Below are positions 1-64,000 of a stretch of 64,000 nt of DNA, piece by piece. Both the position numbers and the translations under genes were made by a program. The DNA comes from Chiloscyllium plagiosum (taxonomy: Eukaryota), in assembly GCF_004010195.1 (NCBI RefSeq), contig NC_057724.1, positions 31,944,268-32,008,267 of the forward strand, written 5' to 3'. Below the pieces are notes generated by a model. That model saw only the letters and a list, made by a program, of their open reading frames with translations. It ran no database searches and was not told where the DNA came from. Numbering within the stretch: position 1 is the stretch's first letter; the number at the start of each line of letters is the position of its first letter.

Positions 1-881
1 CTCAACAACGGGGACAGGCTCTGTGCCAGAGGCTTAAGCCCCATTACTTACCCCTGGTAAGTCGTTCCCCCCCCACAAGTATCCAAAACGGTATACTTGT
101 TCTTGAGGGGAACGGCCCAGGGGGTCCCTGCACTGGCTGCTTCCTCCCAGTCCCCCTCACTGTCACCCATCTGTCTGCAATCTTTGGAGTTACTACATCC
201 CTAAAGCTCCGATCTATGACCCCCTCTGCCTCCTGAAAGATCCTAAGTTCATCCAACTCCAGCTCCAGTTCCCTAACACGGTCTTGGAGGAGTTGGAGAT
301 GGGTGCACTTCCTGCAAGTGTAATCAGCAGGGAGGGCGATGGCATCCCTCACCTCAAACATGTTGCAAGAGGAACATTGCACTGCCTTCACTGCCATCCC
401 TCTAAAAGTAACTTTTTTTAAAAAAAACTGGGTCTAAAGAATAGAACAAGCAAAATGCAGCACTTACCTACTTATCACAAAGAGTCTTATTATTAGGTTA
501 GAGGAGGAGGGCGGGTGGGAGGCACTACCTCTGTAGTGCCTTGGGTTCTTCTGCGCGCTTTCATAGGGAAAAAACCTACCCGGCTGCCCCTCTGGTCTTC
601 GTCACTTCCCCCTGCTGCTCCCGCTCTCTCTCTGAAGAGAAAAAAAAACACCACTGCCCGCTACAGGTAAGTAATTTTAAAACAAACTGTCTCACCTTAG
701 CTGTAGCCTTCTGGGTTCCTTTACACTCTGCTGCTGCTCGCACTCAAAATGACCGTTGGCGTCGAAGGGTGAGTATTTATACTCCCTGCTTTCCTTCCTG
801 GCTGCCCCTCTGGTCTTCGTCACTTCCCCCTGCTGCTCCTGCTCTTTCTGTGAAGAGAAAACAAAAACACCGCTGCCTGCT
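1..881 (-). mobile_element. 5' end of a CR1-clade LINE (5' UTR plus start of ORF1, zinc-finger/leucine-zipper type); runs off the left edge
   Basis: ORF 397->44 reads CSSC..CRKC (CxxC-CxxC) then the heptad LQDRVRELELELDEL and WVTVR, typical of CR1 ORF1. A frameshift near 120 leaves AVPLKNKYTVLDTCGG in another frame. The 5' UTR (398-881) has an internal duplication. Confidence 0.85.
582..881. repeat. Two ~80 bp direct repeats (582-661 and 800-881) in the LINE 5' UTR
   Basis: ggctgcccctctggtcttcgtcacttccccctgctgctcc is identical at 582-621 and 800-839, and similarity continues through gaagagaaaa..caccrctgcc. Confidence 0.9.
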
Positions 882-882
882 T

Positions 883-1460
883 CTGGCTCATATCCCTCCA
901 AACCTTTCCTATTCATCTATCTATCTAAATGTTTTTAAATGTTGTAACTGTGCCCACGTCCACCACTTCCTCAGGAAGTTCATTCCACATGCGAACCACC
1001 CTCTGTCTAAAGAATATGCCTCGGGTCTTTTTTAAATCTCTCTCCTTTCACCATAGAAAAGTGCTCCCTCGCCTTGAAATCTTCCATCCTAGGGAAAAGA
1101 CAACTACCATTAACTCTATCTGTACCTCTCATTTTATAAACTTGTATCAGATCGGCTGTCAACCTCCTGCACTCCAGTGAAAAAGTCCCAGCCTATCCAG
1201 CCTTTCTTTATACATCAAACCTTCCATACCCGGCAACATCCTGGTAAATTTCTTCTGAACCCTCTCCAGCTTGATAATATCCTTCCTATAACTGGGTGAC
1301 CAGAACTGGACCCAGTATTCCAGAAGAATGTCCTGTACAACCTCACTTCTATACTCAAAGGACTGAGTAATGAAGGCAAGCATGCCAAAGGCCTTTTTAA
1401 CCACCCTATAAATGTGTGATGCAAACTGCAAAGAAACAGGTAGCTGCACCCCAAGACCCC
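883..1460 (-). mobile_element. CR1 LINE 3' fragment (ORF2 C-terminus and 3' UTR), degenerate
   Basis: Minus-strand translation LEYWVQFWSPSYRKDIIKLERVQKKFTRMLPGM; same 3' tail as the copies at 34727-35851 and 51730-53563. Confidence 0.9.
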
Positions 1461-1734
1461 TGGGAAGCACAATATATGGGATTGATCTTAGGGAATTGTC
1501 CTTGATATGAACTGGACAAATCCCCTCATCCACAAGGGAGTAGCCAGCTCTCTCCTTTTCCATCCTTGCATCAACTCCTCCCATCTTCAGTTGGCCAGCG
1601 CATAATGGCCCTGGAGATGGATTGAGATCTATGGTTGCCAGTTAACTGGGCAATCTAACAAGTGTCTTGCTCATTCTCCATTATGGAATCTGGTTGGGAT
1701 AGAGGGTTTTTTTAAAACAAAATTGTCTAATCAA

Positions 1735-1822
1735 TTTGTTCAGAGATGTTATTACACACCTCTGGGACAGGTGGGACTTGAATCCAGGTCCCCTGACCCA
1801 AAGATAGGGGCACTATCACTGT
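1735..1822 (-). mobile_element. Short tRNA-derived SINE; related copies at ~10675-10760 (-), 33795-33885 (-), 48545-48632 (+), 50050-50140 (-)
   Basis: Reverse complement has A-box-like and B-box-like (GGaTTCAAGTCC) motifs. The string cagagatgttattrcacacctct..caggtgggacttgaa recurs five times in the window. Confidence 0.7.
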
Positions 1823-2638
1823 CCAGATATATTTATCACTGGTACTAAAAAGCTGCAAATTATTTCAACTCTGGCAGAGACTGAAATAAATATATTTAAA
1901 CCCTGATTAAATGGGTTTTCACAGCTAGGTTTGGTTACGTTCACAACTGATGAGCAAATGTTCAGTTCCAGCAGGATTCTTTCCAAAAAAAAGTCAGAAT
2001 CCTACGAATTTCATATTACTTTTCCCCACTGCCTAAATTAATCTGAAGTCATCGAAGCAAACCGCAATCCTTACCATTACCCTGACAGAGATCAACAGAC
2101 TCAAAGACATACCCAGAATCTTCTGGTCCCTGTGTCTCAATGCTACACCACACTCTTCTTACATCCACACAGCCATCAAGTGAACAGCCATGACCTTGTC
2201 AGTCACATTATGCTGTAAAACTCTGTTCCAGTAAAAATAATTTCTGGATATTAAATGGATCAAGTGAACGTCAGTCCGATAAAACTGACAGACAATGATT
2301 GTAGATTGGTTTTGGAGTATGGTGACAGTACACATTCTTTATAAAAGCCTTTATTTGTTTAAGATCTTACTAAGGTGCAGAGCTGGCAGTTGGGGTTTGT
2401 GGTAGGTAGTAATCTGAGTCAGATCAAGCAGTTTGATTGTTTAAGCTGGTCATTTAAAATTAATCTAGATGAAACTACTTTTTTTTAAAAAAAGCTGTGT
2501 TTAGACAATTCATTGGGAATATATTTTACAGAAATGAAACTGAACTAGTAAAGTACTTAATCACCATGAGGGGTTTGCTGGTACCTCTCTTTCCTGCAAC
2601 CCATTCATGTCAGATTCATTTGATGATCATCGTATGAG

Positions 2639-2861
2639 CTGAAAAATGTGTTGCTGGAAAAGCACAGCAGGTCAGGCAGCGTCCAAGGAGCAGGAGAATC
2701 GACGTTTTGGGCATAAGCCCTTCTTCAGGATTCCTGAAGAAGGGCTCATGCCCGAAACGTCGATTCTCCTGTTCCTTGGATGCTGCCTGACCTGCTGCGC
2801 TTTTCCAGCAACACATTTTTCAGCTCTGATCTCCAGCCTCTGCAGTCCTCACTTTCTCCTA
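2639..2861. mobile_element. Palindromic (fold-back) Penelope-like mini-element, family N, with hammerhead motif
   Basis: 95 bp inverted arms (2636-2730 / 2732-2826, ~5 mismatches) with a ~35 nt tail on the right arm only. 17 bp TSD gatgatcatYgtatgag (2622-2638 / 2862-2878). Homologous to the 3' end of the RT/GIY-YIG elements at 54144-57269 and 45006-45633. Confidence 0.9.
2731..2765 (+). ncRNA. Minimal hammerhead ribozyme motif (sequence/structure match only; activity untested)
   Basis: CUGAAGA (2734-2740) - A - stem II GGGC/UCAU/GCCC - GAAA (2754-2757) - CGUC. The opposite-strand copy has GAAA mutated to AAAA. Confidence 0.7.
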
Positions 2862-4918
2862 GATGATCATTGTATGAGTTCAGTTTTGTTCCCATAAATG
2901 TATGTTAGACCAGCTTGAACTCCTTATAAGAAGCTGATAAAGTTTGTTAGTGATGTTTAATTTTGAAGCAAAACCTGAATAAATCTGTCATGAAGCAGTG
3001 AAGAGTTTAGATAGTAGAACATTTTTAGAATGTCTCCTGTGCAGGTCTGAGAACAGCAGGAAAAGCTGAAATTCAAATTCTTTTGTTATGCCCAGACTAT
3101 GCAAAGGTGCTCGGTTATGTGGAATAGTTTGCATATTTTCACAAAGCAGCATTGATATGCCAGTGAAAGGTACTGAGATTTGCATAATAGTAAGCCAGGT
3201 TCCACCTACGCAGTTTGTTCCTAATTTGGTTTTGTTGATTTTTCTGTGGGAAGGGTGAAAATCATGAGGGACATTAGATCATCTCGTTAAAGCAGGGTTC
3301 CTATTCAGTGCTTTTTAAAACAGCCACAACTCTATAATTGAGTCATGTTGTTCCTTGACTGACTGAGTAAAGTTGCTGTTTACTGCACTCCTGTCTTATT
3401 TAGAATAGCAAGTACAGTATTCACCAATAGACCTGGGGCCTTAGTTTCTGCATTCAATCCTTTCAGTAATAAGGTTTTCCTTCATGATTAAGTAATTGAA
3501 AAGATTTCCACTTTTAAAGTTGTGCAGCCCAATTAATCATTCTGTGATCTCCTTTGAACAGATTTATGCTGTAGACTGCTATTGATTTTTTATTCTTTAA
3601 TTCCATTCCTAAAGGAGATCACAAAATTAAAATAAAAACCTAACTCTTGATACTTTATTAAATTGCTGATATTCAAATGTGTGTGTCAAGTTTGCATTCC
3701 TTTATTCTTGCATTATTGTTCCTTTGCAGTTGAAGTGTTTCACCACTTCCAAGCCAGTTCATGTCCCTCATACCACCCACCCACTCCCAGCTAAGCAGAT
3801 TGTGTTCTTTTTAACAGTTTAATTTCCTCTCCAAGTTTGAAAAGCAGGGGATTGAAAACTTCAGATCATGACATTAATCAAACCTTATTTACACCACTAT
3901 CGCATTTACATCCAGTCTACTAATTTCTAACTCTCACAAGTAGGTTAAAGCCTTTTGCAACAGTCAAAATGGGGTCTGTTTGAACATGACACTAAGTTCA
4001 ATTGGTTCTGCAGAATTCAGGTTTCCTGCTTTAGTCAATTATACCGCACCCATTCCTTTACTGACGAAAATAAGAGTAAGAATTCCTTTGCTGGTCCCCT
4101 CCATTATTTTAACCACTCAGGGAATCTTTCCTGCTCTACAAAAATCTAATGCTAAGCTGATTTTTCCATCATTGTTCCATGTGCTTGAGCCTCAACCGTC
4201 CTAGGTTTTGTGACACAACACACACTTACTTAATTCCCGGTCAGCTGAGTGGGTAAATCCAATACACTTTTAGCAAGGAAGCATTTAACATTAAGCTTTG
4301 TATAATAGTATTTAATGAATTCTGGAATGAAGTTGTGATCTGTAATTAAAAAGACACATTTACTTTTATGTAGGACACTAAATATCAAAAAGTAGAACTA
4401 AATTGACCACTGAATCAACAAGTTTGCACTTGGGTATATGTCTTTTCTTTCAATCCTCTTCATTGTCATTTTTAAAGAATACAAAACAAGACCTGCAATA
4501 AATGTCAATCCAAAACTATCAATTTCTTTTTGTTTGAACTTTGTGAAATCTATACCTTTTGCCTTTTATAATTCCTTAAGAAAGTGAACGAAAAGTACTC
4601 CAATCTAAAGAAAAATAATCCAACATTACAGTGACTGGCACTGATATATCTTGGAAAATTGTGACCTACATGCACTTATACTGCAGAGTCCATGAGAAAG
4701 CTGAGACTCGTGTAAAGACTTTACTGGAAGGCTTCTAGTTGTACAGATGATAAATGCATTCAGTAGTAAGATTTTGTATAAAATGTATAAACATTGATTC
4801 CATACAAAAGGAAATAGAATAGGTAATTGGTACCGATCAATTTTAACAACACCATTAGACATACATTTTCTTTGTCCTTTTTATAAGAACAATTTCTCTG
4901 TTCCTGTGAAATGAGTGA

Positions 4919-5173
<255 letters not shown>

Positions 5174-7440
5174 AAGGTACTTAAAGGCCAGCTTCACATC
5201 AGAGCCCTGGCTCTGCCTCCATCCCGTTATTCAGCATTGCTGAATTCTGACAGTACCTGCTGTGAGATGGCACCTGTGGATGCCAATTCAGAGAGAAAGA
5301 GAGAGCCCGCCCGCCCGCCCGCCCTCAAAAGACTGTGGAACTGTTCACACCAGCTTTCCTTTTGATGTTAAGTACTGACTGCATTTATGTAATTTAAGCT
5401 AGGCCTGTCATTTTTGTCATAATTTTTTCTTCTTGATTATGTTAACACAGGGCAGAAAAAAAGCAGGCAGTCCATTACTTGCAGCCAAAATAATGTTTAA
5501 GGGCATTTAAATCTTCATTGGCTTGTGAATGACCTTAAGGCTAAGGAAAAGCAACACTGAGGTTGGTGTTAATTATTGGTGGTGAATTCTTCAAAGAACA
5601 GAAGATTGACTTTCTAGGTTGTGTCATTGTATTTTTCATTTAATGTGAGCAATTCATACAGTGGGAAGTCTTGACATTTTGTCCAATTTTAACAGTTATC
5701 CTATTTTAATGTGTGCTTTATTAATTTGGTGGTATTTAGCCAAGATGCATAAATATTGCTGACAAAGATATGGTTGCTTTTCCCATGTTTCAGCTCTGTG
5801 CACCCCATGAAATTGTTGAGTAGATACAAATGTCAAAAGAAAAGGGCCTTCTATTCTCCGGGGTATACAGCAATGTTGCAAAACAGGTTTTCTTTTCGTC
5901 CTGCCTCCAGTCTCTACTGAAACAGATCGAACTGGTTATTCGATTTGATTCACTGTAAACAATCCCTCTTTTATTCAGGCTTGTGGGAGGTTTTTGATAA
6001 AGCAGCATTCTCTTTCCACCACTGAATGTGATCAGCATAGTGATGTTAACTGTGGTTAAGGAGACTGGCGCTCGTGTTTTTCACTGCTGCAATTCCAGCA
6101 GTATTTCAGTTTCTGCAGCAACATAAAAGCTGGATCTGAGGCCCACGCAGCCTTTTGCTTCCACAAGTACTGACTGAGATGTCTTGGCAGCATTATCTGT
6201 GATGTGCCAGTGGTCTTAGTTGCTTACTGTGAATATCTCTGCCTGTTACAACATGATACAGTTCTGGAGTCAAATGATATAAATAAAGAGCATATGAACA
6301 TAGAACTCGGTCATTGAAAGCTAACTCTGAATGTGTATTAATAGACACAATTAATAAATTATTAGTAATTTTCACACACATTTTCATTCAGTTTGATGAA
6401 CTGTGAAGCCAGATGTAAAGTTTTAGATCTCTTTCTAAGCACCTTGTGCTTCTGCTTTATTGCGTATAAAAAGAGGCAGGTTAGGGTGCAGACCTTTAGC
6501 ATTGAATGACTTGCTGCTGGGATGAGTGAAAGCTGCAGCAGTCTGCGTTTGCAAACATATGCCCCATCTGCCTTTCGCGTGCTGTTTTTACTGCCCTGTG
6601 AGGTATTGTTTTGATTGTGTAATCTATTTATCTTGCGTGGTAGTTTGTAGGTTTAAAAAAAAAAATCAGCCAGACCAGCGAATCACATTTTAATCTGAGT
6701 ATATGGGAATATTTCTCGAATGCTCTTCAAGCTTTTGTTGGTGTAAGAGTGATCTCTAGATTTCATTAATAAATGACTAATGCTGATCAACAATCACCAT
6801 GCACACATTTAATTTTACTTGCCGCTGTTTAACCCGAGTGTACTGGCCTGGAGCAGAGACTTAAATAAGTGATTACAGTTCATTTAGGGGAATTGTAATG
6901 ACATTACAGGAATAATGGGTGAGCAACTGTACCCCACAAACTCAGCAATTGTTTTGTACCATTTCAAAAGAGAAATCTCATTCTTGCTACCCCTTTTAAA
7001 ACACATTTTGTTTTTTTATGCCTGTTGTTTTTGATGTCTCTAATGGAGTGGTGTTGATCTCGGGTAGGGAGAGAGATTACTGGCTGGGAATAGAGATCAA
7101 CCCCAGGATGTGGGTAATCCACACAGAGTAAAACTGGCAGCATCCAAAGATGATGAATATTGTTATTCAATCTTTGTTCATTTCCATTATTTTTGCCGTA
7201 CAGTTTCCCCAGTGATGCTGCCAGTTGCTGTTTAAACACAATATCATGGTCATTTTGAAAAGAGGAATCAGCCTTTGTGTAAATGGTGCTAACAGTGAGA
7301 TTACCTCTTAATGTAAAGAGAAAACTGAAGATGGACATTGTACCTCCGTTCTCATTCGTAGGGAGCTGGATGTCCATGAATTAAAAGAACCGACTTGTAA
7401 AAGTGTAATTTCTGTAATAAATGTTGCAACTTTACACCTC
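5174..7440 (+). other. Putative 3' UTR of the KLF gene
   Basis: No recognisable repeat from the stop codon to ~8640, unlike the rest of the window. U-rich with AUUUA motifs; AATAAA at 6353, 6768 and 7416. The end point is inferred. Confidence 0.6.
7416..7421 (+). terminator. Candidate polyadenylation signal
   Basis: AATAAA preceded by three TGTA motifs (7396-7416) and followed by a T-rich downstream tract. Confidence 0.45.
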
Positions 7441-8643
7441 TTTGGATTCAATCTTTTATAATTGCAGATATAATTAGTTACAGATATGATGTTGTTTGGA
7501 GCTTTATAGTAAAGGGTACTGTACTGCACTACAAAAGACAGCACTTCCCAGTATAGACTGTCACATGGTGTAACAGAACTCCATAATATCTTTGAAAACA
7601 CCATCACATCTGCAGCCTCTGTCACATAATTGTTTGTGGTTTTCTCACTTTTGCAATGATATGGGATTTGACTAGTTGCAGTGTGCTAGCTCACTAAACA
7701 AGTCAATTTGAAGAACGCATTAATTCTTTCCTTCCAACTACTCTGGGAAGGAAATGTGAACAGGTCGGAAATAATCAGCTTGAATAAATTATAGGAAAGC
7801 TAAAATTCCTTACAAACCAGTGAAGTGAAGTTGTTAGAATTTGAGATCTCAGGCATTTTCTTGAGTGAATTCAAAAACGTCCAATCTTTAAGATGTTGTC
7901 TGTAGTGAGGCACGATAGCCTTAGGAAATGAAAAGTTTTTAATTCTCTGATTCTAAATATTATTCTTCTGTTCATGTAAACAGACCAATTTAAATAGAGC
8001 TCTGTTGTTATACATCTTAATCCACAAAAGTGAGTTTTCTCAGCATTTAACAATTTATCTGCAATGTTCTCACTACACCAATGCAAATTTATGTTTCGTG
8101 GTACTTGTGAAATATACGAAGAATTTTAATCTTGTAGAATTTACTGAACTGAAAAGCTGCAGTTCGACCTGTAGCCTTAATGCAATAAATTGGCAGAAGT
8201 GTTAATAGTTATTACTGAAATGAAGTAGCTTGCCTTAGCTGTTTGGTTAATGTTGTTTCTCTATTACTAAAGTCAGTTAAATGAGTTCAAACATGGGATG
8301 AGAATAGTTAGGTGCTGTTTTTGACTGGCTTAGATTCAATGGGCCGAAGAGTCTTTTTCCGTAATGAAGATCTTTGTTAATCTAAATTTAAAAAGTAGAG
8401 GAAAAACCTCCTTATCTCACCTGAACCAAAAGCTTGGAGATGGGAGGTAAAACCAGATCGTGACTCCATATTCACAAGCACCAATATCCTGATTTACATT
8501 GTTCTTGTACTTGTTTCAGTATTGATGGTCTCATTGTCTCCAACTTCCCGGATATAATGGAAGCCTGTCACTCAAAACTCCTCTTTCACTGTTAATTCAT
8601 TGTATACAATTTTGATAAAAATGTTTGAATAATATTTTTTCGG

Positions 8644-8732
8644 GGAGAAAGTGAGGACTGCAGATGCTGGAGATCAGTCGAGGAGAAAGTGAGGATGGAC
8701 CTGCTGCGCTTTTCCAGCAACACATTTTCAGC
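8644..8732. mobile_element. Internally deleted family-N Penelope mini-element
   Basis: Keeps both outer ends of the palindromic element (ggagaaagtgaggactgcagatgctggagatcag ... gacctgctgcgcttttccagcaacacattttcagc). 14 bp TSD taatattttttcgg (8630-8643 / 8733-8746). Confidence 0.85.
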
Positions 8733-9584
8733 TAATATTTTTTCGGATTGTATTGAATTTTTTGAGTATTTTTAACTTCAGTCTGGCTGGTGGGTTGTTA
8801 AAATGGAGCAGGTTAAACCCCAGGCTGTCACAGTTTTTAAAAAGCATGATTTTTTAGGTCAATGAAGAGCTGGCTGCCCCCAGCACCTTCTATGATTTGG
8901 ACTCCTAATACCACAGTCTGAACATTGAAGAGAGTAGCAGCAGTCCCTTCGCAACTATAAAGCAAGTCTAAAGATCAAACAGACTTTTCAAGTTAACTTA
9001 GAACTTGCCTTGGGACCAAAATGAAAAGAATGATGGAAATCGGCAAAAGAGCCAGTTTTGGAACTTTTTCTATTCTATGCTTTCAACCAGTTTTCAGTGT
9101 TTCTTGTAGGCTCCTAAACCAGGCCTGAGCTACCTTGATATTAAAGTTTGATATCTGACCAGATTCCTAGCATACTCCACTGACTATTTCTCATCAGTGA
9201 CTTACTCCAAGTTATGAATCTATGTTTTTTTGAAGGAATTGAAGAGCCTTGGGCAACCAAGTGTTTTCCTGTAGCTCCACAGATTGCAAATGGCTCCCGC
9301 TACTCACAGCTGTTATCACCACCATCACCATGACTACAATCCTTTTGCTCCTCACAGCACTCTCCCCTCCAATAAACCATTGCCAATGTTCAGTTATTCA
9401 AATCTTCAGTTATCCAAAGTAATTTGGTCATAGAAAACCAATTTAATTAGAACTAAAAGAAAGCTTCTTCAACCTTTCAAAAAATACTTAGCATTGCAAA
9501 AAGACTAGAAGTTGCGCTCATCAGAACTAGCACACAGGAAACCTACTTGAACAAAGAAGCAGTGTTTCATACAATATGAGCGTG

Positions 9585-9793
9585 GAGAAAGTGAGGTCTG
9601 CAGATGCTGGAGATCAGAGCTGGAAATGTGTTGCTGGAAAAGCGCAGCAGGTCAGGCAGCATCCAGGGAACAGGAGAATCGACGTTTCGGGCATAAGCCC
9701 TTCCTGAAGAAGGGCTTATGCCCGAAACGTCGATTCTCCTGTTCCCTGGATGCTGCCTGACCTGTTGCGCTTTTCCAGCAACACATTTCCAGC
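9585..9793. mobile_element. Palindromic family-N Penelope mini-element with an intact hammerhead motif on + (9704-9731)
   Basis: 86 bp inverted arms (9618-9703 / 9709-9794, 1 mismatch) with the tail on the left arm only. Perfect 15 bp TSD tacaatatgagcgtg (9570-9584 / 9794-9808). Confidence 0.92.
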
Positions 9794-10039
9794 TACAATA
9801 TGAGCGTGCTGATCAGTTAGGCCATCATTACTGTGGAGATGCAGCAAGAAGGGTTCACTGTCGATCTTAATCCTCAGGACAGAGAGATTCTGATTGGTCA
9901 GTGTGTTATCATGGAGATGCAGCAGAGATTGACTGTCTTCATGACCCCTTTTGTCTTTTGGAAAAAGTGTAATGTATCTATAAATTCCTGTTCTCTCCAA
10001 AAAAAAGGGTCCTCTATTTTAAATATGTGGGTTTTAGCA

Positions 10040-10192
10040 CACACAAATGCATTATAACTTACATAAGTACATTGGGGCAATAGAACAGAATGCAGAATAT
10101 AGTGTACAGCTACAGAGAAAGTGCAGAGAAAGATCAACTCTAATATGAGAGGTCTGTTCAAAAGCCTGATAGCGTGAAGAAGCTGTTCTTGA
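10040..10192 (-). mobile_element. Probable Rex1/Babar-type LINE 3' fragment
   Basis: gaggtctgttcaaaagcctgatagc..gaagaagctgttcttgag resembles the antisense 3' end of fish/shark Rex1-like LINEs (recognised by eye only). Confidence 0.4.
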
Positions 10193-10294
10193 GACGAGGT
10201 TCACAAAGTTGCCAATAAGTTGATCTTTTAGTGTGTGCGACTGTAGGACTCAATGTGTATATTGACCAGTGAATGAAGGCTTTCTTTGGTAGTA

Positions 10295-10510
10295 TTGGTA
10301 GTTCTTCTATAATGCGATGGTTGCTTTCTTGGGCAACCGCACATTATAGAAAAATTGGGCTTTAGAAACCGTACTTAGTGTTGCCGATGTAATCGCGTTA
10401 CAGGCACACACGTTTTAAAAGTTCACACTTTAGAAACCGTGTCCCTAATTTGTCAATTGTGTTACCCTGAATTTGTTTTAATGAAATGCACGTTACAGCA
10501 GAATGACTTG
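10295..10510. mobile_element. Tc1/mariner (Tigger/pogo-like) MITE
   Basis: Imperfect ~22 bp TIRs (ttggtagttcttctataatgcg / cacgttacagcagaatgacttg) flanked by TA on both sides. Confidence 0.65.
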
Positions 10511-13500
10511 TAGTTAAGAACCTGTGATTTCTCAACTGATACATCAAGGAAAGGGAGAACATTAGTTTACTCCATTTCAGTGGGAAATTTGAGCTCAGGA
10601 TGGAGTTTTGTTTTAAAACCTAAAACCAATTCAAAGTCACCCTGAGGGATGGAATGCTTTATTTTTCTAATCAACCTGTTTAGATATTATTACACAACTC
10701 TGAATGCTTGTGGGACTTGGATCCTGACTTCCTGATGCACAACCACTGTGTTACAAGGACGCACTTCACAAAAAAATAGTTATATGGTTTCCATTAGACA
10801 AACTTTTAAAACTTGGATATTTATTGCTTATTAACGGTCCAGCTTACCTTGTTCATTTTTCAAACTGAACTCAAATTCCACCATCTGCCATATTAGGACT
10901 TGAACCTATGTCATCAGGTCATTGACCTGGGAGTCTGAATTTTGAGTCCAGTGGCATTACCACTATGCCATAAACTCCCCATGGAATTTATTAAAGCTAT
11001 GTGTCAAAGTTTTTGCAACCGTGAATTGAAATATTGCAAACGTGTTATTTACATACTGGAGATTTGCAAGGGCGAAGAGATTAGTGATCTTTCCTTCGAA
11101 GATGCATTTCCCATGGTAACCAACAAAGATAGTAACAGACCTGGACCAAGGAGGAATCCCATGGTGATGCCATTTATTTGGGTCTCCATGATGTCATTGA
11201 TACCGAACGAAAATAGTTTCAACAGTACATTAATTGAACTGGGAGGTTCCACAGTAACATTTGCTGAGGGCAATAACGATGAACTTCAGTCCAAACGTTT
11301 TCTATTGTTTTCATACAAATAATGTATTAATTTTTAAAATTGATTAATATCTCACTGCTTCTTTAGCATTCCACAGGAGATAATTGAAAACAGACGTGGA
11401 CTGAATAATACCCAGCTATATAATAATGAACCAGAAGCTGGAGAAGAGAAACCAAGGGGTTGCAATTATGCAAAGATTGTGTAGAAATAAAAGTGAGTTT
11501 TATTAGCTCTGTCATGTTCTGTGGCCTTTGTTTTGCACTTTTGCAGCACAATGAGCAATATTTGCCAGGTAATATCACTTTGTACAGTCTATTCTCTGCA
11601 ACCCTGATGAGCAATGATAATTACAATAGCTACATTTTTCAGTACAATTTTTAATTTGTTCGACAGGTTAAAGTCCCAAGTCTTCCCCAATTTTGTATGC
11701 AAATCAATGTTAACATTGCATTTAGCAGAATTAGACAATAAAAATACTCCAGTGGTCGTGAAACATTTTGAACAATCTGAGCTCATAATGGGGCTATAGA
11801 AATGCAAGTCATTTATTTCTTTACATTACTCCATTAATTTAAAGCAAAAATGTTCACCAAACAGTCATGCCATATCGGCTCATAATTTTGAGGAAATGGC
11901 AAGGTTCCCATGTTATCTAAAATGGATGTCACGTTCCTCCTCCAAGGAGGTGGGAGTGAAGAGTGGGACATGTTTGACACAAATGCAGTTCACAATATGT
12001 TTAAAGCTGTAACTGCCTTCACCCATAAGTAATTTTCACAATCTGGCTTTCTGAAACGCAACTTATGAGCTTTACAAATTTAAGGAAAAAAAGCCTAAAT
12101 ATACCTCCGTTCTTTGGTAGCCTTTTGGGATTGGCTGCACTTTCTGCCACCCTGAAGTATGTGTACTAGCAGGGATATCCCTCAAATATATTTTAATAGA
12201 GTGATAAATATCTGATAAGAATCTTAATCAAAGTGTAATTTGGGTCAAAAATTAATTGTTAAAGTATAACTTCTTAAAGGCTTTAAACCTTGGCTTAAAA
12301 GTGTACACATACATGTTTGGAAATAATTGGCTGCTCAGTCGGCAGTCATCACTGGAAAGTTAATATCAGCAAATATGTAATTTTGATTGATTAATAGTAA
12401 ATTTATATATAAAAGGTTGATAAGGTGTGTGGAATTATCAAATTGTCTTTTGAAATCCCTGTCCTTTGAAACAAAAACATGCTGCCATGTATCTCCGTGG
12501 GTGGAAAAAGGTGCCTTTTAGTTTCTGAAGCTGTTTGTTGACATATGCCTGAGGGCTATCCATGTTCATACTACTTGACTGCTTCTATAACCTATATTCA
12601 CAATGAACGCTCTGTAAGTTCCATATGTGATTAACTAGAAATGAAGGGGTTAACTGTCTTATGATGTGGGGCTATAAGTACAAATGTTTGTCAGTATACA
12701 ACTTGAACTAACTAAAACGAAACAGGAAGTTGAAGCTTTACGACTAGCCCCAATCAGAACCTGGACACAAAAAACAGACTTGAACAGGGACGTCGCTTTA
12801 TACAGCATGAGAGGAGGCTGCAACGTCCCACTAGCAACGTTCAACTAGCCTGGTCTAGGAAATGTGTATCCACCATTAGATTTTGCTATTGGAAATCTTT
12901 CATTGTATAATTTGAATGAGAGTACTAAGAGTTGCACAAATCAGTTTAACATCAGCTGAGTTTCTCGTGTGATATATTTGCATATGCTAGAAACTACATG
13001 CATAAGTACATAGATGTAGGCAAAAGGAATTGGACATGTATTACTTCTTTGTTTCTTTAAAAAAAAGGATAGCCAATCTTTGCATCCCCTTTGCAATGCC
13101 CCAACCAATTCGAATTTATCTGCCTACTCTGAGAAAATAAGATTGATGGTTGACTGGCGAAAGTGTTTGAAAAATAGTTAAACATATCAGTGAGGTTTCT
13201 AAAAATATTGTGAAGTCTCTGGTGCGGAAGGGTATTTCATTTTACCTTATGCCTCCCGATATGGGCATGGAACGAATTGGCATGGAGAATGTAAGAGCAC
13301 AATGTAGATAGAGGGCATGGAATTTTAAGGGATCATGGGGTTTGTGGATCTTGGGATGGCATGAATTGCAGCCAGGTTAGCAGATGAACCATTGGAGATT
13401 GCGCAGAAGGGCATGGATTAGTATGGAGGGTGGGAGGGGATATGGGTAGTTGAAAGGGGAGAGCTTTTTAATTTTCATCACTGGGACCATGTTAATATTG

Positions 13501-15874
13501 TTATGATTCCAGCTAATGTTATTGCACAAAGTAGATCTCGAACTGAAACCTGGCTTGATACATCAGTGTTTATTTTTGCTTTCAATAGGGTGGTCTTTCA
13601 CAGAAATATTAGCAAGCAATGTTGCAGTTTTGGTTTTAACAATCAACCAGAAATTTACTTTCAAATGAAATGAAGGTGAAATAGAATAAACCAATTATTT
13701 ATTTTTGGCAAAATGTAAAAAGGATTGAAACAAATGGTAATAAACCTCAGATGTTTGAATTCCTTTTAATTCCCATTTGTTTGAACCTTCTGCAACTTGA
13801 TTTAATTAAGGGACTTTTCTAATTGTAGGTCAAGATGAGCTAAGTTTGCTCTTCAAAATTATTTAAGAATTGAGCATTTAGTGAACTTGCATGATGGAGC
13901 AGTTCATTTAAAGCCTTTGAGTATGTTTGTAGTCTCACTAAATATATGCAATAGTGGTAAGTTGGTTAAGATTTTGTTTTGATAAAGTATTTGCTGTCTG
14001 TAGGTTTATAATGTACCACTTTTCAAATTCTAAGTTATTTATCCAGAACTAAAGGGAAATCCCGTTAGGACTGACAATAACGCATCCAACTGCAACAGTG
14101 TGCGAGTATCTTGAACTACAGTAATTTTAATGAGTTCTGCCTTTTTCTCCATGCTAGGCTTGCTTGATACTTGATTGAATTGATTAGGGGAGAAAAAGCT
14201 GTGAATTTTAATGTAATCTTGTGCAGAAGTACAACTATCATGTCTCAATAGACAGGTGATGTGTTCCCTTTTAAAATGTTCAATAAAGATGCTGTTTACA
14301 TAAATGTCAAAACTGAGAGACTGAAAATGTGCAAATTGGTGTTTTCTTTCCTAGTTTGCATTTAATTTTTTAAAAAAGTGAATGATTTGAAATATAAAAG
14401 TGTTTTGCATTTTTTTTGCAACAAGAGCAAGGTCACAAATTCCAGATTGTGATTCTGTAATACCAGGTGCTGAAGATTGAGGGCATTATTGCACAGAGCA
14501 ATAATTTGCAGACTGGAGCCTGATGATTGCAATCATTAGATGTTTTTTAATGTATAGTTTTTGAGGTAAATATTATAAAGATTTTTTACTTGCATCAGCA
14601 AACCCCCTAGACAGGATAATATCATTGGGCAGTTATCCTGAGGGTGTTGGCATTGGGCAGACCTTGTTTTAAGATGTGCTGACATTACACTGAGGAAGCA
14701 TTTACGCAACTTCAAAAATATTTGTTCATGAAATGCTGACAAGGCCTCATTTATTGCCCAGCACTGGAGATGATAATGGTACTCCTAGAACTGCTGCAAT
14801 TATCGAATACTTAATGGCATAGAAGGAGGCTCTTCAGTTCATCCTTAAGGTAAGGATGCTCTCATGTTAATGGTCAAAGTTTTGACCAAATAAGGAAGAA
14901 TCAATGATTGCATGTCCCTTTAGGATGATAGCACTCTAATAAGAGATCAGCAACTTACTGATGACACATTGAATGAACTAAATTGGTTAACCCTATTTTT
15001 CTCTTCACAGATGCTGCCATATTGACTGAATGTTTCCAGCTTTTTATCTTGTTTCGGATTTTCAGCATCAGAATATTTTGCTTTAGTAGTAGGTTTGTTT
15101 CCCTTATGGCAGATGGAGAGAATACAAACCAGCTCATTCTCAAAAACTGGCAGCTTTTGGCCAGCACAGACAGGGCGGATCCCACTGAGCTGCTTTGGGT
15201 GACGGCCATTTGAGGTTTCTCACCCAGAGTATACTTGCTGCCCACTTCCCAGGGTAATTTGATGTCGATTGGAAACTTTTAAAGTTTCCACATGGCTGCC
15301 TTTAGTGATTTTGTGATTTGTGAGTTTGTGCGACATATAGTGAGCAATGATCTGAATGGGGTAGCCATTATCCCACACGATGGCTCTGATGCAACTGTGT
15401 GAAAGAAGTTCCTATGTTTGCTGTACTGAAACCTTTGCATTTAATCTGGTCGTGTCGCAACTTTAAATTATCTCACCCTTAACCATGAAAAACAATCTGC
15501 TTCTGTCTGTAAAATAAACAAAATGTTGAAAACAGTCTACAGGTCAGGCAGCATCTGTGGAGGGAAGCAGAGATAATTTTTCAGGTTGATGACTCTTCTT
15601 CCAATCTCACCTGTCTAACCTATCCCACCTTTTTGTAACTTTAAATAGTGGTCGCATTATTCTGTAAACTTGGTTCTTCAAACAAGAAAACACAATCTTT
15701 AAATCTGTCTCTTTTTGTATTTTCTTAAACTTGGCAATGTTCTATTACCTCAACATTCTTGGAACAGTATGATGCCCAATGGTGCTCATCTACTGGAATT
15801 GACATCTTTGATAGATTTTATATGCATTCATTTCTACCTTCTTAAATATTCCAGGCCTCTAGTGTTTATGCTGA

Positions 15875-16697
15875 GCACCAATTGGATACAAAGTTGGCTT
15901 GACTGTAGGTGACAGAAGGTGCTGGTAGGGGTTTGTTTTTCAGACTGGAGGTCTGTGATTAGCAGTGTACAACAGGGATCGGTGCTAGGTTTACTTTTGT
16001 TTGTCATTTATATATAAATGAGTTGGATGAAAGTACAGAAGACATAATTAGTAAGTTTACGAATGACACCAAAATTGGTTGTATGGTGGACATTGAAGAT
16101 TATCTAAGATGACAAGAGGATCTTGATCTATTGGGTCAATGGGCTGAGGAGTGGCAGATGGAGTTTACTTTGGATAAAAACAAGGTATTGCGTTTTGGTA
16201 AAACAAGGGCAGGATTTACGCAATTAATGGTAGGTAGTGGGTAATGTTGTAGAACAGAGAGACCCAGGGGTTCAGGTACATAATTCTTTGCAATTTGCAT
16301 CACAGGTAGACAGGGTCAGAAAGAAGGTGTTTAGAACGTTTGCCTTCATTGCTCAGACCTTTGAGTATAAGAGTTGGGATGTCATGTTGAGTTTGTACAG
16401 GATGTTGGTGAGGCCTCTTCTGGAGTACTGTGTGCAGTTCTGGTCATCCTGTTATAGGAAGTGGTGGATGTAGGTACATTTACAAGATTTAAAAGACATT
16501 TGAATAAGTACTTGAATAGGAAAGGTTTGGATGGATATGGGCCAAATGCAGGCATGGGGGACTAGTTTAGTTGGGGAACATGGTTGGCCTAGACTAATTA
16601 TACCAAAGTGTCTGTTTCCATGCTGGCATCCCCCTTGGTATACAGGTACCTGGAGGTTCTGGTGGATAGGATGGTGGTGAGGACAGATGACTCTATA
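15875..16697 (+). mobile_element. CR1 LINE 3' fragment with an internal deletion (~16461) and a 61 bp foreign insert in its tail
   Basis: RT remnant (VxQGSVLG..LFVIY, NDTKIG), LVRPLLEYCVQFWS and the typical tail tctgtttccatgctg..atgactctat. Confidence 0.9.
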
Positions 16698-17351
16698 GTG
16701 CCCTATTTTAGCATTGCGTTTACACTGTGAGCAAATGGTTTAGCCTCTCTTTATGAAATTTCAATGCCAGAGGGTTTGCTTTCCTGCTGTGAAATGTGGC
16801 TAAGGAGCAGCTTCCTTTTGCTACAGCCATCTATGATAATGATCAGGACCTATAATATTTGCTGGATCCACTGTACTCTTAACGTCTCAACAGCGCATGG
16901 AATGAACTGAGTTTGTTCATCCCTGTGAAGATTAGACTAAGTTTTCAGAAGAATGGTCACTTCCACAGGACTATGCAACTATGTCCTTGCCCCTGATGTG
17001 TCCTGAAGTTTGAAGAACAGTTTCACCAGGAATGACAATGGAAGGTTGAGGATTTTTGTTTTATCGAATCTGGGACAGCTTTCCCATTTTCTAATACGCT
17101 GAGCAGGTTGAGCTTGTCTTAATAAGTGGGTCATTGCCATTAGTTTTATGGATTTTTTTTTCTTGCTCATTATAGGATTTGGGTGGCTCTGTCTAGTCAA
17201 CATTTATTTCCTTCTCTAACTATGTAACACTTCTAAAGCTATGTATGCAGAAGGAGGAGAGAGGACAAATTCATCTGTGATTGTCATCAACTGCCATCTC
17301 TTTTGTCTTTTCATAAATCCAAATGTTAAAATCCATTCTGACAGCTGGCAA

Positions 17352-17605
17352 TGGATGACACGGTGGCTCAGTGGCTAACACTGCTGCAGCCGTATTAAAT
17401 TGTCCATACTGTCCAGGAATGTATTGATTAGGTGGATTAACCATGGGAAATGTAGGACTAAGGGATAGAGTAGTGGAGTGGGGGGGGGGGGGGGCGGGGG
17501 AGAATGCGAAGGGAGGTGAGACTGGGTGGGATGCTCTTCAGAGAGTCAGTGTGGACTTGAGGTCTGAATCCAAATAGCCTGTTTCAATACTGTAGGGATT
17601 CTTTG
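17352..17605 (+). mobile_element. HE1-like V-SINE, internally deleted
   Basis: A-box cggtggctcagtggctaacactgctg and 3' part similar to the full copy at 47377-47696. Confidence 0.75.
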
Positions 17606-19464
17606 AAAAGTAGGCTTGTTGGAGGAGTTAGTTGATTATCTGCTTTCCCTGACCAATGAATGGCCTCTGAGTCCACTAAGTGTCTCCAACTCACCAGTTG
17701 TATGCTAATGAGACCAAACCTTCTGTGTTGGGGCTATATTCACCCTCTTTCCTGATTATTGCAGCAGACTCAGGATGTATTCTTTGAAATGCAATGATAT
17801 TTTAAATCAGAAAAATAAAATCTGGTTTTAATATCCAGAGCATTCTGCAGTTGTGTCTTGTTCAATAATCTAATCCGACCTGTATTGGTGGTGCAAGGGC
17901 AGGACAGATGGTGAGCTGACCGGAATGAGTAAGTAGCAAGCTCGGACAGCAGGACAGCTCAGTAGTAAAGGAGGATTTTGGACCAATTAGGTGCCAAGGT
18001 CTCCTCTAGGTAAGGGGAAGGCTGTCCTCACCACCATCCTATCCACCAGAACCTCCAGGTACCTGTATACCAAGGGGGATGCCAGCTCCCCCCTCTTGAC
18101 CACCTCTTTTCACAATGTCACAAATGGCTTGGAATGGTTGCTCCTGCCTTGCAGTGTTTGAACTGGTATGATGCTGAGTTTTAAATGTGGCGTCCATGCT
18201 TTCTACACTAAGGTCCTGGTAGCAATAAACACTTCTGCCTCTGTCCACACAGTTCAACAAGAAGGGCCCTGTGGAGGCCGGAGGCATACCTAATGAAGTG
18301 AACAATAGTAGGTCGTGTGAGAAATGCTGCCAAGGCTCACAGGAAGAAACTGTCCATGTAGCTCCCCAAAATCGACACTGAGCTAAAACATGGGAAGTGT
18401 AATCTGAGATACTGGTGTGCTGCCATGTTCAGGAAACACACATTTTGACATCCCTTGAAGTCTTCTCAACATATCCATTTTTCTAATGGTCAAACATTCA
18501 CCTTGGTGAAATGAAAGCATGAAGGACTAGAAGTACTCAGCAGGACTGGCAGCATCTGTAAAAAGAGGAACAGAGTTAATATTTCTGGCACCTTTCACAA
18601 GGCTGATCTTAATGAGATGGAAAAGGCATGGAAATGCTGGGTCCTGACTGTAATTGCCATACACAGGGTTACAAAGTTCAAGTTCAAACACCACCAGCCT
18701 TGGAGGTGGGTCACAGCATGTCTGAGCTGGTAAATTAAATTAACCAATGGTTTCGATTCTAGGCTACTTAGTATTTTGCATCATTATTTTAGCTCCCACC
18801 AGCTTCCCAGAGGTACCCACTGGCTGGCAAACCTAGCTCGATCAAACCCAGAAATGAGAGGCAACATGTTGGGTTCCTGAAAGTGTCAGCTTGAGCACCA
18901 CATCTTGCACCTAAAAGGGCAACTGCTAAACCTAGAATCCCTGTGAATGTCAAGAAATAAGAGATAGCAAAAGAGAATGTTTGTCAATCAACTGATCGTT
19001 CAGTGACTCCAAAAGGGTAGGCAACTCGAGAAAGTGCAATGACAAAATTGAACTGACAATTAGGAGAGCAAAAAAAAGAGATTGAGAGGTAAACATTGAA
19101 TAAATGAAGGAAAACCCAAAAATGTTTTCCAAACAGATGAAGAGTAAGTGGATGACTAAGGAATGAGTAAGGTCTATTTCAGGTCAAACATGCAACCCCA
19201 TGTAGAAGCAGAATATCTGGGGATGGGATCTTGATGAAAACCTGTGATTATCCTTATAAAAGTTGGGCGGGGGAGCAATGTAACGAAGGTGAACGTTTTG
19301 GCTAGGTAAACCTTCTGACAGGGGAAATATTAAGGATTATTGTAACTTTGGAAGCAGGTGAACCACATTTCAAGTTAGATATGACCTTTTTTTCCCCAGA
19401 AGGTTACAAAGTGAAAAATGAGATGTTGTTCCTCCAGCTTGCATTGATCTTCTTTGGGACACTG

Positions 19465-19654
19465 CCGGAAGCGGCAGGGACAGACCACTATAAACACTGG
19501 AGGAAACATCAAAGAAGCGCTTTGCAGGAGGCTCCCAAGCACTGATGATGTCGCCTAGCCAGGGGACGAAACGTTTGCAACAAAAACTTCCAGCTCGGCG
19601 AACAGAACCACAACAACGAGCACCCGAGCTACAAATCTTCGCACAAACTTTGAA
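19465..19654 (+). mobile_element. Penelope 3' end/pLTR, family P2, with hammerhead motif at 19539-19578; nested in an older minus-strand Penelope remnant (~19395-19830)
   Basis: GCA-CUGAUGA-U-GUCgCC/UAGCCA/GGgGAC-GAAA-CGUU-UGC (3 bp stem I). Tail gagctacaaatcttc is shared with 32082 and 63857. Confidence 0.75.
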
Positions 19655-19989
19655 CAGAACATAAATGTTAGGATGAGACCAAGTTGTTTTTTTGAAATGA
19701 CAAGCAACTGGATAGTTGGGGTCATCCTGTGTACAGAGCGAAGTCGTTTTAAAATATGGTCACCCAACGTGAGTTTGATCTTGCTAATGTAAAGGAGACT
19801 TTATTGCATACCGTAAATACAACAGATTTGATTGAAAAGTTTGTGTTGCACATTGAGGAGGGAAGAGCTGGGACCGGAAGTGATCTGCCTTCTACGACTG
19901 CATGGGAAGGTGCCATGGTGGGTAACAGAATATTAGGAGTGAAGGAAAATGATCTAGGGTAATCCACCACATCATGATAATGAGCCTCC

Positions 19990-20700
19990 GAGAAAGAAAA
20001 GCCCCCATCTGTTTAAAATGGATGACCCCTTCTATAGTGACTCCTAGTTCTTGATTCTCCTGTGATAAAGTATCTTCTTCACATCTTTTATGTTACAATT
20101 CATTCACCTCTGACTCTTTTTAAAAAATACCCCAGAATATATAAGCCTCAGATGTTCAACTTTTTCTCGTAAGGCAACCCGCCTATTCCAGTGAGCACTC
20201 TATGAACTGCTCATGTATTTACATCCTTTATTGAATAAGGAGACCAATACTGTACATGGTATCCCAGATTAGGTCTTACCAGTATCCTGTGGAACTGAAG
20301 CATATCCTTCCTGATTTTGTATTCCATTCCCCTCACAAAACATTACAATCTTACATTAGCTTTTCAAATTATTTGTTGTACCTAATACTAACCTTAGTAT
20401 TTCAAGCAAGAGGACACTCAGACCCTTCCCCATCTCTGAGCTCTGCAATCCCTCACAATTTAGATAACACACTTCTTGTTTATTCTTCCTGCCAAAAACC
20501 AACAGTTTTGCATTTTCCAACATTATACTCCAAAAATCTTTGCTAAATCTTTACACATTCACTAAACGTATTTATATTTTACTGTAGCCTCTGCAATTTA
20601 TTTTGCCACTTTCCTTTGTATCCTTGGCAAAGTCGGCAGCCTTGCCTCCTCTCCCTTCAATCAAGCCATTTATATAAATTGTAAATAGCTGAGGTCTCAG
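19990..20700 (-). mobile_element. Old degenerate CR1 fragment
   Basis: Recognisable antisense motifs ggagaccaatactgtaca, ttgcattttccaacattatactcca and tatccttggcaaagtc (ADDTK-like). Confidence 0.6.
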
Positions 20701-21454
20701 CTGTCTTCATTACAGTTAATAGCCTTTGATACCAGTTCCTAATATTATGTTTGGTTTTGTCGTCAGTGATTCAACAATAATATTAATCAAAGATTTGTTA
20801 CCAACATAACAACGGAAATTTCAGTGAAATGCAAAAGCTTTTGCCATCCAAGAAAGAGCTGACTCGAACACCGAGTTGGCAGTTAAACATGTAATATCAT
20901 AAATCTAGCTGTTTTAATAGTTTTGTCTTCAAGTTTGCAATAACAAATGAACGTATGGATTATTTTCCCACCTTCCAATTTTACTGTTGTTTTTCAAGAA
21001 ATGGGCCTTTTTGACCACATAAAAGCCTGTGAATCCTTTGTTGGACTATTAAATGTAGTTGGGTCTAAAACTCATTGTGGGATAAGCAAAATGTTGAGCC
21101 TATGAACTTGTGGGAACAGCTGTGCTTCAGACTGGAGTGCACGTCAACCTGCCAGGACTTGATTCTTCTGCATCGTGTTCTCCATTATCAGGGACTCGGA
21201 ACTGCATGTCAGATGAAGTATATTTATTACATTCCTTAGTATAATGTGATGAAAGACTTACCCTATAAAATATCCAATTTAAGGAATTTGAAAGTTTTTC
21301 TGCAGCTCTACTGCCATCTTACAGCAGTTACCTTTATCGATAATACCTTTTACAGAATGCAACTGCCTAGGAAAATATTAAAACACCCTTGAAGTCCGAA
21401 GTGTTGCAGTACCCAGCTGGTCATTTCTTTCTGCCCTTGCCTGCCTGATGATTG

Positions 21455-22101
21455 AGTCATACAGCATGGAAACAGGCCCTTCGGCCCAACTCATTCATGC
21501 CGACTCGGTTCCCTAAACTGAACCAGTCCCACTTGTCACGATTTGACCCCTATCTGTCTGAGCCTGTCCAAATGTCTTTTAAATATTGTAATTTTGTCAG
21601 CCTCCACCACCTCATCTTGTAGCTCATTCTATACACGCTCTACCCTTTGTGAAAACATTGCCCCTCAGGTCCTTTTCCAACCTTTCCCCTTTCACCTTAA
21701 ACCTATGCCCTCTAGTTTTGGCCTCCCTACCCTGCAAAAAATGACCCTAGTTATTCAACTAATCCACGCCCCTCATGACTTTGTAAACCTCAATAAGGTT
21801 ACCATCTTAGCCTCCGACACCCAGTGAAAGAAGTCCCAGCCTATCCAGCATTTCTAATAATCCAAGCTTTCTAGTCTCCGTAATATCCTTAAATCTTTTT
21901 GCACCTTTTTCCAGTTTAATAACATCCTTCCTATAGCAGGGCAACCAGAATTGTAAAAAGTACTCGAAATGTGGCCTCAACGTCTTGTACAGCTATAGCA
22001 TGACATCCCAACTCCTACTCTCAATGCTTTGACAGATGAAGACAGGTGTTGCAAACACCTCCTTCACCACCCTGTCTATCTGTGGCGCCACTTTCAAGGA
22101 A
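21455..22101 (-). mobile_element. CR1 LINE 3' fragment
   Basis: gagtcatacagcatggaaacaggcccttcggcccaac tail plus antisense ORF2 C-terminus. Confidence 0.85.
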
Positions 22102-22730
22102 CTATGTTTGATGTGATTTATTTATTGTCACATATTTTGTTACAAAGTACAGTGAAAAGCATTCTATAGTGTCGCCACTTTCCAGCACTATCTTAAGACA
22201 CGGTAAAATAAAACAAAACATAGAATATAAAGGCATTAAAAGGGAAGAAATAAAGAATAAGTGCCCAACTTTGCCATTGTCCTTGTTAAGTGGGCCAGGG
22301 GCCTGGTGACCAGACACAAGTCCCCTTAGCCATGTCACCATTGGAACAAAAGTTGCCCACTCTTCAGTGCCATCTTGCCTCACCAATGTGGATGCTACCG
22401 ATGCCACTTCAGACTCCCCTCATCGATGTGGCCATTGCTGATACCATCGGGTCTTGTCTTTCATCACATTATACTGAGGAATGTAATAAATATACGTCAT
22501 CTGACATGCAATTCAGAGTCCCTGATAATGGAGAGCAAGATGCAGAAGAATCAAGTCTTGGCAGGTTCAAACTCGCCTAGGCAGGCACCTCCATGAATTC
22601 ATGCTGGACATTGTCGAGAACCAATACTTACCTCTGCCGCAGCAGCCATGAGCCAGTGCTAGGACTGCCTCGCCGATGCAAAAGTCAAACCTGCTGTCAA
22701 CTGTTGTTGGACCTACTTGAGTCTCCAGGG
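22102..22730 (-). mobile_element. Short non-coding LINE-derived element related to 35852-36460
   Basis: Shares tttattgtcac..tac..agt.aaaa..tata.tg..gccac.....g..c.atctta with the 35852 copy; minus-strand AATAAA and aatca-like tail. The right boundary is uncertain. Confidence 0.45.
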
Positions 22731-24469
22731 CACTAACATTAACTGTTCTCAGCTAATACCACTGTAAATTACAGTTTTGGGCTAAGTAGAATTTCCATCT
22801 GGTTAAAAATACATTGAACTTTATTGTCAGTAATTTTAAAGTAGCTGAATAACTCTAGGCTTCTTGGATTTATTCTTTACAAAGCCTTGGGTCTGGATGT
22901 TCAGAGGAATGTGATCCAGCAAGTACAGAAACATTCTATTTAACTTTAAAGAAACATCAAGTGTATTAGAAGTTACTGGAGTTTGAGAGATGGTACTCTT
23001 AGTTTTGATGTTGTCATTCTTCACAAAATGTAAGGTCATTAGGAATTCTCTAGGGAAACACTTTCTATGAACAAAATGGCCATATTTACTACTTGAGGGC
23101 TTTGTGCCACCATTCCTAGTATTTTACTGTCTCTGATGGTGGTGATGGGGATCTTATGCTTTACTTGCATAGCTGTTGTCAGGTAAAAGGGCCCTCTTTT
23201 TTGGGGAATGATCAAACAGAGCCTCTAGGAAGCATACCTCCAGGTCAGGCCTTTAACCTCCCCCGGCCTCTTGAACCTGGCCCCCTCATCATGCTTAGAA
23301 GGCTGGCCCACGACTTATGTGGGCTCCTAACCATAGTAGTACTGTCCATCACTGGCTACACTGGAAACAGAACTGCCAGCCATCTTACCAATCAGACTGG
23401 CAGTTGGCATAAGGTGGAATAAAATGGGATTCCTCCTGAGATGGGACAACATCTCACTTTTATGTAAGTAATGCTATTCCTATTGTTAAATTGCCAAGAA
23501 GCAACCATTGAGATTGTGGAAGGACCAGATTTTGCCTTAGGTATGGGTGTCGAACCTCAGTATCTCATAGCATTTAGTGCCAGATATCAGGTAAATGCTT
23601 AAGATCGAACACATATCAATATATGCAATTAATATATTATTAATGTATAAATACAACTTATGGATATATTTTTAGAGCATTAATATATAGCATCTGATAT
23701 CAATGTGTAATCAAGTTTATTGACAAAAATATACAAAAAAACTCTGTTTACATTCTAACTTTACTATTAATTTAAAAATCCTCCCTTGAAAAGGGTGACC
23801 ATCTTAGCTGTAATTATCCTCAAAGTTTGGAAATCAGGTTGTCATATCCAGAATTGTGTGCATATACCAGTGTCGCCCTTTCGTTTTTGGCAATGGTCCT
23901 ACACAATTTACTAACACTCTGTTGAATGGAGGATACCTTCCATGTGGACTGCAGTGGTTCAGGAAGAAAACTGAACTCACCTGTTCAAGGGCTAATGGAA
24001 ATGGGCAATAAATAATTTCTTTACCCGTGAGAATAAGCTGAGGATATATTATATGCTGATAAGGATTTTTAAATATGCTTTATTCAGAGAGTTGTTAACA
24101 TTCTTTATCAATGCCTTTGACAGTCCAGTATTCATTATCTTTGCATGTCTGAGCTTATTTGAATTGGCTGCTGAATCAGTGGCTATGGAAATGGGTGTTT
24201 GGAATACTACACTGTACAAAATGTTCATTCTTTGTGTATTTGGAACAGGCTTTATCTAATATTGCATCAGAGGATAGTAACATCTGAAACAGCAATAGAC
24301 AAACAATAAAATGGTGGACTGGAGAGGATTGTGGCTGTAAATGCTGCTGGTTTTCTTTTGAGGTTTTTTTTTCCGTGCTGGAGCTGATTTCCTTGCTTTC
24401 TTGGATCAGCAATTACTGTTTTGTAAGTTTTTGCACTGTTCTTGGAATTGCTTTTAAAGAAAATCAAAA

Positions 24470-24670
24470 ATGAAGAATGGGTTACCAGAGGAGGTGGTGG
24501 ATGCAAGTACGATTACAACATTTAAAAGATGCCTAGATTGGTCTATGAATAGGAAGAGTTTGGAGGGATATGGGCCAAATGCTGGCAAAGGGGTCAAGAT
24601 CAGTTTAGGATGTCTGGTCAGCACAGGCAGGTTGAACTGAAGGATCTGTTTCCATGCTGTATAACTCTGA
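24470..24670 (+). mobile_element. CR1 3' tail fragment
   Basis: ccagaggaggtggtggatgc..gaataggaagagtttggagggatatgggcc..tctgtttccatgctgtataactctga. Confidence 0.85.
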
Positions 24671-27249
24671 CCTCCAATTAGCAGATTTGGAAACAGCTAA
24701 CGAGAGAGAATTAAAGCTCCCGTTGCAGGTTAATTGTCCAGTTTCTGTTCTCATGAACTTTCTTTGAAGTGATAACTCTCCACCAATGCTACCTGACTTG
24801 CAGATATTTCCAACATTTTATCTGTTAATGGTTGATTGACTTTGTTGATTCACTCCAACTGGCACATTTACAGTTTTGTTCTTAGAAAGAACAAAGATGT
24901 AGTGTGTAAATAATTCAGGATACTGAAGTATAAATATGACAACTCCCAGTGACTAAGCACTTGGCACTGGATCCACGAATTTCGTTTTACTTTTTAGGTT
25001 CTCAATTGATTACATATTACATCTCCTTATTGCTCCAAATGAATTTTTATGCTACATTTACTGGATAGTACCACAATCAATTGCAATTTTGAAGTGGTTA
25101 GCATGTCACAAGGTGAATGAGCTGACCCTGTTACTTCAGAAAGCTCTAAGATATTCCCAAAGAGGTGAATTTTTCTCATTATTCTGGAGTCAATCAGGAT
25201 TGTATTGTACTGACATTGTTGGAAGCAGTCTTTATTTGTTCTGATTTATTTGAAGGTAGAGTACAATGATTCTGTAAAGAAAATGTTAATTTAAACTCCT
25301 CTTTGGCCATTATATTGAACATTGTGGCCAGAATTAAAAGCTTTACCATAAGCCCTGCCGAAGACCCCAACTAATGGGAGACTTTTAGATATAAAATTTT
25401 TAAAAAGCACTCCCTGGCTTTCATATACAAACTGTCTCTATGACAGTAGGCTGTGTTGCGCACACATTTCCAATCTAACAGAGGCAGGGCACTTTGTTAA
25501 AATCACTCTGCACAGCTTGGTTGGAAGCCTGATTTTAATTTAATAGCTGCTGGACTGTGTTTTCCAGGGCTTTAGTAACCTGCCAATGATATGGTGATGA
25601 GATAGCACTTTTAGTTATCCTTAAAGCATATTCTATAAGGAGTGCTCAACCTTTCACCCCAGAATGAATACTTACAATTATAGTTGACAGTTCTTCTCCT
25701 TCACTACACATGATCTTGGTGTCTCTATCGTTCTCCATTCCTTCTGACGACTTCCACCACCCATGCTGGGAACTGTACAAGTTTGTCCTCCGTTGTAGCC
25801 TCCTGTATTGCTTGCTTTCCAATCACACTCAGTCCCACTGACTGCCAGGCAACTGGAGAGGCAAATAACAATGAGGCCCTGTTACCAAGAGTGATGTTGC
25901 CTCCTATTGCTGGCCTCTCTTTATTTCCCCTCCTTAACTACACTTCCAGTAAATATTGAGGCTAAATCCACAACCTGTGACTGTACAAAAATTCACAAAC
26001 GATATTTTTGAGAGGTTCTTGGCTGAGTGGCAGGTTGTTAGGATTTGAAAACAGCTCCACAAACCAATGTACAATGGCCGTTTAATTAATAAGTCCTCCA
26101 AGTATCTAGTTATGAGCTCATAAGACAACTGTTTTGCATGTGCAATGTTTTCACTGAATTGATTGTTAAATGCAATGAGTACCTGATGGTTAAGGTCACA
26201 CGAATATGGTAAGCTAGGAAGTACATCATGCCAGGAGACAAATTAGAATAACATTTAATTTCTAGTGGAACATTCTACTTTCCATACAAAAAAACTTGTG
26301 CAAGCATTATCTTTTATACTGAGTTATCCAAGTTACCCAGTGTGTTATACCTAACATATTTCTCACAGCTGTTTGTCAGTCTCTGTGGTCTGTACATATG
26401 GTTTGCACATACAAATTGTGCCAGTCTCTTAACTGTATGCATTGTCACTCATTGCCCATCTGGGTGATGTTCCTTTTCCAGGGAGTGTTGTATTTGATAT
26501 CAAAGTAACTGTTCTATTTTCATTGTTGAGGTGCTGTGGACCTGTGGGACTAATGACTCTTATTTCTTTTTACAATATGCTATCTTGAGTTGTAAATTAA
26601 TCTCTGTATGCCAATACACATTTGTGAGCATGAGTGTCCTTGCTGCTTTCAGGCCATCCTTTCATCAATACTCTCCCAACACTTGGAGAGTTGTCTGTGA
26701 TTGTTTAGTTTGCTTGATTTTAGCAAGGTATTTCTCTGTTCATTTCAACGTCTCTGTTGAGTGGTTGTTTCAGAATACGCAGACTGCTGCTTCACCTTGG
26801 ATCTGGAAGATTTCACACTCTGACATAGCATCCTTTACTTTCTTCATGAGACAGCATGCCAGTGATCTATCTATTTCCCTTACTTGTACATCACACCTAG
26901 ATAATAGCTCTAGTAACTATAATATCTTTTTTTTTGTAAATGCTTTAGAGCAGATAGTGTGGAGAAAATGCTTTGAAGTAGCTTGTGGTCAAACATGACT
27001 GCAAATTCCAAGTAAGTATTGATAAAAATGTTCACAAGCAAAGACAGTGGCCAGTCACTCATTGTTGATCTGAGTGTAGCATCAGTTACTTGCATGGTTG
27101 CTCTGGATGCAATTATAGATTGTGTCCTTGCAGGATTCGTGTGGTTCCAAATCTTAGCTCCTTACAGGGTAACTTGTTCATTTACATCAGAGCATAGCAG
27201 CACTGGCATTGTTATTGGAAGTTTCTTGAATTTAATGAATGTTGCTTTT

Positions 27250-27900
27250 TATAGAACATTACAGTGCAGTACAGGCCCTTCGGCCCTCGATGTTGCGCTG
27301 ACCTGTGAAACTATGCTGAAATCCATCTAAATTACCCCATTCCATTATCAATCATATGTTTATCTAATGACTATTCAAATGCCCTTAAAGTTGGAGTGTC
27401 TACTATTGTTGCAGGCAGGGCATTCCAGACCCCTATTACTCTGAGTAAAGAAACTATCTCTCACATCTGTCCTATTTCTGTCCTTCCTATAATGCAGTGA
27501 CCAGAACTGGGAGTGCGCCTACACCAGAGTTTTGTTCAGCAGCAACATGACCTCATGGTTCTCAAACTCACTCCCTCTACCAATAATAGCTAACACACCA
27601 TATGCCTGGATGTACGTTTGCTCATTGAGCTGGAAGGTTTATTTCCAGGCGTTTCACCACTCTACTAGGTAACATCTTAAGTGGGGTTCAGAAGAAGCAC
27701 GGCTGATAAGTCCTGCTTTCTATTTTTGTTTGGGTTTCTTTGGGTTGGTGATGTCATTTCCTGTGGTGAAGTCACTTCCTGTTCTTTTTCTTGGGGGTGG
27801 TAAATGGGGTCTAACTCTATGTATTTGTTGGGTTGCACCCTCATCCAGGTCATTTATAAAGATGACAAACAGCAGTGGCCCCAAAACACTTTTTTGTGGT
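27250..27900 (-). mobile_element. CR1 fragment inserted in the Gypsy relic and itself split by a Penelope fragment
   Basis: Tail atagaacattacagtgcagtacaggcccttcggccc and RT piece VPQKSVLGPLLFVIFINDLDEG (27900-27835). Confidence 0.8.
27607..27830 (-). mobile_element. Penelope family-P1 3' fragment with decayed hammerhead
   Basis: Collinear with 61045-61250 and 32121-32203; the core reads CUUAAGA instead of CUGAAGA. Confidence 0.8.
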
Positions 27901-28124
27901 ACAGCTTCTTCTATTCTGTCTGCATCCTTAAACAAGCAGATCATCTACTAGAACTTCTGAAACAATCATGGAAAATCTTATGTTGTTTGCAGCCATGGAA
28001 ATGCCAAATGGCATGTGCAACCAGCTGTATCTCCCAAGGTATCAAGAACATAGTTAGAAAGTCATTGTTTTTATCCATCTTGCCAGTAACCATCCTTAGT
28101 ATCTAGAATTAATGTACGTAAGGA

Positions 28125-28280
28125 CATAACGAATACGGGCAGGAATAGGCCATCTGGCCAATTGAGCCAGCTCCACCATTCAATAAGGTCACGGCTAATC
28201 TTTCCGTGGACTGAGCTCCGCTTACCCGTCTGCTCACCACAGCCCTTAATTTCTTTACTGTTCAAAAATCTACATATCTT
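28125..28280 (-). mobile_element. CR1 3' tail (second subfamily) inserted in the Gypsy RT
   Basis: cataacgaatacgggcaggaataggccatctggcca..ccaccattcaataaggtcacggctaatc is the reverse complement of the tail type seen at 44900-44998. Confidence 0.7.
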
Positions 28281-28637
28281 TGCCATAAATGACGATTTCT
28301 GCCTTTGGAAATTGTGGCAAAATTCCTTCAATGGTGGGCATGGGGTAGTGAGAGAATTTCAGAGCTTTAGTTGTATTGTTTTTGATTAATACTCTTAGCT
28401 GTCCAGGTTATTTCAATGCTACTACACTGTCAATCCATTCTGTAGTTGTCTCTTTCTTGATTACTCCCTTCTTTTCCAGCTCTTCTATCTTGCCTTTCAA
28501 ACTGACTTTGAGGGCAGCTGAAACTTTCTTAAGCAGTTGCTGAATTGCCTTTGCATTCTCATCAATGTTGAAATGATATATGCCAGGGGACCATCCTATA
28601 CCCATAAACATATTGCTGTACTACTCTTGGATCTGAT

Positions 28638-28761
28638 TAAAACAAAAACTGCAAATGCTGGAATCTAAAGTAGACTGAAAGGAGGCTGGAAAAACACAGC
28701 AAGCCAGGCAGTATCAGAAGTGCAGAAGTCGACGTTTCAGGTGTAACCCTTCTTCAGGACT
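28638..28761 (-). mobile_element. Solo Penelope pLTR (family N variant) with hammerhead motif at 28727-28761
   Basis: Reverse complement AGUC-CUGAAGA-A-GGGU/UAC/ACCU-GAAA-CGUC-GACU: 4 bp stem I and a different stem II sequence. Confidence 0.75.
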
Positions 28762-29611
28762 CTACGATCTGGCCTGTGATCAAATAGTTCAGTCACTGCA
28801 GGTCATTTCAAATCTCTTTTGGTATGTTGAGGTTAATAATTGATTTGCTTTGGCTAAGATGAGTGGCATTTGTTTATCATCTATAGTCTGGAACTCCAGA
28901 TCTTTGTTCTTGTCTTTGCATTGGGCTCTAAGTAAGCTGAGTGTGGTGTCATCATATAACCTTAACTGTAATTCTGAGGGCTTCATTTGGAGTGCCATTT
29001 TGAACCACTTCATACAGGTCATGGTACACTTTAATTTGATGTGTTCTTTCTGTAGTCATTTCTTCCAACTACCATAAACCATTTATCACCTATTGAACTG
29101 ACTGAACCAATTTGTTGAATGATCTAGAGAGAGATTCCCTTCAAATCCTCTCTATTCCTTCTGTCTCTTGCCCTGAATTTAAAACTCTCGATACAGTATT
29201 GGATTTCTTAATTGAGGGAATATCTTGTACTTTTCCTATTCACACTGTTTAAAACTTTCATAATTTCTGTATTTCAGAATTAGATCTCCTCTGTTCCAAA
29301 GAGCAAAACATATTCCTAGCCTATCCAATCTTTCCTCATAACTTTTATTCTTTGATCCAGGCAAAATTCTCAGAAACCTCTTTTCCACCCTCTCTAATGT
29401 AATCCTACCTTTCATATAGTGCAGTGAGCTGACTGCATGCTATACTGCCCTGTGGCTGAACTAGTTTTTTTATATACACAATTCCCACATAACTTCCTAA
29501 CTTTTCTATTCTGTATCTTGGCTAATACAGTATCCCATAAACCTCCTTGATCACTTATTAATCTGTCTAGCCACCTTCAGTGATCTGAGGACTCAAACTT
29601 CCTCTGTTTCT

Positions 29612-29830
29612 CATGATTTGGAGGTGCCAGTGTTGGATTGGGTGCAGAAAATGTGTTGCTGGAAAAGCGCAGCAGGTTAGGCAACATCCAAGGAGCAGGA
29701 GAATCGACGTTTCAGGCATGAGCCCTTCTTCAGGAATGGATTGGATGCACGAAGTTAAAAATCAACACCAGGTTATAGTCCAACAGGTTATTTGGAAGCA
29801 CTAGCTTTCGGAGCGCCGCACCTACAGCAG
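29612..29830 (-). mobile_element. Penelope-type pLTR (another family, decayed hammerhead ..ggcgctccgaaagct) hosting a family-N insert
   Basis: atgatttggaggtgccagtgttggattgg..aagttaaaaatcaacaccaggttatagtccaacagg..ctagctttcggagc. The GAAAG half of the core is kept; the CUGA half is lost. Confidence 0.55.
29647..29736 (-). mobile_element. Solo, tail-less family-N arm with hammerhead motif
   Basis: 13 bp TSD tggattggRtgca (29634-29646 / 29737-29749). Reverse complement starts ttcctgaagaagggctcatgcctgaaacgtcg. Confidence 0.85.
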
Positions 29831-30437
29831 CCCAACTTGCCTTCTCCAAATGCCATGTCACATTTCTCCAGATTGAATTCCATTCGATACCTGACTGGAC
29901 CATTAATAACTTGCTGTTCGCTACAGTTTTCTTCTTCACTATCAACCACATGATTTTTTTTCTTTTGTAAGCAAACTTCTTAATCATGCATCCTTCTATT
30001 CAAGTCCAGATTATGGATATAGAGATCTCACACTGAGCCCTATGAAACCCCCTCAGGAAGTCGTCTTTCAGTCACAAAAGTTGAAACTTACCCTGGGTTT
30101 CCTGCCTCTGAGCTAATTTTGGGTCCAACTTGTCAATTTGACTTGGACCTCTGAGCAGTCTGCTAAGTAAATAATGTTAAAATTCAGATAAACATTTTAT
30201 AATCCCTGTAGGGACTGATGTTTGAAAAGAGATTGAATTTGTGATAACTGGAGCAAAATGATCATGCAACAAAATTTCATCTTTTTAAGATTTTTAAGCA
30301 TCAAACTAAAATCATTGACTCAACATTTTTTAGACAACTAATAAGATAAACTATAAAAAGATATCACCATTAAATTTTGAATATGACTGACAATTTTGTG
30401 CGTACTTATGGATTTCACCACACTCAGCAGAACTTAA

Positions 30438-30757
30438 GGAAGCAATGGCCGAATGGTATTGTTATTAGATTATCAACCCAGAGACCCAGGCAATGTTCTG
30501 GGGACCTGGGTTCAAATCCCACTAGGGTTGATGGTAGAATTTGAATTCAATAAAAAAAACCTGGAAGTAAGAGGCGAATTATGGGCATGAATCCATTGCC
30601 AATTGTTGGGGGAAAAACACATCTGGTTTACTCATGTCTTTTAGGTAAGGAAACTGTTGTCCTTACCTGATCTGGCCTACATGTGACTCCAGACTCTGGA
30701 CAATAAATAATTGGTGCAGTGATGCCCACATTCAATAATTGAATTAAATAAAAAAAG
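30438..30757 (+). mobile_element. tRNA-derived SINE with a LINE-like 3' end; related pieces at ~10850-10970 (-) and 53905-54115 (-)
   Basis: A-box tggccgaatggta, B-box gggttcaaatccc. The 3' end caataaa..gatgcccacat matches the LINE ends at 49240-49290 and 40960-41000. Confidence 0.75.
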
Positions 30758-32081
30758 CTGTGGTCCTTACAAAAAACAATCCAAGCCACTCCCAGCTTTT
30801 AAAACCCTCATTTCTCCCCATCTTGCATTCCAAATAGAGGTAGATAATGTTTTGTTCAACAAAAGTATTAAGGATATGGAGTTAGACCATAAATTAGCCA
30901 TGTTGTCATTGAATGATGGAACAGGCTGTAGAAGCCGAATGGCCACCTTCTGTTTCCATGTTCCTATTTTGCTATATCATCACAACCAGTGTCCATCAAA
31001 AGTACATTCAGCTTTCAACTATTTGAGAAACAATTTGGAGCCACGAAACTCACTGCAATGATACTATTTTCTTTCTGGCCAGGCCAGAATCTTCTGATGT
31101 CTTTAAATCTTCACAGCTCTTGCCTTTTGAATCACTAGGTTCACACTAATGTTTTGACTGGTGGCTGTCAGGAAACTTCCTGTACCTTCTGTCATTCACA
31201 ACACTTGCTGTCCTTCTGTTTGTTTTTCTGCCTATCTGTGTGTGTCCGTCCAGGACACACTGTTCCCCCTCTCTGTCTTGCATTTCTGAGTCAGTAATTC
31301 TGTAATGCAGGTCAGCTGTATTTACCTTTGTGTTCGGATGTTAAACCCAGCACCTGATTTTCAATAAAACTTAATCTGGCCCATGTTCCCCATGGTAACC
31401 AGATCATATTTGCTTGTTGCTATTGCAGAACTAAAGGAGACAGTTTAAAACACACATATCTTTAAACTCTCATTTCTAACAACTGTTTTGAATGCACTAC
31501 CCTCTTCAACCCTCTTCTGTACCTCTTGAAAAATTCAATGACGTGACACAGGCATGATCACCCCCTTAAATCAATTTTATTCTGTCCCTTCTAATTTTGT
31601 CCTGAATTAGAATTAAGATAAAGAAGAAAACAAGTGCTTGTGGGAGGTATTGGGTAGAAAATACAATCAAGAACCAAAAATGAGGTAAAAAAACAAATAA
31701 AAGAAGAATTATGGAAAAAATGACTGGCAGCTAAGATAAAGGAGAATCCCAAAGTCTTCTACAGGCACTTAAATAATAAAAGGGCTCTTACAAATAAGAC
31801 TAGGGCCAAATAGGGATTTCCAAATGAGAGTATGGGAAGGTGGATGGCTGGGGTATTAAATAAATATTTTGCGTCTGTCTTTCCCAGAGAAACTCTAAAC
31901 CTAACTCAGGCAATAAAGGAAACTCAGTCACTATGAGGATTCGTAAGGATAATGGATAAGCCGTTGGTACTTAAAATTGACAGAACACTAGAACAGATAT
32001 GATGCATCCAAGAACATTTAAGGAAATAAGATTGGAAATTTCAGAAGCACTGATCCTTGTCTTTTAATATTTGGGAGTGGT

Positions 32082-32307
32082 AGTGAGTTTTGAGATGATT
32101 TGTAGCTCAGGTTGAGGTTTTGGATGTAGGTTTGCCCGCTGAGCGGGAAGGTTTATTTCCAGACGTTTCGTCACCGTACTAGGTAACATCTTCAGTGGGC
32201 CTCCAGATGAAGCACTTCGCCCAGAGGCCCACTGAAGATGTTATCTAGTGGGGTGACGAAACGTCCGGAAATGAACCTTCCAGCTCAGAGAGCAAATCTA
32301 CATCCAG
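32082..32307. mobile_element. Palindromic Penelope mini-element, family P1, with hammerhead motifs on both strands
   Basis: 83 bp inverted arms (32121-32203 / 32224-32306) with a 39 nt tail on the left arm only. Perfect 13 bp TSD atttgggagtggt (32069-32081 / 32308-32320). Confidence 0.9.
32159..32198 (-). ncRNA. Minimal hammerhead ribozyme motif, family P1 (intact; activity untested)
   Basis: CCA-CUGAAGA-U-GUUACC/UAGUAC/GGUGAC-GAAA-CGUC-UGG: 3 bp stem I, 6 bp stem II. A sister motif lies on + at 32229-32268. Confidence 0.75.
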
Positions 32308-32363
32308 ATTTGGGAGTGGTGCCATAGGACTGAAGAGTCACAAATGTTACAATTTTGCTTGTA

Positions 32364-32700
32364 CGGATAGACAACCCTTTATCCGAAATCTGAAAAACAC
32401 TGAAGTCTGAAGGTTTTTTTGTGATGTTTTTTTCTTATTAACAAGGTTGTTTGGCAAACAGTTAACCCAAGTCGACACCCACTCGATGTATGTCACTCAG
32501 ATACGACCTGGGAGAGTTGTGGACCAGCACTGGCAGGCCTCAATTCTATCTCAAGACCCATTTTACTCAGTGAGTTTGCTCCTCCAATAAGTTTTTTTAA
32601 AGTTTCACCATCAAATTGTCACTTATTCTGAAATTTGAAAAATTTTGAATTCTGAAAACCAGCTGGTCCCGAGCATTTTGGATAAAGGATTGTGCACCTG
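32364..32700. mobile_element. Tigger/pogo-like MITE (terminus resembles Tigger4/Zombi)
   Basis: ~26 bp imperfect TIRs cggatagacaaccctttatccgaaat / attttggataaaggattgtgcacctg, with TA on both flanks. Confidence 0.8.
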
Positions 32701-34726
32701 TACAAGGATGTAAGGATTAACCAGTCATTTAACATCTGTGGAGAAACCTCTGCAAACAATGGCTCAGATATTCTGATGGCCAGAGCATCTTTGGAACAGC
32801 ACAGTCTGGAGTTGTACTTTGGGACCATGCAGAATCCTGGATGTAGCTGACACCATGAGAGTTGCCTGGGGCAATTGAGTTTTCCATACGTAACTCCCCT
32901 ACACTGAGAACCCTCCGAACGTGTCCAGTAAAGATGGGACATTATAGAGGGTTCAATTTCAGTTAAGCTAATTGTTGACCAGAAAAAGTTAAAATTCAGA
33001 AACCTACACTACCTCCTGCAAACAATTATAAGCTACCCCACCCCGACTCACCACTGACAATCCCACCCCTGCCAAGTGACTCGCAGTGTGTGACTTCACA
33101 AGTGAGTGGTTTGGGTTTGGAATGTGTTATCTGGGATCATGGTAGAATCAGGTATAATTAGGAGCTCAAGAAGGCATTAAGTGATTACTTAAATAGAAAT
33201 AACATGCAGTGGTATGGAGAAAGTGCCATTCTCCCACTCTAAGTCATGATGCTCACTTAGAACATGGGTGCAGTCATGATGGGCTGAATGTCCTCCTTCC
33301 ACAGCGACACTGATTTTCCTGATGAAATTAGGATGACTGGTCTTTAATTACTCAATTTATCTCTTTCTCCCTTGCTTAAACAATTGTACAAGTATGCTGT
33401 CCTCCAGCTCCAGTCCTCTGGCACAATGCCTACTGCTAGAGAAAATTGGAAAGAGTTATTATTTAACTTATTTTTGTGTGCGTCAGCTTTATGTTAAGCC
33501 AATAAGCTTTTGGATTAGCTTTTCTGAAATATGCCATTTTCTTTTGAGAGCATAATTGCATTGTGTTCTTCTGCAAATTGTAACATGTCTGAAAAAATTA
33601 CAAGTAAAGAGAAATGTACAGCACAGATTGTGATTGCAATGATACAAGTTAATACGGGATTTGAACCCATGCTGTTGGCATCACTTTGCATTGTAAACCA
33701 GCAATTCAGCCATCCTAGCTAAGCTTCTATCTTCTCAACCTCATCATCTGAGGTATGGTGACACTTTTTTTAATTAACCAATTTTTCAAAATAACCTGTT
33801 CAGAGATGTTACTACACAACTGGGTGAGCCTTGAACCTAGGCCTCCTTTTTCAGGAGTAGGGTCATTACCACTGCACCAAGACGGCTCCTTAGGTTAAAC
33901 CACCAGCAGACGTCCCTTTCTAATGAGAGAGCAAAATTAAGGCCCTCTGGTACTATGGCAGCTTTACCTTTATAAGTTAGTGTACACAGAAGGTTGGCAT
34001 TACTTTGGCTGTTCTATTTTTTATCAGTCATGTAGACGAATCAGATGAAAAAACTAATTGCCAATGTGGATCTCAGTTGATAGAAACCTTGAATTAGTCA
34101 GGGCTCAGGAGAAGCAAAACATCTCCATTTCCTCCTCTTGATTGCTAACTAATCAATCCTGCTGAAGAGTTCATGTGTGATCTAACAGAACTGTTTTATC
34201 TCGAGCTGTCCAAGTGAATGGCTTGTTAAAACTGTGTGCTTCCTTGCTTAAGCACCTCAGACATTACCATCCAGAGTGGTTTCATGCTGAGTTCCTGGAT
34301 GCCATCTAAAGCAGGTGACATTCTTCTTTAGGTAACGATGATATGATTGCGCATTGACTCAACTTTAACTCAAACAATCTGAGGAAGCGGTTGAAGATTC
34401 TCCTCCAGGCTGTAAATATTTTGTAACTTCCAAGAAGTTGAACAGACCAAAACAGGAAAATGTTCCTACTTCCCTCGCTGGGGCCAGGAGGAGCATCATG
34501 TTCTGAAGGAAAGTCCGAACAGATATGAAATGTTAACTATTTTCTCTCCACGGATGCTACCAATCCCTCCAGCATTCTGTTTTTATGTCTGATGTCCAGC
34601 ATTCTGTGTTTTGATTTTATTTATGTGCATTTCCAGTGCTACCAAAAACATCTTAAATCTCCACTGCCCTGGATTCTCCCCCTTCCCCTCTTTTCTTCCA
34701 ATGGAATTTCAAGACTAAGGGGCACA

Positions 34727-35851
34727 CCATGTGAGACTGATTAGCAAGGTTAGATCTCACGGAATAAAGGGAGAACTGGCCATTTGGAGACAGAACTGGC
34801 TGAAAGATAGAAGACAGAGGGTGGTGGTGGAGGGTTGTTTTTCAGACTGGAGGCCTGTGACCAGTGGAATGTCACAAGGATTGGTGCTGGGTCCTCTACT
34901 TTTTGTCATTTACATAAGTGATTTGGATGCTGGCATAAGAGGTACAGTTAGTAAGTTTGCAAATGCCACCAAAATTGGAGGTATACTGGACAGCAAAGAA
35001 GGTTACCTCAGAGTACAACAGGATCTGGACGAGATGGGCCAATGGGCAGAGAAGTGGCAGATTGAGTTTAATTCAGATAAATGCGAGGAGCTGCATTTTG
35101 GGAAAGCAAATCTTAGCAGGACTTATACACTTAATGGTAAGGTCCTAGGGAGTGTTGCTGAACAAAGAGACCTTGGAGTGCAGATTCATAGCTCCTTGAA
35201 AGTGGAGTCGCAGGTAGATAGGATAGTGAAGAAGGCGTTTGATATGCTTTCTTTTAGTGGTCAGAGTATTGAGTACAGGAATTGAAATGTCATGTGTGGC
35301 TGTACAGGACATTCGTTAGGCCACTGTTGGAACATTGTGTGCAATTCTGGTCTCCTTCTATCAGAAAGATGTTGTGAAACTTGAAAGGGTTCAGAAAAGA
35401 TTTACAAGGATGTTGCCAGGGTTGGAGGATTTGAGCTAATAGGGAGAGGCTGAACAGGCTGGGGCTGTTTTCCCTGGAGTGTCGGAGGCTGAGGGGTGAC
35501 CTTATAATTTTGTAAACCTCTATAAATAGACCAAGTCTTTTCCCCGGAGTCGGGGAGTCCAGAACTAGAGGGCATAGGTTTAGGGTGAGGGGAAAGATAT
35601 AAAAGAGACCTAAGGGGCAACTTTTTCACGCAGAGGGTGGTACGTGTATGGAATGAGCTGCCAGAGGAAGTGGTGGAGGCTGGTACAATTGCAACATTTT
35701 AAAAGGCATCTGGATGGGTATATGAATAGGAAGGGTTTGGAGGGATATGGGCCGGGTGCTGGCAGGTGGGACTAGGTTGGGTTGTGATATCTGGTCGGCG
35801 TGGACGGGTTGGACCGAAGGTCTGTTTCCATGCTGTACATCTCTGACTCTA
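34727..35851 (+). mobile_element. 5'-truncated CR1 LINE (RT C-terminal half and 3' UTR), disrupted
   Basis: RLISKVRSHGIKG..WRPVTSGMSQGLVLGPLLFVIYI..SKFANATKIG; stop at 35283; tail ctctgactctat. Confidence 0.95.
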
Positions 35852-36460
35852 TTTTATTGTCACGTATACTCTCGTACAGGAGTTCAGTAAAAAATGGTAT
35901 AATGCTGCCACACGTGGTGCCATCTTAGATACCAAGGTACTTAAGTATATAACAACCTAGGTACAAAGTAGTTAGAGAATGCAAGTTAAAAAGTTAAGCA
36001 TCATTTTTCTACTATTCTATGAAGTAAAGAAATAGGTAATGCAGTTTACAATAACATATTTTGTAGTTTAAACTAGGAAAGTCAAGGAATAAGTTAAAAG
36101 TTGAACTGTCTTTGATGAGCCCACCACTTATCTCACTCTGCTGTCTGTTCTTGTTGTCGCCACCACAGATACGGTTGGTGCTGCTGAAGCTGCCGGCTCC
36201 CCTGGTGACCTAGGAACTTGCCTAGGTAGGGTCGACTCACGCTCAGCTGAAACACCCCCAAGAGTTGTGGGGAAACCAGGCTGAGATCTGCCACAAGCCT
36301 CTGAGAGACCAGGCAGAGACCTGTGACCTGCGACGAACCACCGAGAGACCAGGCCAAAACTTGCCAAGAAACCAAAGGGGGAAAAGAACAAAAACAAAGA
36401 GAAGGATCAGAAGGAGCGGGGGAGCTCCATTTGGAGAGTCCTCCTCTGCTGCCATCTTGA
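35852..36460 (-). mobile_element. ~610 bp non-coding element with a LINE-like start (CAAGATGGC) and an AATAAA end
   Basis: Minus strand begins tcaagatggcagcagagg (YY1-type motif), has a GC-richer 5' half and AT-rich 3' half, and ends gtgacaataaa. Its 3' end is shared with 22102-22260. Confidence 0.5.
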
Positions 36461-36469
36461 CCAGTGAGA

Positions 36470-36727
36470 GGAGAGAAATTTAAAAAGAGACATGAGGGAC
36501 AAATCTTTTTACACCGAGGGTGGTTCGCGTGTGGAATGATCTTTCTGAGAAAATGGTCAATGTGGGCCAAATTACAACATTTAAAAGAGACTTGGATAAG
36601 TACATGAATGGAAAAGGCTTGGAGGGATATGGGCCAGGAGCAGACAGGTGGGGAAAGTTTAGTTTGGGATTATGTTCAGCATGGACTTGTTGGACCAAAG
36701 GTCCCATTTCCATGCTGTATGACTCTG
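36470..36727 (+). mobile_element. CR1 3' tail fragment
   Basis: RVVRVWNDL..FKRDLDKYMNGKGLEGYGP; tail ccatgctgtatgactct. Confidence 0.9.
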
Positions 36728-38734
36728 AGATCCTCCCAGAACTCAGCATAAATTAATGGGACCTGAGCAACAGGTGAGTTTCCAATTTACCCTCCTTCCC
36801 CTCCAACTAACATTAGCCCAGAGTTCAAATTGAGGGCTTGCAAGCGAATACCAGGTTTAAATTGTTCCTGACTAAATATGATTACTATCAAACAACATGG
36901 CAACACTTATTGTTGAACTTGCAAATAAAATACAATCACTTAGATGAGGTGATTGTGGGATGCAGGTGGCTGTATAACTGCATGAGTCAGCACTTTTAAA
37001 AGTTCAGAAAAACAAATACTGTGCTGTATGCTCCCACGAGAGAGTTACAAACTTCTATACTTGGTTGAAGTCTAAAAGCTGCTGAAAATGTTGGACCCTG
37101 CACTTTTGCCAAATTATCAGTTGATTAGTCATGCTCAGGATATTGACTTCACAGGCTATGCATTGATTAATTCTAATTAAGCAATCCATAATAGCCACCA
37201 CATTGCAACTTGAGATAAGCTATACTGGACCTGTGCAATTTGTGTTTACAGTCACTGAAGACTGGGCCCACTAATTGACAGGTTGTGTTCTGGTTGCTTG
37301 ATCACTCCCTCCTTTTAAGTATTTTGCTTCCTAACAAAAAGAAACAGAATTCCTGACTTATCACTACAAGCTCTTTGCATTGCTAAAACTGGAATAATCC
37401 ATTCTTTTGTGTTCTGTTTCACAGAAACTCTCAACTCGCATTCACTTTTCCCTAGTCTGCTTGTGAGGCTGGATTTAAAATTCCGTGAAGGCTGAGATTT
37501 TCCAGTTTGAAGTTGAAATATGGCATTGAGTTCTTTGGATGGTATCATATCGATCATGGGGACAGTTATTTCACATGGTGTATGTCTCCACTCATTATTT
37601 GTGCACATTGTTTGAATTTCTTGGGGAATCATGTGATGAGTAAGCTGGATGTTCTCACTACTGGTGAGACCTTCTGGGCTGAAAATTTTGACACCATATT
37701 TAAAGACAGCCAGACACCACTTCCAATGCAATGGTTTCCTCTGTACAGTCTCTGTACCCTGTCTTTAATAAAGTGCCCTTTTAGAAACTCCGTGTACTAT
37801 GTACATACAATAGTGCGACTTTTCCCACTGTACCCAGACCCACATACCAACCTGATCTCCATCTCCTCCCCACCCCACCCAGAACCTGACCACCTCACCC
37901 CCTCAGGACCAAACAACCCAACCCTTTCTGCCAGATTCCACCATCCTGCTCCATGTCTGACAGCCACCAGCCCCGGATCATCGCCAGATTCATTATTTCA
38001 CATTCATGCTGACCTACTCTAAACATTCCATCACTTATCTGGATCACTTGGCAGTTGTGCCCTTGGCATTTTACCTACCTGACATGCTGCCTACCTGGTC
38101 TTTACCCACCTAGCACCTAGCACCCAACTTCACACTTGCTTTGAGTGATTACCCTTTGACAGCAGCTGTGATGATGGGTCTTTACATAATCAGGTAACTG
38201 AGTGCTGAAAGTGAGACAGGCGGCTGGTTTCCCTGCTGCTTGACTGTTCCACAATGTCAGAGTCCTGTCAGAATGGAAGCACAACTTCAAATTTTTGAAG
38301 CCCTGAACAGCATCTGCCAGAAATGTGAACCTCTTTGCTTTTGTAAAAGAAGGACCAGGGAGGCACTCTGCATGAGACAGCCACTGCTGGATAAATCCAT
38401 CCCAGTGTGTTTTACTGTTCTAACTAAACTAACCCACAGAGTTAAGCAATCCTTCATGAATGATCGAATGATAATCATTATCATTAGTATGATAGTGGCT
38501 GCTCTGAGAATTCCAGTGAGGCCTCCTTACAAGTCCAAGCCCCTCAAATAATTGATGCCAATGGTCAGGGTCTCTCTCTTCCCGGCTAACTGCTCCAGGA
38601 GGCCACTCTGACAGATGTGTCTGGCTTGGGCGGAGATAAGGATCAGTGCCTGAACTGAGGTCCCACATCAAAAGCGTGGAAAATAACATGGAGAAATGTC
38701 AATCATCGACATCTGCAAGGGTGAGTGACACCAT

Positions 38735-38835
38735 CTCACGCTCTCGCTCTCTTGCGCTCTTGCTTTCTCTCTCTCTCGCTCGCTCTCTTGCACTCTCACT
38801 CTCTCTCTCCCCCCTCCCCTTCTTTCTCTCTCTTC
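38735..38835. repeat. CT-rich low-complexity tract / degenerate (CT)n microsatellite
   Basis: ctctcgctctcttgcgctcttgctttctctctctctcgctcgctctc... Confidence 0.9.
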
Positions 38836-39559
38836 CACTCACCGAGTCTGAATGTCTCACCACCTCAAATAGTTATGCACAATTGTTGGCTGCTCCTTAA
38901 ACCCATTCCTACCGTGCACAGTCCTTTTCTTTGCTTCATTGCAGAAAACATTTGTTCCAGTTACTGGGGGCTGGGGATCAAGATCCTCTTCCACTTAGAG
39001 GAAGAAGCCATTGAGTTGATTTGGAAAGATTGGGACAGTTCCTGTGGGGACAAGGGGACATCACTGGACCAGCAGTCCAATATTGCGCTTTGCTCTTCTC
39101 TGTGCTCAAAGGGATATTGTTCTGTATAAAATGTTCTGCTTTCTATAAAATGTTCTGAATTTATCATCTATATGGTATTATTTGTTTATCTTCTGCAGGC
39201 ATTGGCATCTCCCAGGAGATCATGGAGGAGGCCATAGTATGAACCCCTCTCTGTCAGCATTACCTTTGAAGAGGGAAACTGTGAACCCTTGGAGGATGCA
39301 TGAGCCTGGCACGTTTGCTCTCTTTTCCAGCCTTGAGACTGTCTCTTCAATTATATTCTTTGCTCGGGTAGACCAGGAGCACGACCTGGTGAGCAATTCA
39401 CTGATATGTGTCCAAGAGGGAGAAGCCCCAAGGATTGTTAGAGACATGGTACCTGTTCAGCCCCATGCAGAAGCTGTGCCTCAGAAATTTGGGAATGGGT
39501 ATTCCCAGCCCCTAAACAGCATGTGCAACAATGACTCAGGTGGGGAAATACGGCAAGAT

Positions 39560-39790
39560 TAGAAAAATGAGATTCTTGATACAGAGATTAAAAAGTCTAA
39601 TATTGCAAACAAGTTTTAAACAGTGAGATGAGAATCTCGCTCGTGAGCAGCGAAAGGCCCATTTGCATGCAATAACATGTCACCAGTACCTAATCGTGCA
39701 CAATTGATATGCAGTTTTCTATGCTCTCTCACCCCAGATAGAAATTAGATGGTGGAAAATTCTCCGGCTGGGTACCTGGCAGCTTTAGCT
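39560..39790. repeat. Unclassified interspersed repeat, second copy at ~46640-46870; possibly Harbinger-associated
   Basis: agatgagaatctc..gtgagcagygaraggccyatttrcatg..ccagtacctaat occurs at 39626-39694 and 46775-46843. Confidence 0.6.
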
Positions 39791-40644
39791 TGCTGCTTGC
39801 TCCTCCAGGCCTCCATCTTGGACTGCAGTTTGTAACATCACAGGTTTGTGCAACAATTCCTTTCACAATACTTCATGTTGAAACCCTCCTTTTTCCACTT
39901 GAGCAGAAAATCAAAAATATGGAAAATAAAAGGATATAGTCTTTTCATCTCTTAAGGGTGCAAGCATGTAAATGCTATTTCTGAACAAATGTTTCATCAC
40001 AAGATATATGACTTGCAAATGACAAACACATTACTTATATCTGTTCATCCTTCCTCCCCCAACAACTTTATATTATCTTTCAGGATTTCTTAATCCTTTA
40101 CCATCATTTTACTCTCAATCACATTATTGTTTCCAGAAATGTGAACAATCTTTACATTAAATGGTTGAAAAAACACACTCCATTTAAGTAGTCTTACATT
40201 TCAAGTTTTAATGTTTTTAGTTAATGCTAATGGTTATGGTCACGATGTATTAATGTTACAGTGTCAGACATAGTCTACAATGTTTTGAAAAGTCAATGAT
40301 AATTCCAAGGTATGTTGTACTGTGGTAATGTATTTCCTATGAGACTGATGTAATTTCTTAGAAAAGTGTTACACTGGCTTCTCTATTCATGACTTATTAT
40401 TTTGTAACAAGATTACACCAACCCCCATGTCATTATCATCAATCATCTGAAGCATTTTGAAAGGACTGTCAATTTAAAAAAAAATTTAAAGTTGCTCTCT
40501 TGCTGCAGCAGCTTGGCTACGTATGTGGCAGGTTCTGGAAAGTTATTGGGGCCCACAACCTTTGCAGTAGCATTTGATTGCAGCTATTTCTTAATAACAT
40601 GTGGAGTGAGTTCAATTGGCTGAAGGTGCACAACTGTGATCTGT

Positions 40645-40842
40645 TCAGATTAGATTCCCTATAGTGGCCCAACAAATCTTCACCGACCCTCTGAAGAGTA
40701 ACCCACCCAGACCCATTCCGCTATGGGGAGACATGGGGAGAATGTGCGAACTCCAAATCGACAGTCACCCAAGGTGGGAATCGAACCTGGGTTCCTAGTG
40801 CTGTGAGGCAGCAGTGCTAACCACTGAGCCACCATGCTGCCC
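40645..40842 (-). mobile_element. HE1-like V-SINE, internally deleted
   Basis: Reverse complement gggcagcatggtggctcagtggttagcactgctgcctcacag..ggttcgattcc; (aatct) tail. Confidence 0.85.
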
Positions 40843-40844
40843 TA

Positions 40845-41562
40845 AGAGGATTGTCGTTGGGAACCTCTGGAGGTGACCATATGGATACATCACTCGTGCT
40901 TCTGGCTGAAGATTATTGCAAGTGCTTCAGCCTTATCTTTTTATATTCTCCCATTGGATATTGACATCGCTCACTGACCAGCATTTATTGCCCATTCCTA
41001 GTTGCACTTAAATTGGCGGTGAGCTGCCTCCCTGAACCACTTCAATCCACATGCTGTGGGTAAACCAATCAATGCTGTCAGGGGCAGAATTCTTGGATTT
41101 TGACCCAGCGACAGTGAAGGAATGGTAATATATTTCCAAGTCAGGACAGTGAGTGACTTGGAGGAGAACTTGCAGGTGGTATTGTTCCTGTGTATCTGCT
41201 GCTCTTGTCCTTCTAGATGAAAGTAGTCATCAGTTTGGAAGATGCTGTGTAAGAATGCCAATCAAGCTTGATGGTGTCACTCCAACTTGAATTGTTGTTG
41301 GAGCTGCAGTTATCCAGTCAAGTGAGAAATATTCCATCAGACTCCAGATTTGTGCCTCGAAGATGGTGGATGGGCTTTGGGGAGTCGGGAGATGAATTAC
41401 TTGCTGCAGTATTCTTAGCACCTGATCTGCTCTTACAGCCACTGTGTTTATATGGCAAGTCCAGTTCAATTTTTGGTCAATGGTAACACAAAGGATGGGA
41501 ATTCAGTGACAGTAATGCCATTTATTGTTCAAGAGCAATAGTTAAATTGTCTCTTATTGAAG
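40845..41562 (-). mobile_element. Fragments of a second CR1/L2-type LINE family (continuing at 42975-43940 after a CR1 insertion)
   Basis: NWTCHINTVAVRADQVLRIL..STIFEAQIWSLMEY; 3' end caactaggaatgggcaataaatgctgg. Same family as 48690-49290 and 57355-58300. Confidence 0.75.
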
Positions 41563-42930
41563 ATAGAACATTGAATTGTACAGCACAGGATTGGGCCCTT
41601 TGGCCCATGATATTGTGCTGAACATAATGCCAAATTAAACTAATCCTTTCTGCCTGCCTTTTGTCCATATCCCTCCAATCTTTTCATACACATGAGCCTA
41701 TCTATAAGTGTCTTAAACATCCCTTTTGTATCTGTCAATGTGTTCCAGACTCCTAACACTGTGTTTAAAAAAAAGTGCCCTCACATCTCCTTTGAACTTC
41801 TCCCTCTCACCTTAAATACATATTTCCTATTTTTAGACATTCAACTCTTGGGGGGGGGGAAAGATTCTGACTGTCAACCCTATCTATGCATCTCATAACT
41901 TTATAGACTTCTATCAAGGAGCCTCTCACCCTCCGCTGCTCCAAAGAAAATAACACAAGTTCTTCTAGTCTCTCCTTATAGCTCATACCCTATAATCCAG
42001 GAAATATCCTGGTAAGCCTCTTCTGCACCCTCTTCATAGCCTCCACATCCTTTCTGTACTGTGGCAATCAGAATTGAATGCAGTACTCCAAGTATGGTCT
42101 AACCAAATTCTTTTAAAGCTGCAACATGACATCCTGACTCTTGAACTCAATTCCCCGACCAATAAAGGCAATTTGCCTTCTTCACCACCCTATCTGCTTG
42201 CGTGGTCACTTTCAGGGAGCTATAGACTTGAATTCCAAGATCCCTTTGTATATCAATGCTGTTCAGGATCCTGTCACTAACTGTATTCTTTCCCTTAACA
42301 TTTGGTCTCCCAAAGTGCAGCACCTCACACTAACATGGATTAAACTCCATCTGTCATTTCTCTGCCCATATATGATTATCTATATCTGTCTGTAACCTTT
42401 GAAAAATGTCTACACTATCCACAGCTCCACCAATCTTTGTATCATCTGCAAACTCACTAACACACACTCTACATTTTCATCCACGTCACTTATAAATATC
42501 ACAAACAGCACAGGTCCAAATATGGATCTATGTGGAACAATACTCGCCACAGACCTCTAGCCTGAAAGTTCCCTTTCCACCACTACCCTCGGTCTTCTAT
42601 GGCCAAGCCAATTCTAAATCCACATTGTCAAGTAACCATGGATCCCATGCATCTTAATCTTCTGGATGAGCCAACCATGAGGGATGTTGTTGAAATTCTT
42701 ACTAAAATCGATGTAAACAACATTCACTGATCTACTGTCATCAATCACCTTTCTCACCTCCTCGAGAACTCTAATCAAGTTAGTAAGGCATGATCTGCCC
42801 TGCACAAAGTCACGCTGATTGCCCCTAATTCAGCTAAGCATTTTCCAAACGCGTGTAAATCCTATACATATGAATTCTCTACAATAGCTTCCCAACCACT
42901 GATGTGAGACTTACCTGTCTCTATTTCCCT
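41563..42930 (-). mobile_element. CR1 LINE, RT to 3' tail, degenerate
   Basis: QGRSCLTNLIRVLEEV..VNVVYIDFSKNF; tatcatctgcaaac (FADDT); tail atagaacattgaattgtacagcacagg. Confidence 0.9.
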
Positions 42931-42974
42931 TCTTTCCCTGGGGACTTATCCACCTTATGGCTCTTCAAGAGACA

Positions 42975-43940
42975 CAATACCACTTCTTCTTTGATCTCAA
43001 AATGCCCGAGTATGTTAACATACTCCACACATTGGTCATTGCCTCGCATTTGTGTGGTGCAAATGTTACTTGCCACTTGTCAGCTCAAGCCTGGATGTTG
43101 TCCAGATCTGGTTGCATTTGAACATAGATTGCATCAGCATCTGAGTTGCGAATCATGCTGAACATTGTGCAATCATCGGTGAACGTCTCCACTTCTGACC
43201 TTCTGATGAAGCAGCTGAAGATGGTTAGGCCAAGAACACTACCCTGAGGAACTCCTGCTGAAATGACTGACCTCCAACAACCACAATTATCTTCCTATGT
43301 GTCAGGTATCACTCCAACCAGCAGAGATTTTGCCCTCTGATTCCCATTGACTCCAGTTTTGCCGGGCTTCTTGATGCTACAGTCGGTTGAATGCAGCCTG
43401 GAACCTAAGCGCCGCTGAGCAGGTGCTGCTGGATAGCACTGTTGATGACACCTTCCATCACTGATGATTAAGCGTAGACTGAAGGGGCAATGATTGACCG
43501 GTTTGGATTTGTCCTGCATTTTATGTACAGGACATACCTGGACAATTTTTCACATTGTTGGGTAGTTGCCAATGCTTTAACTGGACTGGAACAGTTTGGC
43601 AATGGGAGTGGCAAGTTCTGGAGCATAAGCCTTCAGTGCTATTGCCAGAATGTTGTCCGGGCCCATAGCCTTTGGAATAGTCAGTGTCTCCAACTATTTC
43701 TTGATGTCATGTGGAGTGAATTTAGTTGACTAAAGGCTGGCATCTGTGATGCTGGGGACCACTGGAGGAAGTAAAGGTGGATCATCCAATTAACACTTCT
43801 GGTTGAACATTTGTTATGAAATTTTCAGTCTTATCTTTGACACTGTGTTGCCCACTTCTGTCATTGAGGTTGGGGATATTTATGGAGCCACCTCCTCCGG
43901 TGAGATGTTTAATGTTCCACCATCGTTCAAGACTGGATAC
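42975..43940 (-). mobile_element. Second-family LINE RT remnant
   Basis: Antisense tgcaatcatcggtgaac (FTDDC), cctgaggaactcc (GVPQG) and ggcccatagccttt (KAMGP). Confidence 0.75.
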
Positions 43941-44034
43941 AGAGCTTACATCTGATTGGTTGAGTGGGGGATATGTCTGGCTATGAGGTTACAGATTGTG
44001 CTGCAGTACAGTCCATGTGGTAATAAGAGAAAGT

Positions 44035-45633
44035 GCTGACCCACCCTCAACACCTGGCACCTTCCCTTGCTGCCGAAAGAGGTGTAAAATGTGCACCCAT
44101 ACCTCTACCCACACAGGAGGTTAGTGAGTAAAATTAGGGTGCATGGTATTGGGGGCAAAGTACTAGATTGGATTGAAAATTGGTTGGCTAATAGGAAACA
44201 AAGGGTAGTGATAAACGGCTCCATTTCGGAATGGCAGGCAGTGACCAGTGGGGTACCGCAGGGATCCGTGCTGGGACCACAGCTTTTTACAATATATGTT
44301 AATGATATAGAAGATGGTATCAGCAATAACATTAGCAAATTTGCTGATGATACAAAGCTGGGTGGCAGGGTGAAAAGTGAGGGTGATGTTAGGAGATTAC
44401 AGGGTGACCTGGACAAGTTAGGTGAGTGGACAGATGCATGGCAGATGCAGTTTAATATGGATAAATGTAGTCTCCAAATTTGAGGAAATACATTCTGGCT
44501 ATTGAGGGAGTGCAGCGTAGGTTCACGAGGTCAATTCCTGGAATGGCAGGATTACCTTACACTGAAAGACTGAAGCGACTGGGCTTGTATACCCTTGAGT
44601 TTCGAAGATTGAGAGGGGATCTGATTGAGACGTGTAAGATTATGAAAGGATTGGACACTCTGGCAGTAGGAAACATTTTCCACTGATGGGTGAGTGCCGA
44701 ATCAGAGGACACAGCTTAAAAATACGGTGTAGACCATTTAGGACAGAGCTCAGGAGAATCTTCTTCACCCAGAGAGTGGTGGCTGTGTGGAATGCTCTGC
44801 CCGAGTGGGCAGTGGAGGCCCAGTCTCTGGATTCATTTAAGAAAGAGTTGGATAGAGCTCTCAAAGATAGTGGAATCAAGGGTTATGGAGATAAGGCAGG
44901 AACAGGATACTGATTAGGAATGGTCAGCCATGATTATATTGAATGGCGGTGCAGGCTCGAAGGGCTGAATGGCCTACTCCTGCATCTATTGTCTATTGTC
45001 TACCCTCACCTTCATCCAAGGCCTCAAAGGACCTTTTAAAAACAAGCATAGATTTTCCTGCACATCTACCCACCTCATCTACTTTCCCTGTTACTGTCTG
45101 AGGTCTCCTGTACATCAGGGAGACCGAATGCCAACTCTCACAATGTTTCAGGGAACATCTCTGGGACACACACAACAAACAACTCCACTGCCCTGTGGCC
45201 AACCACTTCAACTTCCCCTCCCAGTTCCCCAAGGACATGCAAGTCCTGGGCTGCCTCCACGGCCAAATTCAAGCCACCTGACAACATCTTCCACCTCGGG
45301 ACCTAACGACCACATGGCATCAACATTGAATTCACTAAATTCCAAATCTCCTCTCCCCCCACTTCTTCCCAGATCCAACCCTCCAACTCAGCCTCTTGAC
45401 CTGTCCACCTTCCTTCCCACCTATCCGTTCCATCCTCCCCACCAATCCATCACAATTACCTCTCTCCTGCATCTACCTATCGCCTTCCCAGCTACCTTCC
45501 CCTAGCCCCACCCCCACCCCCAATCAGCCCGCTTCCCTCTTCACATTCCTGATGAAGGGCTTATGCCTGAAATGTCAACTATCCCTGCTCCTTGGATGCT
45601 GCCTGACCTGCTGTGCTTTTCCAGCGCCACACT
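44035..45633 (+). mobile_element. Penelope (Neptune-like) 3' fragment with Cys motif, GIY-YIG remnant and pLTR (decayed hammerhead 45549-45576), split by a CR1
   Basis: PGTFPCCRKRCKMCTHTS (44050-44105) continues as TLTFIQGLKGPF..HLIY..LLYIRET after 45005, collinear with the 54 kb element. Motif ctgatgaagggcttatgcctgaaatgtc. Confidence 0.85.
44111..44998 (+). mobile_element. 5'-truncated, internally deleted CR1 LINE inserted in the Penelope fragment
   Basis: VTSGVPQGSVLGPQLFTIYVNDI..SKFADDTKLG; (TCTATTG)n tail; 7 bp duplication tctaccc (44104-44110 / 44999-45005). Confidence 0.95.
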
Positions 45634-45636
45634 CTT

Positions 45637-45855
45637 ATCAGTGCAGCTGTCTGGCTTATTTCCTTTGACGAGGATGCTAATCTGAGACCTTTACTATCTG
45701 ATTGGATGAACGTTACTGATCCTTTGGCATTGGTCAAAGAAGAACAGCAAGTTCTCTGGATCCAAGCCAACATTTCTCCCTCGAGCAGAACAAAACTGCT
45801 CATTCATCTTATTGTTTTCTGTGGTCTTCTTGCTGTGCACAAAATACAATTGTTT
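45637..45855 (+). mobile_element. Degenerate DeuSINE (SacSINE1-like) core; other remnants at ~11750-11815 (+) and 60760-61044/63898-63970 (-)
   Basis: gatcctttggcatt..aagaagaacag..gttctc..gccaacatttctccctc..cttgctgtgcacaaa matches the Deu-domain pattern as I recall it. Confidence 0.6.
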
Positions 45856-47376
45856 TAACTTTGAAAAATGAATGCAATCAACTGTTGGACTGCATACACA
45901 ACAGTTGAGTGGATTAATGAAAACAAAGACAGTACCACAATCTTATTGATTGTAGCAATGGTTACTGGTACACAAAGAAAACTGGAGAAGGAATAAAGAG
46001 ATCATTTTCATACATACTTTGAATCATACAGGGATAGGAGGGCATTGACCCCATATGGCCACACCAGCTTTTTGTCAGAGCACACCAAAACTAATCCCTC
46101 AGTCCTGTTCTTTCCCAAGGCCATATTCCTTTGCTTTAAATGCCTAACCAATTTTTCATGAAATTGCAATTACCACATCCTGTGACAAAGCATTCTGTGC
46201 TCTAACAAATCCCTGAGTGCTGAAATATCTCTGAATCTACCTTTTCACTCACACAGTGATGGTTTTCCATCAATTACCTCTCATCACTAGTCTTTCTCCA
46301 TCTACCTGAACAAACCCTCAGTAACTTTATTTTGTAAACTACTTGTTAATTGAGTGTGAGTGATATTGACAAAGCTGCAGTTTAATATTTAACATGTCAA
46401 GTAGCCCAAAGGAGGTAATGGGCCTTCGCCTTGAGCCATAATAGTGTTTGGCCTGATTGTGCTGGGAAAGGGTATGGGTAGTGTCATATAAGGTAATGAA
46501 AGGGTTAAGGTTGGACACTGCATGAAGCTCCACCCAATCTGATAATGTCATACTGTTTTGTGGGGAAAACAGGAATCTAGCTTGAGAACCTGATGGAGAC
46601 AGATGCGTCACTTCTGGCTCCATTTGACTAGATACATATGGTTGGAATTTTTCCAGCCCCTAAATGATGGGGCCATTGATGGGTCAGTTCATAAAAGGTG
46701 GAATAATCGGCAGAAATGAGATTCTCCACGTTAAGAAACTCTTGTCTAATTTTGCAACCAGGTTTTGAATGGCAAGATGAGAATCTCATTAGTGAGCAGT
46801 GAGAGGCCTATTTACATGTATTTGTGTGCCATCAGTACCTAATTTCATTTCATTGGCATGCATTTTTCTTTTGTCTCACTTGCCAGAGTAAAAATATGCA
46901 ACAACAATTCCCAACATGAGAGTCAGTACAGGTCCTAGTGATCCCAGCTCGCAGGTTGCTTATCTGGGCTTCTATCTTGGACATTATATCACCAACATCT
47001 CGGGGCATACTCTGTGGGCACTGACCACTCTCACCCCCATGCATGGAGGTTGCATTGGACATGAACCAGCCTCTCCAATACCTCGTGGCTCATCTTCAAC
47101 TTAAATACAGTTCTCCACTTTAACTCTGTCCTTGGAGCACATGGACAGCTTTCATTGTAATGCTGCTGCAAGGAAACTTTTGCACCCAGGGACAGGCCCT
47201 CCAGCTCCTGGATTGGAGCAGGGTGCATCTAATATTTAACATGATATCAATTAACAGAACATAAGAACAATGGCAATTGGAAAACTTATGACATCCACAC
47301 AGACATACCCGTGGGCTCACACTCTCATCTAGTCACTTCATTACAGTCAGAATGGGAGTATTTTATTTTAAAAAGT

Positions 47377-47696
47377 GGGTGGCACGGTGGCTCAGTGGTT
47401 AGCACTGCTGCCTCACAGCGCCAGAGACCAGGGTTCAATTCCTGCCTCAGGTGATTGCCTGTGTGGAGTTTGCACAAATACCCTGTGTCTGCGTGGGTTT
47501 CCTCCGGATGCTCTGGTTTCCTCCCACAGTCCAAAAATGTGCAGGTTAGGTGAATTGGCCATGCTAAATTGCCCGTAGTGTTAGGTGAAGGGGTATATAT
47601 AGGGGAATGGGTCTGGGTGGGTTGCGCTTTGGTGGGTCGGTGTGGACTTGTTGGGCCGAAGGGCCTGTTTCCACACTGTAAGTAATCCAATCTAAT
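47377..47696 (+). mobile_element. Full-length HE1-like V-SINE
   Basis: tRNA-like head (A-box tggctcagtgg, B-box ggttcaattcc), V-domain gtgtggagtttgcac..gcgtgggtttcctccgg..ggtttcctcccacagtccaaa, CR1-derived 3' end and (aatct) tail. Confidence 0.92.
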
Positions 47697-48689
47697 TTCT
47701 GGGCTTCTCACTTGTTGTCTTGGCACTCACTCACTTTCCATCTGTTTGGATGATCCCAGCATCCCTGCCTTGTGCATCGACCATTCATTCAGAACTTACA
47801 ATCTGACAGCAATTCTGCCTTGTTTTGCCTGTCTAAGCCAGGCAGTGTGTCATGGATGTCAGCAGAGATCAGTCAAGGGTGGGGACATGTTGCTGACTAC
47901 ATAATGCTAGGTTGGTATAACACCAGCAAAGTTCAATGGCAAGTGCCTTACATATGCTTCAACCAAATGGCTATGTCTCAAAGTCTAATGGGAGAAGTCC
48001 GCAGTCAGATCAAGGGAGACCGTTTTCAGTCAGGGGGGCCCTGACTCAGTAAGTGAAGGGCAATGTCCAATATTGGTGCAGGGGTGGACCTGGTCAGCCA
48101 TTTAGAGTACTCCGGATCTGTACCACTACAGTCTGGGGAGTGGGCTATATTCAATTCCACAGATTGTGCAACCTGCTCAGAGATTTTTGGGGAAAGAAAT
48201 AGTTAAACAAAAAAAATAGAAATGAACATAGTGATTATTCTAAAGCTCCATCTTGAGGCATACAAGACAAGTTGGACCAGTACATACCATTCTCAAGTGT
48301 TAGTGGGCTTTCCTTTTGGGCAGAGTTTGGTCATGGCCCCAGTCGCTTATCAACTGAAACTGTAAATCCAAGTGAGCCAGGGGGTGGGTCATGGTCAATC
48401 CTGGGGGTCAAAACAATGAATGTCGAGGGGATATATCAAGAGCTACTATTGTGATTGGGAAGTTGAGGAAATCAATTTTAGGGATTGGAAGTAGCATGCT
48501 AGGATGCAGAGGTAGCAATAATTGTAAAGGAGGGAGAAGAGCTGTTGTGGTGAAGTGGTAGTGTCTCTACCTCTGAACCAGGTTTTAAGCTCACCTGCTT
48601 CGGAGTTGTCATAACATCTCAGAACAGGTTAATTTGACAATTTCTATAGAGGTGAGATTGGGAATATCCAGGATACAGTAATCTCTCAG

Positions 48690-49290
48690 GGCAGTAACAC
48701 TGAACTGGACTTACCACATGAACACAAACAGATCAGAGGCTAGAAATACTGCAGCGAGTAACTCAGCTCCTGACACCTCAAACCTATCTACCATCTACAA
48801 CTTAAAAGTCAGGAATGTGATGGAATACTCCTCACTTGCCTGGATGAGTGCAGCCCCAAAAACACTTAAGCTTGACACTATCCAGGACAAAGCGGCCTGC
48901 ATGATTGGCACTGTATCCACAAGTATCTACTCCCTCCATCACTGACGTTCAGTAGCAGCAATGTGTACTATCTACAAGATGCACTGCAGAAATTCACCAA
49001 TGATCCTCAGACAGCACCTTCTACACCCATGACCATTTCCATCTAGCAAGACAAGGGCACCTGATACATGGGAACACCACCACCTTTAAGTTAACCTTCA
49101 AGCCACTCACCATATTTTACCATTCCTTCACTGTCGTTAGGTTATAATCCTGGAACTCCCTCCCTAATGGCATTGTGGGATTGCAACGGTTCAAGAAGGC
49201 AGCCCACCACCACCACCACCTTAAGGGCAACTAGGGACAAGCAGTAAATGCTGGCCAGCCAGAAATGCCCACATCTCACAAATGATCTTT
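48690..49290 (+). mobile_element. Second-family LINE 3' fragment
   Basis: LSTIYNLKVRNVMEYSSLAWMSAAPKTLKLDTIQDKAACMIG; 3' end gggcaactaggga..aaatgctggccagccag. Confidence 0.85.
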
Positions 49291-50370
49291 TTAAAAGTGT
49301 GTACACTCTGATCTTCCCTGACATAATGAAAAAGGGTATAGAATGGAGCCCACAAGAGCAGGAAAACTGATTTTAAGAGGTGAGTTAATTAGCAAGGATG
49401 TGAAATTTAAATTTTACAATAGAAGGTTAAGATGCAGCAAGAGAGTCAGTGGAAGACTTGTGGTGTGTCAAAAATTATAAAGGCCTGCGGCTGGTTCATT
49501 CTGTGAATGCATTTGCATGTAGGTGAAACTGTTTTCAATAAAGGTAAAGTCAATGATGGACAAGACTTTCATGGCACCTGGAGGTGAGCAGGAAAATGGA
49601 CTCTTGCAAAGAAGCTCAGAACTGGATCGGGTTAGTCAGTGGTGAGGGTGCTTGGAGAGCGGTCTAGGGGCATAGAGGAGTGAAATGGAGTCCTGACTGT
49701 AGCATGTGGGTGTGCTGGAGACAGTCAGCCAGTCAGGGTGAGAAAGTGAGAGGCTGAAGGATGATGCCAATACTACCTAAATATATGTGCCCATCACAAG
49801 GAGCTGGCCAATAGAGTCATTTAGAAGTTTAATATTTCAATTGACCCAAACTGTGATTGCTGTCATACTTTATAATCCATAGAAGAGAGAGCTAACTGAT
49901 CTTTTAAGTTTGGCAAAGCCTCCTTAGAGAGACAATTGCAACTCTGGACATGAAAATTAATATTCAGGAAATGGTGAATACGAAAACACCACATCTTCTG
50001 CACCTCAGGTAATCTTCCTAATTTGGCAGAGGCATTTCTAATCAATCTGTCCAGAGATGTTATTGCACACCTCTGCAGCAGGTGGGACTTGAACCCAGGC
50101 CTCCTGGATCAGAGGTAGGGATACTACCACTGTATCACATCAGCCCTCCACTAATTTGACTATGACCATTGGTGCGTGCTGACCATGGGGCATGCTCGTG
50201 CGTTTAGCTCTTTGAGTAAGCTAGGGGAAATGCCAGAGTGGGGGTGTAGGAGAGACGAACATAAGTGTCAACTTTTGCCAATGATTTGACCTGTGAGAAT
50301 TTTATTCCAATATCATTAGTCAAAATTTGCGAAGAAAACACATTCAAATGAAATTCTATCATTATAATTG

Positions 50371-50645
50371 GGGTGGCATAGTGGCTCAGTGGTTAGCATT
50401 GCTGGCTTGCAGCGCCAGGTTCATTTCCAGCCTTTGGTGGAGTTTGCACATTATCCTCATATTAGGTCTCTGCCAGCTGTTCCAGTTTCCTCCCACAGTC
50501 CAAAGAGATGCTGGTTAGGTAGATTGGCCAATGCTAAATTGCCCCATAATGTCCAAGGATTTGCAGATTGGGTAGATTAGCCACAAGAAATGCAGGGTTA
50601 CGAGGATAGGATTGGGTTGGTTGGGTTGCTCTTTTGAAGGGCCTC
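50371..50645 (+). mobile_element. Degenerate HE1-like V-SINE
   Basis: gggtggcatagtggctcagtggttagca..gtggagtttgcacatt..gtttcctcccacagtccaaa. Confidence 0.85.
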
Positions 50646-51729
50646 CTGGAAGATTGCCCGTCTTCATGTCAGAATCTGAATTCCCCAGACCCAGATATCT
50701 GCAAACTCTTCTGTCTGAAATTCTTCATTTTGACCAATATAAGCTGATCCTAGCAGGTGCTGAACCTGATAAAATCAGGTATAACTTACCCAGAAGGTCC
50801 TTGGAAAAACCAGGAAACATACATTCACAGTACCACTGTTTAACAAGCTGTATGCAGTTTGGGCCCTGGAAACTCATCAAATGGTTCTTGGAGAAACTCA
50901 GATGAAACCTTTGAGAGAAATAGCTTCCATTTGAGTTTTCTCATTGGGAAGTTTAGACAGTCAAAAACGGCAAGAAAATTCATCTCCATTAACTTATACT
51001 GTTTACTGTTGATTTATTTAAGTGAAACAGATAAACCACAGTGCATCGAAACCTGCCAGTGCATATTCAATCCTCTACTAATCATCCTCATAACTGGCTG
51101 AATAACTTATTCTATTTTTACTTTGTCTAACATCTTTGCTGTTCCTCATTTCCTATTATAACTTCATCTGTCTCCGATTCTAATCGGGCCAATACAAGTG
51201 TATATAATTTGTTTTCCTGTCTATTGAATCTCACATTTACTTTTCACTTTCTTTATCAATTTTTGGTGCTTCTTTGATAAAATGTAAAATCCTCCCAGTC
51301 CTCAGGCTGACCCTTTTACTCTCAACATAAATAGCCTCTACCTTTGATTTAATACAGTCTTTAAACTCCTCTTGTCAGCTACAATTGGGCTGCTTTATGT
51401 TTGAGGCTTTTGTGTCTTAAAGAAAGTGTGAATGGGCAATTTAGCTGCATTTGTTTTGAACTTTTTCATAGATTAATGTTGCTACACATAGCTGTGCTGC
51501 CATTTAAATCACTGATCTGTCAATGTTGAGTTTGATATTGAGCATGATTCCGACAGATTATCAACAGTGATATATTTCTGTGACTGAGGATTGTTGGATT
51601 TATGGACTAATGCATAATTCATTCCTAATAGTGAAACAGCATAGCAGTAAGCAAAATTGTTCATCAATGTTGTGATTATTTTTGTGAATTTGTTTTGTAC
51701 TTATAGGGTGGAATCTTATAGTGCCCACA

Positions 51730-53563
51730 TTAGGCGGCCTTTGGGTGGAGCCGCAGAAAATGGGGGAGATACTAAATGCGTATTTTGCATCAGTATTGAC
51801 TGTGGAAAAGGATATCGAAGATATAGACTGTAATGAAATAGATGGTGACATCTTGCAAAATGTCCAGATTACAGAGGAGGAAGTGCTGGATGTCTTGAAA
51901 TGCATAAAAGGGGATAAATCCCCAGGACCTGATCAGGTGTACCATGGAACTCTGTGGGAAGCTAGGGAAGTGATTGCTGGGCCTCTTGCTGAGATATTTG
52001 CATCATCAATAGACACAGGTAAGGTGCCGGAAGACTAGAGGTTGACAAACGTGGTGCCACTGTTTAAGAAGGGCGGTAAGGACAAGCCAGGGAACTATAG
52101 ACCAGTGAGCCTGATGTCAGTGGTGGGCAAGTTGTTGGAGGGAATCCTGAGGGACAGGATGTACATGTATTTGGAAAGGCAAGGACTGATTAGGGATAGT
52201 CAACATGGTTTTGTGTATGGGAAATCATGTCTCACAAACTTGATTGAGTTTTTTGAAGAAGTAACAAAGAAGATTGATGAGGGTAGAGCAGTAGATGTGA
52301 TCAATATGGACTTCAGTAAGGCGTTCAACAAGGTTCGAACATGGGAGACTGATTAGCAAGGTTACATCTCATAGAATACAGGGAGAACTAGCTATTTGGG
52401 ATACAGAACTGGCTCAAAGGTAGAAGATAGAGGATGGTGGTGGAGGGTTGTTTTTCAGACTGGAGGCCTGTGACCAGTGGAGTGCCACAAGGATTGGTGC
52501 TGGGTCCTCTACTTTTTGTCATTTACATAAATGTTTTGGATGCGAACATAAGAGGTACACTTAGGACGTTTGCAGATGACACCAAAATTGGAGGTGTAGT
52601 GAACAGTGAAGAGGGTTACCTCAGTTTACAACAGGATCTTGACCAGATGTGCCAATGGGCTGAGAAGTAGCAGATGGAGTTTAATTCAGATAAATGCGAG
52701 GTGCTACATTTTGGGAAAGCAAATCTTAGCAGGACTTAAACACTTAAGGTAAGGTCCGAGGGAGTGTTGCTGAACAAAGAGACCTTGGAGTGCAGATTCA
52801 TCGCTCCTTGAAAGTGGAGTCGCAGGTAGATAGGATAGTGAAGAAGGCGTTTGGTATGCTTTCCTTTATTGGTCAGAGTATTGAGTACAGGAGTTGGGAG
52901 GCCATGTTGCGGCTGTACAGAACATTGGTTAGACCACTGTTGTAATATTGCGTGCAATTCTGGTCTCCTTCCTATCGGAAAGATGTGAAACTTGAAAGGG
53001 TTCAGAAAAGATTTACAAGGATTAGATTAGATTAGATTAGATTAGATTATTTACAGTGTGGAAACAGGCCCTTCGGCCCAACAAGTCCACACCGCCCCGC
53101 GATGTTGCCAGGGTTGGAGGATTTGAGTTATAGGGAGAGGCTGAACAGGCTGGGACTGTTTTCCCTGGAGCGTTGAAGGCTGAGGGGTGACCGTAGAGGT
53201 TTACAAAATTATGAGGGGCATGGATAGGATAAATAGACAAAGTCTTTTCCCTGGGGTTGGGCAGTCCAGAACTAGAGGGCATAGGTTTAGGGTGAGAGGG
53301 GAAAGATATAAAAGAGACCTAAGAGGCAACTTTGTTCAAGCAGAGGGTGGTACGTGTATGGAATGAGCTTCCAGAGGAAGTAGTGGATGCTGGTACAATT
53401 GCAACATTTAAGAGGCATTTGGATGGGTATATGAATAGGAAGTGTTTGGAAGGATATGGGCCGGGTGCTGGCAGGTGGGACTAGATTGGGTTGGGATATC
53501 TGGTCGGCATGGACGAGTTGGACCGAAGGGTCTGTTTCCATGCTGTACATGTCTATGACTATG
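51730..53563 (+). mobile_element. 5'-truncated CR1 LINE (complete RT domain and 3' UTR) with stops and frameshifts
   Basis: KSPGPDQV..PED*RLTNVVPLFKKGGKDKPGNYRPVSL..QHGF..SCLTNL..DFSKAF..GVPQG..FADDTKIG; tail ctatgactat. Confidence 0.96.
53023..53100 (-). mobile_element. 5'-truncated HE1 SINE 3' end with (AATCT)n tail, inserted antisense into the CR1
   Basis: (attag)5 + tttacagtgtggaaacaggcccttcggcccaacaagtccacaccg is the reverse complement of 47638-47696. The host reads acaaggat|...|gatgttgcc. Confidence 0.9.
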
Positions 53564-54245
53564 GATATGATGGCATTGGCAAAATATGTGGCAGAATTGG
53601 ACAAGAATTCCAGTAAGGCCTATCTCGACATCAGGAGCAATTCTTTGCACCTTCCTCCAAGATTCATAGATATATATGGAAAATCTTTTGCTAAACAATA
53701 GTAAGCAGCCTATTAAAGAAGATGATTGCTCATTAACCACCTCACTAACAGCACTTCACACCTCATTAATATGTAGCTTCCTCGCTTACCAAATGTGCCA
53801 AACAAGAATCTCGAGATTAAAGTCAGAGCAATACCTGGTGCTTATCTCCATGTTGGACACCCGGAACCAATGACTCAAGGCATGCTCCAAGTGTACTAGG
53901 CACGTTTTTTAAAATTCAATTACAGGATATGATGGCCACTGGTCAGACCAGTATTAATTGCCCATCCCTATTTGCCCAGAGGTTAGTTGAATGTTAACCA
54001 CATTGTTGTGGGTCTAGAGACACATATAAGCCAGACCAGGTAAGGATAGCAGTTCCCTTCTCTGAAGAACATTAGTGAACGAGATGGATTTTTCTCAAAA
54101 TCCACAGACATTAGCTTCCAACATGTGCCTATTTCTAAGAATCAACAAGGTAAAAACAATGACTGCAGATGCTGGAAACCAGATTCTGGATCAATGATGC
54201 TGGAAGAGCACAGCAGTTCAGGCAGCATTGAGGAGCTTCAGCAAA

Positions 54246-54280
54246 ATCGACGTTTCGGGCAAAAGCCCTTCATCAGGAAT
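54246..54280 (-). ncRNA. Minimal hammerhead ribozyme motif in the 3' pLTR of the Penelope element
   Basis: AUUC-CUGAUGA-A-GGGC/UUUU/GCCC-GAAA-CGUC-GAU; all core nucleotides present. Confidence 0.75.
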
Positions 54281-54320
54281 AAAGGCCGAGAGGCTGAAGC
54301 GTGGAGAGATAAGCTAGAGG

Positions 54321-54471
54321 NNNNNNNNNNNNNNNNNNNNNNNNNNNNNNNNNNNNNNNNNNNNNNNNNNNNNNNNNNNNNNNNNNNNNNNNNNNNNNNN
54401 NNNNNNNNNNNNNNNNNNNNNNNNNNNNNNNNNNNNNNNNNNNNNNNNNNNNNNNNNNNNNNNNNNNNNNN
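54321..54471. other. Assembly gap (151 N)
   Basis: Run of N. Confidence 1.
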
Positions 54472-55862
54472 GAAGGTGAGGCGTTCTTCCTCCAGGCGTC
54501 TGGTGGTGAGGGAGCGGCGGTGAAGGAGGCCCAGGACCTCCATATCCTCGGCAGAGTGGGAGGGGGAGTTGAAATGTTGGGCCACGGGGCGGATTGGTGA
54601 TTGGTGCAGGTGTCTCGGAGAATTTCCCTAAAGCGCTCTGCTAGGAGGCGCCCAGTCTCCCCAATGTAGAGGAGACCGCATCGGGAGCAACGGATACAAT
54701 AGATGATATTAGTGGATGTGCAGGTAAAACTTTGATGGATATGGAAGGCTCCTTTAGGGCCTTGGATAGAGGTGAGGGAGGAGGTGTGGGCACAGGTTTT
54801 ACAGTTCCTGCGGTGGCAGGGGAAAGTGCCAGGAGGTGAGGGTGGGTCGTAGGGGGTCGTGGACCTGACCAGGTAGTCACGGAGGGAACGGTCTTGGCGG
54901 AAAGGGGTGGGGAGAGAAATATATCCCTGGTGATGGGGTCTTTTTGGAGGTGGCGGAAATGTCGGCGGATGATTTGGTTTATGCGGAGGTTTGTAGGGTG
55001 GAAGGTGAACACCAGGGGCGTTCTGTCCTTGTTACAGTTGGAGGGGTGGGGTCTGAGGGCGGAGGTGCGGGATGTGGACGAGATGCGTTGGAGGGCACCT
55101 TTAACCACGTGGGATGTGAAATTGTGGTCTCTAAAGAAGGAGGCCATCTGGTGTGTTCTGTGGTGGAACTGGTCCTCCTGGGAGCAAATACGGTGGAGGC
55201 GGAGGAATTGGGAATACAGGATGGCATTTTTGCAAGAGATAGAGTGGAAAGAGGTGTAATCCAGGTAGCTGTGGGAATCGGTGAGTTTGTAATAAATGTC
55301 AGTGTCAAGTCGGTCTTCACTAATGGAGATGGAGAGGTCCAGGAAGGGGAGGGAGGTGTCAGAGATGGTCCAGGTAAATTTAAGGTCAGGGTGGAATGTG
55401 TTGGTGAAGTTGATGAATTGCTCAACCTCCTCGCGGGAGCATGAGGTGGCGCCAATGCAGTCATCAATGTAGCGGAGGAAGAGGTGGGGAGTGGTGCCGG
55501 TGTAATTACGGAAGATCAACTGTTCTACGTAGCCAACAAAGAGACAGGCATAGCTGGGGCCCATACGTGTGCCCATGGCTACCCCTTTGGTCTGGAGGAA
55601 GTGGGAGGATTCAAAGGAGAAATTGTTAAGGGTGAGGACCAGTTCGGCCAAACGAATGAGAGTGTCGGTGGAAGTGTACTGTTGAGGACGTTTGGAGAGC
55701 AAAAAACTGAGGGCTTGGAGGCCCTGGTCAAGGCGGATGGAGGTGTAGAGGGATTGGATATCCATGGTGAAGATGAGGCGTTGGGGGCCAGGGAAACGGA
55801 AGTCTTGGAGGAGGTGGAGTGTGTGGGTGGTGTCTCAAATGTATGTGGGGAGTTCCTGGACT
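54472..55862 (-). pseudogene. Penelope ORF (RT thumb/palm and GIY-YIG), frameshifted; N-terminal part at 56665-57198
   Basis: ORF track 54641-55765 (RT) and 54238-54585 (endonuclease end, AQHFNSPSH); premature stop at ~56876. Confidence 0.88.
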
Positions 55863-56664
55863 NNNNNNNNNNNNNNNNNNNNNNNNNNNNNNNNNNNNNN
55901 NNNNNNNNNNNNNNNNNNNNNNNNNNNNNNNNNNNNNNNNNNNNNNNNNNNNNNNNNNNNNNNNNNNNNNNNNNNNNNNNNNNNNNNNNNNNNNNNNNNN
56001 NNNNNNNNNNNNNNNNNNNNNNNNNNNNNNNNNNNNNNNNNNNNNNNNNNNNNNNNNNNNNNNNNNNNNNNNNNNNNNNNNNNNNNNNNNNNNNNNNNNN
56101 NNNNNNNNNNNNNNNNNNNNNNNNNNNNNNNNNNNNNNNNNNNNNNNNNNNNNNNNNNNNNNNNNNNNNNNNNNNNNNNNNNNNNNNNNNNNNNNNNNNN
56201 NNNNNNNNNNNNNNNNNNNNNNNNNNNNNNNNNNNNNNNNNNNNNNNNNNNNNNNNNNNNNNNNNNNNNNNNNNNNNNNNNNNNNNNNNNNNNNNNNNNN
56301 NNNNNNNNNNNNNNNNNNNNNNNNNNNNNNNNNNNNNNNNNNNNNNNNNNNNNNNNNNNNNNNNNNNNNNNNNNNNNNNNNNNNNNNNNNNNNNNNNNNN
56401 NNNNNNNNNNNNNNNNNNNNNNNNNNNNNNNNNNNNNNNNNNNNNNNNNNNNNNNNNNNNNNNNNNNNNNNNNNNNNNNNNNNNNNNNNNNNNNNNNNNN
56501 NNNNNNNNNNNNNNNNNNNNNNNNNNNNNNNNNNNNNNNNNNNNNNNNNNNNNNNNNNNNNNNNNNNNNNNNNNNNNNNNNNNNNNNNNNNNNNNNNNNN
56601 NNNNNNNNNNNNNNNNNNNNNNNNNNNNNNNNNNNNNNNNNNNNNNNNNNNNNNNNNNNNNNNN
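55863..56664. other. Assembly gap (802 N)
   Basis: Run of N. Confidence 1.
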
Positions 56665-57354
56665 CGGAAGTGGTGGCAGACACAGCAGTCGAGGTGGCAG
56701 AAGTCACTGAGCATGTGGCATCGGCAATGATGTGAGGGCCGGAAGTGGCTGTGGGAGTGGCCATGATGGGATCGGAAGTGACATCATCAATCAGCGTGGG
56801 GGTGGCAGCTGCATCAGCCACATGGCTAATGGCGTTTCCGAGGCCAGGGGAATCTTCTGGAATGTTTGAGGAGCGCTAGTTATGGAGGTGGGTGGATAAA
56901 AGTTTGTTGTACTTATAGTTTTTGATGTTTAAGATGGAATTGAAATACTGTTTGTTGAGAGTATGGATTCTCCTGAGGATGTAGTACCGAGTGGGTCCTT
57001 TGCAATTCTGAGAGAGTGTGGCCCTCAGCTGAGGCAGGGCAGACTGTAGAGAGGTTAGGTGCCGGCGCATTGCTGTGAGCGTGGAGAGGAGGATCTTGAA
57101 GGAGAACTGTTGCTGGTGTTTTTGAATCTGTAGTCTGTACTGCTTGTCCTGTTCGGGTCCGAACGCTGCCGGTTTAAAGGTGGTCCGGAGTTCGTGTGCG
57201 ATGAGTTGGTTATGGAGGCAGGCACTGAGGAAGCAGATGTGGCTGTGGTTACGGAGGCAGGCACTATTTCTATTTCTAAGAATCCCCTAGTGCACATCCA
57301 GTCCACTGTTACCTTCTGCACTTCAAAACTCTACCTCAGGCTGCACCGGCAAAT

Positions 57355-58300
57355 TTTTAATTCACCCATGGGATGTGACTGTCACTGGCTGCCCATCATT
57401 TATTGCTCATTCCAGTTTGACCTTGAGAAGGTGCTGGTGAGCTCTCGTCTTGAACCATTGCAGTCCATGAGCGGTGGGTTGACCCACCATGCCCTGAGGG
57501 AGGGAATTCCAGGAGTTTGACCTAGTGACAGTTAAGGAACGGTGATATATTTCCAATTCAGAATGGTGAGTGGCTTGAACGGGAACTTGCAGGTGGTGGT
57601 GTTCCAATATATCTGCTGCCCTTGTCCTTCTAGATGGAACTGGCTATGGATTTGGTACTGCCTAAGGATTTTTGGGGAATTTGTGTAATGCATCTTGTAG
57701 CTAGTACACACTACTGCTTCACAGCAGTAGAGTAACTGAATGCCTGTGGATGGTGGTGCCAATCAAGTGGGCAGCTTTGTCCTGGATAGTGTCAAGCTTC
57801 CTGACTGGGTATAGCTCCAGTAACAATCAGGCAAGTGGGGAGTATTCCATCACATTTCTTACTTTTGTGGAGAATTCAGTGATGGTAACACCTTTGAATG
57901 TCAAGGGCCAGTGGTTAGATGGTTATTGCCTGGCATTTATATGGTGCAAATGTTATCTGCCAATTTTCCGCCCAATATTGTCAAGGTCTTGCTACATTTG
58001 AACATGGGCTGTTTCAGTATCTAGGAGTCTTGAATAGTGTTGAATATTGCACAGTCATTGGCGAATGTGCCCTCTTCTGATCTTATGTTGGAGGGAAGTT
58101 CATTGATGAAGCAGATGAAGGTGGTTTGACCGAGGATACTACTCTGAGGAACTTCTACAGAGATGACTGACCTCCAACAATCATAACCATCTATTTTTGT
58201 GCCAAGTATGACTCCAACCAGCAGAGAGCTTTCCTCCAATTACCATTGACTCCAGTTTTGTCAGGGCTCTATTATGCCACGTACATTCAAATGACAGGGA
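57355..58300 (-). mobile_element. Second-family LINE 3' fragment
   Basis: VPQSSILGQTTFICFINELPSNIRSE..FANDC; 3' end homologous to 40960-41240. Confidence 0.85.
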
Positions 58301-59139
58301 CTATCATTCTAAGGCTGCTGCAAGGTCACAGTACACTCGGGGGCATTCACCTAGCCTGTGGACTGGACCAGGCTGAAGCTCCAGGGTCTAAGCTGCTCCC
58401 AATGTGCCCCATCACTCTGAGCCTAAATGGACACAACATCCCTGCCTACCATTGCTTTGCTTTTATGCACTTTGCCCCCTCAGTCAATGACAACAGACTA
58501 TTGTTGTGATACCTTGCTATTTTGAAAAAACACCAAGTCAGGAAGGTTTTCATGGATGTCAGCCATACTCAGTCAGTTCAGAAGTGACAGTCTTTGGTTG
58601 AGGAGAGTCCCAACATCGTAAGTAAAGTGCAAACTCCGATACCTTTCTAGGGACGTGGACATGGTCAGTCAGCTTTTCAGAGTGATCGGAGTCAGATTAT
58701 CTCCACAGAAAGAATGTGGAGCCAAATCCTGGGCAGTGGGTCTTGACTCTTTTTGCCCTATTGTAGACTGCTTTCATCATGGAATGAGAGAGAAGCAGGT
58801 ATTAAGGGAGATGGAAGTGAGTGGCACAGATGTTCCTGTTGGTGCATGTGTGAACCAGACCCTTCATTCAGGCCTTTATAAGATTCCACTCTATATGTTC
58901 AAACAATTTACCCCAAAAAATAATCACAACATTAATTAAAAATATTGCCTACCATTATGTTGCTTCATGATCATGAATGAGTTCTTCAAATGAGTAGGCA
59001 GTGTGGAGGGCATTCAGGGTGAGTGGTGTTGGAGGTTTGGGTGAGTGAGGGAAGGAGTCACAGGCAATAGTGGGATGGTAGAGCAGATGAGCTTTGGTGG
59101 GAGGTGAGTACAGTATCAGAGCTCATGACTGTGAGACAT

Positions 59140-59420
59140 CTGAAAGAAGATGGTGAACCTTATGCTGATGGAGTGGAGAAGGTCATTAACCTTCTTCTCC
59201 AGTGCTGTGCATTTGTTCACTCAGAGACATCTTCTACTGGTCCTGGGAATAAAAGGCATCCCGCCTCTGCACCAGCCTGTCCAGAATCAGGCCCGAAAAA
59301 CGGAGTGCTATATTTCCTTTGTCTGCCATGTCTATGGAAAATATCAGGGCAATGCCAGACTGATAGCGATTGGCTGTGTGCGTAATGGCCTATTAAAGAT
59401 GGCAGCAGTACCACAGATGC
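59140..59420 (-). mobile_element. Probable PIF/Harbinger Myb/SANT-like ORF relic
   Basis: Minus strand MADKGNIALRFS..LVQRRDAFY....KKVNDLLHS resembles the (APRFS..CRKKxNDL) Myb/SANT-like domain. Weaker similar relic at ~46900-47260; possible transposase relic (TRAKNIIEETVSRLEKR) at ~39300-39520. Confidence 0.4.
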
Positions 59421-61044
59421 CCATTAGTTCTGGGATATTCTGGCAGTGACAAGCTGGTCTGGGAAGAGCAGCTGGTAAGATGATGTTCGAATCAAAAGAG
59501 TGACACATGGAAGCGTGGTAGGTAGTTGATGAGGTCAGTTTTGGTAAGATTTGATGAGAGATGTTGCTTGGCATTGTGGTGGAAAATCCCTCCAAAAAAA
59601 TACTCAACACTGAACTAAAGATAACATGCAATTCAATCCTACATCTCACTTCATGAAGGTAAATAAATTTCCTTGGTGTTTTAAGTACTTTGTTAGTGAG
59701 CAAATTTGGGTGAAAACCAAATAGCCAGGGTAAGAACAGATGGTAGTTTGGGAACTGTATTTAAAAATGACTTGTTTTCATTATTGTATGAATTATTATA
59801 AGATGATTGATAAGATTATTTGTATGTTCATGTCAAAAAGAAAAAAATATAGGAACCAGCAGGTCAGCTAACATCTGTGGCAAGCATGGATTAGTTTATA
59901 GTTTGGGTGTGGACTCTTCAGAATGAACAAATATGACGTAGATCAGTGTGTTATAATGGAAAAGCATATATTTACAAAATTGGTCATTATTAAAATTTAT
60001 TTTGGTTTTGAATTTCCATGAACATTCACAAGAATTCAAACCCTTTGCATTTTTCCATATCTGAAAATAGAGTAGTGCTGATGTAAATTTCATAATTCAT
60101 CAAATATTTGTCTATTCTACCTGAAGGAGAACATAGTGAGAGGATCAATGTCATGGTGACATTTTGTTTAACTATAAGTGGAGCCTCCTGTTTTTTATGT
60201 TTGAGATTTATTACCCAGATGTAGTTATGGAGATAATGGTTAACTTTAGCAGTGAGCTCAGCTGTCACTTTAATGAATAGATGTTTTCACAGAGACTACT
60301 TTGTACAATAATTGTCCCATTCATAAACATTTACATCAGCATAGCAGCATTCTGATAGTGCTATTTTAGCTTGTATTGCGTGCAAAGAAATACATTTAGA
60401 AACCTTTTGGAGCTATAAGAAAGGTACTTTTTCAAATAACCTTTCTGTCACCTGTTTTTGTATGATTGAACTTTGAGAACATTTAAAATGTTGAGTTTAC
60501 TGAAGTATGGTGATATCGTACTTAGTCACGTATAAATCTTGTAATCAACAATGGTGCATTTGTAAAGCTACCATTTCTAAATAGATTGCTTTCTCTTGAA
60601 TTTATAAAATCTTACCTTTATCAGATCCTACTCAAATTCTGCAAATTAAAATTCAAGTTCTTATTTCACTAAAATCATCAGAGGGCCAAGGAATTGCGAC
60701 ATTTTGCTGTTCAAACCAGGTCTGTCACCTAGCAATTATAGAAAGAACTTCCATTTTTAATAAGTAATACTTTTCACAACCATAATATACCTCAAAGTAT
60801 CCTGCAATCAACCCCAGTCACTACTGTAATGTTGCTCCCATACATTGCATTGATAGCAACACCCAATTAATCTGTTTCTGATTGTTGTTGAGGGGGCACA
60901 AGGGGTGAAGCACCTTTTTTATGAATAATATTATTGTGGGGAGTGGATTTGATAAGGTATACATCTAAACAACTGCAGTAGGATGCAGGGCGTCTTTTTA
61001 ATTGCTCAAAGATAGGACTGCACTTATGATAGTGAAGCACTCCT

Positions 61045-63883
61045 GGATGTAAGTTTGCTCGCTGAGCTGGAAGGTTCGTTTTCAGACGTTTCATCACTAT
61101 ACTAGGTAACATCTTCAATGAGCCTCCGGTGAAGCACTGGTGTTATGTCCATGTTCTATTTGTGTGTTTAGGTTTCCTTAGGGTGTTGATGTCATTTCCT
61201 AAACTTTTTCTCAGAGGGTGTTAGATGGGGTCCAAATCGATGTGTTTGTTGATAGAGTTCTGGTTGGAATGCCATGCTGCTCGGAATTCTCACGTGTGTC
61301 TCTGTTTGGCATATATTAGGATGGATGTTTTGTTCCAGTCAAAGCGGTGTCCTTCCTCATCTGTTTGTAAGGATACTAGCGATAGTGGATCATGTCTTTT
61401 TGTGGCTAGTTGATGTTCATGTGTTCTGTTGGCTATTTTCTGCCTGTTTGTCCAATGTAGTATTTGTTTCAGTTCTTGCAAAGTATTTTGTAAACTATGT
61501 TTGTTCTGCTTGTTATCTGTATAGGGTCTTTCAAGTTCATTAGCTGCTGTTTTAATGTGTTGGCGGGTTTTTGAGCTACAATGATGCCAAGAGGTCTGAG
61601 TAGTCTGGCAGTCATTTCTGAGATGTCTTTGATGTAGGGGAGAATGGCTAACGTTTCTGGATGTGTTTTGTCTGCCTGTTTGGGGTTGTTGCTGAGAAAT
61701 CAGTGGACTGTGTTCATTCCTGATGAAGGGCTTTTGCCCGAAACGTTGATTTTACTGCTCCTCGGATGCTGCCTGAACTGCTGTGCTCTTCCAGCACCAC
61801 TCATCCAGAATCTGGTTTCCAGCATCTGCAGTCATTGTTTTTACCCTGTGTTCATTAGGTATCCATTCTTTTTGAATACACTGTATAGGTGATTTTCCTC
61901 TGCTCTGCAAAGTTCCTCTCTACTGCAGTGTGTGGTGGCTCATTGGAATAATGTTCTGATGCAGCTTCGTTTGTGGATGTTGGGATGATAACTCCCGCAG
62001 TTCAGCATTTGTTCCATATATGGTGTTTTCCTGTAGACGCTGGTTTAAAGTCCTCAATTTGGATGTTTGCTCTACTGTGACATCTAGGAATGGCAGTTTG
62101 TTGCTGTTTTCCTCCTCTTTAGTGAATTTTATGCCATTAAGGGTATTATTGATGGTCTAGAAGGTTTCCTCTAAATTGTTTCATTAGTGATGACAAAGTT
62201 TGGGTTGGATGGTTGGCATAGCTTTTTTTTTGAGTCTTTGCACTACTGCCTCTGCTAAGAACCCAGATATCGGTGATCCTATGGTGTTCTGTTGGTTTGT
62301 CTGTAGGTTTTGTTGTTGAAAGTGAAGTGGGTGGTAAGGCATAGGTCAACTAGCTTGACAATGTGTCCTTGCTGATGACATTGGTGGTGTCTGGTGTATG
62401 TGTCTTTGGTTCTTCTAATAGTGTAGTCAGTGTTTCATTTCACCAGTTTGATGTTGATGGATGTGAACAGGGCTGTTGTGTCCAAGGCGACCTTTTCATC
62501 CTCTTTTATCTTGGTGTCTTTGATCTTCAGGAATTCTTGGTTGGAGTGAATGGAGTGACATGAATCTTCTACTAAGTTTTTTAGTCTTTGGTGCAGTTCC
62601 TTGATTAATCTGTACATTGGTGTTACAGGTAGCAAGACTATAGATCTGAGGGTGACTCCTGGTTTGTGAATTTTGGGTAATCCGTAGGAGCGTGGTATGT
62701 TGGATCCGTCTGGTTTCATTTTTTGCTAGTTTGGCTTGTTTAATTCTCCAGATTTCTGGAGTTTCTTGAGTAAGGCTGTGATTCGATTCTCTAGTCATGG
62801 GGTCGGGTCTATCACCATCTGTTGGTAAGTGTCGGCATCTGCCAGCAGAGTGTTCACTTTCTCAATGTAGTCTGTTTGGTTTAAAATGATTGACTGTAAG
62901 TCATCCTTTGTCTGCAGGTAGGATAACAATGTTTTTATCTTTTTTGATTCCTTCTAGTGCTTTGTTTTCTTGGGTATCAAGTGTTTTCTTCTTTTTTCCT
63001 GCTTAATGTCGGTACAACTATCTGTCTGATGGTTTGCTGAGGTTTTTCTGTGAGTTCTTGTATTTCAGAGTTGTTTCTAATGCTGCTAAGAAATCTTTCT
63101 TGTTCACATCCCGAAGGTAATAATTTAATCCTCTTACTAAAATGGCTTTTTCAGTGTCTGTCAGGTAAGTTTTTTTAAAATCCATGCTTCTGTATTGTCT
63201 GTGTTGTTACTTTCTGTGAGTTTGTTTAATTTTTTCATTTTCTGTGTTTGCCACTGTCTTATGTCCATGGCTCGTTCTACTGTTCATTCATGGTTTGTCA
63301 CATTAGTAAGTAAAGTTTTTTGGTGCAAAATTCCCCAGTTGTATTTATGGAGTCTGTTGTGGGTATCATTAATCATTTCTCTAAGCATTCTGTGGCCATT
63401 GTGTTCTGCTATTCTTTGGCTAGTGGAGTGTTAAGGGGAGGTTTGTATTTAAGCCATTTAGGTCGTACCTGTTTCCTTAGGTATTTGTGCAGGATGTACA
63501 GCTATTTGCTGGTGGCACTCTGTCAGATGGCATTGGTTTCCCATCTTCGGGCCAGTTTTAGCATTTTAGGACAACACATTCATTCTCGGACATGCCAAAC
63601 AGAGACACGCATGAGAATTCCTAGAAGCATGACCTTCCAACCAGAACTCTATCAACCGGACCCCATCTACCACCCTCTGAGGGGGAAAAAAAAATGGGAA
63701 ATGATATCACCAACCCAAGAAAACCTAAATACATAAATAGAAAGTTGGACATATCACCAACGCTTCACCGCTTCATGTTACCCAGTATGGTAACAAAACA
63801 TCTGAAAATAAACCTTCTAGCTCAGCGAGCAAACTTACATTCAGAACAGCAATCTGAGCTACAAATCTTCTCAAAACTGACTA
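61045..63883 (-). mobile_element. Degenerate Penelope/Poseidon-like element (family P1) with an inverted copy of its 3' end at ~63580-63883
   Basis: YGLPKIHKPGVTLRSIV, DTTALFTSI, LPFLDV, YIGQTGR..HEHQLATKRHD. The left end is tail-less and the right inverted arm carries the tail. 14 bp TSD agtgaWgcactcct (61031-61044 / 63884-63897), splitting a DeuSINE. Confidence 0.92.
61719..61845 (+). mobile_element. Solo family-N pLTR (same subfamily as the 54 kb element) inserted in the P1 element
   Basis: 11 bp TSD ctgtgttcatt (61708-61718 / 61846-61856). Begins cctgatgaagggcttttgcccgaaacgttg and is near-identical to the reverse complement of 54149-54277. Confidence 0.92.
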
Positions 63884-64000
63884 AGTGATGCACTCCTTTC
63901 AGTAATGCACTAAAACACTGACCCACTTAGTATCTTAATGTTCAAGTGAAGCTTTAAGCCATAATTGTAGTATATCTGCATAAGGATATGTTAATAGTGA

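Follow-up and report, generated by a model that had tools for sequence, protein, structure and literature searches.

Insertion units of EN+ Penelope-like elements, as given in the available parts of PMC3846280, PMC8557442, and PMC2377424, have a head-to-head inverted pLTR, a tail at one end, a target-site duplication (TSD), and partial tandems. The insertions analyzed here have the same features, and the copy at 61045-63883 of our window is a textbook EN+ Penelope insertion form; the inverted-pLTR-plus-tail structure is already published. Unlike the units in those parts of the three papers, the commonest form here has no ORF between its arms, stops sharply at its 5′ end, and reaches a density of ~49 pairs per Mb. 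In the same sources, self-priming or endonuclease resolution is given as the cause of the inversion; an antisense template was invoked in the text available from PMC3846280, and no obvious mechanism for pLTR regeneration was seen in that from PMC2377424.

The Poseidon enzyme of Anolis, assayed in vitro, cleaves the two target strands and extends each of them; its synthesis begins at two internal sites on either side of the tail, and it requires the first 172 nt of the ORF but not ribozyme cleavage (PMC11167929). The copies described below point to all three properties in common with Poseidon_Ac: the paired internal start sites, the use of both strands, and dispensable ribozyme cleavage. In Poseidon_Ac and in the Poseidon copies here, the ORF starts at hammerhead stem II (PMC11167929). 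That study left later steps unvalidated, and fold-back minis, the use of one site per strand, and genomic run-off at the transcript start are not in its main text.

The hammerheads resemble the minimal type I motifs of PLE pLTRs (PMC4209133) in their core boxes, an unpaired base before stem II, and a palindromic one-pair helix III, and both sets are mostly single dispersed motifs with some opposite-strand pairs. Such pairs lie ~100 to 700 bp apart in PMC4209133 and abut here, where the motifs are predicted from sequence. Non-LTR retrozymes (PMC7229834; bioRxiv 10.64898/2026.07.22.740005) are likewise short, noncoding, hammerhead bearing, and pLTR related, with long TSDs and frequent monomers. 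Retrozymes form head-to-tail arrays and circular RNA, whereas the minis here are solos and head-to-head pairs without a lineage of their own and do not consist of head-to-tail repeats of at least two hammerhead units.

Insertions and hammerheads in the window

A TSD finder returned eight clear TSD-flanked insertions, six of them short, and one weak one in the window, the whole 64-kb stretch of DNA that was analyzed. TSDs of the clear insertions scored 10 to 15, against a highest score of 8 in 288 random placements. The earlier note had reported seven such insertions, five of them short; the insertions are real, but the count was too low. No TSD was found by this method at the window copies at 19542, 27605, and 45549. 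The features are as follows.

2639-2861 (+): Neptune-type fold-back, 223 bp; untailed inverted arm 2639-2729 (+4 to +94), tailed arm 2730-2861 (+1 to +132); intact minimal hammerhead motif at 2734-2761 (+); TSD 17 bp with 1 mismatch, 2622-2638 / 2862-2878
8644-8732 (no strand given): Neptune-type 89-bp insert; inverted tail (+99 to +132), second inverted tail stub, then +62 to +98; no hammerhead; TSD 14 bp with 0 mismatches, 8630-8643 / 8733-8746
9585-9793 (-): Neptune-type fold-back, 209 bp; tailed arm on the minus strand, untailed arm on the plus strand with the hammerhead at 9704; TSD 15 bp with 0 mismatches, 9570-9584 / 9794-9808
19470-19655 (+): Poseidon-type 3′ end, second subfamily; carries a TATA-like box, a hammerhead core (19542), and the tail
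27605-27840 (-): 5′-truncated Poseidon-type end with decayed hammerhead, untailed; right boundary approximate
28636-28758 (-): divergent solo of Neptune type, 123 bp, with its hammerhead core at 28757; TSD weak, 13 bp with 2 mismatches, score 7, under the significance line
29647-29736 (-): Neptune-type untailed solo, 90 bp; core at 29733; TSD 13 bp with 1 mismatch, 29634-29646 / 29737-29749
32082-32307 (-): Poseidon-type fold-back, 226 bp; tailed arm on the minus strand (core at 32195), untailed arm on the plus strand (core at 32232); TSD 13 bp with 0 mismatches, 32069-32081 / 32308-32320
45000-45640 (+): old 5′-truncated Neptune-type copy with GIY-YIG remnant, 3′ UTR, and hammerhead at 45549, untailed; left boundary approximate
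54144-57269 (-): long Neptune-type copy with N-terminal region, RT (54641-55834), linker CX4CxxC plus GIY-YIG region, 3′ UTR, hammerhead at 54276, and tail; TSD 15 bp with 0 mismatches, 54129-54143 / 57270-57284
61045-63883 (-): decayed long copy of Poseidon type; no tail at 61045; inverted pLTR with tail at ~63700-63883 (+); TSD 14 bp with 1 mismatch, 61031-61044 / 63884-63897
61719-61845 (+): young Neptune-type tailed solo, 127 bp, hammerhead at 61720; TSD 11 bp with 0 mismatches, 61708-61718 / 61846-61856

The last solo is nested inside the Poseidon copy at 61045-63883. As judged from their sequences, the short inserts belong to one Neptune-type and one Poseidon-type Penelope-like element, and the elements themselves are ordinary. 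They have the EN+ organization, with one ORF carrying RT and, at its C terminus, a GIY-YIG endonuclease, a hammerhead pLTR, an optional tail of 30 to 40 bp, an inverted pLTR, and a variable TSD. A CX2-5CxxC motif in the RT-EN linker marks the Neptune clade (PMC8557442), and the first family has CHRRNCKTC upstream of its GIY-YIG motif; Nematis has a reduced form of this linker too. The second family lacks the linker zinc finger and starts its ORF at hammerhead stem II as Poseidon_Ac does, placing it in the Penelope/Poseidon clade by a by-eye reading of broken frames together with pLTR sequence. Both clades were assigned by motif, and the families may already be in Repbase or Dfam. The coding-size elements proposed earlier are present as long copies, but both are broken: the Neptune copy lacks a 5′ pLTR and has two N gaps, and the Poseidon copy has many stops and frameshifts.

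A core-plus-stem-II descriptor found nine structured hammerhead motifs in the window (2734+, 9704+, 32232+, 45549+, 61720+, 54276-, 32195-, 29733-, and 28757-), while 100 dinucleotide-matched simulations gave a mean of 0.06 and a maximum of 1. At 19542+ the core boxes are present with a mismatched stem II, and 2701-, 27645-, and 61084- are decayed copies. The loci at which the earlier note saw hammerhead-type motifs (giving the low coordinate for those on the minus strand) were thereby all accounted for. An Rfam scan of the window gave no hammerhead match at an E value of ≤5 and only sub-threshold miRNA look-alikes, as expected because the motifs are minimal. In 35 long arms, conservation was 0.99 at 10 non-CpG core sites, compared with 0.89 downstream and 0.79 in loop 2. 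The core boxes and stem II are better conserved than the flanks, as in a minimal type I hammerhead and as the earlier note had anticipated for the core. The core is intact in 29 of the 48 fold-back arms that cover it. Solo units showed no special folding (z between -1.7 and +0.9).

The description of the short inserts as ribozyme-containing terminal units holds for most of them, the 89-bp insert being tail plus distal pLTR with no hammerhead. To call them ribozyme units overstates the case: one mini has no ribozyme, and the fold-back hammerhead is locked in a hairpin.

Fixed ends and paired arms

An unbiased genome sample of 1.34 Mb contained 151 Neptune-type ends and 49 head-to-head pairs per Mb, bearing out the expectation of a very abundant class. 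TSDs of 49 sample insertions were 10 to 19 bp long with a mode of 14 to 15. Most are solos or head-to-head pairs, with short tandems at a few selected loci, e.g., L054. The 5′ end of every unit is fixed just upstream of the hammerhead; the 3′ end takes one of two set positions ~35 nt apart, in Neptune +95 or +130.

All 37 TSD-validated fold-backs in the sample join one tailed and one untailed arm head to head; independent choice of site by the two arms would give 37 mixed pairs with a probability of 0.5^37. Among 29 pairs without a clear TSD, 21 were mixed and 8 had no tail (2 of these at stretch edges), and L183:5512 resembles a true tail-less pair. A candidate two-tailed fold-back, L242, was rejected because its flanks are inverted too and it is no TSD insertion. 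The untailed arm extends further 5′ in 21 of the 37 fold-backs, by more than 20 nt in 7. The arms of the insert at 8644-8732 do not overlap, making it a collision of the twin-priming type, and tail-only collisions were also seen at L097, L039, and Poseidon L094.

The 5′-most end of the 37 Neptune fold-backs fell at -5 to +10 in 28, further upstream in 3, and downstream in 6, and the stop rate at -5 to +10 was ~70-fold that over +11 to +95; ends in old copies are BLAST ends and imprecise. Of 30 copies 98 to 100% like the 61719 solo (window copy included), 14 stop at -5 to +6 and 16 continue into the 3′ UTR, as read from the print-out. Where the tail continues into the ORF start, whose ATG is at +167, 14 of 23 junctions have the following segment starting at -11 to +10, and 9 at 0 to +4. 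In a Poseidon set picked by likeness to the window copy, 11 of 29 fold-back ends lie at -18 and 20 at -21 to -15. The stop is offset from the hammerhead by -4 in Neptune and by -18 in Poseidon. Position -18 is the G of a motif that, in 10 of 16 long Poseidon arms, follows a TATA-like box at a distance of 30 to 31 nt. A Neptune motif at -30/-32, present in 34 of 37 long arms, differs from a canonical TATA box; in D. virilis, Penelope uses an internal promoter that lacks a TATA box, according to the available part of PMC2377424.

RNA reads (~2 in 100 of one single-cell polyA run) came from both strands, and 94% continued into unlike sequence; no position in that run had many molecule ends. The ribozyme cut site, +33, was absent among the loose ends listed for three contig sets and one RNA run. 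Of 130 arm ends, 6 fell at +31 to +35, 6 at +20 to +30, and 7 at +36 to +46, at most a weak signal at the cut. Ribozyme-cut RNA as the template was rejected, since ends do not pile up at +33, and the ribozyme would be a passenger whose cut site is not a main boundary. The suggestion that minis are stereotyped products of the full element is upheld, their bounds being two reverse transcription start sites and a 5′ stop and not the ribozyme cut.

Relationship of minis to long copies

Minis are not a self-propagating family, because they are interleaved with long copies on the tree and have varied center junctions. Mini/long labels changed 23 times on the tree, compared with 20.9 times after shuffling, and a single mini clade was rejected (p-AU 3.5e-135); this tree has 97 columns and 32 of 60 inner branches open, and it includes 7 long copies that a length cut would have dropped. 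Among 30 close copies, the 25 that could be parsed had 20 different center junctions. One junction was seen three times in the sample, in different subfamilies and with opposite tail polarity. Minis and long copies have subfamily sequence in common, and neither a clade of their own nor common junctions, as an independent SINE-like family would have, were found. Minis never clustered apart from long copies, the outcome that the earlier note had named as refuting independent propagation, and the independent nonautonomous class it entertained is not supported by these data.

Arms share subfamily sites (88.5% within fold-backs and 82.2% between them), and young pairs were discordant in 0 of 10 and 0 of 11 cases at two diagnostic sites. 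Two RNA templates per fold-back were unsupported in unbiased young pairs. An arm asymmetry at +52 in 20 of 29 cases (L001 to L030) hinted at editing or a clonal subfamily; it was absent in 11 young unbiased pairs and was discarded as a selection artifact. A search with the +52 variant alone placed it alike in solos, long copies, and arms with or without a tail.

Twin priming, run-off, and alternative origins

We consider it likely that solos and fold-backs are one-off pieces of Neptune and Poseidon, produced by priming near the RNA 5′ end with run-off at the predicted transcript start. The GIY-YIG endonuclease would make a staggered target cut; of the two target 3′ ends, one would initiate at the tail-end site and its partner at the pLTR-end site, and both cDNAs would extend toward the 5′ end of the full-length RNA and run off at the likely transcript start. 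Joining of the two cDNAs head to head via short microhomologies would give a fold-back with one tailed arm, and a single primed strand would give a solo. A template jump after run-off may add ORF-start or 3′ UTR sequence and would rebuild the pLTR. In L1 twin priming, both target strands prime on one RNA, leaving an inversion within the TSD. Here, in contrast to L1, priming would be confined to a pair of fixed internal sites separated by 35 nt, and the usual sequence overlap between arms gives a palindrome. The six Neptune fold-backs of 37 that end beyond +10 count against run-off. Minis are probably dead on arrival because they lack the ORF stretch required for binding by the Anolis enzyme.

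The same 5′ stop and interleaved tree would also arise if short RNAs from a 3′-end promoter of truncated copies had their start at +1, extended past pLTR and tail into host DNA, and served as templates in trans, with minis descending from long copies each time without a lineage of their own. Such promoters would be common, since 41 of 148 single arms retain 3′ UTR upstream of +1, and the available part of PMC3846280 describes a rotifer host gene mobilized in trans by pLTR sequence alone. We nevertheless hold this origin unlikely: at the loci examined (which were selected for that), the segment past the tail consists of ORF start, and the Anolis enzyme requires ORF sequence beyond the tail (PMC11167929). 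A by-product origin could be kept with a different 5′ boundary, set by endonuclease cleavage at ATT, by the polymerase halting at helix I, or by splicing. Neptune +1 to +3 is ATT, a cut motif favored by the Anolis enzyme (PMC11167929), and matches the position of the 5′ strand of helix I, where a D. virilis intron ends (PMC4209133). In Poseidon, the stop (-18) lacks an ATT and falls well upstream of helix I, and AG precedes +1 in none of 37 long arms, which makes these boundaries decidedly unlikely. Snap-back self-priming, in which a single cDNA folds and is copied back, with an antisense template perhaps involved, as suggested for rotifer elements, is put forward in the Discussion of PMC3846280 as far as available. 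It would account for the subfamily sites shared by arms, the concordance of young pairs, and the stem-II complementarity reused at several junctions. It requires the second arm to lie within the first, contrary to the 7 of 37 fold-backs whose untailed arm reaches more than 20 nt further 5′ and to the nonoverlapping arms, and the untailed end is a start site mapped in vitro (PMC11167929); we regard it as quite improbable. Microhomologies at the centers are as compatible with snap-back as with twin priming.

Very high copy number, stereotyped size, the core conservation of 0.99 against 0.89 in flanks, a jump junction repeated in tandem in L054 and L063, and the description of monomeric pLTR-related retrozymes (bioRxiv 10.64898/2026.07.22.740005) would all suit an independent SINE- or retrozyme-like ribozyme family with its own master copies, perhaps propagated via circular RNA. 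Rejection of the mini clade, the 20 different junctions, the spread of the thrice-seen junction across subfamilies and tail polarities, and the lack of an end pile-up at the cut site largely refute such a family for the bulk of minis and leave it very improbable; the core conservation figure comes from long copies and is a property of the source lineage. An origin as DNA transposon MITEs, to which small size and long inverted arms might point, is barely credible given the TSDs of 10 to 19 bp in place of a fixed short one, a tail on one side only in place of symmetric terminal inverted repeats, and sequence identical to Penelope pLTRs. The earlier note was correct that these are Penelope-derived retro-insertions with long, variable TSDs.

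Returning to twin priming with run-off, we lean toward reading the ~10^5 fold-backs as a fossil record of the in vivo Penelope reaction, in which each target strand would always use one start site, sense RNA would be copied to its capped 5′ end, and cDNA joining or a template jump would follow. If so, a single sense-strand mechanism would account, in two deep clades, for the tail, the inverted pLTR, and the regeneration of pLTRs with no need for an antisense template, and transcript starts could be mapped from DNA alone. The copies yield well-defined predictions: transcripts should start at +1 and -18, each strand should use one start site, and jumps should depart from the RNA 5′ end. In the accessible literature searched, neither this combined run-off and twin-priming reading for Penelope nor work on Penelope with elasmobranch inverted repeats was found.

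At ~49 perfect-hairpin inserts per Mb, which resemble MITEs or microRNA precursors, there is a risk of misannotation, as the sub-threshold Rfam miRNA matches illustrate. Intronic fold-backs, if transcribed, would make long double-stranded RNA.

Hammerhead-bearing minis and their source elements

Short solo or head-to-head (fold-back) insertions of Penelope-like element ends, here called minis, were examined in the window and elsewhere in the genome. A descriptor combining the hammerhead core boxes with a stem II 4 or more pairs long picked out nine motifs in the window, where simulations gave 0.06 on average. Eight window insertions carried TSDs of 11 to 17 bp with scores of 10 to 15, above the top score of 8 in 288 random placements, and one more had a weak 13-bp repeat as TSD. 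The motifs and TSDs are real. An earlier note had listed about a dozen motif loci, four of which proved decayed or mismatched. Its TSD range held, with eight clear insertions instead of seven, as did its size range of 89 to 226 bp for the minis, which number six clear cases instead of five and include an 89-bp insert that lacks a hammerhead.

The source elements lie in the window:
54144-57269 (-): long copy whose 3′ end is matched by minis of family A (Neptune type)
61045-63883: copy matched by minis of family B (Poseidon type)

The family A copy has a reverse transcriptase match (Pfam RVT_1, E 1.8e-6), a weak GIY-YIG match and a CX4CxxC linker, a linker type that parts of PMC8557442 give as a mark of Neptune/Nematis. 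The family B copy is without the linker motif, and its stem II begins with an ATG, in common with the Anolis Poseidon element in portions of PMC11167929. Judged by sequence, the source of the minis appears to be two ordinary Penelope clades. A low-complexity repetitive stretch lies within the Neptune ORF at 56665-56880 (-), adjoining an 802-base N gap.

A genome sample of 140 10-kb stretches at round coordinates on contigs C1 to C38 (1,342,915 non-N bases) contained 203 family A events (151 per Mb), including 66 head-to-head pairs (49 per Mb). If the sample is typical, this amounts very roughly to 5x10^5 events and 1.7x10^5 pairs genome-wide. Family B contributed 30 events, mostly longer. TSDs in 49 validated sample insertions were 10 to 19 bp long (mode, 14 to 15), which rules out MITEs, as the earlier note had expected; TSDs also flanked 28 of the 30 Neptune fold-backs that were searched, as well as 15 of 30 Poseidon fold-backs, which are older. 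Repeats matched by the sample cover about 37% of the window.

The suggestion that minis form an independent non-autonomous ribozyme class did not survive. Phylogenetic comparison of 35 minis with 28 long copies over 97 columns rejected a single mini clade, and mini/long labels changed 23 times on the tree, versus 20.9 when shuffled. Close relatives of the fold-back at 2639 had 20 different centres among 25 parsed. The reading as a new non-autonomous ribozyme element was rejected. The two arms of a fold-back had subfamily sites in common; an apparent arm asymmetry at +52 was a search artefact. The minis are a real, abundant and known kind of structure, and are very probably by-products of Penelope elements. 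Sections of PMC3846280, PMC8557442, PMC2377424 and PMC8969392 already describe inverted pLTRs with a one-sided tail and TSD; parts of PMC4209133 describe minimal hammerheads both as single motifs and in opposite-strand pairs, and parts of PMC7229834 and bioRxiv 10.64898/2026.07.22.740005 describe retrozymes. Our literature search found no account of these minis or of Penelope twin priming; a supplementary genomic-ends figure in PMC11167929 may bear on novelty.

Core sites in long copies were more conserved than their flanks (0.99 versus 0.89), so the source lineage keeps its ribozyme. Fold-back RNA folding gave -178.4 kcal/mol (z -23.9), and the ribozyme is predicted to be buried inside the hairpin. 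Arm ends showed no clear pile-up at the ribozyme cut site, in agreement with the in vitro dispensability of cleavage for the Anolis enzyme described in portions of PMC11167929.

Arm ends and the priming of fold-backs

Neptune positions count from +1, the A four bases before the hammerhead core. Neptune arms (single pLTR-end units) have 3′ ends near +95 or, with the tail, near +130, and all 37 TSD-validated fold-backs combine one arm of each type. A further 29 pairs lacked a clear TSD: 21 of them were mixed, none had two tails, and in 8 the tail was not seen; 2 of these 8 lie at stretch edges and most others are old, though pair L183:5512 looks truly tail-less. According to PMC11167929, reverse transcription by the Anolis enzyme begins at two internal positions, one on either side of the tail, and both strands of the target are extended; this is most simply read as each target strand using one of the start sites. 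At three loci (L069, L075 and L079) the sense arm runs to +199 to +254 in the ORF start and then meets host DNA, which we read as a priming site lying downstream of the usual pair. Locus L242 (C101972) was rejected as a TSD insertion because its inverted duplication takes in flanking DNA on both sides of the Neptune pair.

The 5′-most arm end fell at -5 to +10 in 28 of the 37 fold-backs, upstream in 3 and downstream in 6, a stop rate about 70 times that over +11 to +95. Among 30 copies 98 to 100% like the solo at 61719, 14 stop at -5 to +6 and 16 run into the 3′ UTR. Poseidon fold-backs, picked by likeness to the window copy, ended exactly 18 bases before the core in 11 of 29 cases and within -21 to -15 in 20. 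The differing stop-to-ribozyme offset of the two clades argues that the stop marks a transcript start and not an edge of the ribozyme. A TATA-like box (first regex match) lies 30 to 31 nt above the Poseidon -18 base in 10 of 16 long arms. Neptune +1 sits in what we take to be an initiator-like pyrimidine-A-T-T context; 34 of 37 Neptune long arms, with otherwise diverged UTRs, keep TTAT(C/T)T at -30 to -32, a motif that differs from a canonical TATA box. RNA reads gave passenger transcription only, on both strands.

We picked 29 distinct loci whose tail runs into the ORF start (ATG at +167). A subsequent sense segment was present in 21; the other 8, left out, comprised 2 interrupted by long unaligned gaps, 3 that were N or could not be resolved, and 3 ending in host DNA. 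At 23 junctions, the next segment began at -11 to +10 in 14, at -30 or further in 7 and downstream in 2. Since the tail runs into the ORF start and the next segment often begins at about +1, the RNA template contained the start of the ORF downstream of the tail, and on reaching +1 the enzyme seems often to have jumped template. L054 648-1032 and L063 1289-1662 each carry, within a single insertion, a tandem pair of units (pLTR plus about 65 nt of ORF start) that repeat one jump junction. This pattern would be expected from a small circular template or from one entered again and again; such pairs are a possible seed of retrozyme-like arrays. At L057 1301-1885, both sense segments share a 3′-UTR start point and short microhomology; one joins host DNA and the other the ORF start.

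In twin priming, each target strand would prime at one of two RNA start sites. The alternative is snap-back, in which the cDNA folds back on itself and the second arm must lie inside the first. However, the untailed arm extends further 5′ in 21 of the 37 fold-backs, by more than 20 nt in 7, and tail-only arms adjoin non-overlapping partners at window 8644, L097, L039 and Poseidon L094. Junction microhomologies do not discriminate between the two. Twin priming with run-off is, as a full mechanism, the reading we favor with some reserve. These fold-back statistics render the open Penelope mechanism testable.

Other features of the window

4992-5173 (+): zf-C2H2 (Pfam), the sole match among the 74 of 156 non-repeat frames scanned
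15878-16625, 34719-35835, 44088-44838, 52393-53554 and others: decayed copies of another RT-encoding repeat
50074-50144 (-): tRNA-like Rfam match, 32.8 bits
10891-10972 (-): tRNA-like Rfam match, 28.6 bits
21146-21257 / 22456-22567: 112-nt inverted repeat, 94% complementary, spacing 1198 nt

The zf-C2H2 match is the final coding exon of a C2H2 zinc-finger gene, with a linker and end that we take to be KLF-type, and the 2639 fold-back would lie inside its last intron. The RT-encoding repeat is presumably CR1/L2-like, given its motifs, and the tRNA-like matches are probably heads of tRNA-derived SINEs.
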